DNA of 64,000 nucleotides from contig CAWKNZ010000002.1 in assembly GCA_963851265.1 (NCBI GenBank), forward strand, positions 1,600,001 to 1,664,000, written 5' to 3'. Of the stretch, positions 1-64,000 are shown in pieces (positions within the stretch are counted from its first letter, which is position 1; the number at the start of each line of letters is the position of its first letter). Position numbers and translations under genes: made by a program. The notes beneath the pieces were generated by a model. That model was not told the DNA's origin. It worked only from the letters and a program-made list of their open reading frames with translations, and searched no databases. This stretch comes from an uncultured Gemmatimonadales bacterium (GTDB lineage Bacteria > Gemmatimonadota > Gemmatimonadetes > Gemmatimonadales > Gemmatimonadaceae).

Positions 1-1121
1 TGCCAGCACGCCGCGCCCTCGTCGACGCCCCGCTCGACGAGCGAGCGGATGCGCTCGAGCTGGACGGGCGCGACGATCGCGCCGAGGTCGACGCCCTTGT
101 CGAGGGGCGCGCCGAGCCGGAGTCGCTCCATGCGCGAGCGGAGCTTGTCGACGAGGCGGTCGTGCACGCCCTCCTGCACGAGCAGGCGCGACCCGGCGCA
201 GCACACCTGCCCCTGGTTGAACCAGATCGCGTCGACGACGCCCTCGACGACGCTGTCGAGGTCGGCGTCCTCGAACACGATGAACGGGCTCTTGCCGCCT
301 AACTCGAGCGAGAGCCTCTTGCCGCTGCCCGCGGTTGCGCGGCGGATCTCCCGGCCAACATCCGTGGACCCCGTGAAGGCGACCTTGTCCACGTCGCCGT
401 GCGCGACGAGCGCGGCCCCAGTACGCCCGTCGCCGGTGACGACGTTCAGCACCCCCGCCGGCAGTCCGGCGTCGTGCGCGAGTTCGGCGAAGCAGAGCGC
501 GGTGAGCGGCGTGAATTCGGCCGGCTTGAGCACCACGGTGTTCCCCGCCGCGAGCGCGGGCGCGACCTTCCACGCCAGCATGAGGAGCGGGAAGTTCCAC
601 GGGATCACCTGCGCGACGACGCCGAGCGGGCCGTAGCCGGGGAACTCCGCGTCGAGCAGCTGCGCCCACCCCGCGTGGTGGTAGAAGTGGCGCGCGACGA
701 GCGGCACGTCGAGGTCGCGCGTTTCGCGGATCGATTTGCCGTTGTCGAGCACCTCGAGCACCGCGAGGAGACGGCTGTGCTTCTGGACGGCCCGCGCGAG
801 CGCGTAGAGGTGCCGCGCCCGCCCGTGCCCGCCTAACGTGGCCCACGCCGGCTGCGCGGCGCGCGCGGCCGCGACGGCCCGGTCGACGTCGTCCGCGGTG
901 CCCTGCGGCACGCGGGCCAGGCGCTCGCCGGTCGCGGGCTCGAAGACGTCGAACAGCTCGGCGTCCGGCGCGCGGTACCGCGCGCCCCCGATGTGGTGCG
1001 CGCCCTCGCCGCCCCGCGACGCGATCCAGCGACGCGCCTCCGCGTCCGACTCGGGCGCTGGGCCGTACGCCATAGACTGAAAGATCTCGGCGACTGTCGC
1101 GCCGGCGTCGGCCGTCGGCAT
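1..1121 (-). CDS. Aldehyde dehydrogenase family protein (ALDH16-like), 3' part runs off the window
   Basis: Not in the ORF track because it has no stop in the window. Manual translation from ATG 1121 gives MPTADAGATVAEIFQSMAYGPAPES...IPWNFPLLM...LKPAE...FTGST...LELGGKSP...NQGQVCCAGSR, the canonical ALDH motifs. The ATG overlaps the deoC stop (TGATG). Confidence 0.93.
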   Translation of the reverse strand, partial: MPTADAGATVAEIFQSMAYGPAPESDAEARRWIASRGGEGAHHIGGARYRAPDAELFDVFEPATGERLARVPQGTADDVDRAVAAARAAQPAWATLGGHGRARHLYALARAVQKHSRLLAVLEVLDNGKSIRETRDLDVPLVARHFYHHAGWAQLLDAEFPGYGPLGVVAQVIPWNFPLLMLAWKVAPALAAGNTVVLKPAEFTPLTALCFAELAHDAGLPAGVLNVVTGDGRTGAALVAHGDVDKVAFTGSTDVGREIRRATAGSGKRLSLELGGKSPFIVFEDADLDSVVEGVVDAIWFNQGQVCCAGSRLLVQEGVHDRLVDKLRSRMERLRLGAPLDKGVDLGAIVAPVQLERIRSLVERGVDEGAACW

Positions 1122-2173
1122 CAGACCATGGCGTGGCGGTGGGCGGCGGAGTAGCGCCCGGTGACGAAGTGTTCGAGCTGCCGCTCGATGTCGGTGAGCA
1201 GCGCGCTCGCGCCGATGCGGAACAGGTCCGAGGCGAGCCACCGCGTGCCCAACTCCTCGCGCATCACGTACTGGAACTCGAGCGCCTGCTTGGCGGTGCG
1301 GATGCCGCCCGCGGGCTTGAAGCCGACCATCGCGCCCGTGCGCTCGTGGTAGTCGCGGATGGCCCGGCACATCACCAGCGCGAACGGCAGCGTCGCGTTC
1401 ACGCCTTCCTTCCCGGTGCTGGTCTTGATGAAGTCCGCGCCCGCCATCATCGCGACCTGGCTGGCGCGCGCGACGTTCGCGAGCGTGGCGAGCTCGCCCG
1501 TCGCGAGAATCACCTTGAGATGCGCGTCGCCGCACGCGGCGCGCATCGCGCGCACCTCGTCGTAGAGCGCTTCCCACTCGCCGCGCAACACGTGCGCGCG
1601 CGTGATCACGGTGTCGATCTCGACCGCGCCGTCGTCGACCGACGCGCGGATTTCGGCCAGCCGCTCGCGGAGCGGCGAGAGCCCCGCGGGGAAGCCCGTC
1701 GACACGGCCGCGACCGGCACTCCCGTGCCGCGCAGCGCGTCGACCGCGGTCGCCACGTACGCGTGATAGACGCAGACGGCGCCGGCGCGGATCGCGAGCG
1801 GGGCGGCGCCGAGCGCGTCGACGAGGTCGTCGCGCAGCGGGCGCACCGCCTTGGCGCACAGGCGTCGCACGTTGGACGGCGTATCGTCACCGGCCAGCGT
1901 CGTGAGGTCGATGCAGGTGATCGCGCGCAGAAGCCACGCCGCCTGCCACGCCTTCTTCACGGTCCGGCGCGCCGGAAGCGTCGCGGCGCGCCGTTCCACC
2001 GCCGAGCGGTTCACCCGCTGTGCGCGGACCAGCGCGAGGTCGAACGGCGTCCCGGGGTTGCGCGCGAGGATCGCGTCGGCTGCGAGCGGGCCGCCGGCCG
2101 GCGTCGGCGCGAGCCACGGCCCGCGCGCACTACGCGGGCCGGGCGCGGTGACGGTTTGCGGGATCGCGTCCAT
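1121..2173 (-). CDS. deoC: Deoxyribose-phosphate aldolase (long type)
   Basis: IDLTTL, AVCVY, VSTGFPAG, EIDTVI, LKVILATGEL, ADFIKTSTGK, GFKPAGGI and RIGAS motifs. Confidence 0.96.
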   Translation of the reverse strand: MDAIPQTVTAPGPRSARGPWLAPTPAGGPLAADAILARNPGTPFDLALVRAQRVNRSAVERRAATLPARRTVKKAWQAAWLLRAITCIDLTTLAGDDTPSNVRRLCAKAVRPLRDDLVDALGAAPLAIRAGAVCVYHAYVATAVDALRGTGVPVAAVSTGFPAGLSPLRERLAEIRASVDDGAVEIDTVITRAHVLRGEWEALYDEVRAMRAACGDAHLKVILATGELATLANVARASQVAMMAGADFIKTSTGKEGVNATLPFALVMCRAIRDYHERTGAMVGFKPAGGIRTAKQALEFQYVMREELGTRWLASDLFRIGASALLTDIERQLEHFVTGRYSAAHRHAMV

Positions 2174-2206
2174 GCCCGCAATCTACGGCCCGGTGCGCGC
2201 CGAGCC

Positions 2207-2905
2207 CTACCGCCGGCGTACGCCCGCGACGAGCAACCCGACGCCGACCGCGACGAGCGCCGACGCGAAGGGCCGCTGGCCGATCAGGTCGGTGAACCGT
2301 TCGACCGGCACCGCACGCCGTGCGGCCTCGAACCCGCGCGCCGCCTGCTTCTCGACCGCCTCGGCCCCGTCGTGCGTGCGGGCGTGGAACGTCTCGATGC
2401 CTCGGGCGACCTTGCCGACCGCGCTGTCGTCGGAGACGCCGAGCGCCTGCACCGTCATATCGGCCCAGTCGTAGTGGCGCTGCTCGTCGCGCGCCGCGCC
2501 GTGCACGAACGTCTGAACGTCCGACGGCCACGCGCCGGCGCGCTCGGCAGCGCGGGCGTACTTGTCACGCGCCTGGCGCTCGTTGGCGCGGAACGCGACG
2601 AGCACCGGCGTGTCGCCGCCACCGATGTCACCGATGGCCTGCATCGCGAGCTTGTCGAGGCTGCTCGGATGAGGCGCCGCGATCGGCTGGCCGCCGTACT
2701 TACCGATGAGTGCGGTGAGCTCGTCCGCGTGTCGTTCGTGGTCGCGCCGGTACCGGGAGACCGTGTCACGGTAAGTCGCGTTCTGCAGCTCGCGCATCGT
2801 CAGCGCGTAGCTGGCGAGCGCGTCGTGGTCGAGTTCGAGCAGGTCGTTCAGCTCGGCGATGGTCGCGGCATCGAGCGTCTGCGTGGGAGCGGCTGGTGTC
2901 GTCAT
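2207..2905 (-). CDS. Ferritin-like domain protein (DUF2383-like) with a C-terminal membrane anchor
   Basis: LNDLLELDHDA..Y, DHERH, NE..A..Y and DEQRH ferritin-like pattern, then RPFASALVAVGVGLLVAGVRRR. Start is ATG 2905 or 2923. Confidence 0.8.
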   Translation of the reverse strand: MTTPAAPTQTLDAATIAELNDLLELDHDALASYALTMRELQNATYRDTVSRYRRDHERHADELTALIGKYGGQPIAAPHPSSLDKLAMQAIGDIGGGDTPVLVAFRANERQARDKYARAAERAGAWPSDVQTFVHGAARDEQRHYDWADMTVQALGVSDDSAVGKVARGIETFHARTHDGAEAVEKQAARGFEAARRAVPVERFTDLIGQRPFASALVAVGVGLLVAGVRRR

Positions 2906-2987
2906 GCGCGTGATCGTCCGCATGGAGTGTGCGCGGCCGGTTGCTGGGGCCATCTTATCCGCCACGTTCATCAGTCCGTCCGCACGC

Positions 2988-4550
2988 ATGCCCAACGCCT
3001 CGCCACTTCCCACATCCCGCGCGCGCCGGCGTGCGCCCGCCCTGCCGCCCAGCCCGACCGCGCCGGCGTCGGCAATGCCCTGGGTGCATCGCGCCCCCGG
3101 TGTCCCGTACTTCGCGCTCGACGACGGCGCACCGTGGACGCCGATCGGCGCCAACGAGTCGATCACCTGGCCGGGACTCGACGGCCTCTTCCGGCGGCGC
3201 GACCTCGCGGGCGCGGAGGCGTACGTGCGGTACCTGCGCGAAAGCGGGGTGACGGTCCTGCGGCTGATGCTCGAGTACAGCCAGGGCCAGCACCGGTACT
3301 TCGAACGGCCCGCGGGCACGTTCAACCCGTCGATGGTCGCGCTGTGGGACGACCTGTTCGCGATCTGCGAGCGCGTCGGCATGCGGATCCTGCTCACGCC
3401 GTACGACACGTTCTTCCAGTACATCCGGTGGCGCCACCACCCCTACAACAGGCGCAACGGCGGCCCGTGCGCCGACCGTTCGCAGCTGATGGTCTGCCCC
3501 GACACGCGGAGCCTGATCAAGGCGCGGCTCGCGTTCGCGGCGGAGCGGTGGGGCGGCAGCGGGGCGCTGTTCGCGTGGGACCTCTGGAACGAGTTGCACC
3601 CCGCGCAGGGCAACAACGACTACTTCGGGATGTGGGGCTTCGTCTCCGACGTCGGCGCGCACCTGCGCGAGCTGGAGCGCCGCCTCTACGGGCGCACGCA
3701 CCCGCAGACGGTGAGCGTGTTCGGGCCCGAGCTGCTGTGGAAGCCCGAGCTGCACGAGCTGATCTTCCGCCACCCCGGGCTCGACTTCGCCAGCACGCAC
3801 TTCTACGCCGAGGAGACGATCGACGCGCCGCGCGACACCGTCGCGCCGGCGGTCGCCGCCGCCCGCCTAACGGAAGACGCGCTCGCCGAAGTGCGCGACG
3901 CGCGTCCGTTCTTCGAGAGCGAGCACGGCCCGATCTGCACGTTCAAGGACCGCGGCGTCACGCTTCCCGAAGCGTTCGACGACGAGTACTTCCGCCACAT
4001 CCAGTGGGCGCACCTCGCGTCGGGCGGCGCGGGGGGCGGCATGCGGTGGCCGAACCGCAGCCCCCACGTGCTCACGCGCGGGATGCGGGAGTCGCAGGCC
4101 GCGCTCGCGCGCGTCGCGACGCGCGTGGACTGGCCGACGTTCCAGCGCCGGTGCCTCAACGACGACGTCGTCGTGCGAGACGCGGCCGGGCGCGCACTCG
4201 CGCGGGTGACGTCGCGGCCGCACACGCCGGCCGGCCACCCGCCCGTCGTTCCGATGGCGGGGCGCGTGGTGGCTGCATTCGCGTGCGGCGATGCGCGCCA
4301 GGCCGTGGCATTCCTGCTGCGCGCCGACGCGCTCGCGCCCGACGGACGCGTGCGTCGCGACGTTCCGCCGCGCGAGGTGACGCTCGACGTTCCGGGGCTC
4401 GCGGCGGGCGAGTACACGGTCGCGGAATGCGACGCGACAACCGGCCGGGAGCGGCGGGCGCACGAGGTCTCGCACGCGGGGGGTGACCTGACCCTGCCGG
4501 CGGTACCGCTGGTGGCCGACGCGGTGCTACTCGTTCGGGCGCGCGCGTGA
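2988..4550 (+). CDS. Putative glycoside hydrolase, clan-A/GH5-like TIM barrel
   Basis: YFALDDGAPWTPIGAN, GVTVLRL, LFAWDLWNE (acid/base NE), STHFY, PFFESEHG (candidate nucleophile). Confidence 0.65.
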   Translation: MPNASPLPTSRARRRAPALPPSPTAPASAMPWVHRAPGVPYFALDDGAPWTPIGANESITWPGLDGLFRRRDLAGAEAYVRYLRESGVTVLRLMLEYSQGQHRYFERPAGTFNPSMVALWDDLFAICERVGMRILLTPYDTFFQYIRWRHHPYNRRNGGPCADRSQLMVCPDTRSLIKARLAFAAERWGGSGALFAWDLWNELHPAQGNNDYFGMWGFVSDVGAHLRELERRLYGRTHPQTVSVFGPELLWKPELHELIFRHPGLDFASTHFYAEETIDAPRDTVAPAVAAARLTEDALAEVRDARPFFESEHGPICTFKDRGVTLPEAFDDEYFRHIQWAHLASGGAGGGMRWPNRSPHVLTRGMRESQAALARVATRVDWPTFQRRCLNDDVVVRDAAGRALARVTSRPHTPAGHPPVVPMAGRVVAAFACGDARQAVAFLLRADALAPDGRVRRDVPPREVTLDVPGLAAGEYTVAECDATTGRERRAHEVSHAGGDLTLPAVPLVADAVLLVRARA

Positions 4551-4705
4551 CGTCGCGCGCGCGACGCGATTGAGGAGGGCAATCGACGGCTGGCTTAACA
4601 CGCGGCGTGGCGCGGCGTCTTCCTGACGTGCGCGACGTCGGATGCGGCGAGTTAGGCCGGTCGGTTCCGCCGCGCACCAGCCCTCCACTCCTCGTCTCAG
4701 GTCCC

Positions 4706-5275
4706 ATGCGTCTCACCCAACTGCTCGCGATCGCCGCCGTCGTTCCCGCCCTCGCCGCCACGCGCGCCGGCGCCCAACAGCCGTCCGTTCCGCTCTCCGC
4801 TGCCGACAGCGCGGCCCGCGCCCGTGACCTGCGGCACGACCGCCGCGACCTGCGCCGCGACGAGCGGCGGGACGCGAACCGCGACGGACAGCTCGCCGGC
4901 GACCGCGTCGTCGACCGCCGCGACAACGCGCTACTCAACCGCGATCGCCAGCTTCGGAACGGGGCGCGCGCGACCGACCGCGTGGCCGACTCCACGCGCC
5001 GAGCCGACCGCCAGGCGCTCCGCGCGGCGCACGCGTCGGGCGACACGGGCGCGTACCGCGCCGACCGCCAAGCCCTCCGCGCCGCGAGCCGGACCGACCG
5101 TCAGGATGATCGCGCGCTTCGCCGCGACAACACCCAGCTCGGCCAGGACCGGCGCGTCGACGCGCGCGACGACCGGGCGACGCGCGGCGACGCCACCGCC
5201 GGCCGCCGGCTCGACAACGACGTGCGGCACGACCGCCGCGATCTGCGCCGCGACCGCCGGGCCGGCACGCCCTGA
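4706..5275 (+). CDS. Secreted Arg/Asp-rich repeat protein
   Basis: Signal peptide MRLTQLLAIAAVVPALAATRAGA followed by repeated RHDRRDLRRD and RADRQALRAA units. Confidence 0.75.
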   Translation: MRLTQLLAIAAVVPALAATRAGAQQPSVPLSAADSAARARDLRHDRRDLRRDERRDANRDGQLAGDRVVDRRDNALLNRDRQLRNGARATDRVADSTRRADRQALRAAHASGDTGAYRADRQALRAASRTDRQDDRALRRDNTQLGQDRRVDARDDRATRGDATAGRRLDNDVRHDRRDLRRDRRAGTP

Positions 5276-5449
5276 CCCACGACACGGCGGCGTCTGGAAC
5301 CGCCGCGCCGCGCGCGGGTCCGCAATGTGCTAAACTCCAGCGAGTTGGACCACACGCGCAGTGCCGCGCGTGCGGTCCGGGTCGCAGATTTCGCATCCGC
5401 CACGCGCCGGGCGATCATCGCTCGCGCTTTCGCACAGGAGCGCTTCGTC

Positions 5450-5716
5450 ATGATCGGTAACCTGCTCGCCCCCGAACACTTGCTCATCGTTCTCGCCGTC
5501 ATCCTGCTGATGTTCGGTGGCAAGAAGATCCCGGAGCTCGCCAGCGGCCTCGGCAAAGGCGTGCGCGAGTTCAAGAACGGCATCGCCGGTGCGGGCGAAC
5601 CGACCCCGCAGGTGACCGCGCCAACGGTCGCGCCCGAGCCGGTTGCGGCGCGCACGTCAGTCGAGACGATCACGGTCTCCGCGCCCCCGCCCGAACCGAA
5701 GCGCCTCATCAGCTGA
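5450..5716 (+). CDS. tatA: Twin-arginine translocase TatA/TatE
   Basis: EHLLIVLAVILLMFGGKKIPELASGLGKGVREFK; SD CAGGAG upstream of ATG 5450. Confidence 0.95.
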   Translation: MIGNLLAPEHLLIVLAVILLMFGGKKIPELASGLGKGVREFKNGIAGAGEPTPQVTAPTVAPEPVAARTSVETITVSAPPPEPKRLIS

Positions 5717-5751
5717 GCCGCGCCGCCGTCGCCGCGACGGCCTCGCTACGC

Positions 5752-5794
5752 CACGACGCCCCCGCCAATCGGTTGGCGGGGGCGTCGTGCGTTT
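5752..5794 (+). terminator. Intrinsic terminator-like hairpin after tatA
   Basis: Perfect 17-bp stem CACGACGCCCCCGCCAA-tcgg-TTGGCGGGGGCGTCGTG followed by CGTTTC. Confidence 0.7.
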
Positions 5795-6018
5795 CGCGTC
5801 GATGCGGCAGAACGTGCGCGGCAGTTCGACGGGTGGTACCCGGGTGATCACGGGTCGCGTCGTTCGAACACCGACGGAACGCGAGGCAGCCGTCGCGTCG
5901 AGGTCTCCGGGCTCGTTCACATTCCGCGTTTCGGTAGCCGGGAGCGGCCGTCGCGCGCGAGGGCCTTCACAGTTGCGGCGAACCCCCGTCGGCGCGGCGC
6001 GCGGACGGGGGTTCGGAA

Positions 6019-6092
6019 TAGCAGGGGAGGGGCTCGAACCCTCGACCTCACGATTATGAGTCGTGCGCTCTGACCAGCTGAGCTACCCTGCC
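6019..6092 (-). tRNA. tRNA-Met (CAT), elongator type
   Basis: GGCAGGGTAGCTCAGCTGGTCAGAGCGCACGACTCATAATCGTGAGGTCGAGGGTTCGAGCCCCTCCCCTGCTA folds as a cloverleaf with a CAT anticodon and no encoded CCA. Ile2 is not fully excluded. Confidence 0.92.
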
Positions 6093-6138
6093 ATCTGGCA
6101 GACCTGCGCCACGTCTGGAGCGGAACGTGGTCCTCATG

Positions 6139-6173
6139 AAACGAACGGGCCGGCTTGGAAGCCGGCCCGTTCG
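6139..6173 (-). terminator. Hairpin with a short U-run between the two Met tRNAs
   Basis: CGAACGGGCCGGCT-tcca-AGCCGGCCCGTTCG then TTTC on the minus strand. Confidence 0.55.
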
Positions 6174-6175
6174 CA

Positions 6176-6610
<435 letters not shown>

Positions 6611-6640
6611 GCGCGTGCTCCCCCGCCTCGCGAGCCGCGG

Positions 6641-8725
<2,085 letters not shown>

Positions 8726-8726
<1 letters not shown>

Positions 8727-9694
8727 CAGCGCGTAAAGTGGTCGTACCCGCCGGAGAGGTCAACGCGCGCGTTGCCGTCGGCGAGCACCACGCGCCCGCC
8801 GTCGCCCTCAGCGATCCGAACGTGGCCGACTCGCGTGAGCACGACGCGGAAGGCACGCGCGAACGCCTCGCAGTCGAGATCGGGCGGTGCGGCGCAGACG
8901 AGTTCGTACTCCTCCCCGCCCCGGAGCGCGTCCTCGACGGTCGCGTCGTCGACGCGGGGCACGAGCGCGGGATCGAGGACGACGTCGCACCCACTCGCGG
9001 CGGCGACGTGGCCGGCGTCGGCCACGAGCCCGTCGGAGACGTCGACGAGTGCCCGCGCGCCGCGTTCTGCCAACCAGCGCGCCTCGGCCACGCGCGCCCG
9101 CGGGCGGGCGAAGCGCTCGCGGTCGGGCCCGGCCGGCTGCGCGCCGCGCAGCAGCGCCTCGAGGGCGCGGCGCGGACCGCCGAGGCGCCCCGTCACGTAC
9201 AGGGCATCGCCGGGGCGCGCCCCGCCTCGCGCGACGGGCCGCGTGGCCTCGCCGAGGACCGTGATCGTGAGTACGAGGTCGCGCCCTCCCGTGAGATCGC
9301 CGCCGATGATGGGGCACGCCACGGCCGCGGCCGCCTCGCCCACGCCCTCACCGATCTCGGGCAGCGCGTCGCGCCAGCGCGGGGGGACGGTCATCGCCAA
9401 CACGAGCCCGAGCGGCCGCGCCGCCATCGCCGCGAGGTCGCTCAGCGCGCTCGTCGCCGCGCGCCACCCGAGTTCCTCGCGGGTGAACCAGCCCGCGCGG
9501 AAGTGGACGTCCTCGACCGAGCTGTCGGTGCTGACGACGAGTCGCGCGCCGGGCGCGACGTCGACGACGGCCGCGTCGTCGCCGATGCCGCGCGCGCGGT
9601 CGCCCCAACGCGTGATCAGGGTGCGGATCGCGTCGAACTCGCGCCCCGCCCCGAGCGTCGTGTGGAGGTCGGCGGGCCGCGGCGCGGCGGACAC
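8726..9694 (-). CDS. thiL: Thiamine-monophosphate kinase
   Basis: GIGDDAAV, VEDVHF, SDLAAM, IIGGD, DVSDGL, GGEEYEL; probable GTG start at 9694. Confidence 0.93.
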
Positions 9695-9695
9695 G

Positions 9696-11291
9696 TCAGC
9701 CCGGAACGCGGGGGAGTTCCGCGAGCACGGGGTAGGGCGCGCGGTCGACGCCCGCGTCGTCGCGCGGCCACGCGTCGCGCAGCGCGTCGAGCACGTCGGC
9801 GAGCGTAACGCCGCGCACGCCGCCCCGGCGCGCGGTGGCCAGCTCGCCGGCCCGACCGTGGACCCACGCGGCGGCGGCGCCACGCCACGCCGCGGTCTCG
9901 TCCGCCGGCGCGTGAGCGAGCAGGGCGGCCGCGACGCCGCCGAGGACGTCGCCGCTCCCGGCGGTGCCCAGCGCCGGCGTGCCGGTCGCACTCACGAGGG
10001 TCGTCGTGCCGTCGCTCACGACCGTCGGAACGCCCTTGAGCAGGACGGCGGCGCGCGCCGTGCGCGCGGCCTCGCCCGCGATCTCGAACCGCCGCGCCAG
10101 CACGTCGTCGACCGTCGACCCGAGGAGACGCGCGAGTTCGAGGGGGTGCGGGGTGAGCAGCGCCGGACGTCCGGCGAGCAGGGCGCCTAACGCGTCGAGT
10201 CGGCCGGCGTAGTGGTTGAGCGCGTCGGCGTCGACGACCACGGGCCCGCGCCACGCGGAGAGCACGCGTTCGAGCAGCGCGGCCGCCGCCTCCGAACGGC
10301 CGAGTCCGGGACCGAGGAGCACCACGTCGGCCCATTCGAGCACGGCGTGCTCGAGCGTGGCGGCGTCGTCCTGAGCGGGCCACGCCGTCGCCATCGCCGC
10401 GTGGAGGCCGTTCTGCAACACGGGGACGCTCTCGGGCGCGACGACCGCCCGCACCATCCCCGCCCCGCTGCGGAGGGCGGCGTCCGAGGCGAGCACGGCG
10501 GCGCCCGCCATGCCCGCAGCGCCGCCTATCACGGCGACCTTCCCGCGGATGCCCTTGTGCGCTGAGGCCGCGAACGGGCGCGCGGCGCGCGCGCGCACCG
10601 CGTACTCGGCGACGAGCGTCGGCAACGCATCGGCCGGCGGTTGCGAGAGCGCCGCGTCGTCGAGTCCGATGTCGAGAATCGCGATGGCCCCGGCGGCGTC
10701 GCGGTCGACGAGCAGGCCGCGCTTGAGCGTGCCGAACGCGAGCGTCAGGTCGGCGCGGATCGACGCGCCGATCGCCTCGCCGGTGGTCGCGTCGACGCCC
10801 GTCGGCACGTCGAGGGCGACGACGACCGGCGGCGCGTTAGGCGCTGCCGCCTGCGCCGCGGCGAGGTGCCGCACGTACCCCGCCACGTACTCGCGTGCCG
10901 GCGCGCGCGCCCCGGTACCGAGCACCCCGTCGACGATCACGCGCTCGGCGCCGGTCGGCGCGGGCACGTCGCCCGCGTCGCGGGCCCGGTCGAACTCGAA
11001 GCGCGCGTCGTCCGTCACCGGGGCGTCCGCGCCCCATTGCGTCACGCCCACGCGCACGCCATACCGTCGGAGGGCACGCGCCACCACCCACGCGTCGCCG
11101 CCGTTGTTGCCCGGGCCCGCGTGCACGGCGACGCCCGCGTGCAGCAGGCCGGAGTACCGGCGGACGATCTCTGCGGCCGCCGCGGCGCCCGCGCGCTGCA
11201 TGAGCGCGCGCGATGGCACTCCGGCGGCGATCGTCGCCGCGTCGGCGGCCGCGGCCTCCGCCGCCGTCGTGATGCGAACCGTCGGGGTCAC
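9696..11291 (-). CDS. nnr: Bifunctional NAD(P)H-hydrate epimerase/dehydratase
   Basis: LMQRAG, GPGNNGGD, ALDVPTG (YjeF-N); HKG..G, GPGLG, VDADALN, TPHPLE, LGTAGSGDVLGG (YjeF-C). Confidence 0.95.
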   Translation of the reverse strand: MTPTVRITTAAEAAAADAATIAAGVPSRALMQRAGAAAAAEIVRRYSGLLHAGVAVHAGPGNNGGDAWVVARALRRYGVRVGVTQWGADAPVTDDARFEFDRARDAGDVPAPTGAERVIVDGVLGTGARAPAREYVAGYVRHLAAAQAAAPNAPPVVVALDVPTGVDATTGEAIGASIRADLTLAFGTLKRGLLVDRDAAGAIAILDIGLDDAALSQPPADALPTLVAEYAVRARAARPFAASAHKGIRGKVAVIGGAAGMAGAAVLASDAALRSGAGMVRAVVAPESVPVLQNGLHAAMATAWPAQDDAATLEHAVLEWADVVLLGPGLGRSEAAAALLERVLSAWRGPVVVDADALNHYAGRLDALGALLAGRPALLTPHPLELARLLGSTVDDVLARRFEIAGEAARTARAAVLLKGVPTVVSDGTTTLVSATGTPALGTAGSGDVLGGVAAALLAHAPADETAAWRGAAAAWVHGRAGELATARRGGVRGVTLADVLDALRDAWPRDDAGVDRAPYPVLAELPRVPG

Positions 11292-11325
11292 GGCGTCGCC
11301 CGCAGGCCAGCCACGCGGGCGACGC

Positions 11326-11517
11326 CTACTTGTTGGACGGACCTACCGAGCGCCCGTAGCCGATCTCGCCGTTGTCGATGCGGATGTTGAACCCGCACTC
11401 CGGGTTGCTACACACCCACGCCTTGTAGGTGATCGGCGCTCCGTCGCGGCCGTAATCGCTGAGCGGAAGCAGGGTTCCCTCGCCGCATTTGTGGCACGGG
11501 GGTAGTTCGGCGGGCAT
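11326..11517 (-). CDS. Small zinc-ribbon protein
   Basis: 63 aa with CHKC...WVCSNPEC; coding-like codon pattern; co-oriented within the operon. Confidence 0.8.
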   Translation of the reverse strand: MPAELPPCHKCGEGTLLPLSDYGRDGAPITYKAWVCSNPECGFNIRIDNGEIGYGRSVGPSNK

Positions 11518-11544
11518 AACGTTCACGCGGCGGGCACGGGTCGT

Positions 11545-11931
11545 TCAGGTGAGCGCAGGGCAGCGCCACGGGTAGTCACGCTCGAACGCAACGTCGAAGT
11601 CGAAGACCCCGGCGAAGTCGTCGCGGGTATCGTTGGGCTGCGCGGCGAGCAACTCGAGGTCGACGAGCGCGAACACCACGTCGCCCACGTCTTCCGTGCG
11701 CCGGATGCCCCAGTACTCGAGCACCTCGCGCGCGAGCACGCCGAAGCGCTCGATCGCCAGGTCGCGCACGGCGCGCGCGAGGTCCGCACCCGAGATGTGC
11801 CGCCGCTCCGATCGGCGCGCCTGCTCGAACTCGAGCGCGGCGAGCACGAACAGGTACCCGCGCTCGTGGAATCGCGGCTCGCGCAGGCGGATCTGGTCCA
11901 TCAGACCCTCGCGGAACGCCAACTCAGGCAA
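11545..11931 (-). CDS. Minf_1886-family conserved hypothetical protein
   Basis: PRF..GYLFV..AL, HISGADL, FGVLAREVLEYWGIRRTEDVGDVVFALVD, D..DDF..VFDF; TTG start with GGAG upstream. Confidence 0.8.
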   Translation of the reverse strand: MPELAFREGLMDQIRLREPRFHERGYLFVLAALEFEQARRSERRHISGADLARAVRDLAIERFGVLAREVLEYWGIRRTEDVGDVVFALVDLELLAAQPNDTRDDFAGVFDFDVAFERDYPWRCPALT

Positions 11932-12082
11932 CGTTACAACTCCAGACAGCTACGGGCATGGCGGCAGGGGAAGGCGGCGAACACGGGATGCAATACTGCG
12001 ACGTCGCGGGGCGCCCCGCAACCAGCGAAGCGTACCCCCGCGAGAGCGCCGCGGTCCCCGTCGCGACCGGCGCGGCCGTCGC

Positions 12083-13381
12083 TTACGCCGCGCCGGCGAG
12101 CACGCCGGCGGGCACGGGGTAGAGCGGGAACCGCGCGGCGAGCGCGCGCACCTCGGCGCGCACGGCGTCCGTCACGCCCGTATCGTCGGGCGCGTGGAGC
12201 ACGCGGTCGATCAGCGCCGCGATCTCCTCCATCTCGGACGTGCCCATGCCGCGCGTCGTCACGGCCGGCGTGCCCACCCGGATGCCACTCGTGACGAACG
12301 GCGACTGCGTTTCGCGCGGCACTGTGTTCTTGTTCACCGTGATGCCGGCGCGGTCGAGCGCCTGCTCCGCGGCCTTGCCGGTGAGGCCGCGCGCGCGCAG
12401 GTCGAGCAGCATCAGGTGGTTGTCGGTGCCGCCCGACACGGCGGGCAGGCCGCGCTCCGCGAACGCGGCCGCGAGTGCCTGCGCGTTCGCGACGGTCTGG
12501 CGCGAGTACTCGCGGAACTCGGGGCGCAGCGCCTCGCGGAACGCGACCGCCTTGGCCGCGATCACGTGCTCGAGCGGACCGCCCTGCGTGCCCGGGAACA
12601 TCGCCTTGTCGACCGCCTTCGCGTGCTGCGCCTTGCAGAGAATGAGGCCGCCGCGGGGGCCGCGCAGCGTCTTGTGCGTCGTCGTCGTCACCACGTCCGC
12701 GTGCGGCACGGGCGACGGGTAGACCCCCGCCGCGGCGAGTCCGGCAAAGTGGGCCATGTCGACCATGAACACCGCGCCCACCTCGTCGGCGGCGTCGCGG
12801 AACTGCTGCCAATCGATCACGCGCGAGTACGCGCTGTAGCCCGCGATGATCAACTTCGGCCGGTGCTCGCGCGCCATTTCCCGCATGCGCGCGTAGTCGA
12901 GCAGGCCGTCGTCGGTCACCCCGTACGAGGTGGCCCGGTACAGCAGCCCCGAGAAGTTGACCGGCGACCCGTGCGTGAGGTGCCCGCCGTTCGAGAGGTC
13001 CATCCCGAGGAACGTCTCGCCCGGCTTCAGGAAGGCGAGGAACACCGCGGCGTTGGCCGACGCCCCGGAATGCGGCTGCACGTTGGCGTGGTCGGCCGCG
13101 AACAGCTGCTTGGCGCGGTCGATCGCGAGCTGTTCGACCCGATCGACGACCTCGCAGCCGCCGTAGTACCGCTTCCCGGGCAGCCCCTCAGCGTACTTGT
13201 TGGTCAGCGGGGACCCCATCGCCTCGAGCACCGCCGGCGAGACGAAATTCTCGCTCGCGATGAGCTCGAGGCCGTCGTTCTGGCGCTCGGTCTCTTCCTC
13301 GATCAGGTGCGCGATCTCGGGGTCAGTTTCGGCCAGCGCGGCCCCCGGCGGGCAGCGGTCCCACGCCTTCCATGTCAGCAT
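12083..13381 (-). CDS. glyA: Serine hydroxymethyltransferase
   Basis: [36 protein letters not shown]. Confidence 0.99.
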
Positions 13382-13433
13382 CGCGAAGCTCCGGTTCTGG
13401 TCGTCCTCGGGGGCGAGCCGGTGAGGCGCGCCG

Positions 13434-14516
13434 TCAGTTCGACTTGTTGGGCCACTGCGGCCACGTCTTCACCATCGAACCGAGCGAGGCGATGCGGCGT
13501 TCCGCGACGCGGTCGGCGGCGCGGTACGTCGGGATCCCGTCCTGCTCGGCGATCTCGAAGACGTTGGCGATCGTATGATAAATCTCGTCGGCCTTCCGGA
13601 GCGCGCGCTCGCGGCTCCAGCCGGCGAGCTCGCTGTACACGTTGATCACGCCGCCGGCGTTCGCAACGTAGTCGGGCGCGTACAGGATGTCCCGGGCCTC
13701 GAGGGCGTCGCCGTGGCGGTCCTCGAGCAGCTGGTTGTTGGCCGCCCCGGCGACCACCGCGCAGCGCAGCAGCGGCAGCGTGTGGTCGTTGATCACGGCG
13801 CCGAGCGCGCACGGCGCGAAGATGTCGACGTCCTGGCCGTAGATCTCCTCGGACGACACCGCGCGAGCGCCCGTGTCCGCCACCACGCGGGCAACCCGCT
13901 CGGCGTCGATGTCGCTCACGATGAGCATCGCGCCGGCGCGGTGAAGCGCGCGCGCGAGGTGGTGCCCCACGTTGCCGCAGCCCTGCACGGCGACCGTCTT
14001 CCCCTCGAGCGAGTCCGACCCCCAGCGCCGGTGCGCCGCGGCCTGGATCGCGCGGAAGACGCCGTGCGCGGTGACCGGCGACGGGTCGCCCGACGCGCCG
14101 GCCAGGCCGGCGACGTAGTCGGTCTCCATGTGCACGAAGTCCATGTCGCCGGTGCTCGTGCCCACGTCCTCGGCCGTCACGTAGCGGCCGCCCAGCGAAT
14201 CGACGAAGCGGCCGTGCGCGCGGAACAGCGACTCGCGCTGCGGCGTGCGGTTGTTCCCGATGATGACGCTCTTACCGCCGCCGAGGTTGAGGCCAGCGAC
14301 CGCGTTCTTGTACGTCATGCCGCGCGCGAGGCGGAGCGCGTCGACGATCGCCTCCTCGTCGCTCGCGTAGTTCCAGAAGCGCGTCCCGCCGAGCGCCGGG
14401 CCGAGCGTCGTGTCGTGAATCGCGATGATCCCGCGGTACCCGCTCGCCGTGTCGTGGCAGACGACGAGCTGCTCGTGCCCCATCTCGGCTATAGTATCGA
14501 ACAGCTTCATACTCAT
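13434..14516 (-). CDS. Glu/Leu/Phe/Val dehydrogenase (leucine dehydrogenase-like)
   Basis: [52 protein letters not shown]; start at 14516 or 14510. Confidence 0.95.
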
Positions 14517-14542
14517 CTGGTGTGTCAACTCGTGCGTGCTGG

Positions 14543-15736
14543 TCAGGTATAGAGTTCCCGCGCGATCACCACGCGCTGGATCTCGGAGGTGCCTTCGTAG
14601 ATCTCGGTGACCTTGGCGTCGCGCAGGTAGCGCTCGACCGGGTACTCCTTCACGTAGCCGTAGCCGCCGAAGATCTGCACGGCCTCGTCGGCGACGAACA
14701 TCGCGGTCTCGCTCGCGAGCAGCTTGCACATCGAGCTGTACTGCGTCACCGGCTGCCCGCGGTCCTTGGCCGCGGCCGTCATGTGCAGCAGCGCGCGGCC
14801 CGACGCGATGCGGCTGGCCATGTCGGCGAGCTTGAACTGGATCGCCTGGAAGTTGCGGATCGGCTGGCCGAACTGCTTGCGCTGATCGGCGTAGTCGCGC
14901 GCCGCCGTGAGCGCCGCGCGCGCGATCCCGAGCGCCTGCGCCGCGATGCCGAGTCGCCCGTGGTCGAGCGACTGCATCGCGTAGACGAAGCCCTGCCCCT
15001 CGTCGCCGACGAGGTTTTCCGCCGGCACGCGCAGGTCCTCGAAGACGATCTGCACGGTGGGCGACGCGCGCAGGCCGAGTTTGTTCTCCTTCTTGCCGAC
15101 GTGGAAGCCGGGCAAGTCGGGCGTGACGACGAACGTCGAAATTCCCTTGCTCCCGCGGCGCGCGTCGGGCGTGTCGGTGCGCGCCATCGCGAGCAGCACG
15201 AGGTCGGGGTACGTGCCGTGCGTGATCCACGATTTCGTGCCGTTGAGCACCCAGTGGTCGCCGTCGCGCACCGCCTGCGTGCGGAGGGACGCCGCATCGC
15301 TCCCAGCTTCCGGCTCGGAGAGCGCGAATCCGCCCAGCCGCTCGCCGCGCGCGAGCGGCCCGAGGTAGCGGTCCTTCAACGCGTGGCTCGCGTAGCGCAG
15401 CAGCATCTGCGTGGGGAGCGAGTTGTGCACGCTCATCATCACGGCGGTGCTCGCGTCCGCCGCGGCGATTTCCTCCAGCGCGAGCAGGTAGCTCGACGTG
15501 TCGAGCGCGAGGCCGTCGTACTGCTCCGGCAGCAGCATGCCGAGGAACCCTGCCGCGCCCATGCGCGGCACCAGTGACGGCTCGAAGCGCTGGTCGCGAT
15601 CCCACTCGGCGGCGAACGGCGCGACGTGTTCGGCGGCGAAGTCGCGCGCGAGCTGCTGGATTTCGCGCTGCGTCTCGGTGAGTGGAAGGACGCCGTCGAA
15701 CGAGACGGTCTCGGCCGGGGTCAGGGTCGCGGACAT
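14543..15736 (-). CDS. Acyl-CoA dehydrogenase (short/branched-chain type)
   Basis: [49 protein letters not shown]. Confidence 0.96.
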
Positions 15737-15806
15737 GGTCAGGTGCTCCAGGGTTGCAGCGCGGTAGGCGGCGCGGTAAGCAGCGGTGCGGGCGGCGCGG
15801 GCGCGC

Positions 15807-16667
15807 TCACGCCGCGCGGTAGTCGTAGAAGCCGCGCCCCGACTTGCGCCCGAGCCAGCCGGCGGCGACGTACTTCTTGAGTAGCGGGCACGGGCGGTAC
15901 TTGGGGTCGCCGAGGCCGGCGTGCATCACCTCGAGGATGGAGACGCACGTGTCGAGGCCGATGAAGTCGGCGAGGGTGAGCGGCCCCATCGGATGGTTCA
16001 TCCCGAGCTTCATCACCGTGTCGATCGCCTCGGGGGTGCCCACGCCTTCCATCACGCAATAGACCGCCTCGTTGATCATCGGCAGCAGGATGCGGTTCGC
16101 GACGAAACCGGGGTAGTCGCTGACCTCCACGGGCGTCTTCCCGACGGCGCGCGCGAGGTCGAGGACGCGCGTGGTGGTCGCGTCGCTCGTCGCGAGCCCG
16201 CGGATCACCTCGACGAGCTGCATCACGGGCACGGGATTCATGAAGTGCATCCCGATGACGAGTTCGGGGCGCTTGGTGCGGGCCGCGATCTCGGTGATCG
16301 AGATCGAACTCGTGTTGCTGGCGAGGATGGTCGCGGGCCGGGCGAGCCGGTCGAGGTCCTCGAAAATCTTGAACTTGAGGGCGACGTTCTCCGTGGCCGC
16401 CTCGACGACGAGCGCCGCGTCGGCCACGGCGGCGAGGTCGGTGTGCGTCGCCACGCGGCCGAGCGTCGCGTCGCGCGCCGCGGCGTCGAGCGTGCCCTTC
16501 TTGACCTGACGTTCGAGGTTCTTCGCAATCGTGTCGCGGCCGCGCTCGAGGGCGGCCGCGTTCACGTCGAGCATCGCGACCTGGAACCCGCTCTGCGCGA
16601 ACGCGTGGGCGATCCCGTTGCCCATCTGCCCGGCGCCCACGACGGCGACGGCGCGTACTTCGGTCAT
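15807..16667 (-). CDS. hbd: 3-hydroxybutyryl-CoA dehydrogenase
   Basis: [47 protein letters not shown] at 16667. Confidence 0.95.
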
Positions 16668-17587
16668 GTCTGCAATGTCCCGCGGCCGCGGCCGCTGATG
16701 AGGGTAGTACGGGCGTCGCGCGGGGCGCGCCACCACAGCAGGGCGAGACCGCCGAACATCCCCGCGACCGCGGCCGCGCCGCCCTCCGGCCCCCACGCGC
16801 CGCCGGTGAGCCAATCCGGGCCGGCGTCGACGACGCGGTAGCCGGGGGTGGCGAACGGCAGTCCGCTCACCGCGGCGTGAAAGCCCGCCGCGAGCGTCCA
16901 GTTCCACGCGAGGTGGGCGGCGAACGCCGCCCACAAACTGCCCGTGACGTAGCGGATCGCGCCCAGGAAAATCCCGGCCAGCGCGACCACCGCGGCCGAC
17001 CCGAGCGTCGCGTGCGGATTCTGGAGGTGGAGCGCGCCGAAGACGAGGCTGGTCAGGACGACCGCGGCGGGCGCGCCGAGCGCTTCGCGGAGCGCGAGCA
17101 GCGGGTACCCGCGGACGAGCAGCTCCTCGAAGAGCGCGGCCGGCGCGAGCGCGACGGCGAGCGAGCCCGCGACCGCCAGCCAGCTTCCTGCGGCGGACGG
17201 CACGGCCCGCAACTCGCGCGTGGCGAGGAGCAGCGCACACGGCACGCCGATGGCCGCGCCACCGAGGAGCGCGCCGAGCGCGAACAGGGCAGGCCGCGCC
17301 TGCGTCGGGCCGAGCCCGACGTCGGCGAACGGCCGGCGCTCGACCGCGCGCAGGACGAGCAGGTGCGCGACGAGGACGGCCGCCAGCTCCAGCCACGACT
17401 CGAGGGACGGACGCACCGTCACCAACCGGGCGATCACGGACGCCACCGGATAGACGAGGCCCTGCGCGATCGCCGCGCCGGCCACGAGCGCGAGCGCGTA
17501 GAGCAGCAAGCGCCACGCGGTGCGCAGCCGGCCGGGCGACGCGTACAGCCAGCGCGCGCCAGCGGGCGCGGCCGGCGGGGGTCGCAT
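16664..17587 (-). CDS. CPBP (CAAX/Abi) family intramembrane protease
   Basis: [23 protein letters not shown] motifs; multiple TM segments. Confidence 0.9.
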
Positions 17588-17605
17588 CGCGTTAGGCCGC
17601 GCCGG

Positions 17606-18850
17606 TCACGCGGCCCGCTCGACCGAGAGCGCGACCGCGTCGCCGCCGCCCAGGCAGAGCGTGGCGAGGCCCGTCGCGGCACCGCGGTCGCGCATCGCGT
17701 AGAGCAGCGTGGTGAGCACGCGCGCGCCGCTCGCGCCGAGGGGGTGGCCGAGCGCGATCGCGCCGCCGTTGACGTTGACGCGGTCCCACGCCCAGTCGAG
17801 CCCCTGTCCGGTCGCGAGCGCCTGCGACGCGAATGCCTCGTTGGCCTCGATGAGGTCGTAATCGTCGATCGTCGTGCCCGCCTTCCGCATGAGGTTCTGC
17901 ACCGCCTGGATCGGCGCGAAGAACAGGTCCTGCGGCGCGACGGGTCCGGTGGCGTACGCGGTCACGCGGCCGAGCACGTCGAGGCCGTTCGCGCGCGCGT
18001 AGGCCTCGCTCGTCACGACGAGCGCCGCGGCGCCGTCGTTGAGCGTCGACGCGTTGCCGGCCGTGACCGTGAACTCGTCGGCGATCTCTTCGGCCGACGC
18101 CGTACCGGGCGGCGCGAACGCCGGCTTCAGCTTCGCGAGCGACTCCAGCGTCGTGTCGGCTCGCACGCCCTCGTCGGTGTCGATCGTGGTCGGGCCCTTG
18201 CGACCGGGCACCTGCACGGGCGCGATCTCGTCGCGGAACTTGCCGGCCGCGATGGCGGCGGCGGCCTTTTGCTGCGAACCGTGTGCAAAGGCGTCCTGCT
18301 GCGCGCGCGTGATGCCGGCCTTACGCGCCGTGTACTCGGCGTGGCCGCCCATCGCGACGTCGCAGGTGGCGCACCACAGGCCGTCGAGCTGCACCCCGTC
18401 GGCAAGCCGCTGCTCACCGAACTTGGTGCCGCTCCGCATGCCGAAGTTGTAGTACGGGCCGTTGCTCATCGACTCCTGCCCGCCGGCCACGATCACCTGG
18501 GCGTCGCCCGCGCGAATCGCCTGTGCCGCGAGCATCACCGCGCGCAGGCCCGAGCCGCACACCATGTTGACGGTGAGCGCCGATACGCCGGGGGGCACGC
18601 CGGCCTTGAGCGCCGCCTGGCGTGCGGGCGCCTGCCCCGCCCCGCCCTGCACGACATGGCCGAAGATCACCTCCTCGACGTCCGTGCCGGGAACGCCGGA
18701 GCGGCGGAGTGCCTCGCGGATGGCGACGGCCCCGAGGTCGGCGGCCTTGAGGGAGGCAAGTCCGCCGAGGAACTTGCCGATCGGCGTACGCGCGGCGGCG
18801 ACGATCACCGGCTGGCGCGTGAGATCGGATGAACGGTCGAGATCGGGCAT
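17606..18850 (-). CDS. Acetyl-CoA C-acetyltransferase (thiolase)
   Basis: [43 protein letters not shown] at 18850. Confidence 0.96.
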
Positions 18851-19087
18851 CGGAACGGGTCCGAGAAGAGTCGAGACGGACAAACGCAAAGGGCTGCACC
18901 ACGCGCCGGGGCGCGCCAGTGCAGCCGACGAAACGTACCCGTTTGGCTCGAACGATTCAACGCACCCGAACCGGTTCGCATCGGTTCGGTGCGCCGTACG
19001 GATCCGGCGCAACGCGCCCGCTCCGGAGTTGGAGCGGCCGCGTTTCCGCGTTATGTCGACCGTCACATCTCGCGCGACACCGATCCT

Positions 19088-21760
19088 CTACAGCCCGACC
19101 GTGACGCGCCCATACAGGAACCGGCCGTTGAAGCCGAACGGCGAGAACGTCGAGTACGGCAGAATCCCGTAGAACGAGTTTCCGCTGTTCCCGGCCGCGA
19201 CGTTGCCGTTGTTGTTGAACCGATCGGGATAGACGTTGAACACGTTGTCCGACCCGGCCGTGAGCGTCGCGCGCGACATGACGCGGTACGACACGCTCAC
19301 GTCGCTCACCCACTTGGCGCCGAACGTCTGGTCGAGTGACTGGAACCCCGGCGAGTTGGTCGATGTCACCGACCCGAAGCGCTGCGAGCGCAGGACCAGC
19401 CCGATCGGGCCGCGGTCGTACGAGGCCGAGAGCAGGACGTTGCTGCGCGGCTGCGCGTTCTCGAGGCGCGCGCGTTCGACGCGGCCGAACAGCGTCTCGC
19501 TCTGCCCCTGAAGCACTGGCGGCGTCGGGATGACGTCGACGACCCGCGTCTGCGTGCGGCTGTACCCGGCCGTGAACCGCGCGAGGCCGCCCGCGTAGGT
19601 CACGCCGTAGTTGCCCACGGCGTCGATGCCACGGGTGCGCGTGCCGACCGCGTTGGTGAAGAACTGCGCGCCGCTGATGTTGGAGAAGCCGGCGGCCGCG
19701 AGCGTCTGGCGGATGGCCGTCCCGCTGAACGTGTTCGAGAACACGATGCGGTCGCGGATGCGGATCTGGTACGCGTCCACGGTGAACCCGAGGTTGCGCA
19801 GCGGCTCGAACGTCGTGCCCAGTCCGAAGTTGACCGACCGCTCCGGCTTGAGTGGCGTGGCGCCGAGAGCGCGCGCTTCGGGGCTGTTGACCGGGAAGGT
19901 CCGCGTGTCGAAGATCTGGCCGTTGGTCACGACCGTCTGCGTCTGCGAGTAGAAGTTCTGCGCGAGCGAGGGGGCGCGGAACCCGGTCCCCGCCGAGCCG
20001 CGGAGCGCGAACTCGCGCACCACCGCGTACCGGGCGCGCACGAGCCCGTTGGTCGTCGACCCGAAGTCGCTGTAGTGCTCGTACCGGCCGGCCACGCCGA
20101 GCAGGAACTGCCGCGTCAGGTCGCTCTCGAAATCGGCGTACACCGCCTCGCTCGTGCGCGACGCGTTCGTCCGGTCGGTCGGCTGGTACCCGGGGAACAC
20201 CTGCGACCCGATGGCGCCGGGCTTGCCGGCGTTCGGCCCGTCGAGGATCGCGACCCCGCCATTACTGTACGACGCCGAATCGCCGGGCGCGATGCGGTAG
20301 TTCTCGGCGCGGAACTCGGCGCCCGTCGCGATGCGAAGCGGCGAAGCGTTCGGTAGCCGCACCGTGCGCGTGAGGTCGAGGTTGGTCGCCCCCTGCTGGA
20401 ACCGGAGCGTGCCGGCGTCGAAGGTCCGCGGGCTCCCGGCCCCGTACGTGACGTTCGCGCTGTTCGCCACGTTGAAGTTGAACGAGTTGGTGCCGTAGCT
20501 CTGGCTCAGGTCGACGTCGAACCCGCCTAACGTGCCGCGGCCGCCGACGACGGCCGACCCGTCCCAGATCTTGCCGCGGATGATCGGCAGGAACCCGTCG
20601 GGGTAGATCGCGCGCACCGTGCGGTCGTCGAGCGGGCGGCGGAAGAACCCGGGGCTCTCGCCCCACCGGTTCGCGAGCGTGCCGAACGAGTACAGGGTGA
20701 CGCCACCGCCCCCGAGCGCGTACTCGGCGTCGAACGCACCCTGCGCCGAGCGCTGCCGCGGGTCGCCGACCCAGCTGTCCGCTCGGGGAACGGAGGTGGC
20801 GTTACGCGGGTCGCCCGTGAAGTATTGCTGGCGCGGGTCGAGCCCCGCGCGGTTCGTGCGCCCCTGGCTGCGGAACTCGAGGTCGCCGTGGATGAAGCGG
20901 TGCGGGTTGGTGCTCTGGCCGCCGTCGAGCGCCACGTTCGCGAGCCCGCCGTCGCCCGCCGAGTAGCCGCCGCCCTCGGCGGTGAGGGTGCCCGGCTGGT
21001 TCCCCTTGAGCACGATGTTGATGACGCCGGCGATCGCGTCCGACCCGTACTGCGCGGCCGCGCCCTCGCGCAACACCTCGATGTGGTCGATCATCGAGAC
21101 CGGGATCGCGTTGAGGTCGACGCCCGTGGAGCCGCGGCCCACGCTGCCGTTGACGTTGACGAGAGCGCTGGTGTGGCGGCGTTTGCCGTTGACGAGCACC
21201 AGGAGCTGGTCGGGGTTGAGCCCGCGCAGCGTCGCGGGGCGCTCCTGGTCGGTGCCGTCGGTGACGGACGGGCGCGGGAAGTTGAAGCTCGGCGCGAGCG
21301 CCTGAATGACCTGCGCCGTTTCGGTGCGTCCGGTGGCGCGGATGTCGGCCTGCGTGAGGACGTCGACGGGAACCGGCGATTCGATAACGGAGCGCGGCTG
21401 CGCGCGCGAGCCGACCACGGCCACCGCTTCGAGCGCCGACGCCGAACGCGCGAGGCGGAACGCGCGCGTCACGGTCTCGCCCGCGCGGACGACGACGGTG
21501 TCGCGGGCGACCGCGTAGCCGATGAGGCGGGCGCGGAGTTCGTACGTGCCCGGACGCAGTGCGACGCGGAACGTGCCGTCCGCGCGCGTGATCGCCCCCG
21601 ACGTCGTCCCGGTGACCGCGATCGTCGCGCCGGCGAGGGGCTCGTTCCCGTCGCGGCTCGTCACGCGCCCCGTGACGATGCCCGTCGTGACCTGCGCGGC
21701 AGCGAGGGCGGGCGCGGCGGCGAGCCCGGCCGCGAACGTCCGCGCGGCGACGCGCGGCAT
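19088..21760 (-). CDS. TonB-dependent outer-membrane receptor with an N-terminal carboxypeptidase-regulatory-like domain
   Basis: Signal peptide from ATG 21760, VTGRVT, VAVVGSR, LRGLNPDQLLVLVNGKRRH, QYGSDAIAGVINIVLK, GTGFRAPSL, PFGFNGRFLY. Confidence 0.93.
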   Translation of the reverse strand: MPRVAARTFAAGLAAAPALAAAQVTTGIVTGRVTSRDGNEPLAGATIAVTGTTSGAITRADGTFRVALRPGTYELRARLIGYAVARDTVVVRAGETVTRAFRLARSASALEAVAVVGSRAQPRSVIESPVPVDVLTQADIRATGRTETAQVIQALAPSFNFPRPSVTDGTDQERPATLRGLNPDQLLVLVNGKRRHTSALVNVNGSVGRGSTGVDLNAIPVSMIDHIEVLREGAAAQYGSDAIAGVINIVLKGNQPGTLTAEGGGYSAGDGGLANVALDGGQSTNPHRFIHGDLEFRSQGRTNRAGLDPRQQYFTGDPRNATSVPRADSWVGDPRQRSAQGAFDAEYALGGGGVTLYSFGTLANRWGESPGFFRRPLDDRTVRAIYPDGFLPIIRGKIWDGSAVVGGRGTLGGFDVDLSQSYGTNSFNFNVANSANVTYGAGSPRTFDAGTLRFQQGATNLDLTRTVRLPNASPLRIATGAEFRAENYRIAPGDSASYSNGGVAILDGPNAGKPGAIGSQVFPGYQPTDRTNASRTSEAVYADFESDLTRQFLLGVAGRYEHYSDFGSTTNGLVRARYAVVREFALRGSAGTGFRAPSLAQNFYSQTQTVVTNGQIFDTRTFPVNSPEARALGATPLKPERSVNFGLGTTFEPLRNLGFTVDAYQIRIRDRIVFSNTFSGTAIRQTLAAAGFSNISGAQFFTNAVGTRTRGIDAVGNYGVTYAGGLARFTAGYSRTQTRVVDVIPTPPVLQGQSETLFGRVERARLENAQPRSNVLLSASYDRGPIGLVLRSQRFGSVTSTNSPGFQSLDQTFGAKWVSDVSVSYRVMSRATLTAGSDNVFNVYPDRFNNNGNVAAGNSGNSFYGILPYSTFSPFGFNGRFLYGRVTVGL

Positions 21761-21963
21761 GTGGATGAAAGACGACAATGTCGAACGCAAGACGACCACC
21801 TGGATCTCGAGAGCCGTGGGCGCGCCGGTTCGCGATCGAGAGCGACACGCGGCCGGCGCACGGACCCGCCCGGCAGCGCGCGCGAGGACGCGCCACCGGG
21901 CCGATCGTTCAGTCCTGAAGCAGACCCGGGGGCCGCGCCGGGCGTCACCGCCCGGCGTCGAAA

Positions 21964-23991
21964 TCAGCTCGCGACCGCGCTGTTGGTCACGCCGCCGTGC
22001 GCCGGCGTGCCGGCGCCGAGCTCGCCGGCTGCGGCGTCGTTGGCGACGTAGTCGTGCGGCAGCGCGCGGGTGCGCACCTCTTCGACGCAGCGTGCGACGA
22101 ACGCGTCGAGGGTCATGGTTTCCTGCTGCTTCTCCTGCCCGCGGCGGCGCACCGTTACGGTGCCCGCGTCCGCCTCGCGGCGTCCGAGCACGGCCATGTA
22201 GTTGACCTTGAGCACGCTCGCGTCGCGGATGAGGACGCGGTAGTTCTCGTCGCTCCCCGCGTCGAAGCCGACGCGGAGGCCGGCGGCGCGCAGCGCGTCG
22301 GCGACCTGCTGCCCGTACGCGTTGAGCTCGGGCGAAATCGGCACCACCCGCACCTGCTCGGGCGCCAGCCAGAGCGGGAACGCCCCGGCGAAGTGCTCGA
22401 TGAGAATCGCGATGAAGCGCTCGAACGAGCCGCTCACCGCGCGGTGGATCACGACCGGGCGGTGCGCGTGGTTGTCGGCCCCCGTGTAGGTGAGGTCGAA
22501 GCGCTCGGGCGCGGCGTAGTCGAGCTGGATCGTGCCTAACTGCCACGCGCGCCCGATCGAGTCGGTCACGTCGAAGTCGATCTTCGGCCCGTAGAACGCG
22601 CCGTCGCCCTCCTTCAACTCGTACGGCCGCCCCGTCGCCTCGAGCGCGCCCCGGAGCGCGCCCTCGGCGCGGTCCCACATCTCGTCGCTGCCGATGCGCT
22701 GCTCGGGGCGCGTCGCGAACTTGAGCGACGCCGTGAGGCCGAACGTCTCGTAGTGGCCGAGGATGAAGTCCATCAGGAACTGGACCTCCGCGTTGATCTG
22801 GTCCTCGGTCAGGAAGACGTGGCAGTCGTCCTGCGCGAACTGCCGCACGCGCGTCAGCCCGGACAGCGCGCCCGAGAGCTCGTTGCGGTGCAGCACGTCG
22901 AACGTGACGTAGCGCAGCGGCAGCTCGCGGTACGAGTGCTTGGCCGAGCCGTAGAGGATGTAGTGCGACGGGCAGTTCATCGGCTTGAGCGCCATGTCGT
23001 GCTCGTCCGTCTCGTTGTCGAGGACGAGGAACATGTTCTCCCGGTACTTGCCCCAGTGGCCCGAACGCTCCCAGAGTTTGCTGTTGTACAGGAGTGGCGT
23101 CTTGATCTCGTGGAAGCGAGCCGCCTGCCGCTCGCGCACGAACTCGACGAGCGTGTTGTACAGCGTCGTGCCGCGCGGCGTCCAGAACGCCGCACCCGGC
23201 GCGATCGGAAAGAACTGGAAGAGGTCGAGCTGGCGACCGACGAGGCGGTGGTCGCGTCGCTTGGCCTCCTCGATGCGGTGCAGGTGCGTGTCGAGCGCGT
23301 CCTTCTTGAAGAACGCGGTCCCGTAGATCCGCTGCAGCGCCTGGTTGCGCGCGTCGCCACGCCAGTACGCGCCGGCGGCGTGCGTCAGCTTCACGTGCCG
23401 CAGCCACCCCGTGTCGGGCACGTGCGGGCCGCGGCACAGGTCGATGAATTCGCCGTCACGGTAGACCGAGATCACCTCGCCGTCGGGCAGGTCGGCGAGC
23501 CGCTCGCGCTTGAGCGGGTCGTCGCGGAAGATCTCGGCCGCCTCCTCGCGCGAGACCTCGCGCCGCTCGAACGGCAGCTTCTCGCTCGCGACCTTCTGGA
23601 ACTCGGCCTCGAACTCGGCCAGGTCTTCGGGTGTGAACGGATCGCCGACGCCGAAGTCGTAATAGAAGCCGTCCTCGATCGCCGGACCGAAACCGATCTG
23701 CGCATCGGGTCGCCGGCGGCGGACCGCGGTGGCGAGCGCGTGCGCGGCCGAATGGCGGAGGACGCCGAGCGCCTCGGGGTCGCGCTCGGTGAGCACGCGG
23801 AGCGCGCCACCGGTGCGGATCGGCGTCGCGAGGTCCTGCACCACGCCGTCGATGCTCACGGCGACGGCGGCGCGGAGCAGGCGTTCGCCGATCGTCGCGA
23901 CCACGTCGCGCGGCAGGGTGCCCGGCGCGATCTCGCGCGTGGCGCCGTCGGGAAGCGTGAGGACCAGCAGCGAATCGAGAGTGTCGGACAT
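21964..23991 (-). CDS. thrS: Threonine--tRNA ligase
   Basis: TGS domain, RHSAAH, DLCRGPH, RDHR, KPMNCP, GLTRVRQF.QDD, IHRAVSGSFERF; ATG at 23991. Confidence 0.98.
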   Translation of the reverse strand: MSDTLDSLLVLTLPDGATREIAPGTLPRDVVATIGERLLRAAVAVSIDGVVQDLATPIRTGGALRVLTERDPEALGVLRHSAAHALATAVRRRRPDAQIGFGPAIEDGFYYDFGVGDPFTPEDLAEFEAEFQKVASEKLPFERREVSREEAAEIFRDDPLKRERLADLPDGEVISVYRDGEFIDLCRGPHVPDTGWLRHVKLTHAAGAYWRGDARNQALQRIYGTAFFKKDALDTHLHRIEEAKRRDHRLVGRQLDLFQFFPIAPGAAFWTPRGTTLYNTLVEFVRERQAARFHEIKTPLLYNSKLWERSGHWGKYRENMFLVLDNETDEHDMALKPMNCPSHYILYGSAKHSYRELPLRYVTFDVLHRNELSGALSGLTRVRQFAQDDCHVFLTEDQINAEVQFLMDFILGHYETFGLTASLKFATRPEQRIGSDEMWDRAEGALRGALEATGRPYELKEGDGAFYGPKIDFDVTDSIGRAWQLGTIQLDYAAPERFDLTYTGADNHAHRPVVIHRAVSGSFERFIAILIEHFAGAFPLWLAPEQVRVVPISPELNAYGQQVADALRAAGLRVGFDAGSDENYRVLIRDASVLKVNYMAVLGRREADAGTVTVRRRGQEKQQETMTLDAFVARCVEEVRTRALPHDYVANDAAAGELGAGTPAHGGVTNSAVAS

Positions 23992-24189
23992 CGTGGGGGC
24001 GGGCGGGTCAACGGGGCCCAGAATCGGCCGGAAGCAGGCCGTAGGTGGCCTTGAACTTGCGCCCGCGGAGACGCTCGCTGGAGGTACTCCTGTGGAGACA
24101 CTCCGAACGCGGTCCTGCGGCGACGCCGGCCCCTGCCGCATCGGCCAAGGTAACCGTTTCTGACGACCCCCCGCCACCACACGCTCCGC

Positions 24190-25125
24190 ATGCCAACCAC
24201 TCGCTACCGCGATCGCGACAGCTCGGCCGCCAGCGCGGTGTTCGTCGCCGTCGGCGCCCTCGCCGGACTCGCCGCCGGCGTGCTCATCGCCCAGCGCATG
24301 GGCGGAATCTCGGGCATCAGCGCGCGCGTGCGCGACCGCCTCGCCGACGCGCGCGGCGAGGGCCGCAACGCCGACGGCGGCCCGATGGCCCACGACCAAC
24401 CCGAGTACGACGACGAACCGCTCGAAGGTCCCGCGACCGGCGGTCGCGGATCGTCCGGAATCGAGTCGGCCGCACGTGACGCCGCCGGCCGTCAGACGAA
24501 CGGCGAACAGGGCAACGCCGGCCGACCGGACGACGACGGCGAGGCGCTCGAAGAGCGCGTGCTCGAGGCCTTCCGCAACGATCCGGTGCTGAGCGAGCGC
24601 GCCGTCGACATCGGCGCCGTGGGCCGCGGCATCATCGAACTCACGGGGTTCGTGCAGGCCGAGTCGGAGTCGCACGGCGCGGTGGTGCTCACGCGCGGCG
24701 TGCCGGGCGTGGTCACCGTCGTCAACCGCCTCGAGGTGCGAGAGGAGGAAGCGCGCTTCGAGCAGACGGCGGCGCAGTACGAGGCGGGCGACGTGCCGGG
24801 CGGCGCCATGTGGGAAGGGCAGCAGGTCGGCATCGGACGCCCGCGGCAGGGCACGTCCAACGATCTTTCGCGCCACGCGGATCCCAAGCCGACGCTCGAG
24901 AACCGGTGGACCGGGCAGCAGGCGGCGATCCGCGCCGCGGCCGACGACCTCGAAGGGATCGCCGAGCGCCGGCAGCACACGCCGGACATTCAGGGCGACG
25001 AAACCGGCGGTGCGCCGATCGCGCCGTCGGGTGTGCCCAAGGGGGACCACGTGGCCGACCCCGCGTCGGCCGCTCCATTCCTCCGGGAGACCACGGGGCG
25101 CGTCGACCCCAACCTGCGCGACTGA
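24190..25125 (+). CDS. BON-domain protein with an N-terminal membrane anchor
   Basis: TM segment AVFVAVGALAGLAAGVLIA; LEERVLEAF..DP.L...IIELTGFV...VPGVVTVVNRLEV. Confidence 0.85.
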   Translation: MPTTRYRDRDSSAASAVFVAVGALAGLAAGVLIAQRMGGISGISARVRDRLADARGEGRNADGGPMAHDQPEYDDEPLEGPATGGRGSSGIESAARDAAGRQTNGEQGNAGRPDDDGEALEERVLEAFRNDPVLSERAVDIGAVGRGIIELTGFVQAESESHGAVVLTRGVPGVVTVVNRLEVREEEARFEQTAAQYEAGDVPGGAMWEGQQVGIGRPRQGTSNDLSRHADPKPTLENRWTGQQAAIRAAADDLEGIAERRQHTPDIQGDETGGAPIAPSGVPKGDHVADPASAAPFLRETTGRVDPNLRD

Positions 25126-25226
25126 GCGCGTTCCGACAACCGGCGATCGGCGGCGCGGGCCCGCCCCTTGCCCCATGACTATGCCCGGTCACACGGCCGG
25201 AAGTCACCTGCAGAGGAGGAGAACGG

Positions 25227-25487
25227 ATGTCGGAACGCACAAAGCCACACCTCGGCCGCACCCTCGACGGCGATCGCGAGAAGCCCTACGACACGCTCGA
25301 ACTGGCCGGGACGGATCCCGAGGGGACTGCCGGTGTGGCGGATACCGTGCTGCTCGACGGCGCACGCTCGGACGTCGGGGTCGCGGCCAACCAGCACGCC
25401 GACGCGCTGCAGCGCATGATCGACAACAACCGGAACTGCGTCGACAAGTTCCGTAACCCTGACGCCGGGCCGACCGGGCGCGCGTAA
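25227..25487 (+). CDS. Small hypothetical protein
   Basis: Strong SD (GAGGAGG), GC-rich third positions, followed by a terminator hairpin. Confidence 0.7.
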   Translation: MSERTKPHLGRTLDGDREKPYDTLELAGTDPEGTAGVADTVLLDGARSDVGVAANQHADALQRMIDNNRNCVDKFRNPDAGPTGRA

Positions 25488-25513
25488 CGCGCGCCGACCC
25501 GCCCCGAGGCGCC

Positions 25514-25555
25514 GCGGCGCCGCTCCGACGCTCCGGAGCGGCGCCGCTTCCGTTT
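25514..25555 (+). terminator. Intrinsic terminator-like hairpin
   Basis: 14-bp stem GCGGCGCCGCTCCG-acgctc-CGGAGCGGCGCCGC followed by TTCCGTTT. Confidence 0.65.
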
Positions 25556-25598
25556 CGGCAGGTTTGGGGGTCGAAACGGGTCCGCTACCTTAAGTCGG

Positions 25599-28415
25599 AT
25601 GACCGTCACGTCCGACGAGCCGGAGCGCGCGCTCCCGCCGACCTACGACCCGACCGCTACCGAGGGCGCGATCCACGCGCGCTGGGACGCCGCGGGGATC
25701 TTCACCGCACACGCCGCGCGCTCGGATCGCGACGGCGGCGGGCGCGCGCCGTTCACGGTCCTCATGCCGCCGCCTAACGTCACGGCGGTCCTGCACGTCG
25801 GGCACGCGCTCAACGACACCGTGCAGGACGTGCTCGCGCGGTGGCGCCGCATGGCGGGCGACGAGGCGCTCTGGCTTCCGGGCACCGACCACGCCGGAAT
25901 CGCGACCCAGAACGTCGTCGAGAAGAAGATCGCGCGCGAGGAAGGGCTGAGCCGCTACGACGTCGGACGCGAGGCGTTCGTGGAGCGCACGGCCGAGTTC
26001 GTACGCGAGACTGGCGGGGCCATCCTCGAACAGCTCAAGGCCATCGGCGCGTCGTGCGACTGGTCGCGTACTGCGTACACGCTGTCGCCGCCGCTGTCGC
26101 GTGCCGTGCGCGAGGCCTTCGTCCGCCTGTACGAGCGCGGGTTGGTCTACAAGGGCCACCGCGTGATTCACTGGTGCCCGCGGTGCATGACGTCGCTCTC
26201 CGACGAGGAGGCCGAATTCGAGGACACGCCGGGCCGCCTGTTTCATATCCGCTACGTGGTGAGCGACGAGCCCGAGCGGTCGCTCGTCGTCGCGACCACG
26301 CGCCCCGAGACCCTCTTCGGCGACGTGGCGGTGGCCGTGCACCCGGACGACGAGCGCTACGCGGACCTCGTCGGCCGCACGGTGCGGCTGCCGCTCGTCG
26401 GCCTCGCGATTCCCGTGATCGCGGACGCGTACGTGGACCGCGAGTTCGGCACGGGGGCGCTCAAGATCACGCCGGCGCACGACGCGAACGACTATGACGT
26501 CGGGCGCCGCCACGGGCTGAGCGTGCCGGTGGTGATCGACGCGGCGGGCTTCGTGCGCGAGGTGGCCGACGCCGCCGGCCGGGTGCCCGCGGCGTTCGAC
26601 GGGCTCGAGCGGTTCGAGGCGCGCGCGCGCGCCGTCGAGGCGCTCACGGCCGAGGGCACGCTCGCGAAGGCCGAGGTCCACCGGCACGCGGTGCGACACT
26701 GCTACCGGTGCGACACGGTGGTCGAGCCGCGCCTGTCCGACCAGTGGTTCGTGCGCATGGCGCCGCTCGCGGAGCCGGCGCTGGCCGCGGTGCGCGACCG
26801 CACGGTGCGCATCCTCCCCGAGCGGTGGGAAGCGGTGTACGTGCGCTGGATGGAGAACATCCGCGACTGGAACATCTCGCGGCAACTCTGGTGGGGACAC
26901 CGAATCCCGGTCTGGTACGACGACGCGACCGGTGAGACGTTCGTGAGCCGCGAGGACCTGACGCATTCGCCGACGACGGGGAACCTCCTGCGCCAGGACG
27001 AGGACGTGCTCGACACGTGGTTCTCGTCGTGGCTCTGGCCGCTGTCGACGCTCGGGTGGCCCGACGAGGACGCGCCGGACCTGCAGGCGTTCTTCCCGAG
27101 CGACGTGCTCGTCACCGCGCCCGAGATCCTCTTTTTCTGGGTCGCGCGGATGATCATGGCCGGGTACGCGTTCCGCGGCGCGGCGCCGTTCCACACGGTG
27201 TACCTGCACGGCACCGTGCGCGACACGCAGAACCGGAAGATGTCGAAGTCGTTAGGCAACGGCATCGACCCGCTCGAGGTCGTCGCGCGCTACGGCGCCG
27301 ACGCGCTCCGGTGGACGGCGGTGGCGGGGCTCGGGATGGGCGCCGACGTGGTGCTCGACCCGGACGACCTCGAGAAGTCGTTCGCGCCAGGCCGCAACTT
27401 CTGCACGAAGCTGTGGAACATCGGGCGGTTCCTGCTGCAGAACGTGGGGGCCGCGCCGGTGCTCCCGCTCGACCAGGTCGCGCCGGAGCGGCTGACGCAC
27501 GCGGACCGGTGGGTGCTCGCGCGGCTGGACGCCGCGGTGCGGGACTGCGACGCCGCGCTCGGCCCCGCGCGCCCGCCGCGGGCGGCGGCCGCGTACGACG
27601 GCGCGCCGCGCTGGCCCGAGGCGGAGCGCGCCGCCGGGCTCCGCCTCAACGAGTACGCCGAGGCCGCGCGGCGGTTCGTCTGGAGCGAGCTGGCCGATTG
27701 GTATCTCGAGAGCACGAAGTCACGCCTCGGCGCGGCAGACGCCGACGACCGCGAGGTGGCGCGCGCCGTGCTCGCGCATGCGTTCGACGGCGCCCTGCGG
27801 CTGCTGCACCCGATCGTGCCGTTCATCACCGAGGCGCTCTGGCAACGGCTGCCGTCGTCGCCGTCGGACGCGCTGCTCGCGTCGTCCGCGTGGCCGGCAC
27901 CGCGGTCCGCGGCAGGCCGCGCGGACGACGCATCCGCGAGCGAACCCTTCGACATCGCGCGCGCGTGCGTCGACGCCGTTCGCCAGATCCGGTCGGACTA
28001 CGCCGTCCCGCCCGGTCGGCGCGTCGAGGTGTACGTGCAGACCGCCGCCGACCGCGACAGTGGCGAGCTGGCGACGACGGTCGGCGCGCTCTCGCGCGCC
28101 GACGTGCACCTCGTCGCGGGCGACGCGCTGCCCTTCGACCGGCAGCTCGCCGCACAGCAGGTGGTTCGCGGCGCGACGGTGTACGTGCCACTCGCCGGGC
28201 TGGTGGACGTGGCGAAGGAGATCGAGAAGCTGACGAAGGAGCTCGCCGGACTCGACAAGCAGCTCGCGGCGCTCCGCGGGCGGCTCGCCAATCCGGGGTT
28301 CGTCGACCGCGCTCCGGCGGCCGTGGTCGAGGCCGAGCGCGCCAAGGAACGGACGTGGACGGACCGCGCGGCGCAGCTCGCGGAGTCGATCGCGGCCCTG
28401 CAGCGCGGCGCGTGA
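25599..28415 (+). CDS. valS: Valine--tRNA ligase
   Basis: PPPNVT..LHVGH, GTDHAGIATQ, ATTRPET, DWNISRQLWWGH, KMSKS, C-terminal coiled coil. Confidence 0.98.
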   Translation: MTVTSDEPERALPPTYDPTATEGAIHARWDAAGIFTAHAARSDRDGGGRAPFTVLMPPPNVTAVLHVGHALNDTVQDVLARWRRMAGDEALWLPGTDHAGIATQNVVEKKIAREEGLSRYDVGREAFVERTAEFVRETGGAILEQLKAIGASCDWSRTAYTLSPPLSRAVREAFVRLYERGLVYKGHRVIHWCPRCMTSLSDEEAEFEDTPGRLFHIRYVVSDEPERSLVVATTRPETLFGDVAVAVHPDDERYADLVGRTVRLPLVGLAIPVIADAYVDREFGTGALKITPAHDANDYDVGRRHGLSVPVVIDAAGFVREVADAAGRVPAAFDGLERFEARARAVEALTAEGTLAKAEVHRHAVRHCYRCDTVVEPRLSDQWFVRMAPLAEPALAAVRDRTVRILPERWEAVYVRWMENIRDWNISRQLWWGHRIPVWYDDATGETFVSREDLTHSPTTGNLLRQDEDVLDTWFSSWLWPLSTLGWPDEDAPDLQAFFPSDVLVTAPEILFFWVARMIMAGYAFRGAAPFHTVYLHGTVRDTQNRKMSKSLGNGIDPLEVVARYGADALRWTAVAGLGMGADVVLDPDDLEKSFAPGRNFCTKLWNIGRFLLQNVGAAPVLPLDQVAPERLTHADRWVLARLDAAVRDCDAALGPARPPRAAAAYDGAPRWPEAERAAGLRLNEYAEAARRFVWSELADWYLESTKSRLGAADADDREVARAVLAHAFDGALRLLHPIVPFITEALWQRLPSSPSDALLASSAWPAPRSAAGRADDASASEPFDIARACVDAVRQIRSDYAVPPGRRVEVYVQTAADRDSGELATTVGALSRADVHLVAGDALPFDRQLAAQQVVRGATVYVPLAGLVDVAKEIEKLTKELAGLDKQLAALRGRLANPGFVDRAPAAVVEAERAKERTWTDRAAQLAESIAALQRGA

Positions 28416-29968
28416 GCGGTCGCGACCGAAGCGGTGGGGCGCGGCGGCGCGCGTGCGCCGCGAGCACGATCACGGTCGTGACCGGCGGGTGGTGGATCGC
28501 GGCGTGCGCGTCGCCCGGCTTTCCTGCCGGCGGACCGCCGCGCGCGATCCCGCCGCGCCTCGTCGCCATTGCGCCCGACACGCTGGCCGTCGGCGCACGC
28601 CCGAAGTCCGTCGAGTTCACCTTCGACGAGGTCATCAACGAGGCGTCGCGCGGGACCGGCGCGGCCGCCGGCACCGGCGGCGGCGCGACGGGGCTCGAAT
28701 CGGTGGTGCTCGTCTCGCCGCGGAGCGGCTCGGTGTCGGTCGACTGGGGCCGCGAGCGGATCTACGTCCGCCCACGCCGCGGCTTCCGGCCTAACGTGAC
28801 GTACACGATCACGATCCTCGCCGGATTGTCGGACCTCCGGAACCACGCGCGCGACTCCGCGACGATCGCCGTGTTCAGCACGGGCGGCGCGATCGCGGGG
28901 AGCGAGATCCGCGGCGTGGTCTTCGACTGGGTGAACGGGCGCACGGCGCCCGGCGCAGTCGTCGAGGCCGTCGCGGCGGACAGCGTGCCGTACGTCGCGC
29001 TCGCCGATACGGCCGGGCGGTTCGTGATCGCGAACGTTCCCGCCGGCGCCTACCTGGTCCGTGGCGGGGTCGACGTGAACGGCAACCGCGCGATCGACCC
29101 TCGCGAACCGTTCGACACGGCGCGCACGTCCGCCACGGTTCGTGTGGGTCCGCCCGTCTTTACCGCGCCCATCGCGCCGGCGGTGCTTGCCGCCGAACTC
29201 GAGGCGTCCAAGGACAGCACGCGGCCGCGACCGCGGCGAGTGCCGGCACCGCGGGTCGGCGTGGGCGTGGGCGACACCACGATCAGGGGCCTCGCGCTGT
29301 ACGCGTTCGTGCACGACACCCTCACCCCGCGCGTCGGAACGGTCACGCCGATCGACAGCAGCACGCTCCGCCTGTCGTTCGACCGCGCGCTCCGCCCCGA
29401 CCAGCCGTTCGGGCCGGCGCAGATTCGCGTCGTCGGACCAGACTCGGCCGTCGTCGCCGTGCGCGAGGTGCTGACCGCGGCCGTCTTCGACTCGACGGCG
29501 CAAGCGGCCATCAACGCGGCGCGCGCGCACGCGGACAGCGCGGCCCGCGCGAACCCGCCGGCCAACCCGCCGGCGAACGCGGCTGCCGGCGCTCGAGCGA
29601 CCGCGCCGAACACGTCGCCCATCGGCGCCGCCAACCGGCCGCCCGGCCCGCGACTGGGGCGCCCGGTTCCGCCCGTGGACCTCATCGTCCGGCTCGGCGC
29701 GAATCTGCGACCGAACACCATCTACCGCCTGGCGGTGCGCGACATCCGATCGCTGTCCGGCATCGCGGGTACGACGGAGCGGACGTTCACGACGCCACGG
29801 TCGGCACCGCCGCCGCGCCCGTCACCCGCACCGCGCAGTATCCCGGCCCGCCCGGCGGGCGCCCCCGGCGCGGCGCCTGCGGGAGGGCCGCCCGCCGGCG
29901 CGCCGCCGCCCACGTCGCCGGCGACGCCCCGGACCTCGCCGGGCACACCGCCCGACCGTGAGCGCTGA
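28412..29968 (+). CDS. Ig-like domain putative lipoprotein with a Pro-rich tail
   Basis: GTG overlaps the valS stop; IAACASPGFPAGGP lipobox-like segment, FTFDEVI, PNVTYTITI..GLSDL, FSTG. Confidence 0.7.
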   Translation: MSGRDRSGGARRRACAASTITVVTGGWWIAACASPGFPAGGPPRAIPPRLVAIAPDTLAVGARPKSVEFTFDEVINEASRGTGAAAGTGGGATGLESVVLVSPRSGSVSVDWGRERIYVRPRRGFRPNVTYTITILAGLSDLRNHARDSATIAVFSTGGAIAGSEIRGVVFDWVNGRTAPGAVVEAVAADSVPYVALADTAGRFVIANVPAGAYLVRGGVDVNGNRAIDPREPFDTARTSATVRVGPPVFTAPIAPAVLAAELEASKDSTRPRPRRVPAPRVGVGVGDTTIRGLALYAFVHDTLTPRVGTVTPIDSSTLRLSFDRALRPDQPFGPAQIRVVGPDSAVVAVREVLTAAVFDSTAQAAINAARAHADSAARANPPANPPANAAAGARATAPNTSPIGAANRPPGPRLGRPVPPVDLIVRLGANLRPNTIYRLAVRDIRSLSGIAGTTERTFTTPRSAPPPRPSPAPRSIPARPAGAPGAAPAGGPPAGAPPPTSPATPRTSPGTPPDRER

Positions 29969-30581
29969 CGTGGCCGCTGAGCCTGACGTGACCGAGCGCC
30001 GGCGTGGCGCGGTGTTTTTCGACCGCGACGGGACGCTCATCGAGGATGAGCATTACCTCGCCGACCCGGATCGGGTTCGCCTTAGACCGGGCGCGGCGGC
30101 AGCGGTGCACCGCGTGCGCACCGCCGGGCTCGCCGCCGTCGTCGTGACCAACCAGTCGGGGATCGGGCGCGGGCTGTTCGGCGAAGCCGAGTACGAAGCC
30201 GTGCGCGCACGCCTCGACGACCTCCTCGCCGGCGCAGGTGCGCAACTCGACGCGACCTACCACTGCCCGCACGCGCCCGACATCGAGCCGCCGTGTGCGT
30301 GCCGCAAACCGGGGCGCGCGCTGTTCGAGCGTGCGGCGGCGGAGCTGGGACTCGACCTCGCGCGCTCGGGTGCGATCGGCGATCGGGTGCGCGACCTCAC
30401 TCCCGTCGTTCGGCTCGGCGGATACGGCGTGCTGGTGCCATCGCCCGACACCCCGCTGGCCGAGATGACGCGGGCGCGCGACGAATACGCCCTCGCCACG
30501 ACGCTCGACGCCGCGGTCGACCGCGTGCTGGCGCGAATCGCCGCGCGAGGCGGCGGCGCGGACGGCGTGGACATCCCGTGA
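29958..30581 (+). CDS. gmhB: HAD-IIIA phosphatase, GmhB-like
   Basis: FFDRDGTL, VVTNQSGIGRG, CPH...CACRKP, IGDR..D. Confidence 0.85.
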   Translation: MSADVAAEPDVTERRRGAVFFDRDGTLIEDEHYLADPDRVRLRPGAAAAVHRVRTAGLAAVVVTNQSGIGRGLFGEAEYEAVRARLDDLLAGAGAQLDATYHCPHAPDIEPPCACRKPGRALFERAAAELGLDLARSGAIGDRVRDLTPVVRLGGYGVLVPSPDTPLAEMTRARDEYALATTLDAAVDRVLARIAARGGGADGVDIP

Positions 30582-31306
30582 CCGGGCGCGCACGCGTGGC
30601 GGTGTTCGCGTCCGGCGGTGGCAGCAACCTCGGCGCCCTGCTCGACCATCTCGATGCGCGCGCGCACGCCCGGGCCGCCGACGTGGTGCTCGTCGCGAGC
30701 GACCGCGCCGGCGCGCTCGCGCTCGACCGCGCCCGGCAACGCGGAATCGCCACGCAACATGTCGCCGACCCCGCGGACGCAGACGCGATGCTCGCGACGC
30801 TCGCGGCCAAAGGCGTGGACCTCGTCGTCCTCGCCGGATACCTCAAGTTCGTGCCCGCGGAGGTCACGCGGGCGCACCCCGGGCGCATGCTCAACGTGCA
30901 TCCGTCGCTGCTGCCGGCCTTCGGCGGACCGGGGATGTACGGCGCCCGCGTGCACCGCGCCGTGCTGGCCGCGGGCGCGGGGGTGAGCGGGGCCACGGTG
31001 CACTTCGTCGACGAGGTGTACGACCGCGGGCCGATCGTCGCGCAGTGGCCGGTGCCCGTGCGCGCCGACGACACGCCCGAGTCGCTCGCGGCGCGCGTGC
31101 TCCGCGTCGAACACCTGCTGCTGCCTCGCGCGGTCGACGCCGTGGCGTCCGGCCGCGTCGCGCTCTCGCACGACGGGCGCGTCCGGTCGGTCTACGCGCC
31201 CGCCGACTCGCCGTTCGCGCCGAGCGGCCCCGACGCGCACGACGACGCCGTAGCGGCGTCGCTCGACGCCGCGTTCGCGGCACCGTTCGACCCGGCCGGC
31301 GCCTAA
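30578..31306 (+). CDS. purN: Phosphoribosylglycinamide formyltransferase
   Basis: VFASGGGSNL, LAGYL, NVHPSLLP.FGG.GMYG, GATVHFVD...D.GPI. Confidence 0.96.
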   Translation: MTGRARVAVFASGGGSNLGALLDHLDARAHARAADVVLVASDRAGALALDRARQRGIATQHVADPADADAMLATLAAKGVDLVVLAGYLKFVPAEVTRAHPGRMLNVHPSLLPAFGGPGMYGARVHRAVLAAGAGVSGATVHFVDEVYDRGPIVAQWPVPVRADDTPESLAARVLRVEHLLLPRAVDAVASGRVALSHDGRVRSVYAPADSPFAPSGPDAHDDAVAASLDAAFAAPFDPAGA

Positions 31307-31348
31307 CTCGCGCCGGCACCGGCCACCGCCCAACACGCCGCCCCACCC

Positions 31349-32896
31349 ATGCCCCGCGCCCTCCTTTCGGTTTCGAATAAGTCCGGCCTGTCCGAATTCG
31401 CCCGCGGCCTCGCGGCGCTCGGGTTCGACCTCGTCTCGACCGGCGGGACCGCGCGCGCGCTGCGCGACGAGGGCCTCGCGGTCGCCGACGTGAGCGACGT
31501 GACGCGATTTCCCGAAATGCTCGACGGGCGCGTGAAGACGCTGCACCCGGCGGTGCACGGCGGGCTCCTCGCCCGGCGCGACCTTCCCGAGCACGTCGCG
31601 ACGATCGCGGAGCACGGGATCGCGCCGATCGACGTGGTCGCGGTGAACCTGTACCCGTTTCGCGAGACCGTCGCCCGCCCCGACGTCACGCCCGACGAGG
31701 CCGTCGAGCAGATCGACATCGGCGGCCCGTCGATGCTCCGCTCCGCGGCGAAGAACTTCGACGCGGTGACCGTCGTCGTCGACCCCGCCGACTACCCGGC
31801 CGTGCTCGACGCGCTCGGGCGCGGCGGCGACGCCGCGCTGCGGCGGCGGCTCGCGGCCAAGGTGTACGCGCACACGGCCGCGTACGACGCGGCCATCGCG
31901 GCGTGGTTCGCGGAGCAGGAGGGAGAGCGCTTCCCCGATCGCCTCGCGATCGCCGGCGAGCGCGCGCAGACGCTCCGCTACGGCGAGAACCCCGACCAGC
32001 GCGCCGCGTTCTACGTGGAGCGGCCGGGCGCGGGGCTCGGCGCCCTCCGCCAGCTCGGCGGGAAGGAGCTGTCGTTCAACAACCTGCTCGACCTCGACGG
32101 CGCGCTGCTCGCGTGTGAGCCGTTCGTCGCCGACGCGGCAGCCGACGGGTCGGCGTGCTGTGCGATCGTGAAGCACACGACACCCTGCGGCCTCGCCGTG
32201 GGGGCGACGGCGCGTGAGGCGTACGACAAGGCGCTCGCCGCCGACCCGACGAGCGCGTTCGGGTCGGTGATCGCGTTCACGGTGCCCGTCGACGACGAAA
32301 CCGCGGGCGTGCTCTCGCAACTCTTCGTCGAGTGCGTGGTCGCCCCCGCGTTCTCCGACGGCGCCATCGAACTGCTCGGCCGCAAGAAAAATTTGCGGGT
32401 CCTCGCCGGCCGCGTCGCGCCCGACCCGCGTGAGCTGGACCTGAAGCGCGTACGGGGCGGCTTCGTGGTGCAGGACCGTCAGCCGCTACCGGTGGTCGGC
32501 GACGCGTGGCGCGTCGTCACGCAGCGCGCGCCGGAGTCCAGGGAACTCGACGATCTGCGCTTCGCGTGGCGCGCCGTGAGGAGCGTGAAATCCAACGCGA
32601 TCGTGTTCGCGCGCGGGGGGATGACGCTCGGCATCGGCGCGGGGCAGATGTCGCGGGTGGACGCGGCGTTCGTCGCCGCGCACAAGGCCCGCGAGGCGGG
32701 GCACGACGCGTCGGGCTCGGTGCTTGGCTCGGACGCATTCTTCCCGTTTCGCGACGGCGTGGACCAGGCGGCCGCGGCCGGGGTACGCGCGATCGTGCAG
32801 CCCGGCGGGTCGGTGCGAGACGCCGAGGTGATCGCCGCGGCCGACGAGCATGGGATCGCGATGGTCTTCACGGGCCAGCGGCTGTTCCGGCATTGA
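31349..32896 (+). CDS. purH: Bifunctional AICAR transformylase/IMP cyclohydrolase
   Basis: ALLSVS, STGGT, GRVKTLHP, IDIGGP, RYGENP, KH..PCG, SDAFFPF. Confidence 0.98.
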   Translation: MPRALLSVSNKSGLSEFARGLAALGFDLVSTGGTARALRDEGLAVADVSDVTRFPEMLDGRVKTLHPAVHGGLLARRDLPEHVATIAEHGIAPIDVVAVNLYPFRETVARPDVTPDEAVEQIDIGGPSMLRSAAKNFDAVTVVVDPADYPAVLDALGRGGDAALRRRLAAKVYAHTAAYDAAIAAWFAEQEGERFPDRLAIAGERAQTLRYGENPDQRAAFYVERPGAGLGALRQLGGKELSFNNLLDLDGALLACEPFVADAAADGSACCAIVKHTTPCGLAVGATAREAYDKALAADPTSAFGSVIAFTVPVDDETAGVLSQLFVECVVAPAFSDGAIELLGRKKNLRVLAGRVAPDPRELDLKRVRGGFVVQDRQPLPVVGDAWRVVTQRAPESRELDDLRFAWRAVRSVKSNAIVFARGGMTLGIGAGQMSRVDAAFVAAHKAREAGHDASGSVLGSDAFFPFRDGVDQAAAAGVRAIVQPGGSVRDAEVIAAADEHGIAMVFTGQRLFRH

Positions 32897-33024
32897 TACG
32901 CCACTGAGTCGGTCGCTTCGCGCGGCGCGACAGTCTAGAGTCAACCCTTGTAACCATCGGCTGGTGTCGAACGATGACGCCGGCCCGCCATACTGTTGGG
33001 CTACTCACGCCCGTCCCTTCCCTG

Positions 33025-35442
33025 ATGTCCGCTGCAGCTCTCAGACCCGACGCGGTCCCCACCGCGGCCCGCGCCGCCGCCGCGCCCGCGGTCGAGGCCG
33101 ATCTCGACTACACGCCGTCGTACAAGGCCGCCGGCCTGACGTCGCTCGGCGTCTTCGCGCTATACCTGCTCACACTCGCGCCGTCGACGGGCATGTGGGA
33201 CGCGAGCGAGTACATCGCGGCCGCGTACGTGCTCGGCATTCCGCACCCGCCCGGCAACCCGTTCTTCGTGCTGATCGGGCGCGTGATGTCGATCCTGCCG
33301 ATCGCCCCGAACGTCGCGATGCGGATCAACGTGCTCGCCGCGCTCTGCTCGGCCGTGGCCGCCGGCGTGTGGTTCCTCGTCACCGAGCGGGTGCTCGTCA
33401 GCTGGCTCACGCGCCGCTGGCTGCGCATCACGGGCGCCGTGCTCGCGGCGCTGATCGGCGCGACGTCGTTCACGGTGTGGAACCAGAGCGTCGTGAACGA
33501 GAAGGTCTACACCGTCTCGCTCGCGTTCTTCGCGCTCGTCTCGTGGCTCATCGTCCGCTGGTGCGACGACCCGGACAGCCCCAGGGCCAACCGCCTGCTC
33601 CTGCTCGCGGCGTACCTCATTGGGCTGGGTTACGCGAACCACCCGGCCGGCTTCCTCGTCGCGCCCGCGGTCGCGGCCGGCGTGTTCCTCCGCAAGCCGA
33701 CCACGCTGCTCAACTGGCGGTTGCTGATCAAGGGCGCGCTCTGCTTCGCGCTCGGCCTCACGCCGTTCATCTACCAGCCGATCCGCGCCGCGCAGTTCCC
33801 GGCCCTCAACGAGGGTGAGCCCACCGCGTGCACGACCAGGCTCGAGGTGTCGTGCACGTTCAACCACGTGACGCTCGACCGGTTCATGGCCAACGTGAAT
33901 CGCGAGCAGTACGGCAAGCCGGACCTCAGCGAACGGCAGGCGCCGTTCACGGCGCAGGTCGGCATGTGGTGGCTGTACTTCAAGTGGCAGTGGCTGCGCG
34001 ACGCGCACGGCGAGCATCAGCCGCTGCAGAGCGCGCTCGCGGTGCTCTTCCTCGCCCTGGGCATGATCGGCGGGTGGGTGCACTTCAAGCGCGACCGACA
34101 ATCGTTCTGGTTCTTCGGGCCGCTCGTGTTTTCGGTGACGCTCGCGCTCATCTACTACATGAACTTCAAGTACGGCGCGTCCCAGTCGCCCGAGCTGACC
34201 GACGTGCCGCGGGAAGTGCGCGACCGCGACTATTTCTACCTCTGGAGCTTCAGCACGTGGGGCGTGTGGGCCGCGCTCGGGCTGGTGTGGGTGTGGGAGT
34301 CCGTCGCGTCGCTCCTGGGCACCGAGAGCGTGCGCCTGGGCCGGCAGACGATCGATCAGCCGCGCGAGCGCTCGTGGATCGGCGCGTCACCCGTGCTCGC
34401 GCTCGCGGTGATCCCGCTCGCCGGCAACTGGCACCAGGCGTCGCGCGCGGGACACCGCGACACGGCCGCGTTCGCGCGCGACCTGCTCAACTCGGTCGAG
34501 CCGTATGGCATTCTCGTCACGGCCGGCGACAACGACACGTTCCCGCTGTGGTACGCGCAGGAGGTGGAGGGCGTCCGACGCGACGTGATCGTCGCCTGCA
34601 CCTCGCTCCTCAACACCGACTGGTACGTGCGCCAGATGGTACGCCGCCCGGTCTACACGTACGACGCGGCCAAGGGCCCCGCGATCTACCGCGGCCGCGA
34701 CTGGCCCAAGCCGACCGGGCCCCTGCTCAACATGACGATGGCGGAGCTCGACGCGATCCCGCTCGGCGTGAACCTCGATCGGCCACAAACCTTCGTGAAG
34801 GCCCTCGGGACCGACACCCTGCGTGCGACGATCTCGCAGCCGCAGCTGCTGCGGCAGGACCTGCTGGTGCTGTACCTCATTCGCGACGCGTGGCCCAGGC
34901 GGCCGATGTACATCAGTCGCACGTCTGGCTCGTATGGTCAGGAGCTCGGGCTCAACAACTACCTTCTGAGTCAGGGCCTCGCCCGCAAGCTGCTGCCGAC
35001 CACGCCGGCGACGGGGCGTGACACGCTGCTGGTGCAGGGCGAAGGTTACGTGGACCTCGCGCGCAGCGTGGCGCTGTGGAACTCGTTCGAGGGTCCGCCC
35101 GCGCTCATCAAGCGAGGCGACTGGGTCGACATGCCGAGCGTCGGCATCCCCAACCTCTACACGCTCACCGGGCTGATGCTGTCGGAAGCGCTCGAGCATA
35201 CGGGGCGCACGCAGGAGGCGCGGCGCGTCTACACGACGGCCGAGGAGGTCGCGCAGGCGACGCACCAGACGCGCGAGTTCGGGCTCGACCAGCGGCCCGC
35301 GCCCGGCGCGGCCGCGGGAGACAACCCGCTGCAGAGTCTCGTCGCCCCCGATTCGGCCGCGATGCCCGGCGCGCGCCCCGGCGGTGCACGGGCCCGATCC
35401 GCGACCCCGGCCGGAAGCCCCGGTGCGCCCCATCCCCGCTGA
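33025..35442 (+). CDS. DUF2723-family multi-pass membrane protein (GT-C-like, TMEM260-related)
   Basis: TLAPS...WDASEY...LGIPHPPGNP, ERDY-like RDRDYFY, GDNDTFPLWYAQEVEGVRRDV; start at 33025 or 32974. Confidence 0.85.
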   Translation: MSAAALRPDAVPTAARAAAAPAVEADLDYTPSYKAAGLTSLGVFALYLLTLAPSTGMWDASEYIAAAYVLGIPHPPGNPFFVLIGRVMSILPIAPNVAMRINVLAALCSAVAAGVWFLVTERVLVSWLTRRWLRITGAVLAALIGATSFTVWNQSVVNEKVYTVSLAFFALVSWLIVRWCDDPDSPRANRLLLLAAYLIGLGYANHPAGFLVAPAVAAGVFLRKPTTLLNWRLLIKGALCFALGLTPFIYQPIRAAQFPALNEGEPTACTTRLEVSCTFNHVTLDRFMANVNREQYGKPDLSERQAPFTAQVGMWWLYFKWQWLRDAHGEHQPLQSALAVLFLALGMIGGWVHFKRDRQSFWFFGPLVFSVTLALIYYMNFKYGASQSPELTDVPREVRDRDYFYLWSFSTWGVWAALGLVWVWESVASLLGTESVRLGRQTIDQPRERSWIGASPVLALAVIPLAGNWHQASRAGHRDTAAFARDLLNSVEPYGILVTAGDNDTFPLWYAQEVEGVRRDVIVACTSLLNTDWYVRQMVRRPVYTYDAAKGPAIYRGRDWPKPTGPLLNMTMAELDAIPLGVNLDRPQTFVKALGTDTLRATISQPQLLRQDLLVLYLIRDAWPRRPMYISRTSGSYGQELGLNNYLLSQGLARKLLPTTPATGRDTLLVQGEGYVDLARSVALWNSFEGPPALIKRGDWVDMPSVGIPNLYTLTGLMLSEALEHTGRTQEARRVYTTAEEVAQATHQTREFGLDQRPAPGAAAGDNPLQSLVAPDSAAMPGARPGGARARSATPAGSPGAPHPR

Positions 35443-35490
35443 TACGCCCGTTGTGCGCTAGTCGCTACGAATTGACCCGCATCGCGCCGG

Positions 35491-35526
35491 CGGCGCACCG
35501 AACGTTCGTGTTCGGTGCGCCGTTTG
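35491..35526 (+). terminator. Hairpin with a UUCG loop and short U-run after the DUF2723 gene
   Basis: CGGCGCACCGAAC-gttcgt-GTTCGGTGCGCCG then TTTG. Confidence 0.6.
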
Positions 35527-35592
35527 CGTTACCGTTGCCGCGTTCCGATGCCACGCCGCGGCTCGGGCACACGCTCAACATGCGGAGGACCG

Positions 35593-36057
35593 ATGCCCGA
35601 ACGTCACGACCCCGACCGGCTGGCGAATCCATCTGGCGACGCGCCGGGCTCATCCGACCGCCCGGAGCGGCGCCGGCGGCGCGTGCTCGGCAGCGACGCC
35701 AACCCGCGAATCGCCGCCGCGCAGCACGTCGCGAGGCACCGACTCGAACCGTTTCAGCGTGCGCTCGCGGGGCTGGCCGTCTCGGTGTTCGGCGCGGAGG
35801 CGACGGTGGTCGCGCACCTGCGGGCCGACGGGCGGCGTCAACGACTCACGTTCGTCGTCGACGCCGCGGACCCGCACGCGACCGTGGACTACGCCCAGTT
35901 CCTCCCGCGTGAGCAGGCGTTCTGGACCGCGTACGCCCAACTGCAGAAACCCGACCTGCCGTTCGCGGTCGCGATCCGCCCCGCCCGCGGCTGGTGCCGC
36001 AGCGAGGCGCTCGCGCCGCTCTTCGCCTATTTGCCGACGAGCGACGAAGTGATGTGA
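35593..36057 (+). CDS. Hypothetical protein
   Basis: ATG 35593 preceded by GGAGG; coding-like codon usage. Confidence 0.65.
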   Translation: MPERHDPDRLANPSGDAPGSSDRPERRRRRVLGSDANPRIAAAQHVARHRLEPFQRALAGLAVSVFGAEATVVAHLRADGRRQRLTFVVDAADPHATVDYAQFLPREQAFWTAYAQLQKPDLPFAVAIRPARGWCRSEALAPLFAYLPTSDEVM

Positions 36058-36088
36058 GGTCGCCCCCCCTGGCGGCCGCGCGCACGCG

Positions 36089-37621
36089 TCACCGGAGCGC
36101 TCGCGCCGTCACGGGCTGCGTGGTGCCGACCAGCCGCTGCACGGTACCGTTGCGCACGACGCGGAAGATGGGAGGCAGCGCCACGTCGGTGAACGCGTCG
36201 ACGGGCGTGCGCTCCGCCACCGGACCGAGCACCGCGGCGAGGTCGGCCGCCGACGGCGGCAGCAGCGGCTCCGACGCGGCAACGTTCACCGCGTACCCGA
36301 GGTCTGCCAAGCTGAGCACAGTGAGGCGAGACGCGGGATGCGTGGTGGCCTTCGCCAGGTATCCGACCATCAACTCCGAGCGGAAAACCGCCGACCGCCA
36401 GTGAGAGCCGGCCGTCCCGGGCCCGCCGGTGTTCTCGACGGGCACGCCGGCGCGGTCCTGCGTGAACCCCAACGCCGCGCTCCCGCCCTCGCCGAGCGGA
36501 CCGGTGTACTGCGGGTCGAGGGTGCCCTCGTTGACGAGATAGCCGCGCACGCCGCCCACGTTCCAGAGCGTGCCGATCCCGAGCACGTGTCCCATCTCGT
36601 GGCGGATGACGTCGTATGCCGTTCCGGCGGCGACGAGGCCGGCGAAATCCGCGGAGTCGAAACGCATCGAGCCCACGAGCGTTAGGCCACGCCCCTGCGT
36701 GACCGGGTCGCTCCGCAGGACGCATGGACCCGCCGCGCCGAGGATCGCGCCCTTTCCGTCGATGCTGTCGACGCGGAACAGGATCGTGACGCCCGTCGAC
36801 GCGGCGAGCTTCACCTCGGGCGTCGAGTCGGCGCACGACCCGGCGGGCAGGGCAAGGTCGGCCGCGGGCAGGGCCGCCGTGATCACCGACTGCCAGAACG
36901 CGGCCGCGCGGGTAAACTCGGCCGCGTAGCGCGGGTCGACGGCGCCGACCTGGACGAGGTTGATGATGAACGCGCCCTGCGTGACCGGCGCGACCGCGAC
37001 GGGCAGCGTCGTGCTGACGCCCCGGCCGCGGAAGGTGGCGCGCACGGCAATCTGCGTTCCGCCCGCGGTGCCGGCCGTGAGCGCGTTCCCGCTCACGCTC
37101 GCGATGCCCGTGTTGTCGCTCGCGTACGCGACGGGGTAGCTGATCCGGTTGCCGGATGCGTCGTACACGGCCACGGACAGGGCGACCTGTTCGCCGGGCG
37201 AGGCGTCGACGCGTGTCGGGAGCACGCGGACCGTCGCGGCCGGGGCGAGCGACACGAGGCTCGGCGTGGCGAGGGTGAGCGGTGTCGTCCCCGGCACGTC
37301 CGTCGCACGCGCGGTGACGACCACGGGCCCCGCACCGACGAATCGCACGACGCCAGCGGCGCTGACACGCGCGACCGTCGTGTCGGAACTCGCGTAGGTG
37401 AGCGTCCCGACAGTCCCGGCCCGCCCCGACGCGTCGGTGAGGGTCGCGCCGAGCGCGACACTGTCGCCGACGATGGCCGAATCGGGCTGCGTCGCGAAGG
37501 CGATCCGCGTGGGGACGATCACGAGCGGCGCAGGCGTTCCCTCGCCGCCGCCGCACGCAGCGCCCGCGAGGGCCACGGCGGCGAGCAAGACGGCGCGAGA
37601 GCGGATGACCGATGGTCGCAT
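36089..37621 (-). CDS. Lipoprotein with Ig-like domains and a leishmanolysin-like (M8) zinc metallopeptidase domain
   Basis: Lipobox-like LAGAAC, YASSDTTVARV and YASDNTGIASV Ig repeats, ILGAAGPC, HEMGHVLGIG, GTAGSHW, ELM, SLADLGY. Confidence 0.88.
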   Translation of the reverse strand: MRPSVIRSRAVLLAAVALAGAACGGGEGTPAPLVIVPTRIAFATQPDSAIVGDSVALGATLTDASGRAGTVGTLTYASSDTTVARVSAAGVVRFVGAGPVVVTARATDVPGTTPLTLATPSLVSLAPAATVRVLPTRVDASPGEQVALSVAVYDASGNRISYPVAYASDNTGIASVSGNALTAGTAGGTQIAVRATFRGRGVSTTLPVAVAPVTQGAFIINLVQVGAVDPRYAAEFTRAAAFWQSVITAALPAADLALPAGSCADSTPEVKLAASTGVTILFRVDSIDGKGAILGAAGPCVLRSDPVTQGRGLTLVGSMRFDSADFAGLVAAGTAYDVIRHEMGHVLGIGTLWNVGGVRGYLVNEGTLDPQYTGPLGEGGSAALGFTQDRAGVPVENTGGPGTAGSHWRSAVFRSELMVGYLAKATTHPASRLTVLSLADLGYAVNVAASEPLLPPSAADLAAVLGPVAERTPVDAFTDVALPPIFRVVRNGTVQRLVGTTQPVTARALR

Positions 37622-37714
37622 GCTGCGCGATGGGCGACGGAGAAGCCGCGCAGGCCGTCGGTGGCCGGCGCGTGTGGGCGGAAGGTCGGACCTGGTAGTA
37701 GTTTTTGAAAGGCC

Positions 37715-37797
37715 GGAGGGCTGGCAGAATGGCTATTGCAACGGTCTTGAAAACCGTCGTCCGCGAGGACTTGTGGGTTCGAATCCCACGCCCTCCT
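37715..37797 (+). tRNA. tRNA-Ser (TGA)
   Basis: GGAGGGC/GCCCTCC acceptor stem, ACGGT-CTTGAAA-ACCGT anticodon arm, long variable arm, GGTTCGAATCC; no encoded CCA. Confidence 0.95.
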
Positions 37798-38101
37798 CTT
37801 CGCCAAGTCGCTGTCACAGTGCGAGTTGCCGTCGTGTCCCACGACCTGCGCGGTCCGCGCGGACGCGGCGTCGCTCGATGGCGCCGACGAGACGGTGCGG
37901 GTCGCCGACCGCCTCGGGTCGCAGCAAGTTCGCCACGACGGACGCGTTAGGGCTCGCTCTGCGCGAGTGCGACGCGCGCCGTCGCGCCGCTCCACGACGA
38001 GCGCGGCGTGCGGCGGTTCGCGAGGCGCGCCGAGCTGCGTGAGCGGCCGTTCCGCAGGACCCGTGCGGACGCGCGGGTGGCGGGGCGCGCCGCTGAACGC
38101 G

Positions 38102-38275
38102 TTAGGCCGTCGTCGTCCTGCGGCGACGGGCCACGCCGGCCAGACCGAGCAGCCCCGTCCCGAGCAGCGCCCAGGTCGCTGGCTCTGGGGTCACCGTGCC
38201 CGGTGTGTACTGAAGATCGTCGTACGTGTAATACGGGACGTCCGACATCAGGTCGACGCGGCTGATGCCGGCCTC
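38102..38275 (-). pseudogene. Orphan PEP-CTERM sorting-domain fragment (gene remnant or microprotein)
   Basis: ...YTYDDLQYTPGTVTPEPATWALLGTGLLGLAGVARRRRTTTA* has a PEP motif, TM helix and basic tail. No signal peptide is visible upstream in frame. Confidence 0.6.
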
Positions 38276-38684
38276 GTCCTCGCCCGACGGTCGCTGCGCC
38301 TTCCACTTCGGCGGCCATTCCGAGGTCGTACGTGGCGCGGTGCGAGTCGGGTCGGTCCCGGAGTTGGGCTGAGCGGACGTTTGCCGTCGCGCGCTCACGA
38401 ACGCGTACGCGCCGCGATCGTCCGCTGCCCGCCTCTCGATCGTGGCGCGTGCGTCCGGTTTCAGTCGCGTCCTGGAACGCTGGTCGATCCTGGCCGTGGA
38501 CGTCCCGTAGACTACGTCGCGTCCCCAGTTCATCACGACCGCACGAGGCCGATGAGCGAAGAGTCGGGCGCCGCGCGCGAGGGCGGCATTGCTCCGGGCA
38601 CCGGCCGTGACCGGCTCGCCGGCTGATTGCGAAATCTTTGTGCGCGACGTACTGTCACCACCTACGCCTCGATCCGCCGACCAC

Positions 38685-39119
38685 ATGCGATGCATTGCCC
38701 GCTCGACCACGCTGTTCGCGGGCATCGCCGCCGGCGCGGCCGCGCTCACGATCGGTTGCGGCAGCAGCGACGCGACCAGCCCGCAACGTCAGTTTCCGGG
38801 TATCTACGCGTTGCGCACGGTGAACGGACAGCCGATGCCGTACGTCGCCCAGGACTCGGCCGGAACCAGCTCGCTCACGTCGGACGTGTACACGTTCAGC
38901 AGCGACGGCACGTTCACCCAGCGGGTCGTCGGCAGCTACGCGCCGTCCGGCGGAACGGTGGAAGATCGGTCGTTCGACGACTCGGGACGGTGGACGCTCG
39001 TGGGCACGTCGGTCACCCTCACGTTCAACTCTGACGGAGGCGGCGCGCGAGGTACGGTCTCGGGTGGCAATACGATCACGTTCGCCTTCGGGTCGATCAC
39101 GGCGATCTACCGGAAGTGA
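38685..39119 (+). CDS. Small lipoprotein, lipocalin-like beta-barrel
   Basis: Lipobox LTIGC; GIYALRTVNG, FSSDGTF, DSGRWTL.GT.VTLT. Confidence 0.8.
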   Translation: MRCIARSTTLFAGIAAGAAALTIGCGSSDATSPQRQFPGIYALRTVNGQPMPYVAQDSAGTSSLTSDVYTFSSDGTFTQRVVGSYAPSGGTVEDRSFDDSGRWTLVGTSVTLTFNSDGGGARGTVSGGNTITFAFGSITAIYRK

Positions 39120-39235
39120 GGCGCGGCGCGGCGCGTTCGCGTGTCGCGCCCGGGTTGCTCGCCGACGGCCGCCGGATTAGCGTAGTGCAGTCGAGCCGGC
39201 CCGGTCCGCCGGGTGTGGCGCGGCACACAGCTCGT

Positions 39236-39324
39236 GGAGGGGTGGCCGAGAGGCTGAAGGCACCGGTTTGCTAAACCGGCATAGTGGGAAACTGCTATCG
39301 AGGGTTCGAATCCCTCCCTCTCCG
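39236..39324 (+). tRNA. tRNA-Ser (GCT)
   Basis: GGAGGGG/CCTCTCC acceptor stem, CCGGT-TTGCTAA-ACCGG anticodon arm, long variable arm, G73; no encoded CCA. Confidence 0.96.
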
Positions 39325-39431
39325 TCTTGCGGGCCCGCCGGTCGCTCCGGCGGGCCCGCTGTGCGTTCGGGCCGACCCGGTGAAGCGCCGACGTCCGCGG
39401 CGCGCCCGAGTTCGCCTCTCACTGCCGCTCC

Positions 39432-40910
39432 ATGTCCGAGATCGAGACCCCGCCCCGTCTGCGCTTCGCGCCCTCGCCGACCGGCTACCTCCACGTCGGC
39501 GGCGCGCGCACCGCGCTGTTCAACTGGCTGTGGGCGAAGCACACCGGCGGGCAGTTCCTGCTTCGCATCGAGGACACCGACAAGGCGCGCAGCACCGACG
39601 AGAGCACGCGCGCGATCTTCGACGGACTGCGCTGGCTCGGCCTCGACTGGGACGAGGAGGTCGTGTACCAGGGCGCGAACCTCGAGCGCCACCGGCGCGA
39701 CGCCGACCGCCTCGTCGCGAGCGGCGCGGCGTACCGCGACTTCATGCCGCAGGAGGAGCTGCAGAAGCGACGCGCCGACGCGGAGGCGCGCGGGGAAGCG
39801 TTCCGCTTCCGACGCGAGTGGGCCGAACTGCCGCGCGACGAGGCGGAGCGCCGCGCGAGCGCCGGAGAGCCGCACGTGATCCGATTCCGCGCGCCGCTCG
39901 ACGGGGAGACCGCGTGGGACGACCTCGTGCACGGGCGCATCGCGTTCCCGAACAAGGACATCGAGGATTTCGTCGTCCTGCGTTCCGACCGCACGCCGAT
40001 CTACAACATGGCGGTGGTGAGCGACGACGTCGCGATGGAAATCACGCTCGTCATGCGCGGCGACGACCACATCTCCAACACCCCCAAGCAGATCCTGCTC
40101 TACCACGCGTTAGGCGCCGCGCTACCCCGCTTCGCGCACCTCCCGATGATCCACGGCACCGACGGGAAGAAACTGTCGAAGCGCCACGGGGCGACGGCGG
40201 TCGGCGACTACCAGTACCGCGGGATCCTGCCGCAGGCGATGCTCAATTTCCTCGCGCTGCTGGGCTGGAGCCCGGGCGGCGACCGCGAGGTGTTGACCGT
40301 GGCGGAGCTCGTCGAGCTGTTCACGCCCGACGGGCTGTTGCGCAAGGCGTCGGTGTTCGACCCGCAGAAGCTCGAGTGGATGAACGGGCAGCACCTGTCG
40401 CTGCTTCCGCTCGCGGAGCTCGCGCCGCGCGTGACCCCGGCGCTTGTCGCGGCCGGACTCGCGACCGAGGCCGACCTCGCCGCGCGCGGCGCGTGGTACG
40501 ACGCGCTCCTCGACCAGCTGCGCGTGCGCGCGCGGACGATCGACGACATCGTGCGCCAGGCGACGCCGTACCTGCGCGACGAGATCACCTACGACCCCGA
40601 TGCCGTCGCCAAGCAGTGGCTCAGGGATCCCGCGACGGCCCGGACGCTGCTCGCCGACGCGCGCAGCGCACTCGCCGAACTCGCGGAGTGGACGCCGGGC
40701 GCGATGGAACCCGCACTGCGCGCGGCGGCCGAGGCACGCGGGCTCGCGGCGGGCAAGTTGTTCCAACCGCTCCGCGTCGCTCTGACGGGTCTCACGGTCA
40801 GCCCGGGGATCTTCGACGTGCTCGAACTGCTTGGGCGCGAGCGTGCGCTCGCGCGCATCGACGCGGCCCTGGTGCGCATCGACGCGGAGGCTCCGGCGGC
40901 CGAGCGTTGA
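39432..40910 (+). CDS. gltX: Glutamate--tRNA ligase
   Basis: RFAPSPTGYLHVGG, LRIEDTD, RGDDHISNT, KLSKR, PLRVALTG. Confidence 0.98.
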   Translation: MSEIETPPRLRFAPSPTGYLHVGGARTALFNWLWAKHTGGQFLLRIEDTDKARSTDESTRAIFDGLRWLGLDWDEEVVYQGANLERHRRDADRLVASGAAYRDFMPQEELQKRRADAEARGEAFRFRREWAELPRDEAERRASAGEPHVIRFRAPLDGETAWDDLVHGRIAFPNKDIEDFVVLRSDRTPIYNMAVVSDDVAMEITLVMRGDDHISNTPKQILLYHALGAALPRFAHLPMIHGTDGKKLSKRHGATAVGDYQYRGILPQAMLNFLALLGWSPGGDREVLTVAELVELFTPDGLLRKASVFDPQKLEWMNGQHLSLLPLAELAPRVTPALVAAGLATEADLAARGAWYDALLDQLRVRARTIDDIVRQATPYLRDEITYDPDAVAKQWLRDPATARTLLADARSALAELAEWTPGAMEPALRAAAEARGLAAGKLFQPLRVALTGLTVSPGIFDVLELLGRERALARIDAALVRIDAEAPAAER

Positions 40911-40919
40911 CGTTCGCTC

Positions 40920-40948
40920 TTGCCGACCGGCCTCAGCGTTCGTATACT
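40920..40948 (+). promoter_or_regulatory. Sigma70-type promoter of lexA
   Basis: TTGCCG (40920-40925), 17-nt spacer, TATACT (40943-40948). Confidence 0.65.
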
Positions 40949-41028
40949 CGCGCCGTATGGGCCGCCGGGCGCCCAGCACCGCGCGATGCGCGCCGCGGGC
41001 CTGGTCGCCTCCTTTCTCGGAGATCGCG

Positions 41029-41676
41029 ATGGCGGATCCCCTCACGCCGATCGAGCGTAAGGTTTACCAGTACCTGATCGACTTCCTGGCGGAGAACACC
41101 TACCAGCCGAGCATTCGCGAGATCGGCTCGCGGTTCCGCATCAAGTCGACCAAGACGGTCTCCGACCTGCTTCACTCGCTCACCGATAAGGGATATATCG
41201 AGCGAGACCCGGCCCGCTCACGCGGCGTCCGGATCCTCGGGCACCAGGGCCCGTCGGGGATCCAGCCCCTGCCCTACTACGGGCGAATCCACGCTGGCGA
41301 GCCCGCGCTGCGCCCCGAGCACAAGATGGGCGCGCTCAGCTTCGACCGGCGCTTCATCGCGAGCGACGACACGTTCGTGCTGCGTGTGATGGGGGACAGC
41401 ATGATCGGCCGCGGGATTCACGACGGGGACTACGTGCTCGTCACGCCGGCAAAGCAGTTCGCGGACGGCGATATCGTCGCCGCGCGCATCGGCGAGGACG
41501 CGACCATCAAGTCGTACGAGAAGCTCGTCGACGGAATCGTCCTGCATCCGGCGAACCCGGCCGACCGCGAGATTCGCCTCCGTCCGACCGACGACTACAG
41601 CCTGCTCGGCACGGTGACGGGGGTGTTCCGCCCGTCCATCGATCGCACCGCTTTCGACGGCGCCATCAGTACCTGA
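41029..41676 (+). CDS. lexA: SOS repressor LexA
   Basis: PSIREIG winged helix, KGYIER, AG cleavage site (IHAGEP), VMGDSM catalytic Ser, ATIK catalytic Lys; ATG at 41029. Confidence 0.95.
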   Translation: MADPLTPIERKVYQYLIDFLAENTYQPSIREIGSRFRIKSTKTVSDLLHSLTDKGYIERDPARSRGVRILGHQGPSGIQPLPYYGRIHAGEPALRPEHKMGALSFDRRFIASDDTFVLRVMGDSMIGRGIHDGDYVLVTPAKQFADGDIVAARIGEDATIKSYEKLVDGIVLHPANPADREIRLRPTDDYSLLGTVTGVFRPSIDRTAFDGAIST

Positions 41677-41698
41677 GTTACCCGACCTTCTGGATCCG

Positions 41699-41737
41699 AC
41701 GCGACGGGCCGGCGCTTGTGCGCCGGCCCGTCGTGTT
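41699..41737. terminator. Hairpin between convergent lexA and a hypothetical gene
   Basis: 14-bp stem CGACGGGCCGGCGC-ttgt-GCGCCGGCCCGTCG then TGTT. Confidence 0.7.
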
Positions 41738-41758
41738 GTGAGGGAGGTTCCGCGGCGG

Positions 41759-42697
41759 TCAGCGGTCGTGCGACCCGTCCGGCGCCGACGACTGATCGCC
41801 GGCCTCGGCCATCAGCTGGGCCGCGCGGCGCCGTTCGGCCAGGCGCTCGTTGCGCTCGCGATCCTTGCGCGCACGGATCTCTTTGACGGCCCCACGAAAA
41901 TCGTCCTCGTTCATCGACCGCTGGGCGTTGTCGAGGATCTCTTGGTGGATGTTCCCGAGCCTGCGCGCCTCGATGGCCGCTACCGGGTTACCGCGCAGGT
42001 TCTGCTGGAACTTGCTGGAGAGCAGCGCGAGCACCGCGTTCGGAACGGAGATCTTCCCGAGGTGGATGGAGTGGTCGTCCATGCCCCACGTGCCGCCAGG
42101 GCCCTTGAACGTCCAATCACCCGGCTTGCGCTTCCCGGCCGCCATCTCCTGCGCGGCGATGATCGAGTCGCGCGCCGCGCCGAACGTCTGCGTCAGCACG
42201 CTGTCGACGCGCTGCTTTGCGGTCTTTGGCTCGGTGGCGAGCGTACCCGGGCGCGTCCAGAGGGCCGGGTCGCGGTACTCGGGCTGGATGCCGACGCCCT
42301 CGCCGCCCTTACCCACGACCGCGCCAGTTCCGCCCGTCGCTTCGGTGGCCGGCCCGCGGGTGATCGGCGGCAACACGCTCGGCACCGCACGCGGCGCGAT
42401 AAGCGGATGCGACCGGGTCGGCGTCGCGCTGAGCGGACGGCCGTCGCCACCGCTGCGGCCAGGCGACGACGGCCCCTGAGCGCGCGGCGCCTGCACGAAT
42501 GCGATGTGCTCCTGCGGCGAGGGCGCGACGTGCCGCCGAGCGTCCGTCCAGTGATAGCCGAGGGTCAGCGCCTCGAAGAAGGCGCCGATCACGAACACGT
42601 TGACGCCGACCGACGCGACGAGGGCCGCGCCGGGGCGCTTGCGCCGCGCTCCCGTCACATCGGAGGACGAACCGGTTCCCCGCTGGAGCGACAACAT
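41759..42697 (-). CDS. Hypothetical membrane-anchored protein with a Pro-rich linker
   Basis: One N-terminal hydrophobic segment, a P/G-rich linker and a globular C-terminus (DWTFKGPGGTWGMD); coding-like codon usage. Confidence 0.7.
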   Translation of the reverse strand: MLSLQRGTGSSSDVTGARRKRPGAALVASVGVNVFVIGAFFEALTLGYHWTDARRHVAPSPQEHIAFVQAPRAQGPSSPGRSGGDGRPLSATPTRSHPLIAPRAVPSVLPPITRGPATEATGGTGAVVGKGGEGVGIQPEYRDPALWTRPGTLATEPKTAKQRVDSVLTQTFGAARDSIIAAQEMAAGKRKPGDWTFKGPGGTWGMDDHSIHLGKISVPNAVLALLSSKFQQNLRGNPVAAIEARRLGNIHQEILDNAQRSMNEDDFRGAVKEIRARKDRERNERLAERRRAAQLMAEAGDQSSAPDGSHDR

Positions 42698-42749
42698 GGC
42701 GGACGGCTACCCCGCGGTGAGATGAAAGGATCCCGACGTGCGCGGCATG

Positions 42750-43385
42750 TCAGCCCGCCGCGGCGACGACGGGATTGCTTACGGTGCTATGACCGACCAC
42801 CTCAACCTCGACGACGTCACCGGGCGAGAGCCGCCCAACGCCGGACGGGGTTCCGGTCGCGATCACGTCACCCGGTTCGAGCGTCATCACCTGCGAGATA
42901 TACGCGACGAGCATCGGAATCGCGAACGCCATCTGCGACGCCGTCGCGCGCTGCCGCTCGGCGCCGTTCAGCCGGGTGACTACCGTCAAGGAGGCCAGGT
43001 CCGCCGGGGTCGGTGACTCGGGGCCGATCGGACAGAAGGTGTCGTACCCCTTCGCACGCAGCCACTGCGGTTCGGACTTCTGCAGGTCGCGCGCGCTCAC
43101 GTCGTTGAGCGCGACCACGCCACGGATGGCGCGCACGGCGGTCGCCTCGTCCACGCGCCGCACGCGGGTGCCGATGACGAGCCCGATCTCTCCTTCGAAG
43201 TCGACGTGCGTGCTGTCCCGCTCGGACGGCAGCTCGATCGCGACGCCGCCCGCGATCACGCTCGACGGAGGCTTGAGGAAGAGCAGCGGGCGTTCGGGCA
43301 CGTCGTTGCCGAGTTCGCGGGCGTGCTCGAGGTAGTTGCGCCCCACGCAAACGATCTTGCCGGGACGGGTGGGTGAAGCGGACAT
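42750..43385 (-). CDS. Fumarylacetoacetate hydrolase family protein
   Basis: KIVCVGRNY.EH, FLKPPSS, DFEGE, NDVSARDLQ, KGYDTFCPIGP, GDVIATGTP.GVG. Confidence 0.95.
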   Translation of the reverse strand: MSASPTRPGKIVCVGRNYLEHARELGNDVPERPLLFLKPPSSVIAGGVAIELPSERDSTHVDFEGEIGLVIGTRVRRVDEATAVRAIRGVVALNDVSARDLQKSEPQWLRAKGYDTFCPIGPESPTPADLASLTVVTRLNGAERQRATASQMAFAIPMLVAYISQVMTLEPGDVIATGTPSGVGRLSPGDVVEVEVVGHSTVSNPVVAAAG

Positions 43386-43600
43386 GACGGAGTGCGAGGG
43401 GCTGACGACGACACGCCGCGGCGCGACCGAGCGTTTACCGCGGCGACGTAGGTGCGAAGAATACGCGGACGCCGACCCTCAGGCGCGCCCGCGTGCTTGG
43501 TGGACACCGTCCGCCGCGGGTACCCCGCGCCCTGCGTCACCCCAGAGCACGGTCCGCTCGTCGATTCCGCGCGGCGTCCCGCGCGGGCGCGACGCCCAGG

Positions 43601-46231
43601 TCACTCGGCGTCCTCGGCCGGCACCCGCCCGCGGTAGAACGCCTCGACGCTCGGCAGCGCTCGCGCCCACGGCGCGACGACGCGCGCGGCGGGCGGAAGG
43701 CTCGCGAGCAGGTCGCGGCCGTACCCCTTGGTGACCGCGCGCGAGTCGGAGAGCACCACCACCCCGCGGTCGGCCGCGGTGCGGACGAGCCGGCCGAATC
43801 CCTGCTTCAGCCGTAACGCGGCGTGCGGGATCATGTAGTCGCGGAAGCTGTCCCCACCCCGTGCCTCGATCGCCTCACAGTGGGCCGCAGTCACCGGCTC
43901 GCTCGGGACGCGGAACGGGAGCTTCGCGATGACCATCGCGCGCAGGGCGTCGCCGGGCACGTCGACTCCTTCCCAGAACGTGGCGGTGCCCAACAACACC
44001 GCCCGCCCACTCTCGCGGAACCGGCGGAGCAGCGCGTCACGCCCGTCCTCGCCGTGGACGAGCAGCGGCCAGCGCCGGTCGGCGCCGCGCGCGCGCAATT
44101 CGTCGGCGGCCGCGCGCACGTCCTTGTGACTCGTGAACAGGATGAACGCGCCGCCGTCGCTCGCCGCGCACAGGTCGAGCGTGTGGCGCACCACGGCGAG
44201 CAGGTGCCGTCCCGCGTCGACGTTGGGCGCGGGCGTGTCGCTCGGCACGACGAGCAGCGCCTGGCGGGGATAGTCGAACGGCGACGGGAGCGCGGCCGTG
44301 CGCGGAACGAAGTCCGGGCGCGTGAGGCCGAGCCGGCCGGCGAGGAAGGCGAACGCGTCGTCGGCCGGCGCCCCACGCACGTCGGCCGCTCGCGGCGGCA
44401 GCTCGCCCGGGCCGCCGCCCCCGCGCGCGTCACCGCGCGCGTCACCGCCGCGCGGCCGGGTCGCGAGCGTCGCACTCGTGAGCACCGCGGTCTCGACGCG
44501 TTTGAACAGGTCCTCGCGTAGAATGGGCGCGAGGTCGAGCGGCACGCTCGACACGACGACGTTCCGCTCCTTGCCGCGCAGCTCGACCCACCGTACGGTC
44601 GCGTCGCGGTCGGCCGCCTTCGGCTTGAGCGCGCGGCCTAGCCCGTCACCCGCCGCCTGCAGCCGCTTGGCAACGGCGCGCACCTCGCCCAACAGCGGCG
44701 CGAGGGCCTCGAGCTTGCGCTCGTCCGTCTCGAGCCGCTCGCGCACGAGACGCAGTCCGTCGTGCAGCAACTCGACTTCGGTCAACAACTCGTCGAGCGC
44801 GTTGGACAACCCGCCCTGCCACACCGGGTCGCGCGCGAACGCCTCGGTGAGGCGCACCACCGGCTGGCCCTGCTGCTCGCACCAGGTCTGCAGCAGGTCG
44901 AAGACGAGGTCGGCCCGGTCGCGCGCCGCGTGGGCCGACGGAACGAGCCGCGACTGCACCAGCTCGAGACTCGCGACGCTGAGCAGGTCGGTGGACGCGG
45001 CCAGCTTGGCGACAAGCGCGGAGAGCAGCCCCTTGCCCTTGCGGTCGAGCCGCCCGAACGCGCGCTGCAGGGCGCGGCGCGTCACCGCGGTCCCGAGGTG
45101 CGCGGCGGCCGCGTCTTCGAGGTGGTGCCCCTCGTCCACGACCAGACGCTTGTAGGCGGGGAGCACGGCCGCGTCGTCCCAGTTGCCCGTCGTGCGCCGC
45201 ACGGCGACGTCGCTCAGCAGCAGATGGTGGTTGACGACGATCACGTCCGCCTGCGCCGCCTCGCGCCGCGCCTTGAACAGGAAGCACTGCTCGAAGTGCG
45301 GGCAACGGGTGCGCGTGCAGAGGTCGGGCTCGGCCGAGACCTCGTCCCAGACCTCGGGGCGGGGCGGCGTCGGCAGGTCGGCGAGCGACCCGTCGCCCGT
45401 GCGCCCCGCCCACGCCGCGAGCGCGCCTAACTCCTGGCGCATCCCCGCTTCGAACAGCGCCGCGCCGCCGAGCATCGCCTGGTCCATGCGCGACAGGCAG
45501 AGGTAGTTGCGCCACCCCTTGAGCAGCGCGTAGCGGACCGGCTGGTCGGTGAGCGCGTCGGCGAGAAAGGGCAGGTCCTTGCCGACGAGTTGCTCCTGCA
45601 GCGCGATCGTGGCGGTCGAGACGACCGTGCGCTCGCCCGCAGCCGCCGCCCACCGGAGCGCCGGGACGAGGTAGCCCATCGACTTGCCGACGCCCGTCCC
45701 GGCCTCGAGCAGGCCGACGCCGCCGTCGTTGTAGAGTGCGGTCACCGCGTCGGCGAGGGCGCGCTGGCCGGGTCGGTCCTCGTACTGCCGCATGTGGGCG
45801 GCGATGAGACCGTCGGGGCCGAGGTCGTGCGCCACCGCGTCGGGGTCGAGCGCGGCCTGCGCGGCGCGCGGCACCTCGACGACGACGTACAGTTCCGACG
45901 CGTCGTTGTCGACGATGCCGAAGCCGACGCCGTTGCCGTAGATGCGCGAGGCGACGTCCATGTCGGGACCCGACGGCTCGAGAATGCCGCTCGGGTGATT
46001 GTGGACGAGCATCTCGCCGCGCTCCGCGAACCCCGGCAGGGCGAGGACGCTCCGGACGTCGCCGCGCGCGACCACACGCGCCGTGCGCACGACGCCGCCG
46101 TCGTCGACGGTGCACGCAAAGCACACCTCACGCCCGCCGGCAAGCCGGATCGCGGCGCGCATGGCGGCCGCGACCGGCCGGCTCAGGCGGCCGTCGGTCG
46201 AGAGCGGGAGTGGAGACGTCGAGAGGACCAC
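43601..46231 (-). CDS. dinG: DinG/YoaA-family Fe-S helicase with an N-terminal JAB (RadC-like) domain
   Basis: HNHPSG..EPSGPD (JAB); EAGTGVGKS, LQEQL, KGWRNYLC, C..TRCP...C, VVNHHLL, DEGHH, TSATL, FWEGVDVPG, KQGFGRLVR; start approximate. Confidence 0.9.
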   Translation of the reverse strand: MVLSTSPLPLSTDGRLSRPVAAAMRAAIRLAGGREVCFACTVDDGGVVRTARVVARGDVRSVLALPGFAERGEMLVHNHPSGILEPSGPDMDVASRIYGNGVGFGIVDNDASELYVVVEVPRAAQAALDPDAVAHDLGPDGLIAAHMRQYEDRPGQRALADAVTALYNDGGVGLLEAGTGVGKSMGYLVPALRWAAAAGERTVVSTATIALQEQLVGKDLPFLADALTDQPVRYALLKGWRNYLCLSRMDQAMLGGAALFEAGMRQELGALAAWAGRTGDGSLADLPTPPRPEVWDEVSAEPDLCTRTRCPHFEQCFLFKARREAAQADVIVVNHHLLLSDVAVRRTTGNWDDAAVLPAYKRLVVDEGHHLEDAAAAHLGTAVTRRALQRAFGRLDRKGKGLLSALVAKLAASTDLLSVASLELVQSRLVPSAHAARDRADLVFDLLQTWCEQQGQPVVRLTEAFARDPVWQGGLSNALDELLTEVELLHDGLRLVRERLETDERKLEALAPLLGEVRAVAKRLQAAGDGLGRALKPKAADRDATVRWVELRGKERNVVVSSVPLDLAPILREDLFKRVETAVLTSATLATRPRGGDARGDARGGGGPGELPPRAADVRGAPADDAFAFLAGRLGLTRPDFVPRTAALPSPFDYPRQALLVVPSDTPAPNVDAGRHLLAVVRHTLDLCAASDGGAFILFTSHKDVRAAADELRARGADRRWPLLVHGEDGRDALLRRFRESGRAVLLGTATFWEGVDVPGDALRAMVIAKLPFRVPSEPVTAAHCEAIEARGGDSFRDYMIPHAALRLKQGFGRLVRTAADRGVVVLSDSRAVTKGYGRDLLASLPPAARVVAPWARALPSVEAFYRGRVPAEDAE

Positions 46232-46337
46232 GTGATCGGGGGTTCGGGCCCCAAGATACACCGAAACCCCGACCCGGACGTGCGATGGTGTGGCGAGCGC
46301 GACGCGGGCACGATGCACGCATTCGCGCGCCGTGCCC

Positions 46338-48461
46338 ATGTCCGCCCTCCTCAGCCGAACGCGCGACCGCCTGATCGCCGCCGACCCCGGACTCTTGCGC
46401 CTTCGCGGCGCGCTGCGCGCGGTCCTCGGCGCGGCTCTGTCCGCGGTGTGCATCGCCCTGGCCGCGCACTCGTTCGGACAGCGCCCGATGTTCGGGTTCG
46501 TCGGGATGCTCATCGCGATGGTGCTCGGCATCGCGGTGAACGATCCAGAGCCTGCACAGCAGCGCGTGTCGCTGGCACTCGCCGTCCTCGCCGCCGCCAC
46601 GTCCGTCACGCTCGGCACCCTCAGCGCGGACGTCGAGTGGCTGCAGCTCGCGCTCTTCTGCGCGGTGGTGTTCTTCGCGACCATCGTCCGGCGGTTGGGC
46701 CCACGCGGGCTCGCGGTCGGATTCCCGGCGTTCCTGGCGTACTTCTTCACGCTGTTCGTGAAGGGGCGCGCGGAGGAGTTGCCCTGGATGCTCGGCGCGA
46801 TCGCGATCGGGGCCGCGTCGGCCTACGTGATCCGGTTCTGGGTCGTACGGTTCGCGCCCGACCGCGTGCTCGCGAACGGCGTCCGCGCGGTCCGCGCGCG
46901 CGTCGATCTCCTCTTGGCGGACGTGGCCGCGGTGCTTGGCGACGCGGATGCGTCGGATCGTCGCTGGCGGTCGCTGCTCCGGGCTTCCGGGCAGCTGAAC
47001 GACCTCACGGTCGCACTCGCCCCGGCGGCCGGAATTCCAAAGCCCGGCGAGGAGCCGAGCACGTCCGGCGGGTGGGCGGCGGCCCTCCTCGAGGCGGAAC
47101 TGGCGGTCGAGACGCTCCTCCATGCATTCCGCGAGCTGTCGACGGGCGGCGCCACGGCGGTCGTGCGCGGCCATCTTGGCGCGACGGCGACCGCGCTGCG
47201 CGCGTACATCGACACCGGGAGCGACGCGGCACGCGGCGCCGCGCTCGACGCGCTCGCGCTCGCTTCGGCGGCGGCGCCCGACGATACCAAGATGCCCAAC
47301 GCCGATCGCACCGCGCGGGCGCGCGCGTGGCGGGAAGCCACGTACGCCGTCCACGTGCTCACGCGCGGCCGGAGCTGGACCACGCCGCCCGGCAGCTGGT
47401 CGACGCTCACACCACCGGTCTCCGCCGGGATCGCGGCGGGCGCGCCGTCCGACTGGTCGACCGCCCTACGCCTCGCGGTGCAGGCGACGCTCGCCGCGGC
47501 GGCGGCGATCGCCGCCGGGCGCCTGCTCTCGCCGACACGATGGTACTGGGCGGTGATCGCGGCGTTCGTCGTGTTCGTGCGCGGAACGACCGTCGGCGAG
47601 TCGCTCGCGCGCGCGTGGCAGCGCGTCCTCGGCACGGTGGCCGGCGTGGGCGTGGGGCTCGCGATCGCCCACGCGGTCGGCCACCACGTGCCCGTCGCGA
47701 TTGCCATCGCGTTCGTCGCGCTGTTCGTCGCCTACTACTTCCTGCAGGTCGCGTACGGCACGATGATCACGTGCTTCACGATCGCGCTCGCGTTGCTCTA
47801 CGACGCGCTCGGCAGACCCGTCTCGGGTCTCCTCCTGCTCCGGCTCACGGAGACCCTCGCGGGTGCCGCGGTTGGCGCCGCCGTGGCCCTGCTCGTGCTC
47901 CCGCACCAGAGCGGCGAGAAGCTGCGCGCGCTCACGGCCGTCCTCGTTCGCGCGGCTGAAGCGCCCGTGTCGCGGGCCACCGGCGATGCGGTCTTCGAGC
48001 CGAACACGGTGCTCGCCGACGTGCGGACGGTCGATCGCGCGCTCGCGCCGATCCGCGCGACCGTACGCCCGCTGTGGCAGCCGAGTTCGCCGATCGAGCG
48101 CCCCGGCCCGATTCGGACCGCGTACCTCGCGGCGGCCGTCGCGTACGCCGTGCGCCGGCTCGGCCACGCCGCGTCACAGCGTCGCGCTCCGACGGACGGC
48201 ACCACGACGCAGGACTGCAGCACTCCACTTGACGCGGATCTGCTCGCCGCGGTCGGCGGCCGACTCGCGCGCGCGTGCCGCGAGGTCGCCGAAGGCCTTC
48301 AGCACGGTCACGCCGTCGCGCTCACCCCCGCGACGGAGGACGTCGCCCGCCTGCGGGGCGCGTGTGACGTCGGTTCCCCCGACGCCCCGGGATCCCGCGT
48401 CGTCGACGCGCTGGACGACCTCGACGCCGCGCTTCGCGCGCTCGCGACGTCGGTCGCCTGA
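46338..48461 (+). CDS. FUSC-family membrane protein
   Basis: ADPGLLRLR..LRAV, two hydrophobic blocks, RWYWAVIAAFVVF, RAWQRVLGTVAG, RLTETLAG. Confidence 0.85.
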   Translation: MSALLSRTRDRLIAADPGLLRLRGALRAVLGAALSAVCIALAAHSFGQRPMFGFVGMLIAMVLGIAVNDPEPAQQRVSLALAVLAAATSVTLGTLSADVEWLQLALFCAVVFFATIVRRLGPRGLAVGFPAFLAYFFTLFVKGRAEELPWMLGAIAIGAASAYVIRFWVVRFAPDRVLANGVRAVRARVDLLLADVAAVLGDADASDRRWRSLLRASGQLNDLTVALAPAAGIPKPGEEPSTSGGWAAALLEAELAVETLLHAFRELSTGGATAVVRGHLGATATALRAYIDTGSDAARGAALDALALASAAAPDDTKMPNADRTARARAWREATYAVHVLTRGRSWTTPPGSWSTLTPPVSAGIAAGAPSDWSTALRLAVQATLAAAAAIAAGRLLSPTRWYWAVIAAFVVFVRGTTVGESLARAWQRVLGTVAGVGVGLAIAHAVGHHVPVAIAIAFVALFVAYYFLQVAYGTMITCFTIALALLYDALGRPVSGLLLLRLTETLAGAAVGAAVALLVLPHQSGEKLRALTAVLVRAAEAPVSRATGDAVFEPNTVLADVRTVDRALAPIRATVRPLWQPSSPIERPGPIRTAYLAAAVAYAVRRLGHAASQRRAPTDGTTTQDCSTPLDADLLAAVGGRLARACREVAEGLQHGHAVALTPATEDVARLRGACDVGSPDAPGSRVVDALDDLDAALRALATSVA

Positions 48462-48465
48462 CGGG

Positions 48466-49743
48466 TCAGGTTTTCCGCGGCTTCTTCTTCGCGGCCGGGA
48501 ACAGGACGTTGTTGAGGATCAACCGGTAACCGGGCGAATCCGGGTGCAGCGCGAGGTCCGTCGGCGGCGAGCCGATCGCGTGCTGCGGGTCCTCGGGGTC
48601 GTGCCCGCCGAGGTACGTCCACGCGCCCTTGCCGTAGTCGCCATGGATGTACTTGACCCACGGCGCGCCGTCCTCGGTGGCGAGCACCGTCACGCCGGGC
48701 TTCACGGTCGCCTTCGTGAACGACGTGGTCACGCCGTAGAAGTCGGGGATGCTCGTGCGGTGGTCCTGCACGAGCATCGACGGGACCGGGTCGAATTTGG
48801 CGGAGAACGCGAACAGCTGGAACGTGCCTAACGGCTGGCGCCGCCCCGGCACGTTCACCTGGTGTCCGTCGATGTCGGAGAGCGCCGTGACGTACGGCGG
48901 CGCGAGGTGGGCGTTCTGAAACGCGAACGAGCGCGCCCACAGCATCTTGCGGTCCGCGTCGGGGTCGGGCGGCGGCCCGCCCGCCGCGATCCCGGCGAAG
49001 TTGACCGACTCGCCTGCGATCGCGAGGTCGAGCGACTCGGTCGCGCCGCACATCGCGAACAGGAAACCGCCGTTCTCGACGTAGGTGCGGATCCGCTCGG
49101 CGACCGCCTTCTTGAGCGCCGGGACCGACGCATAGCCGTGGCGCGCGGCGGCCTCCACCAGCACCGCGTGCTGCTCGCGGTACCAGGGCGCGGCCGAGTA
49201 GGTCAGCGCGAGCTTGTTCTGCTGGCCCGTGAAGTCCTCGTGGAAGAGGTGCACCCACTCGTACTTGCCTAGGGCGCCGGCGAGCACGTCGTCGTCCCAG
49301 ACCTTCTCGAACGGAATGCCGGCGTACGTGAGCGCGAGCGTGACCGCGTCGTCCCACGGCTGGCCGCCGGGCGGCGTGTAGATCGCGACGCGTGGCGCCT
49401 TCTCGAGCGGCACGGCGTCCATGTTCCCGCCGGACATCTCGCGCCGCACGTCGGCGACCTGGACGGCGTCCTCGGGCTCGACGCTCACGCCGGCGAGCGC
49501 GGCCCGGCGCCGCAGCTCCGGCAGGTCGGGGACGAAGAACGCACCGCCCCGGTAGTTCAGCAGCCACTCGGCCTTCTGGCCGTCCTTGAGCACGCCGTAG
49601 ACGAGGCCGTAGGCGCGCAGGTGGTTGCGCTGCCCGTCGTCCATCGGGACGAGGAGCGTCTGCGCGCGGGCCGCGGGCGCGACGAGCGGCGCGAAGGCGA
49701 GGGCGGCCGCGGCGAGTGCGCGGCGTGGGCGGGACGACGTCAT
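48466..49743 (-). CDS. Secreted protein with a class-I glutamine-amidotransferase-like domain
   Basis: Signal peptide; LLVPMD..QRNHLRAYG, WLLNYRGG, PWDDAVTLALTYA, HEDFTGQ, GGFLFAMC, GGHDPED, SPGYRLILNNVLFPAA. Confidence 0.75.
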   Translation of the reverse strand: MTSSRPRRALAAAALAFAPLVAPAARAQTLLVPMDDGQRNHLRAYGLVYGVLKDGQKAEWLLNYRGGAFFVPDLPELRRRAALAGVSVEPEDAVQVADVRREMSGGNMDAVPLEKAPRVAIYTPPGGQPWDDAVTLALTYAGIPFEKVWDDDVLAGALGKYEWVHLFHEDFTGQQNKLALTYSAAPWYREQHAVLVEAAARHGYASVPALKKAVAERIRTYVENGGFLFAMCGATESLDLAIAGESVNFAGIAAGGPPPDPDADRKMLWARSFAFQNAHLAPPYVTALSDIDGHQVNVPGRRQPLGTFQLFAFSAKFDPVPSMLVQDHRTSIPDFYGVTTSFTKATVKPGVTVLATEDGAPWVKYIHGDYGKGAWTYLGGHDPEDPQHAIGSPPTDLALHPDSPGYRLILNNVLFPAAKKKPRKT

Positions 49744-49746
49744 GCG

Positions 49747-51729
49747 TTAGGCGCTGCCGAGGCGGTCGAGCTCGCGGCGCGCGATCGGGACGAGCGCGCT
49801 GTCCGGGTAGCCCATGATCAGGTGTTCGAAGTGCGAGCGGGCCGCGGTTCGGTCGCCGGCCGCGAGCAGTGACCGGGCCCACGCGAGTTCGGCGGCGGGC
49901 GCTTCGGGCGCGTCGGCCGCGTCGGCGAGGATCTGCCGCCAGAGGGCGGCCGCGCGCGCGCGGTCGCCGGCGCCGCTCGCGACGTCGGCGGCCGCAGCCA
50001 TCAGCGGCGCGCGCACGTCGGGGAGCGCGCGGGCCGCGCGCTCGAGCGCCGCCACCGATCCCGGCGCGTCGCCCCGTGCCGCGGCGAGCAACGCGTCGCC
50101 GAGGCCAGGGGCGGAGTCGGCGCGCGTGCGCGCGAGCACGGCGCGCGCAGCGGCGCGCACGTCAGCGAGCAGCCCGCCGCGCGGGTCGAGTGCGGGGGGC
50201 GAGTGGGCAAAGTTCGCCCGCGCGCCGCGCAGGTTGCCGGTCGCGAGCGCGAGCCACCCTGCCGCCTCGCCGCTGTCGGCGCCGACGCGGCGCAGCGCCG
50301 CGGCCGCGCGCGGCACGTCCCCGCGCGCGATCCAGGCCGCCGCGAGCGCGTCGGCCGCGGCGTTCGCGACGGCGCTGCCGGGTGCGCTCCCGGCGGCACC
50401 GGCGGCGGCGCTTCGCGCCGGGATTGGCATCTCGGCGGCGACGCGCTCCGCCTCGTCGACGCGGCCGAGCGCGGCGAGCGCCTGGACGCGGAGTAAGCGG
50501 AGCGGGGCGGCCGTCGAGTCACGCGACTCGGCGCCCGCGCGCTCGCGGTCGAGGAGCGCGAGCGCGCGCGCCGGGTCGCCGCCCTGCAAGGCGTCGTCCG
50601 CGGCCCGGGTGAACGCCTCGTGGGCATCGCCGCTCCCCCGCGGGCTGGCGTCGAGCACGCGCGCCCATGCATCCGCCGCGGTGCGGCGCGCGCCGCTCGC
50701 GTCCAGTTCGGCCGCGACGATCCGCCACAGGTCGCGAGATTCCGTGCTCAAGGGCAGCGCCGTTGCGAGCGCCCACGCCGCACTCGGCCGGTGCCACGCG
50801 ACGAGGAGCGCGGCCGCGGCGCGCCGGGCAGCCGCGTCGCGCTCGATCGGCGGCGTAGACGGCGCACCCGCCGGGGATGACCCGGTCGCCGCCGCGTTCG
50901 ACTGGGCGATGCCGGTCGCCGCGAGCGCGCCGACGACGGCGTCGCGCACCGTGTCGGGCGCGGGCCGGAGGGCGTACACGGCAGCGTCGGCGTACACCGC
51001 GTCGTCGGTGAGCACGTCGCGCCAGGTCCGCGCCGCATCCACCCACGCTCCGTCCGCGACCAGCGCGCGCGCGCGCGACGGCCGCAGGGCGCTTCTCGCC
51101 TCGCGCGAGAGCGGCGCGTGGTCGGCGTCGGCGAGGACGCTGTCGGCCGCCGCGCGCCGCGTCGCGTCGAGCAGCAGACGGAGGTACTCCAGATACGGTC
51201 CGGCGTCGGCCGGCGACGAGCGCCGCCATAGGTCGTACGAGGCGCGCGCCTGGGCGTCGCGCCCCATCATGGCGAGGGTGCGCAGGGCGATCGAGTGCGC
51301 GACCGGGTCGGCCGGGTGCTGGCGTAACACGTCCGCGGCGAGCGCGAGCGACGAGTCGGGGTGCCCCTCGTCGCTCCACAGCCGTTCGAGCCCGAGCAGC
51401 GCGGCGTCGCGGGAATCCGCATCGCGCGCCGTGTCGGCGAGGGCGAGCGCACGACGGAACGCCGCGACCGCCTCGCGCGGTCGAGACGTTTCGAGGTCGA
51501 ACGCGCGTGCGAGCGCGAGCGGGGCCGTCGCGGGAAGCGCCAGGGCCGACCGCGCCGGCGCGCCCGCCGCGGGTGCCGACGTCGGCGGGGCGGGCGAGGT
51601 CTTCGCGGCCCCGGCGGGCGCCTGCGCCGCGCCGGCGCGCGGCGTTAGGCCGACGGCGGCCGCGGCGGCCAGGCACGCGGCGGCCGAGAGCGCGAGCGCC
51701 CCGGCGCGGCGCCGACGATTCGGGGTCAC
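49747..51729 (-). CDS. Secreted TPR-like protein
   Basis: GTG overlaps the upstream stop; signal peptide; helical Ala-rich repeats; C-terminal AARSHFEHLIMGYPDSALVPIARR. Confidence 0.7.
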   Translation of the reverse strand: MTPNRRRRAGALALSAAACLAAAAAVGLTPRAGAAQAPAGAAKTSPAPPTSAPAAGAPARSALALPATAPLALARAFDLETSRPREAVAAFRRALALADTARDADSRDAALLGLERLWSDEGHPDSSLALAADVLRQHPADPVAHSIALRTLAMMGRDAQARASYDLWRRSSPADAGPYLEYLRLLLDATRRAAADSVLADADHAPLSREARSALRPSRARALVADGAWVDAARTWRDVLTDDAVYADAAVYALRPAPDTVRDAVVGALAATGIAQSNAAATGSSPAGAPSTPPIERDAAARRAAAALLVAWHRPSAAWALATALPLSTESRDLWRIVAAELDASGARRTAADAWARVLDASPRGSGDAHEAFTRAADDALQGGDPARALALLDRERAGAESRDSTAAPLRLLRVQALAALGRVDEAERVAAEMPIPARSAAAGAAGSAPGSAVANAAADALAAAWIARGDVPRAAAALRRVGADSGEAAGWLALATGNLRGARANFAHSPPALDPRGGLLADVRAAARAVLARTRADSAPGLGDALLAAARGDAPGSVAALERAARALPDVRAPLMAAAADVASGAGDRARAAALWRQILADAADAPEAPAAELAWARSLLAAGDRTAARSHFEHLIMGYPDSALVPIARRELDRLGSA

Positions 51730-54700
51730 GGTGCGGCGTTCAGGCGCCGGAAGTACTCGAGGACGAGCCGGCGCTCCTCGGGCGGCAGCGTGCGCAGCTC
51801 GTTCCACGTCGGCGGCGCGACTCGCGTGGCGGATCGGCCACGGGTGGCCCCGTCGGCCGGCGCGCCGTCCCCCACCGTCACCCCCGCGCGCGCCTGGCGC
51901 GGTCCCTGGTCGTCCTGCTCGTCGCGTTCGAGCGACTGCCCGGCCTCAAGGAGTTTGCGGTAGAGCTGCTGCTGGCGGGCGAGCGTCGCCGCATCGCGCG
52001 CCGCGCCGCCGGCGGCTTCGCGGTCAAGCGCAGCGGCGAGTGTACGCGCTTCGCGCGCGAGTTCGTCGCTGCGGCCGCTCGGGTCGCCGTCGCCCAGCTG
52101 TTCGAGCCGGTCCGCGATGGCGCGCTGCTGGTCGGCAAGGCGACGCGCGCCATCGCGACCGCCGCTCCCCTGGCCGGGTACGCGGGCGGCGCCCTGCCCT
52201 TCCCCGGGCTTGGCGCCCCGCCCCGTCTTGCCCTCCGCGCCCGCGCTCCCCGAACCGGGCTGGGGCAGGCCGAGCGACTGCGCGTTGAGCCGGGCCTGTT
52301 GTCCCGCGGCGGCCCGGAACTCGGCGAGCACGTCCTCGGCTCCGGCCGCGCTCGCCGCGTCGCGCACCCGCGCGCGGTCGCGCACGAGGGCCCCCGCGGC
52401 GCGCGCGAGCGCGTCCTGTGCGTCGGCCATCGCCGCGTCGGGATTCCGCCCGCCGCCGCGCGGCGCCCCGCCGCGCCCGAGCTCGCCGCCCGGCGTGCTG
52501 CCGCTCGGCGATCCGCCGCCACTCGGCGAGGCGCCAGACGCCGAGCCGCTCGGGGGTTCGCCGCCGGGAGACCCGCCGCCGGGTTGACCGCCCTGCGCGC
52601 CCCCCTGACGCTCGAGCGCGCGCGCCGCAGCGCCAACTTGCTGGCGCGCCTCGTCCATCGCGCGCCGCGTGCGCTCCGAAAGCAGCGCCGAGGTGCGCCC
52701 CGCCTGCGCGAGCCGGCGCGCGGTCTGCTCCACGCCGTCGCGCACGGCGGCCTCTGCGCTCCGCGCGCCAGCCGGGTCGGCGCCCGACCTCGCCGCCTCG
52801 CGCACCGCGGCCTGCTCGCGCGCGAGCTGCGCGGTCTCGCTCGCCGCGCGGTCGAGTTCCGCGCCTAACGCGGTCTTCCACGCATCGATCTGCGCCGCGC
52901 GCCCCTTTGCCAGCGCGTCCGCCGCCGCGCGCATCTCCGCCGACGCGGCCTGCGCGGACGCCTCCGCCCCGCCGTCGCCGCCGTCCTGGGCGCCGGACGG
53001 ACTCGCGCCGGACTGGTTCGCCCCAGGCTGATTCGAGCCAGGCTGATTCGAGCCAGGCTGACTCGCGCCCTTCGGCGCGCCGGACGCTTTCGCCGACGCC
53101 TGTGCGGCCGCACGCTGCATCGCCTGCGCCGACCTGGCCGCGTGGGAGTTGGCCTGCGCCGCCGCGGTCGCGCCCGCCGCGGCCTGCTCGCGGTTCAGCC
53201 GCGCGCGAAGCGAGTCGATCGCGTCGCGCACCGCGGTCGCGCGCGCGGCGGTCTGCGCCGGCGACTCGCCGGCAGTGCGCTCGGCGCGCGAGGCGGCCGA
53301 CTCCTGCCCGGCGCGCGGGACCGCACGCGCCTCGGCGGCCGCGACCTCGCGCGCCTCGTCACCCAACGTCTGCATCGCGCCCTCGAGCGCGGCGCGGCGT
53401 AGCACGTCGGCGGTGCGCTCCAGCCGCTCACGCAGCGCGCGCTGCGCTTCGGCCAACTGCTCCAACGTTTCGCGCGTCTGCGACGCGCTCATCCCGGCGC
53501 CGCCCTGCGCCATCGCGCCGAGCTTCGCTTCGAGTTCGGGGGTGAGCGCCTCGCGCAACATGCGGCGCGCGTCGGCCAGCTGCCGCGCGAGCGCCGTGTC
53601 GAGCGCGCCCGCCTGCTGCAGGCGCCGCTCGAGCGCCTCGGTCTGCGCGCGCGCGGCCGCCACCGTCGACGCGAGCTGCCGCTGTTGGGCGGCGAGGGCG
53701 CGCGCGCGCTCGGCCGCCTCGTAGCCTAACGGAGCACCCGCGGCGTTCGGCGGCGACCCCGCGGCGGCCTCGCCGCGCGCGGCCGCCGCACGCTCCGCGT
53801 CCGATCCGGCCGCGCGACTCGTCGGCGAGCTGCCCGCGGCGCCCGCGAACGCGCGGCTCCGCGCGGCCTCGGCCGTCCGCTGCTGCAGGTCGCGGGCGGC
53901 GGTGAGCGCGGCCGCGACGCCGGCGAGCGCGGAATCGCTCGTCGCCCGCGCCGCCGTGCGGAGCGCGGTCACGGTCGGTGCGGACAGCACGAGCGGCGCA
54001 CTCCAGCCGCGCTGCGCCCACGGCGACGCGTCGACGGCCTCGACGCGCACGACCGCCGTCTCGCCGGGGCCGATCCCGAGGCGCGCGGGGTCGACGGTGG
54101 CCGTGCCGCTCCACGCGGCGGTGATTCCCGCACCCGCGGCGAGCAGCACCGCCGGCGCGCCGGCGGCGGCCTCACGCCCGTCGGCCCCACGCCGCAACAC
54201 GTGCAGCCGCACGGAGGCGAGGCCGTGGTCGTCGCTCGCGGTGACCGCGACGGCCACGGGCGACGCGCCGTCGTACGCCGCCGTGCGCAGTGCGGCGGCA
54301 GCGACCGGCGCCGCGTCGGGCACCGCGACGACGACGAACGGCTCCGGAACGTCGACGGGGCCGCCGTCGCGTGCGACCGCGTCCCACGCGAGACGCACCG
54401 CACCGCCCGGCGTCCAGCGCACCGCGAGCGAGTCGCCATCGCGGGCCGCCGCGTACGCCGCGCCGCCGGCGACGAGCGCCGCGCGCGCGAGCGGCGCGGA
54501 CGCGTGCGCCCGCAGTTCGAGCACCGTCCCGCGCGGCACGCGCACCGTGTCGGACGGCGGAAGCTCCGCGTCGGGCACGCCGAGGTACACGGGGTAGACC
54601 GCGTGCAGCCGTACGCCGCCGACGAAGGCGCGGTCGTCGACCGCGACCCGGAGCGTGTCGGTGCGCGCGCGCCCATCGGTGGCCACCGCGGCGAGGTCCG

Positions 54701-55475
54701 CGTCGAGCGCGCCGATCGCGAACGCCGCGCGCCCGCGGGCGTCGGGCACCGCCTCGCGCGTCTCCCACCCGCGCCCCGCGACGCGCCACGCGAGCGCGAC
54801 GCGGCGGCGCCCCGGGGCGTCGAGCGTCAGCTGCACCGCGCGCCCGCGCGCGGTACGCGCGGGCGCGCCGACGAAGTGCAGCGGGGCGAGCAGCGTTCCG
54901 CGCGCCGCGTCCACCGGGTGCGCGAGCGCGGCCGCGCCGTCGTCCCACCGGCGCGCGCTCGCGACGAGCAGCGCGACCCCCGCGGCGAGGGCGACGCCGC
55001 CGCCGGCCGCGCCGCGAGCGAGTTCGCGCCGCCACGCCGGCGCGAGCGCGTCGGCGCGCGGCGAGAGCGCGGGCGCGAGCTGCGCCGCCGCGAACGCGCC
55101 CATCGTCCCGGCCCCGCCGACCTCGAGCGCGACGCGGAGCGCGCCCGCGCGGAGCGCGCGCTCGGCCTCCACGTGCCGCACCACCGCGTCGCGCGCGGTC
55201 GCGCGGCGCACCCGGCGCGCGGCCGCGGCCGCCCCCGCGGCGCCGAACGCGCCTAACGTCACCCAGCACAGGGCGGGCGCGGCCGCCGGCCCCGAGAGCC
55301 AGCGCCCGTCGCCGAGCGCCCAGACCGCGCCGGCTGCGACCACGGCCACGCCGGCGCCCGCGGCACCCACGCCGGCGACGCGCGCCAGGCGCACCGCGCC
55401 GGCACGCTCGCGCGCGACGCGGTCGGCCAGCGGCTCGGCCGCGATCGGGAGGAGTGGCCCGACGGCGGTGCTCAT
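51726..55475 (-). CDS. DUF4175-like large membrane-anchored coiled-coil protein
   Basis: N-terminal TM segments, beta-rich region (YPVYLG, VPRGT, ASDDHGL), long Q/A coiled coils, C-terminal PPEERRLVLEYFRRLN; ATG at 55475. Confidence 0.72.
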   Translation of the reverse strand: MSTAVGPLLPIAAEPLADRVARERAGAVRLARVAGVGAAGAGVAVVAAGAVWALGDGRWLSGPAAAPALCWVTLGAFGAAGAAAAARRVRRATARDAVVRHVEAERALRAGALRVALEVGGAGTMGAFAAAQLAPALSPRADALAPAWRRELARGAAGGGVALAAGVALLVASARRWDDGAAALAHPVDAARGTLLAPLHFVGAPARTARGRAVQLTLDAPGRRRVALAWRVAGRGWETREAVPDARGRAAFAIGALDADLAAVATDGRARTDTLRVAVDDRAFVGGVRLHAVYPVYLGVPDAELPPSDTVRVPRGTVLELRAHASAPLARAALVAGGAAYAAARDGDSLAVRWTPGGAVRLAWDAVARDGGPVDVPEPFVVVAVPDAAPVAAAALRTAAYDGASPVAVAVTASDDHGLASVRLHVLRRGADGREAAAGAPAVLLAAGAGITAAWSGTATVDPARLGIGPGETAVVRVEAVDASPWAQRGWSAPLVLSAPTVTALRTAARATSDSALAGVAAALTAARDLQQRTAEAARSRAFAGAAGSSPTSRAAGSDAERAAAARGEAAAGSPPNAAGAPLGYEAAERARALAAQQRQLASTVAAARAQTEALERRLQQAGALDTALARQLADARRMLREALTPELEAKLGAMAQGGAGMSASQTRETLEQLAEAQRALRERLERTADVLRRAALEGAMQTLGDEAREVAAAEARAVPRAGQESAASRAERTAGESPAQTAARATAVRDAIDSLRARLNREQAAAGATAAAQANSHAARSAQAMQRAAAQASAKASGAPKGASQPGSNQPGSNQPGANQSGASPSGAQDGGDGGAEASAQAASAEMRAAADALAKGRAAQIDAWKTALGAELDRAASETAQLAREQAAVREAARSGADPAGARSAEAAVRDGVEQTARRLAQAGRTSALLSERTRRAMDEARQQVGAAARALERQGGAQGGQPGGGSPGGEPPSGSASGASPSGGGSPSGSTPGGELGRGGAPRGGGRNPDAAMADAQDALARAAGALVRDRARVRDAASAAGAEDVLAEFRAAAGQQARLNAQSLGLPQPGSGSAGAEGKTGRGAKPGEGQGAARVPGQGSGGRDGARRLADQQRAIADRLEQLGDGDPSGRSDELAREARTLAAALDREAAGGAARDAATLARQQQLYRKLLEAGQSLERDEQDDQGPRQARAGVTVGDGAPADGATRGRSATRVAPPTWNELRTLPPEERRLVLEYFRRLNAAP
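53023..53061. repeat. 15-bp tandem repeat (2.6 copies) inside the DUF4175-like gene
   Basis: CCAGGCTGATTCGAG twice plus CCAGGCTGA, encoding SQPGSNQPGSNQPG. Confidence 0.85.
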
Positions 55476-56185
55476 CCCGATCGCGCCGTCACGGCATACA
55501 CGAACAGGTTCACCCCCATGCGCAGCGCCTGCTCGTGCAGGGCCGGCGGGTCGCCCGGATACGTGCCCACGTTCTCCCAGCCGTTGCCGAGGTCGCACTC
55601 GACCGTGTAGAACACCGCCAGCCGGTCGCCGACGAAGATGCCGTACCCGCGAGCCGGCTTGCCGTCGTGCTCGTGGATCTTGGGCAGGCCGCGCGGGAAG
55701 TCGTAGACGAGGTGGTAGATCGGGTGCGTGCGCGGCACCTCGACGAGCGGACGGTCGGGAAAGACGCGCGCGATCTCGCGGCGGAAGCTCGCGTCCATGC
55801 CGTAGTTGTCGTCGGCGTGCAGGAATCCGCCCCGCAACAGGTACTCGCGCAGCCGCGCGACGTCGCCCGGGCTGAATTTCACCTCGCCGTGCCCGGTCAT
55901 GTGCAGGTACGGGTAGTCCCACAGGCGGTCGTCGTCGAGACGCACGCGCGCCTCGGCCGGCGCGGGGCGCAGCGTCGTGCGCTCACGCACGGCGGCGAGC
56001 AGGTTGGGCAGACTCGACGGGTTGGCGTACCAGTCTCCGCCGCCGTCGTACTGCAGGCGCGCGATCGTGAGGGGGGGCGGTGACACCGAGCGCAGCGCGG
56101 CCGGCGGCGTGGCCGACGCGCCCGCATACAGCGCGGCACCGGCGAGCACCACGCCGCGCGCGCGCCGGCCCGCGGCCGCACCCAC
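55472..56185 (-). CDS. DUF4159-domain protein
   Basis: IARLQYDGGGDWY, YPYLHMTGHG, LREYLLRGGFLHADDNYG, HPIYH, DLGNGWE, ALRMGVNLFVYA; start approximate. Confidence 0.88.
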   Translation of the reverse strand: MGAAAGRRARGVVLAGAALYAGASATPPAALRSVSPPPLTIARLQYDGGGDWYANPSSLPNLLAAVRERTTLRPAPAEARVRLDDDRLWDYPYLHMTGHGEVKFSPGDVARLREYLLRGGFLHADDNYGMDASFRREIARVFPDRPLVEVPRTHPIYHLVYDFPRGLPKIHEHDGKPARGYGIFVGDRLAVFYTVECDLGNGWENVGTYPGDPPALHEQALRMGVNLFVYAVTARSG

Positions 56186-56189
56186 CTGC

Positions 56190-57104
56190 CTAACGCTCGC
56201 CCACGCCCGCCGCCGACCGATCGACCCCACGATCCTCCCCGCGTTCTTCCTGCGTGATCCGGTACGCCGCATTCCGCCCGATGCCGAACGCCTCCGCCAA
56301 CGCCTGCGCCGCGGCGCGGGGCGGCGTGCCGCCCGTGAGGAGCGCGCGCGCCCGCTCCCGCACCGCCGCCTCGTCGATCGCGTCGTGCGCGGCGGTCGCG
56401 GGGCGCCCCGCGACTACCAGCACGACCTCGCCGCGCGGCGCGGTGGTGCCGTGATACGCCGCGAGTTCGCCGAGCGTTCCCCGCCGGATCTCCTCGTACT
56501 GTTTGGTCAGCTCGCGGGCGACCGCGGCCGGGCGATCCGCGCCGCAGGCCTCCGCGAGGTCCGCGAGGGTGTCGGGCACCCGGCCCGGCGCCTCGTACAC
56601 GATGGTGGTGTACGGCGACGCGGCGATCGCGGCGAGGTCTGCCGTCCGTTCGCGCCCCCGTCGCGCGAGGAACCCGAAGAACGTGAACCGCTCGGCGTCG
56701 AGCCCGCTCGCCACGAGCGCGGCGAGCAACGCCGACGCGCCCGGCAGCGGCACGACGGCCACGCCACCGGCGATTGCGGCCGCGACGAGCCGCGCGCCGG
56801 GGTCCGACAGGAGGGGCGTGCCCGCATCCGAGACGAGCGCGAACGTCTCGCCGGCGACCAGCCGCGCGACGAGTCCCTCGCTTCGGCGCGCTTCGTTGTG
56901 CTCGTGCACCGACAACGTCGGCGCGCGGGAGCCCAGGTGGTCGAGCAGGCGTCGCGAGTGTCGCGTGTCCTCGCACAGTACCGCGTCGGCCGTCCGCAAC
57001 ACCTCGGCCGCGCGCGCCGTGATGTCGCCGAGGTTGCCGATCGGCGTCGAGACGAGGAAGAGCGTGCCTCGCGCGGTGGCGCCGGGTGGCGCGGTGCCCG
57101 ACAT
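56190..57104 (-). CDS. rsmI: 16S rRNA (cytidine1402-2'-O)-methyltransferase
   Basis: LVSTPIGNLGDIT, CEDTR, VSDAGTP..SDPG, YEAP.R, RELTK.YEE, RGEVV. Confidence 0.96.
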   Translation of the reverse strand: MSGTAPPGATARGTLFLVSTPIGNLGDITARAAEVLRTADAVLCEDTRHSRRLLDHLGSRAPTLSVHEHNEARRSEGLVARLVAGETFALVSDAGTPLLSDPGARLVAAAIAGGVAVVPLPGASALLAALVASGLDAERFTFFGFLARRGRERTADLAAIAASPYTTIVYEAPGRVPDTLADLAEACGADRPAAVARELTKQYEEIRRGTLGELAAYHGTTAPRGEVVLVVAGRPATAAHDAIDEAAVRERARALLTGGTPPRAAAQALAEAFGIGRNAAYRITQEERGEDRGVDRSAAGVGER

Positions 57105-57228
57105 ACCCTCGCAACATACGCGACCGCGCGGGCCGAAATGCAGCGAGGGCGGGGCGGCCCGGTGCGCGAACGCACCGGACTGCCCCGCCCTCGCACCCGC
57201 GCCACGACCGCGGGCGGGAGACTCGGCC

Positions 57229-57555
57229 TTACGCCGCGTGCTGCTTGAACTTCGCTTCGAGCGCCGACTTGGGCACCGCGCCGACGACCGTGTCGACCAC
57301 TTTTCCGCCCTTGAAGAACAGGATCTGCGGGATCGACCGGATGTTGAACTTCATCGCCGTCTGCTGATTGCTGTCGACGTCGAGCTTGAGCACCTTCGCC
57401 TTGCCGTCGTATTCCTGGGCGAGCTGGTCGACGACCGGCGAGATCATGCGGCACGGCCCGCACCACGTCGCCCAGAAGTCGACGACGGTGAGTCCGTCGT
57501 GCTGCTCGACTTCGCTCTGGAAGTCGGCGTCGGTCACTGCGTTCACGTTCGCCAT
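57229..57555 (-). CDS. trxA: Thioredoxin
   Basis: VVDFWATWCGPCRMI, IRSIP; ATG at 57555 with GAGGAA upstream. Confidence 0.97.
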   Translation of the reverse strand: MANVNAVTDADFQSEVEQHDGLTVVDFWATWCGPCRMISPVVDQLAQEYDGKAKVLKLDVDSNQQTAMKFNIRSIPQILFFKGGKVVDTVVGAVPKSALEAKFKQHAA

Positions 57556-57651
57556 GCTGTTCCTCGCAGGCCCACGTCGGCCTGCCGTCGTCGGGGGCCT
57601 CGCGGCCCGGTGACTTACCTTGAGTGCGACCACGCGCCCGTTTCGACGCCC

Positions 57652-58140
57652 ATGACCGCTCCGAATCCTACGTCTGATACCCCGCCGCCCGCGGCAAGTG
57701 CGCCCGCGGCCGACGTCACAGAAAAAAACACGAACCCGCCGGCCGCGCGCGGCACGCGCATCGCGCACGTCGGCATCGCCGTCGAGAGCCTCGCGGGGAT
57801 TGTGCCCCTGTACCGCGACGTGCTCGGAATGTCCGAGGTGCCGCTCGACGACGCCGACGGCGCCCGCATCGCGGCCGTGGCCGCCGGCGAGTCGCTCGTC
57901 GAGCTGCTGGAGCCGGCCGAGCCCGGATCGCCGATCGGCAAGTTCATCGCCAGGCGCGGGCCCGGGATTCATCACGTCTGCTTCGCCGTCGACGACCTCG
58001 ACGCGGCACTCGCACGCTGCCGCGCCGCCGGCGTCCGCCTCGTCGACGAGGTGCCGCGGCTCGGCGCAGAAGGCAAGCGCATCGCGTTCCTCCACCCGAG
58101 CGCGACCGGGGGCGTGCTGGTCGAACTGAGCGAGCACTGA
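57652..58140 (+). CDS. mce: Methylmalonyl-CoA epimerase (VOC family)
   Basis: IAHVGIAV, VELLEP, GPGIHHVCFAV, FLHPSATGGVLVEL. Confidence 0.9.
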   Translation: MTAPNPTSDTPPPAASAPAADVTEKNTNPPAARGTRIAHVGIAVESLAGIVPLYRDVLGMSEVPLDDADGARIAAVAAGESLVELLEPAEPGSPIGKFIARRGPGIHHVCFAVDDLDAALARCRAAGVRLVDEVPRLGAEGKRIAFLHPSATGGVLVELSEH

Positions 58141-58206
58141 ACGAGACTGGCGCGGCGGGTGCGCGGCCGAGCCCGCACCCGCCCTGTCGTCTCGCCTCAC
58201 TTCACC

Positions 58207-58716
58207 TCACCGCGGGCGGCAGAGGTCGCTCACCGCGTCGATGTCGAACGCCTGCACGAACCACCGGTTGCCCGGCCCCGATACCACGGTGAAGCGCGTC
58301 TGCCGCACGAGCTCGCGCTGGCGCAACTCGACCGTCACCGTGCGGTCACCCGTCGAGCCGATGCCGGGGACGTCGCCGAGCACGCGGGCGGAGTCGTGGG
58401 CGAGATAGCAGGCGAGGGCGATCATCCGCTTCTCGACGTCGGGCGCCGGATCGCGCACCGTCGTGGGCCCGGCGCGCGTGCCGAAGTACCCGCTCATCGT
58501 CCGCGCGTCCGCGGTCTGCGCCCCGCGGAGGAATCCCTCGACGGCGATCGTACTCGTCGCCCCACCCGGTCCGGCCGCGGGGGCGGCGACTGGCTGCGGT
58601 GAGGGGCGCGGCGGCGTACTCGAGCAGGCCGCGATGGTCGCGCTCGCGAAGACGACCGCGGCAGCAGTCACCCCGGTGGATCGGACGAGTATGTTTCCCA
58701 ACGTGTGCCCGGGCAT
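58207..58716 (-). CDS. Hypothetical lipoprotein (possibly NTF2-like)
   Basis: IAACSS lipobox; VEGFLRGA...[17 protein letters not shown]. Confidence 0.7.
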
Positions 58717-58851
58717 GAGGTCGGGCGCGCGCCCCGGCCGGACGCACGACGCGGCGCGCAAGCTAGCGCGCCGCACCGGGCCGGTGCGGCGCCGACCGAC
58801 GCCCGGCGCCCGCCCGTTCCGCGCTTTCATCCGCCACCCGTCGCCTCGCGC

Positions 58852-59646
58852 ATGTCCGACGCACAGCCCCAACGGCCCGCCCCGCTGCCGTACCAGCGGC
58901 TGTACGTCAACATCGATCACGTCGCGACACTCCGGCAGGCGCGCCGCGGCGACGAGCCCGACCCGGTGGCCGCCGCGCGGGTGTGTGAGGACGCCGGCGC
59001 GGACGGGATTACGGTGCACCTGCGCGAGGACCGGCGTCACATCCAAGACGACGACGTCGAACGCCTGGCGCCCGTGGTGCGCACCGTGCTCAATCTCGAG
59101 ATGGCGGCGACCGACGAGATGGTCGCGCTCGCCCTGCGTCTGCGGCCGCACCAGGTGACGATCGTGCCGGAACGACGCGAGGAAGTGACGACCGAAGGCG
59201 GGCTCGACGTGCGACGCGGCGGCGACCGCCTCGCGCGCCACGTCGCGACGCTCGTCGACGCCGGGGTGCGCACGAGCCTGTTCATCGCGCCGGACGATGA
59301 CACGGTGCGCGCGACGGCCGACCTCGGAGTCGCCGCCGTCGAATTGCACACCGGCCCGTACGCCCACGCGCCGCAGGACCCCGCCACCCGAAATGCGCTC
59401 GCGGCCGCGTCGTCGCTCGCGGCGTCGCGCGGGCTGGCGGTGCACGCGGGACACGGACTCACGGCCGACAACGTCGGCCCGGTCGCGGTGATCGCCGAAG
59501 TCGAGGAGCTGAACATCGGGCACTCGATCGTGAGCCGTGCCGTCTTCGTCGGGCTCGCCGAGAGCGTGCGGGCCGTGCGCGCCGCGATGGACAGGGCCCG
59601 CGCCGGCGCGCCGACCGCCGGTTTCGAGGCGTTGCACCGGGGATGA
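58852..59646 (+). CDS. pdxJ: Pyridoxine 5'-phosphate synthase
   Basis: [53 protein letters not shown]. Confidence 0.97.
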
Positions 59647-60434
59647 CGCACGGCGCCCCGCCCGAGCCCGGGACCGACGCCCGCGTGGTGCCGATCCGCA
59701 CCCTCGCCTACGACGGCGACACCGCGTTCGTCGTCGAGCGTGCGAGCGACCCGCCGGCGACGGCCGCCGGGCGGTTCCGCGCGGCGTCGGCGCCGGTGGC
59801 CGCCCGCGTGGCCGAACAGCTGCGCGTCGCGCGCGACCTGCTCGCGACGCCGGGTCTCGACGCCGGTGCGCGCGCGGCCGTCGGCCGCGGCCTGCGCGCG
59901 GCGGTCGCCGAGTTGCGCGAGTTGGCGGAGAGCTACGACGTCGCCCCCGTGGCCGACGTCTGCCGCGCGCGCGAGGGCGGCGCGGAATCGCTCGATCCGC
60001 GCGCGGTCGCCGGTCTCGAACACGTCGCCCACGGCCTGCTCGACGCGATGGCGGCGGCTCCGGCACGCGACACGCCCGAGGCGCCCGACGCCGCGCCCGA
60101 CGCACTCGTGCCGCCCGACGCCGCGCCGCGGTCCGCCCCGGCGTTCCGGCCGCCGACCGGGCCCGCGCTCGTCGAACTGCTCGAGCACGGCATCACCGGA
60201 CTCGAGAAGTGGCCGGGCACGCCGCTCGACATGCCGGCCGTTCCGGCGCACCCCGCCGCGCCGGCCGCCGACGCGATCGTGTCGATCGAGGCGCTCTGCT
60301 ATCGGGGGCGCGCCGCGCTCGACCGCGCGCGCGAGGTTCGCGACGTGCTCCGATCGGCGCCGGGCGGCGGCGCACCCGACCCGGAACTCCTCGCCGAGCT
60401 GTTCGACCTGCTCGACCTCGCCGCGACGGACTGA
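59643..60434 (+). CDS. Hypothetical protein
   Basis: ATGA overlap with pdxJ; helical C-terminus [20 protein letters not shown]...ELFDLLDLA. Confidence 0.65.
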
Positions 60435-60440
60435 CCCGAC

Positions 60441-61454
60441 GTGCGGCTCGACTGGAAGGCGGGGCTGGGCATCGCGCTGAGCGCGGTGCTCCTGTGGTGG
60501 ACCCTTCACGACATCGACTTCGCGGTGGTGTTGGACGTGCTGCGCGCGTCCAACCCGTGGCTCTGGCTCGCGTCGACCGTCGCGGCGACGCTCATCTTCC
60601 CGGTTCGCGCGCGCCGCTGGCGCACGATCCTCGACCCCGTCGTGCCGGCGCTGCCCTTCCGCCCGCTCTGGCGCGCGACCGCCGTCGGCATGATGGTGAA
60701 CAACGTCGCGCCCGCGCGCGCCGGCGAGATCGCGCGCGTCGCCACGCTCGTCCGCGAGCGCCCGGACGTGCCGTTCACCGCGGCCCTCGCCTCGCTCGCC
60801 GTCGACCGCGCGTTCGACGCGATCGTCCTGCTGCTGCTGCTCTTCGTCGCGCCGCTCGACCCGGCCTTCCCGCGCGGCGTGCGCCTCTACGGCCAGTCGG
60901 TCCCCGCGCTCGCGTTGGGCACGACGGTGCTCACCGTCGTCCTGATCGCCGGCCTGTACGCGCTGGTCATGGCGCCGGACGGCTTCGCGCGCCTGCTGGC
61001 GCGCGCCACGCGCCGGCTCGCGCCGCGCTGGGAGGCGCGCGGGACGGCGGCGGTGCGCAGCTTCGCCGACGGCCTCGGCGTCCTGCGCGACCCGCGGCGG
61101 TTCGCGGCGGTGTTCGCGTGGAGCCTCGCGCACTGGCTGCTCTGCGCGTGGTCGGTGTGGGTGGGGTTCCGCGCGGTGGGGATCACCGCCCCGTTCTCCG
61201 CCGCGCTCTTCCTCAACAGCCTGCTCAGCGTCGCCTCGGCCGTCCCCGCGTCGCCGGGCTTCTTCGGCCTGTTCGAGAGCGTGTCGCGCGTGGGCCTGGC
61301 CGTCTACGGCGTGCCGGCCGCACTCGCCGTGAGCTGGGCGTTAGGCTACCACGTGCTCACGTTCATTCCGATCACCGTGCTCGGCTTCGTCCACCTCGCG
61401 CAACTCGGCCTCACGCTCCACCAGGTCGCGGACGCCGCGGGGTCCCCCGCGTGA
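60441..61454 (+). CDS. Lysylphosphatidylglycerol-synthase-TM/flippase-like membrane protein (UPF0104)
   Basis: RARRWRTIL, NNVAPARAGEIAR, DRAFD, PASPGFFGLFE; multiple TM segments. Confidence 0.88.
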   Translation: MRLDWKAGLGIALSAVLLWWTLHDIDFAVVLDVLRASNPWLWLASTVAATLIFPVRARRWRTILDPVVPALPFRPLWRATAVGMMVNNVAPARAGEIARVATLVRERPDVPFTAALASLAVDRAFDAIVLLLLLFVAPLDPAFPRGVRLYGQSVPALALGTTVLTVVLIAGLYALVMAPDGFARLLARATRRLAPRWEARGTAAVRSFADGLGVLRDPRRFAAVFAWSLAHWLLCAWSVWVGFRAVGITAPFSAALFLNSLLSVASAVPASPGFFGLFESVSRVGLAVYGVPAALAVSWALGYHVLTFIPITVLGFVHLAQLGLTLHQVADAAGSPA

Positions 61455-62491
61455 GCGCGCCCCTCCCGGCGAGCACGTCGGGCGCGACGGTCGCGCGCGT
61501 GCGCGCGCAGGCGAAGGCCAACCTGTTCCTGCGCATCCTGGCGCGTGAGGACGGCGGCTACCATCAGCTCGAGACGCTCTTCCAGCGGCTCGACATCGCC
61601 GACGACGTGCGCGTGCGCGTCGGGCCCGCCGTTCGCGGGCGGACGTTAGACGCCGCCGGCGCGGAGGCCGACGCGCTCGGCCCGGTCGAGCGCAACCTCG
61701 CGTGGCGCGCGGCGGTCGCCTTCGCCGACCACACCGGCTGGCCCGACGCGTTCGCGATCGAGTTGACCAAGGCGATCCCCGTCGGCGGCGGACTGGGCGG
61801 TGGCAGCACGGACGCGGGAGCGGTCCTCCGCTGCCTCAACGCGCTCGCGCCGGACCCCCTGCACGCGAGCGATCTGCTCGCGATCGCCGGCGGGCTCGGC
61901 GCGGACGTGCCATTCCTGACCACCGGGGCCCCGCTCGCGCTCGCCTGGGGGCGCGGCGACCGGATGCTCGCGCTCCCCGCACTGCCGGTACGCCGCGTCC
62001 ACCTGGCCGTGTTCGCCGAAGGCGTCGCCACGCCGGCCGCGTTCGCCGCGCTCGCCGCCATCCGCGCGACGCGGCCATCTCCGGTGCGCCCGATCCTCTG
62101 GAGCGCCGACCGACTCGCGCGGTGGGACGACGTCGCGCTCGTCGCCGTGAACGACTTCGAGGACGCGATCTTTTCACAGCGCGAGGACATCGCGAGCGTC
62201 CGCACGTTGTTCGGTGAGGTCGCGCGCGAGGTCGAACAGCGCAACCTGTCGCCGGACGACGAGGGCGACGCCTTCACGGACGAGCCTGCCATCGACGTCG
62301 AGGCCGGGGACACGACCCCGATCGCGCTCATGACCGGATCCGGCGCGACCGTCATCCTGCTCACGCCGCTGGCCGGGGTGACCGTCGGGCTCGAGGTGAA
62401 CGCGCCGCCCGGGAGCGTCGGCGTACCGGCGATCCGGGTGGTCGAGACGCGCACCGCGGACCGCGTTGCCGCCGTGCTCGTCGACGAATAG
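61451..62491 (+). CDS. ispE: 4-diphosphocytidyl-2-C-methyl-D-erythritol kinase
   Basis: AKANLFLRIL.R..GYHQLETLF, KAIPVGGGLGGGSTDA, LGADVPF, NDFE, LMTGSGATV. Confidence 0.93.
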   Translation: MSAPLPASTSGATVARVRAQAKANLFLRILAREDGGYHQLETLFQRLDIADDVRVRVGPAVRGRTLDAAGAEADALGPVERNLAWRAAVAFADHTGWPDAFAIELTKAIPVGGGLGGGSTDAGAVLRCLNALAPDPLHASDLLAIAGGLGADVPFLTTGAPLALAWGRGDRMLALPALPVRRVHLAVFAEGVATPAAFAALAAIRATRPSPVRPILWSADRLARWDDVALVAVNDFEDAIFSQREDIASVRTLFGEVAREVEQRNLSPDDEGDAFTDEPAIDVEAGDTTPIALMTGSGATVILLTPLAGVTVGLEVNAPPGSVGVPAIRVVETRTADRVAAVLVDE

Positions 62492-62504
62492 GTTGCTCGG
62501 CGCT

Positions 62505-62575
62505 TGCCCCGTCGTTCAACGGCAGGACCCTGCACTTTGGATGCAGTGATCGTGGTTCGAATCCACGCGGGGCAA
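62505..62575 (+). tRNA. tRNA-Gln (TTG)
   Basis: TGCCCCG/CGGGGCA acceptor stem (U1-A72), CTGCA-CTTTGGA-TGCAG anticodon arm, GGTTCGAATCC; conserved ispE-tRNA-Gln-prs position; no encoded CCA. Confidence 0.95.
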
Positions 62576-62638
62576 TTTCCCCGAGATCCGGCGCGCGAGG
62601 ATCCTCCCGCCGTCGGCCTCGATGCCGGTGAGTGACGC

Positions 62639-63655
62639 ATGGGTCCCCAGGTCCTACCGAATCGCGTGATGCCGCCGCACGCTGCGTCGCAATCCGCCAC
62701 GCGCGACGGCAGCTCGGGCGCGAATCACGCCTTCAAGCTCATCGCGGGGATGGGCAACCGCGCCCTCGCCGAAGAGATCGCGCGCTGTCTCGGCGTCGAG
62801 CTCTGCAAGCTGACGTGTACGCGGTTCGCCGACGGCGAGATCTTCGTCCGCATCGACGAGAACATCCGCGGGATGGACGTGTTCGTGATACAGCCCACGA
62901 ACCCGCCCGCCGACACGATCATGGAGCTGCTGCTCATCGTCGACGCCGCGCGGCGCGCGAGCGCGGCGCGCATCACGGTCGTTATGCCGTACTACGGCTA
63001 CTCGCGGCAGGACCGCAAGGACCAGCCGCGGGTCGCGATCGGCGCGAAGCTCGTCGCCAACATGATCCAGACCGCGGGCGCGGACCGCGTGCTCGGCATC
63101 GACTTTCACCAGCATCAGCTGCAGGGATTCTTCGACATCCCCGTCGACCACCTGTACGCGAAGCCGGTGCTCGTGAACCACTACCGCCGCAAACGCCTCA
63201 CCGACCTCGTCGTCGTCGCGCCCGACGTCGGCGCGGCCAAGATGGCGCGCGGCTTCGCGAAGCAACTCGACGCCGGGTTCGCGATCATGGACAAACGTCG
63301 CCCCAAGGCGAACGTCGCCGAAGTGCTGAACGTGATCGGCGAGGTCGACGGGCGCCCGTGCCTCATCGTCGACGACATGATCGACACGGCGGGGACGGTG
63401 AGCGAGGCCGCGCGCGCGCTCATCAAGCGCGGCGCGCGCGAGGTTTACGTGTGCGCGACGCACGCGCTCCTCTCGGGCCCGGCCCGCGAGCGCTTGAGCG
63501 AGGCACCGATCGCCGAGGTGACGGTGACCGATACGATCGCGATCCCGCCCGAGCGCCGCTTCGACAAGCTGCAGATCCTCTCGGTCGGCGAGCTGCTCGC
63601 GAAGGCGATCCGCTTCACGCACAGCGACCAGTCCGTCAGCAGTTTGTTCGAGTAG
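62639..63655 (+). CDS. prs: Ribose-phosphate pyrophosphokinase
   Basis: FADGE, PYYGYSRQDRK, VAPDVG, DKRR, VDDMIDTAGT. Confidence 0.98.
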   Translation: MGPQVLPNRVMPPHAASQSATRDGSSGANHAFKLIAGMGNRALAEEIARCLGVELCKLTCTRFADGEIFVRIDENIRGMDVFVIQPTNPPADTIMELLLIVDAARRASAARITVVMPYYGYSRQDRKDQPRVAIGAKLVANMIQTAGADRVLGIDFHQHQLQGFFDIPVDHLYAKPVLVNHYRRKRLTDLVVVAPDVGAAKMARGFAKQLDAGFAIMDKRRPKANVAEVLNVIGEVDGRPCLIVDDMIDTAGTVSEAARALIKRGAREVYVCATHALLSGPARERLSEAPIAEVTVTDTIAIPPERRFDKLQILSVGELLAKAIRFTHSDQSVSSLFE

Positions 63656-63772
63656 CCCGATCGGTTACAATACGCGGCTGCGGGTGAGAGGCGGTCGACG
63701 GCAATCCGGTGCTGCGGCTGAGGGTAGCCCGCGGTACGTCAACTGCTTCCGGATTAAGAGTCTTTCCGACCC
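63644..63772 (+). promoter_or_regulatory. rplY promoter and structured 5' leader
   Basis: TACAAT at 63666-63671 (possible -35 TTGTTC at 63644) followed by about 95 nt with three complementary stems. Confidence 0.55.
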
Positions 63773-64000
63773 ATGGCCACCGCTTCCCTGAGCGCCGAGC
63801 TCCGTAACGAGACCGGCAAGGGCGTGGCGCGCAAGCTCCGCGCTGCCGGTCGCGTCCCCGCCGTCGTGTACGGCCACGCCCGCGCGGCCCAGTCGCTCTC
63901 GGTCAACGCCCGTGACCTCGGCCGCCTGCTCGACCAGTTCTCGGCGGCGAGCACCGTCGTCGAACTCGGCCTCGACGGCGGCATGACGCGCACCCTGATT
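63773..64000 (+). CDS. rplY: 50S ribosomal protein L25/Ctc, truncated by the window end
   Basis: Manual translation MATASLSAELRNETGKGVARKLRAAGRVPAVVYGH; follows prs. Confidence 0.95.
   Translation, partial: MATASLSAELRNETGKGVARKLRAAGRVPAVVYGHARAAQSLSVNARDLGRLLDQFSAASTVVELGLDGGMTRTLI

Follow-up and report, generated by a model that had tools for sequence, protein, structure and literature searches.

The word (C/T)GCCTAAC(G/A), i.e., Y-GCCTAAC-R, occurs in about 1,800 copies across the genes, stop codons, and spacers of a soil bacterium. It exceeds codon and composition nulls, is strand symmetric and free of replication polarity, and is conserved; its copies avoid one another, lineage-specific gains are apparent, and a competence gene set is present. 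We tentatively read the word as a transformation-linked self tag of the kind represented by DUS, USS, and HIP1, served by a putative reader (probability roughly 0.4).

Copies of the word in the window and in the genome

In the window, i.e., the whole stretch of 64,000 nucleotides that was analyzed, a recount confirmed the 26 exact copies of GCCTAAC/GTTAGGC (15 on the + strand and 11 on the − strand) reported in a preliminary description of this DNA. That description put the expectation from a simple 75%-GC model at about five copies and judged the real one to be probably lower; 100 dinucleotide-preserving shuffles gave 2.04 ± 1.52 (largest, 7). The genes of the window hold 17 copies, compared with 1.5 ± 1.0 in codon-preserving shuffles. 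The copies comprise 13 xxG-TTA-GGC, 3 xxG-CCT-AAC, 3 xGC-CTA-ACx, 5 stop-codon, and 2 intergenic sites, as follows.

297..303 (+): gene on − reads GAG-TTA-GGC (E-L-G in SLELGGK, the ALDH ELGGK motif of the preliminary description)
831..837 (+): gene on − reads ACG-TTA-GGC (T-L-G)
3865..3871 (+): gene on + reads CGC-CTA-ACG (R-L-T)
4651..4657 (−): intergenic
7991..7997 (−): GCC-TAA stop of acyltransferase gene 7992-8726 (−)
10185..10191 (+): NAD(P)HX repair gene (−) reads GCG-TTA-GGC (A-L-G)
10836..10842 (−): NAD(P)HX repair gene reads GCG-CCT-AAC (A-P-N)
17591..17597 (−): intergenic, immediately downstream of thiolase gene
20525..20531 (+): TonB-dependent receptor gene (−) reads ACG-TTA-GGC
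22534..22540 (+): thrS (−) reads CAG-TTA-GGC (Q-L-G)
25772..25778 (+): valS (+) reads CCG-CCT-AAC (P-P-N); G190 is spelt alike here
27251..27257 (−): valS (+) reads TCG-TTA-GGC (S-L-G after KMSKS)
28789..28795 (+): gene on + reads CGG-CCT-AAC (R-P-N)
31301..31307 (+): GCC-TAA stop of formyltransferase gene 30578-31306 (+)
36681..36687 (−): gene on − reads GGC-CTA-ACG (G-L-T)
38101..38107 (−): GCC-TAA stop of PEP-CTERM gene 38102-38536 (−)
40109..40115 (−): gltX (+) reads GCG-TTA-GGC (A-L-G)
45425..45431 (+): DinG-type helicase gene (−) reads GAG-TTA-GGC
48826..48832 (+): gene on − reads CCG-TTA-GGC
49746..49752 (−): GCC-TAA stop of gene 49747-51729 (−)
51644..51650 (−): gene on − reads GGC-CTA-ACG (G-L-T)
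52863..52869 (+): 1249-aa gene (−) reads GCG-TTA-GGC
53724..53730 (+): 1249-aa gene (−) reads CCG-TTA-GGC
55251..55257 (+): 1249-aa gene (−) reads ACG-TTA-GGC
56188..56194 (+): CGT-TAG stop of methylase-fold gene 56190-57104 (−)
61340..61346 (−): gene on + reads GCG-TTA-GGC (A-L-G)

The examples singled out earlier (297, 22534, 25772, 27251, 40109, and 3865) were correct, as were the statements that the word forms stop codons, here five (GCC-TAA at 31301, 7991, 38101, and 49746; GT-TAG at 56188), and lies between genes, here twice (4651 and 17591). The next base is G (21) or T (5) in the window, as described, but this pattern does not extend to the genome, where G accounts for 79%, A for 14%, C for 4%, and T for only 3%; the five T's of the window are therefore atypical.

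The genome under study (G000; 4.6 Mb, 12 contigs) contains 1,762 copies of GCCTAAC/GTTAGGC (877/885 by strand), or one per 2.6 kb, against 96 expected from an order-2 Markov model. Under this model, the word has the highest z-score of all 7-mers and GCCTAACG is the highest-ranked 8-mer (1,396 observed, 50 expected); CGCCTAACG/CGTTAGGCG, with 751 copies, is the commonest 9-mer form. Permuting synonymous codons inside each of the 3,769 called genes (40 shuffles) left 76 ± 8 genic copies (maximum, 94) of the 1,295 observed, a 17-fold excess; the preliminary description had named the loss of enrichment under such a null as a refuting outcome, which did not occur. Of 1,794 occurrences of GCCTAA, 1,762 have C as the next base, and single-letter variants of the word (21 in all, at 0.15 to 2.2 times expectation) show no enrichment. 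Recognition looks all-or-none, more like that by an enzyme or recombinase; the variant tolerance of USS and DUS is looser.

The word had been proposed as an undescribed motif. Its sequence is known as the core, or R box, of integron attC sites; the genome-wide abundance is the part for which we found no publication. No cognate reader was found in the window, in line with the preliminary description, or elsewhere.

Placement, conservation, and spread among relatives

Rare codons are used where they complete the word, as claimed earlier: 989 of the 1,313 TTA codons in G000 fall inside it, and the word forces rare codons in genes. The X-L-G spelling occupies 989 of 10,910 compatible sites (9.1%), X-P-N 203 of 1,476 (13.8%), the Ala-TAA-C stop 124 of 867 (14.3%), and the xGT-TAG-GC stop 83 of 1,375 (6.0%). 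The idea that the word ignores reading frame did not hold, since its own stop codons bar two of the six frames and the four usable coding frames are filled to widely differing degrees, between 0.7% and 13.8% of compatible sites. Both orientations occupy 9 to 14% of the cheap compatible coding sites, and this equal use places its action on double-stranded DNA rather than at the codon or RNA level. The Y/R flank preference persists in noncoding DNA (Y 77% and R 91% among 248 purely intergenic copies).

Permissive positions are preferred, and intergenic density exceeds genic density, with 1.16 copies per kb of spacer between convergent genes, 0.58 between tandem genes, and 0.37 between divergent ones, as against 0.31 within coding DNA. 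Below about 500 bp, copies avoid one another: 46 adjacent copies lie within 200 bp and 193 within 500 bp, compared with 147 ± 11 and 328 ± 14 in 300 simulations of an opportunity-aware null, which would fit a benefit per DNA fragment. Word orientation follows the gene strand without replication polarity, given that copies are antisense in 119 of 153 cases where the gene runs with its region and in 24 of 27 where it runs against it, and that intergenic copies split 22:22. Depletion in horizontally acquired DNA, suggested as a check, was seen as a trend only, in genome-specific DNA (1 copy/9.3 kb versus 51/105.7 kb elsewhere, p = 0.13).

In three congeners with about 80% DNA identity, G000 word sites were kept exactly in 14 of 24, 28 of 57, and 28 of 50 cases, whereas the same comparison gave a mean of 27% for all 7-mers and 26 to 38% for the same dipeptide written CTC-GGC; word sites are thus conserved at about twice the rate of the average 7-mer. 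The valS gene holds seven copies in G048 and in G190, four in G008, two in G000, and none in G107. Its site at 27251 also bears the word in G073, G125, G164, G048, and G008, and lacks it in G107 and G190. These gains are independent and lineage-specific, and some valS copies arose via amino acid changes.

Hyper-abundance is found in 62 of 201 sampled family genomes (high-word genomes, with at least 500 copies; the 139 others are termed low-word) and, outside the family, in one genus only, of a sister family. Sister genomes of similar composition have 10 to 100 copies. Density reaches one copy per 0.65 kb in G008, and congeners range between 99 and some 6,000 copies: G107 has 99, some 60-fold fewer than the 5,256 to 6,209 in its three congeners (G048, G150, and G183). 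The codon null, the equal orientations, the noncoding flanks, conservation among congeners, and the recurrence in independent assemblies together bear out the earlier proposal of maintenance at the DNA level.

Possible alternative readers of the word

A rather doubtful alternative is that the word binds an abundant chromosomal protein (nucleoid-associated, occlusion, or organizer) and was selected for roughly even density. Exactness, strand symmetry, spacing below about 500 bp, and a density minimum in promoter-bearing divergent spacers with a maximum in convergent ones would all suit such a protein. So would the largest word-free gap of G000, which spans 45 kb (simulated maximum, 21 ± 3 kb) and covers mnmG-parA-parB; the orthologous stretch is word-poor in two congeners as well (4 copies where mean density predicts about 27, and about 10 where it predicts about 26), as would fit roadblock avoidance in a ParB/SMC loading zone. 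However, the parAB gap is no longer than 6.4 kb in G039, from another genus, G000 has no canonical parS allowing up to two mismatches, no candidate protein was found, and a housekeeping organizer is not expected to vary 60-fold among congeners.

It is unlikely that the word is read by the integron machinery, with IntI or an accessory factor binding the attC/attI R box. On this view, the copies in the genome would be IntI half-sites (cassette landing pads, decoys, or nick-stimulated recombination points); alternatively, an uptake reader may have evolved to recognize cassette sites. In attC sites, inverted words paired 57 to 141 bp apart form hairpins at cassette ends, and IntI binds the R box. 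The spelling match is exact: GCCTAAC is identical to the attC R box, attC hairpins on contig C10 of G000 use CGCCTAACG/CGTTAGGCG, flanks included, as R-box arms, and the word fits the inverse-core/core consensus RYYYAAC/GTTRRRY (PMC3053210, in part). For a random 7-mer, the odds of matching this canonical core are about 1 in 10,000. A self tag alone leaves this exact match unexplained. The share of family genomes with an IntI over the TIGR02249 cut-off, 115 of 201, is unusually high, and in the sister family one low-word genome (G292, contig C51) has the word in attC-like pairs 85 to 95 bp apart. Nevertheless, IntI is neither necessary nor sufficient for word abundance. Of the 62 genomes with 500 copies or more, 40 have an IntI above the cut-off, as do 75 of the 139 below that number; G073 (five contigs, 97% complete) reaches 2,703 copies with no match over the cut-off, whereas G107 has two and a third just under, yet only 99 copies. 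The intI match of G000 spans only positions 2 to 265 of 315. Spacing is attC-like (66–149 bp) in only 8 of the 392 adjacent +/− pairs, so that, unlike attC, more than 99% of copies are lone words, in ordinary genes. Furthermore, cassette insertion into genomes requires only GWT (bioRxiv 10.1101/2022.09.11.507474, in part).

A DNA methyltransferase target, accrued by methylation-coupled repair or selection in the manner of HIP1 with DmtA/DmtC and not an uptake signal as such, seems quite improbable. The 7-bp asymmetric word ending in AAC has a shape that we take to resemble MmeI/Eco57I-type sites, and G000 encodes a 1,141-aa Eco57I/MmeI-type N6-adenine methylase adjoining an SNF2 helicase (C7:579717-585511). 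The palindromic HIP1 has cognate methylases, DmtA and DmtC; GCCTAAC is asymmetric, and no methylase tracks its abundance. Exactness, conservation, and quasi-periodic spacing are common to both words (PMC13756078, in part). The 1,141-aa gene is conserved across the order (the query used detected it in 50 of 52 family genomes and in 103 of 113 from the sister family, nearly all of which is low-word) and intact in G107, with no alignment region setting G107 apart. A crude motif-based screen gave no other clear DNA methylase in G000, and single-letter variants are much too scarce to have supplied 1,762 copies through short-patch repair. Presence does not track word abundance for this methylase, nor does it for integron integrase, ComEC, or PilT.

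Very improbable is a Chi-like signal taming an AddAB-type end-processing nuclease in double-strand-break repair, although the word is short and over-represented (about one per 2.6 kb), like the Chi and KOPS words read by DNA-processing machines, and G000, in which no RecC was found, encodes an AddAB-like pair carrying two PD-(D/E)XK nuclease domains at C3:244.5-251.7 kb. Chi and KOPS are polar words skewed with replication direction, and known Chi sites have a leading-strand skew and much lower enrichment. The absence of replication-linked strand bias here disfavors the polar, Chi-like recombination signal considered in the preliminary description, and an 18- to 28-fold enrichment, rare codons, and mutual avoidance are not Chi traits.

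Codon-pair bias, mutation bias, or assembly artifact could in principle produce the excess, and in favor of this, codon-pair effects do raise control 7-mers 1.5- to 2.4-fold above the codon null. This reading is refuted for practical purposes by the 17-fold excess of the word over that null, the spacer density, the noncoding flanks, and the recurrence of the word across many independent assemblies, set against its low counts in sister genomes of similar composition.

A possible transformation-linked self tag

To our knowledge, the other hyper-abundant words, DUS, USS, and HIP1, are all tied to transformation, and an uptake tag is family-wide in Neisseriaceae (DUS) and Pasteurellaceae (USS). 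Like GCCTAAC, DUS and USS are short non-palindromic words with thousands of copies in both orientations, inside genes in tolerated frames and enriched between genes, in hosts equipped with competence genes of the type IV pilus/ComEC kind. Conservation above background, spacing without clumping, and an ability to shape amino acids, as USS does, are shared as well (PMC2817400 and PMC2397512, both in part). Word density is within their range (1,471, 765, and 1,892 copies per genome; PMC2817400, in part), and DUS spacing matches conversion-fragment size (PMC2397512, in part). HIP1 (GCGATCGC; cyanobacteria) is likewise exact, hyper-abundant, and conserved, with spacing described as "quasi-periodic" and a long obscure function now linked to transformation (PMC13756078, in part).

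GCCTAAC differs from DUS and USS in phylum, in the word itself (7 bp plus two half-specified flanks), in its unenriched variants, and in the rarity of terminator-type inverted pairs (six close inverted pairs). It forces rare codons, whereas USS and DUS occupy frames with preferred codons (PMC2817400, in part), and it is patchy among genera and congeners. Patchy occurrence, all-or-none exactness, and forced rare codons speak against a self tag.

The competence toolkit of G000 comprises ComEC, PilT, DprA, and ComEA-like HHH_3 proteins. ComEC is present in 60 of 62 high-word and 124 of 139 low-word genomes and PilT in 200 of 201, and G107 keeps both despite its 99 copies; this machinery therefore does not explain which genomes carry the word. 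In favor of a link to competence, the three genera without ComEC in any sampled genome (g18, g44, and g63; 11 genomes) are all low-word, with 19 to 103 copies. The ComP_DUS Pfam family gave no matches, control genomes being equally silent.

On the self-tag reading, we infer uptake or transformation as the process and the existence of a receptor. Y-GCCTAAC-R would be a recognition word on double-stranded DNA, and a putative sequence-specific reader would have driven or selected it into every tolerant chromosome position. Fragments bearing the word would be preferentially taken up through the type IV pilus/ComEC route, or would preferentially survive after uptake, and word-gaining alleles may thereby have spread among conspecifics up to about one copy per 0.6 to 2.6 kb.

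Abundance, spelling, and codon context of GCCTAAC

The heptanucleotide GCCTAAC (GTTAGGC on the opposite strand; "the word" below) is non-palindromic, that is, it differs from its own reverse complement. The 26 exact copies counted in the window by the preliminary description were recovered, compared with 2.0 ± 1.5 in shuffled sequence, and its individual examples all proved correct upon re-examination. The gene content of the window is ordinary housekeeping (eno, glyA, thrS, valS, purN/purH, gltX, lexA, pdxJ, and prs). Across the assembly of the host genome (G000; 4.6 Mb in 12 contigs, 73% G+C), in which the window lies at C2:1600001–1664000, the word occurs 1,762 times (877 and 885 copies by strand), against 96 expected. 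Expectations under Markov models of orders 1 to 3 range from 96 to 160, and models of higher order absorb the word through its own sub-word counts. By z-score, GCCTAAC ranks first among 7-mers and GCCTAACG (1,396 copies versus 50) among 8-mers.

The specificity consists of seven exact bases and half-specified flanks: the base preceding the word (−1) is C in 54% and T in 22% of the copies, and the base following it (+7) is G in 79% and A in 14%. These preferences are kept in 248 purely intergenic copies, which indicates that the flanks are part of the word (Y-GCCTAAC-R); outside word and flanks, the copies in G000 show codon periodicity and no other conservation. Of the 1,794 occurrences of GCCTAA, 1,762 continue with C, and of the 1,848 occurrences of CCTAAC, 1,762 have G in front. 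The 21 one-letter variants occur at 0.15 to 2.2 times expectation, the sole raised one being GCCCAAC (the TTG-GGC spelling), whose 2.2-fold excess is inside the range of codon-pair effects.

A codon-preserving null, the comparison on which the preliminary description had staked its claim, fails to explain the word: genes contain 1,295 copies, compared with 76 ± 8 after shuffling (3,769 genes called with a codon-usage model and covering 90% of the genome). For the genes of the window, the numbers are 17 copies and 1.5 ± 1.0 under within-gene synonymous codon shuffling.

Codon contexts of the word in G000: copies per class, and share of compatible sites occupied by the word
xxG-TTA-GGC: 989 copies (TTA codons in total, 1,313)
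xxG-CCT-AAC: 203 copies
xGC-CTA-ACx: 78 copies
GTT-AGG-Cxx: 25 copies
Intergenic or gene edge: 467 copies
Ala-stop sites: 14.3% occupied
X-Pro-Asn sites: 13.8% occupied
X-Leu-Gly sites: 9.1% occupied
xGT-TAG-GC sites: 6.0% occupied
[SRGC]-Leu-Thr sites: 4.1% occupied
Val-Arg-x sites: 0.7% occupied (two rare codons required)

The gene-edge copies include 118 GCC-TAA stops (444 TAA stops in total) and 70 GT-TAG stops (760 TAG stops in total), and two other frames are closed to the word by its own stop codons. A marked surplus of "antisense" copies vanishes after correction for coding opportunity; the word is thus indifferent to the direction of transcription and constitutes a feature of double-stranded DNA. 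TTA is decodable in G000, since a gene for tRNA-Leu(UAA) is present. The word also illustrates how far a drive toward such a sequence could override codon usage: three-quarters of the TTA codons and more than a quarter of the TAA stops in this 73% G+C genome are owed to the word. We also considered the hidden-stop ("ambush") idea: each genic copy does make an off-frame stop, yet this leaves the 7 to 9 bp specificity and the intergenic excess unexplained. The word is a real and strong signal at the DNA level.

Layout, turnover, and taxonomic range

Concerning strand skew relative to replication, a check proposed in the preliminary description, the orientation of the word in G000 tracks gene strand and not replication. 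Antisense copies amount to 119 of 153 (78%) in genes co-oriented with the regional majority versus 24 of 27 (89%) in counter-oriented genes. Intergenic copies divide 22:22 by strand, their cumulative skew being flat over 0.6 Mb where gene orientation flips, and there is likewise no polarity rightward of dnaA on contig C1. Gene orientation and the position of dnaA were used as replichore proxies, as GC skew is too weak for mapping. An 80-kb stretch of another genome (G149:C1) carries 22 copies on each strand, and similar mixes were seen in the other genomes fetched.

Adjacent copies of the word in G000 by maximum distance, observed versus null
Within 100 bp: 26 versus 78 ± 8
Within 200 bp: 46 versus 147 ± 11
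Within 500 bp: 193 versus 328 ± 14
Within 1 kb: 507 versus 578 ± 16

In this null, genic copies were drawn class by class from compatible sites and the remainder from non-coding DNA. Close neighbors are depleted in all four orientation combinations, and this mutual avoidance speaks against mutational bias alone and in favor of a benefit or drive that reaches saturation within each stretch of DNA. Word density is highest in convergent spacers (1.16 per kb), followed by tandem spacers (0.58), divergent spacers (0.37), and coding sequence (0.31), and it increases with local G+C. Genome-specific DNA contains 1 copy in 9.3 kb versus 51 copies in 105.7 kb common to congeners (p = 0.13), no more than a trend toward the scarcity in recently acquired DNA that characterizes uptake sequences. 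The small number of closely spaced pairs occupy the 3′ ends of genes, in many cases within convergent spacers (17 pairs, with 30 flanking genes annotated); these flanking genes are ordinary and unrelated, which speaks against the pairs being operators beside the gene of a factor recognizing the word (a "reader"). A separate observation concerns a gene run in the window:

48466–56185, minus strand: four co-oriented genes encoding 425, 660, 1,249, and 237 amino acids

Pfam assigns a family only to the last of these (DUF4159); the other three, all large, are without a match and together carry five copies of the word.

Synteny with three congeners extends over 71 to 125 kb at approximately 80% DNA identity, and 14 of 24, 28 of 57, and 28 of 50 word sites of G000 are exactly kept (49–58%). 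Background retention is 27% on average over all 7-mers and 26 to 38% for the same dipeptide spelled CTC-GGC, and ordinary CTC-GGC is also the commonest other spelling at these sites. Hence, the word is subject to both maintenance and turnover. In valS, copies recur across genera at the same conserved Leu-Gly and Pro-Asn positions, and new copies also arise via amino acid changes; the gene has seven copies in G048, seven in G190, four in G008, and none in G107 despite retained dipeptides (G039 was left out of this comparison). G107 is a word-poor congener of the word-rich G048, G150, and G183.

Among 201 genomes of the host family (Gemmatimonadaceae), the baseline is about 10 to 100 copies, well under the reversed-word control, and 500 or more copies occur in 62 genomes ("high-word"; the others are "low-word"), with a maximum of 8,747. 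Beyond the family, at least 500 copies were found in 3 of 198 genomes of the phylum, all in one genus of the sister family.

Copies of the word per genome within three genera
Genus g49: 99 versus 5,256–6,209
Genus g16: 194 versus 999–2,598
Genus g62: 1,167 to 8,747

The family tallies (word, IntI, ComEC, and PilT) take in four unpublished genomes (G007, G033, G034, and G134), and the phylum-wide tallies (word and methylase) take in the unpublished G007, G247, G275, and G347; no claim depends on any of these individually. In other genera, too, the high-word genomes carry this core, and there A is slightly preferred after the G. In G107 and G050, both low-word, a search of about 200 kb per genome for a substitute hyper-abundant word ("dialect") found none. 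In 199 kb of G107 (loci L048–L057), AAAGCAG(A), AGAAAGCA, and AGGGTTCA occur 28 to 45 times versus 1.5 to 8 expected, and these probably represent a dispersed repeat element. The strand counts of the word, balanced in all high-word genomes, are unequal in G318 (161 versus 79) and G341 (95 versus 182) of sister-family genus g105, which may reflect tandem arrays or a one-strand repeat family.

Comparison with known systems and candidate readers

The word behaves most like DUS and USS (the uptake words of Neisseriaceae and Pasteurellaceae, respectively) and the cyanobacterial HIP1, and it is spelled like the R box, the core bound by the integron integrase IntI in the cassette recombination site attC. 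With DUS and USS, as described in passages of PMC2817400 and PMC2397512, it shares abundance, presence on both strands, tolerated frames, intergenic excess, conservation, spacing, and effects on protein sequence. Unlike them, it is patchy in distribution, costs rare codons, is all-or-none, forms few inverted pairs, and has the attC spelling. HIP1 is described in part of PMC13756078 as conserved, quasi-periodic, methylase-recognized, and transformation-enhancing; the word differs from this type in being non-palindromic and in that the one large DNA methylase found does not track it. Uptake sequences are treated as a trait of Pasteurellaceae and Neisseriaceae in a section of 10.1101/2025.10.24.684340, and the USS receptor is referred to as still unknown in a section of 10.1101/2025.06.16.659825. 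We tentatively favor a putative transformation-linked self tag, to which we assign a probability of about 40%.

G000 encodes ComEC, PilT, DprA, and HHH_3/ComEA-like proteins, a competence set that is also present in most low-word genomes. ComEC (PF03772) was found in 184 of the 201 family genomes (60 of 62 high-word and 124 of 139 low-word), the two high-word genomes without it being assemblies of 460 and 910 contigs, and PilT was found in 200; as both are near-universal, neither discriminates high-word genomes. ComEC was not detected in genera g18 (0/3), g44 (0/4), and g63 (0/4), comprising 11 low-word genomes, some of 1 to 5 contigs. This points to a lineage-wide loss of the DNA import channel and is compatible with an uptake role, although it is statistically weightless. 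The ComP_DUS profile (PF16732), which represents the ComP-type minor pilin serving as the specific receptor in Neisseria, gave no match in G000 and was silent in control genomes as well, and an N-terminal motif search identified eight pilin-like genes in G000 (the pilin and methylase screens of this genome were regex-based and incomplete). None of the candidates tested, namely IntI, ComEC, PilT, and the methylase described later, tracks word abundance.

The strongest competitor of the self tag, although considerably less probable, is that the word is the site of a chromosomal protein, an idea that draws in part on one region:

G000 C1:182877–227963 (loci L068–L070): longest word-free gap, 45 kb (simulated maximum 21 ± 3 kb)

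The gap contains housekeeping genes around mnmG, parA, and parB, and the orthologous DNA of two congeners is word-poor as well (4 copies in G073 and about 10 in G125). The gap may reflect avoidance of a ParB/SMC loading zone. Against this, the gap is not clear in G039, which belongs to another genus, and a search for canonical parS, with up to two mismatches allowed, gave none in G000, G125, or G073; G039 and G099 alone have such sites near parB. Foreign origin of the gap is ruled out by the housekeeping genes, normal GC3, and synteny with congeners at 74 to 81% identity.

Recognition by an integron-linked reader is somewhat more doubtful. Part of PMC3053210 defines attC by the words RYYYAAC and GTTRRRY placed 57 to 141 bp apart, and GCCTAAC/GTTAGGC fits both. 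A chance match to the canonical attC core is unlikely, which makes some causal link plausible. Two regions of G000 are relevant here:

C10:186001–206000 (locus L047): cassette array with 31 small called ORFs, almost all of the same orientation
C6:5244–6044: sole intI match above cut-off, covering only positions 2–265 of the 315 in the model, on the strand opposite an 890-aa ORF with serine-recombinase domains

Four word pairs on C10 (105–129 nt) were folded, and all have R-box arms CGCCTAACG/CGTTAGGCG; the fold z-scores are −4.6 and −6.0 (far better than shuffles) for two pairs and −0.9 and −2.1 for the others. Unlike attC, whose inverted pair folds into a bulged hairpin at the end of a cassette, copies of the word are mostly lone, without an inverted partner at 57 to 141 bp, and only 8 adjacent +/− pairs genome-wide, the four folded ones included, have attC-like spacing (66–149 bp). 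Nor does the word depend on the integrase: IntI (TIGR02249, above the curated cut-off) occurs in 40 of the 62 genomes rich in the word and in 75 of the 139 low-word ones, has no match above cut-off in the high-word G073, and is present twice in the low-word G107. IntI as the driver of accumulation is therefore contradicted by the phyletic data. The overall prevalence of 115 in 201 genomes looks unusually high for a bacterial family. Genomic words as attG landing sites for cassettes are ruled out, since the attG consensus published for cassette insertion into genomes is GWT only, as given in part of bioRxiv 10.1101/2022.09.11.507474.

An unlikely but more specific version of the self tag is that a putative uptake or post-uptake tag borrowed its spelling from the attC R box, so that competence would import both kin DNA and cassettes from any source. 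With two copies of the word on each cassette, such a tag would mechanistically couple natural transformation to cassette capture in a family with an integron integrase in over half of the sampled genomes.

A methylase-linked word without uptake is improbable. The candidate is a gene pair:

G000 C7:579717–585511, minus strand (L042:7717–13511): 1,141-aa Eco57I/MmeI-type N6-adenine methylase, followed by a 790-aa SNF2/ResIII helicase

The methylase is found at about 52% identity in G107, G048, G150, G183, and G008 and is intact in the low-word G107; as a query, it matches 161 of 251 phylum genomes (50 of 52 in the host family, 103 of 113 in the sister family, and 0 of 77 in families f6–f12), at approximately 40 to 55% identity through the order. 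The pair is chromosomal and vertically kept, and its conservation in low-word genomes and across the order speaks against it as the reader.

Even less probable is a Chi-like word. G000 has an AddAB-like pair of PD-(D/E)XK proteins on C3, as Chi hosts do, and RecC was not found; unlike Chi and KOPS, the word has no replication-linked strand bias, its orientation following gene strand. An artefact or codon effect can be dismissed given the genic excess over codon-shuffled sequence.

Novelty and significance

To our knowledge, exact genomic words of such hyper-abundance have been described in very few lineages, namely Neisseriaceae (DUS), Pasteurellaceae (USS), and cyanobacteria (HIP1), and GCCTAAC is a new such word in a new lineage. 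No description of it as a genome-wide word was found in the literature searched, subscription journals and supplements aside. Among the matches listed, text searches with the two heptamers returned primers and unrelated sequences, and the phylum was absent from the literature on uptake sequences and natural transformation; searches combining Gemmatimonadetes with integron and attC gave irrelevant matches only. As a side observation on the organism, one small protein resembles a component of light harvesting:

G000 C10:154939–155352, minus strand (L114:2539–2952): match to the antenna family PF00556 (E = 9.7e-8)

By sequence similarity, this match suggests that the organism is a phototroph.

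Such words bear on the old question of whether bacterial "sex" is tuned toward the own kind, and whether selfish drive or selection accounts for the spread of the tags. The present word extends these systems to another phylum, one of largely uncultured soil bacteria. Its close relatives range from baseline to about 8,700 copies, a natural on/off series from which phylogenetically corrected correlation with gene presence should be able to identify the reader, and its identity with the cassette recombination core suggests that transformation and cassette capture may be connected.
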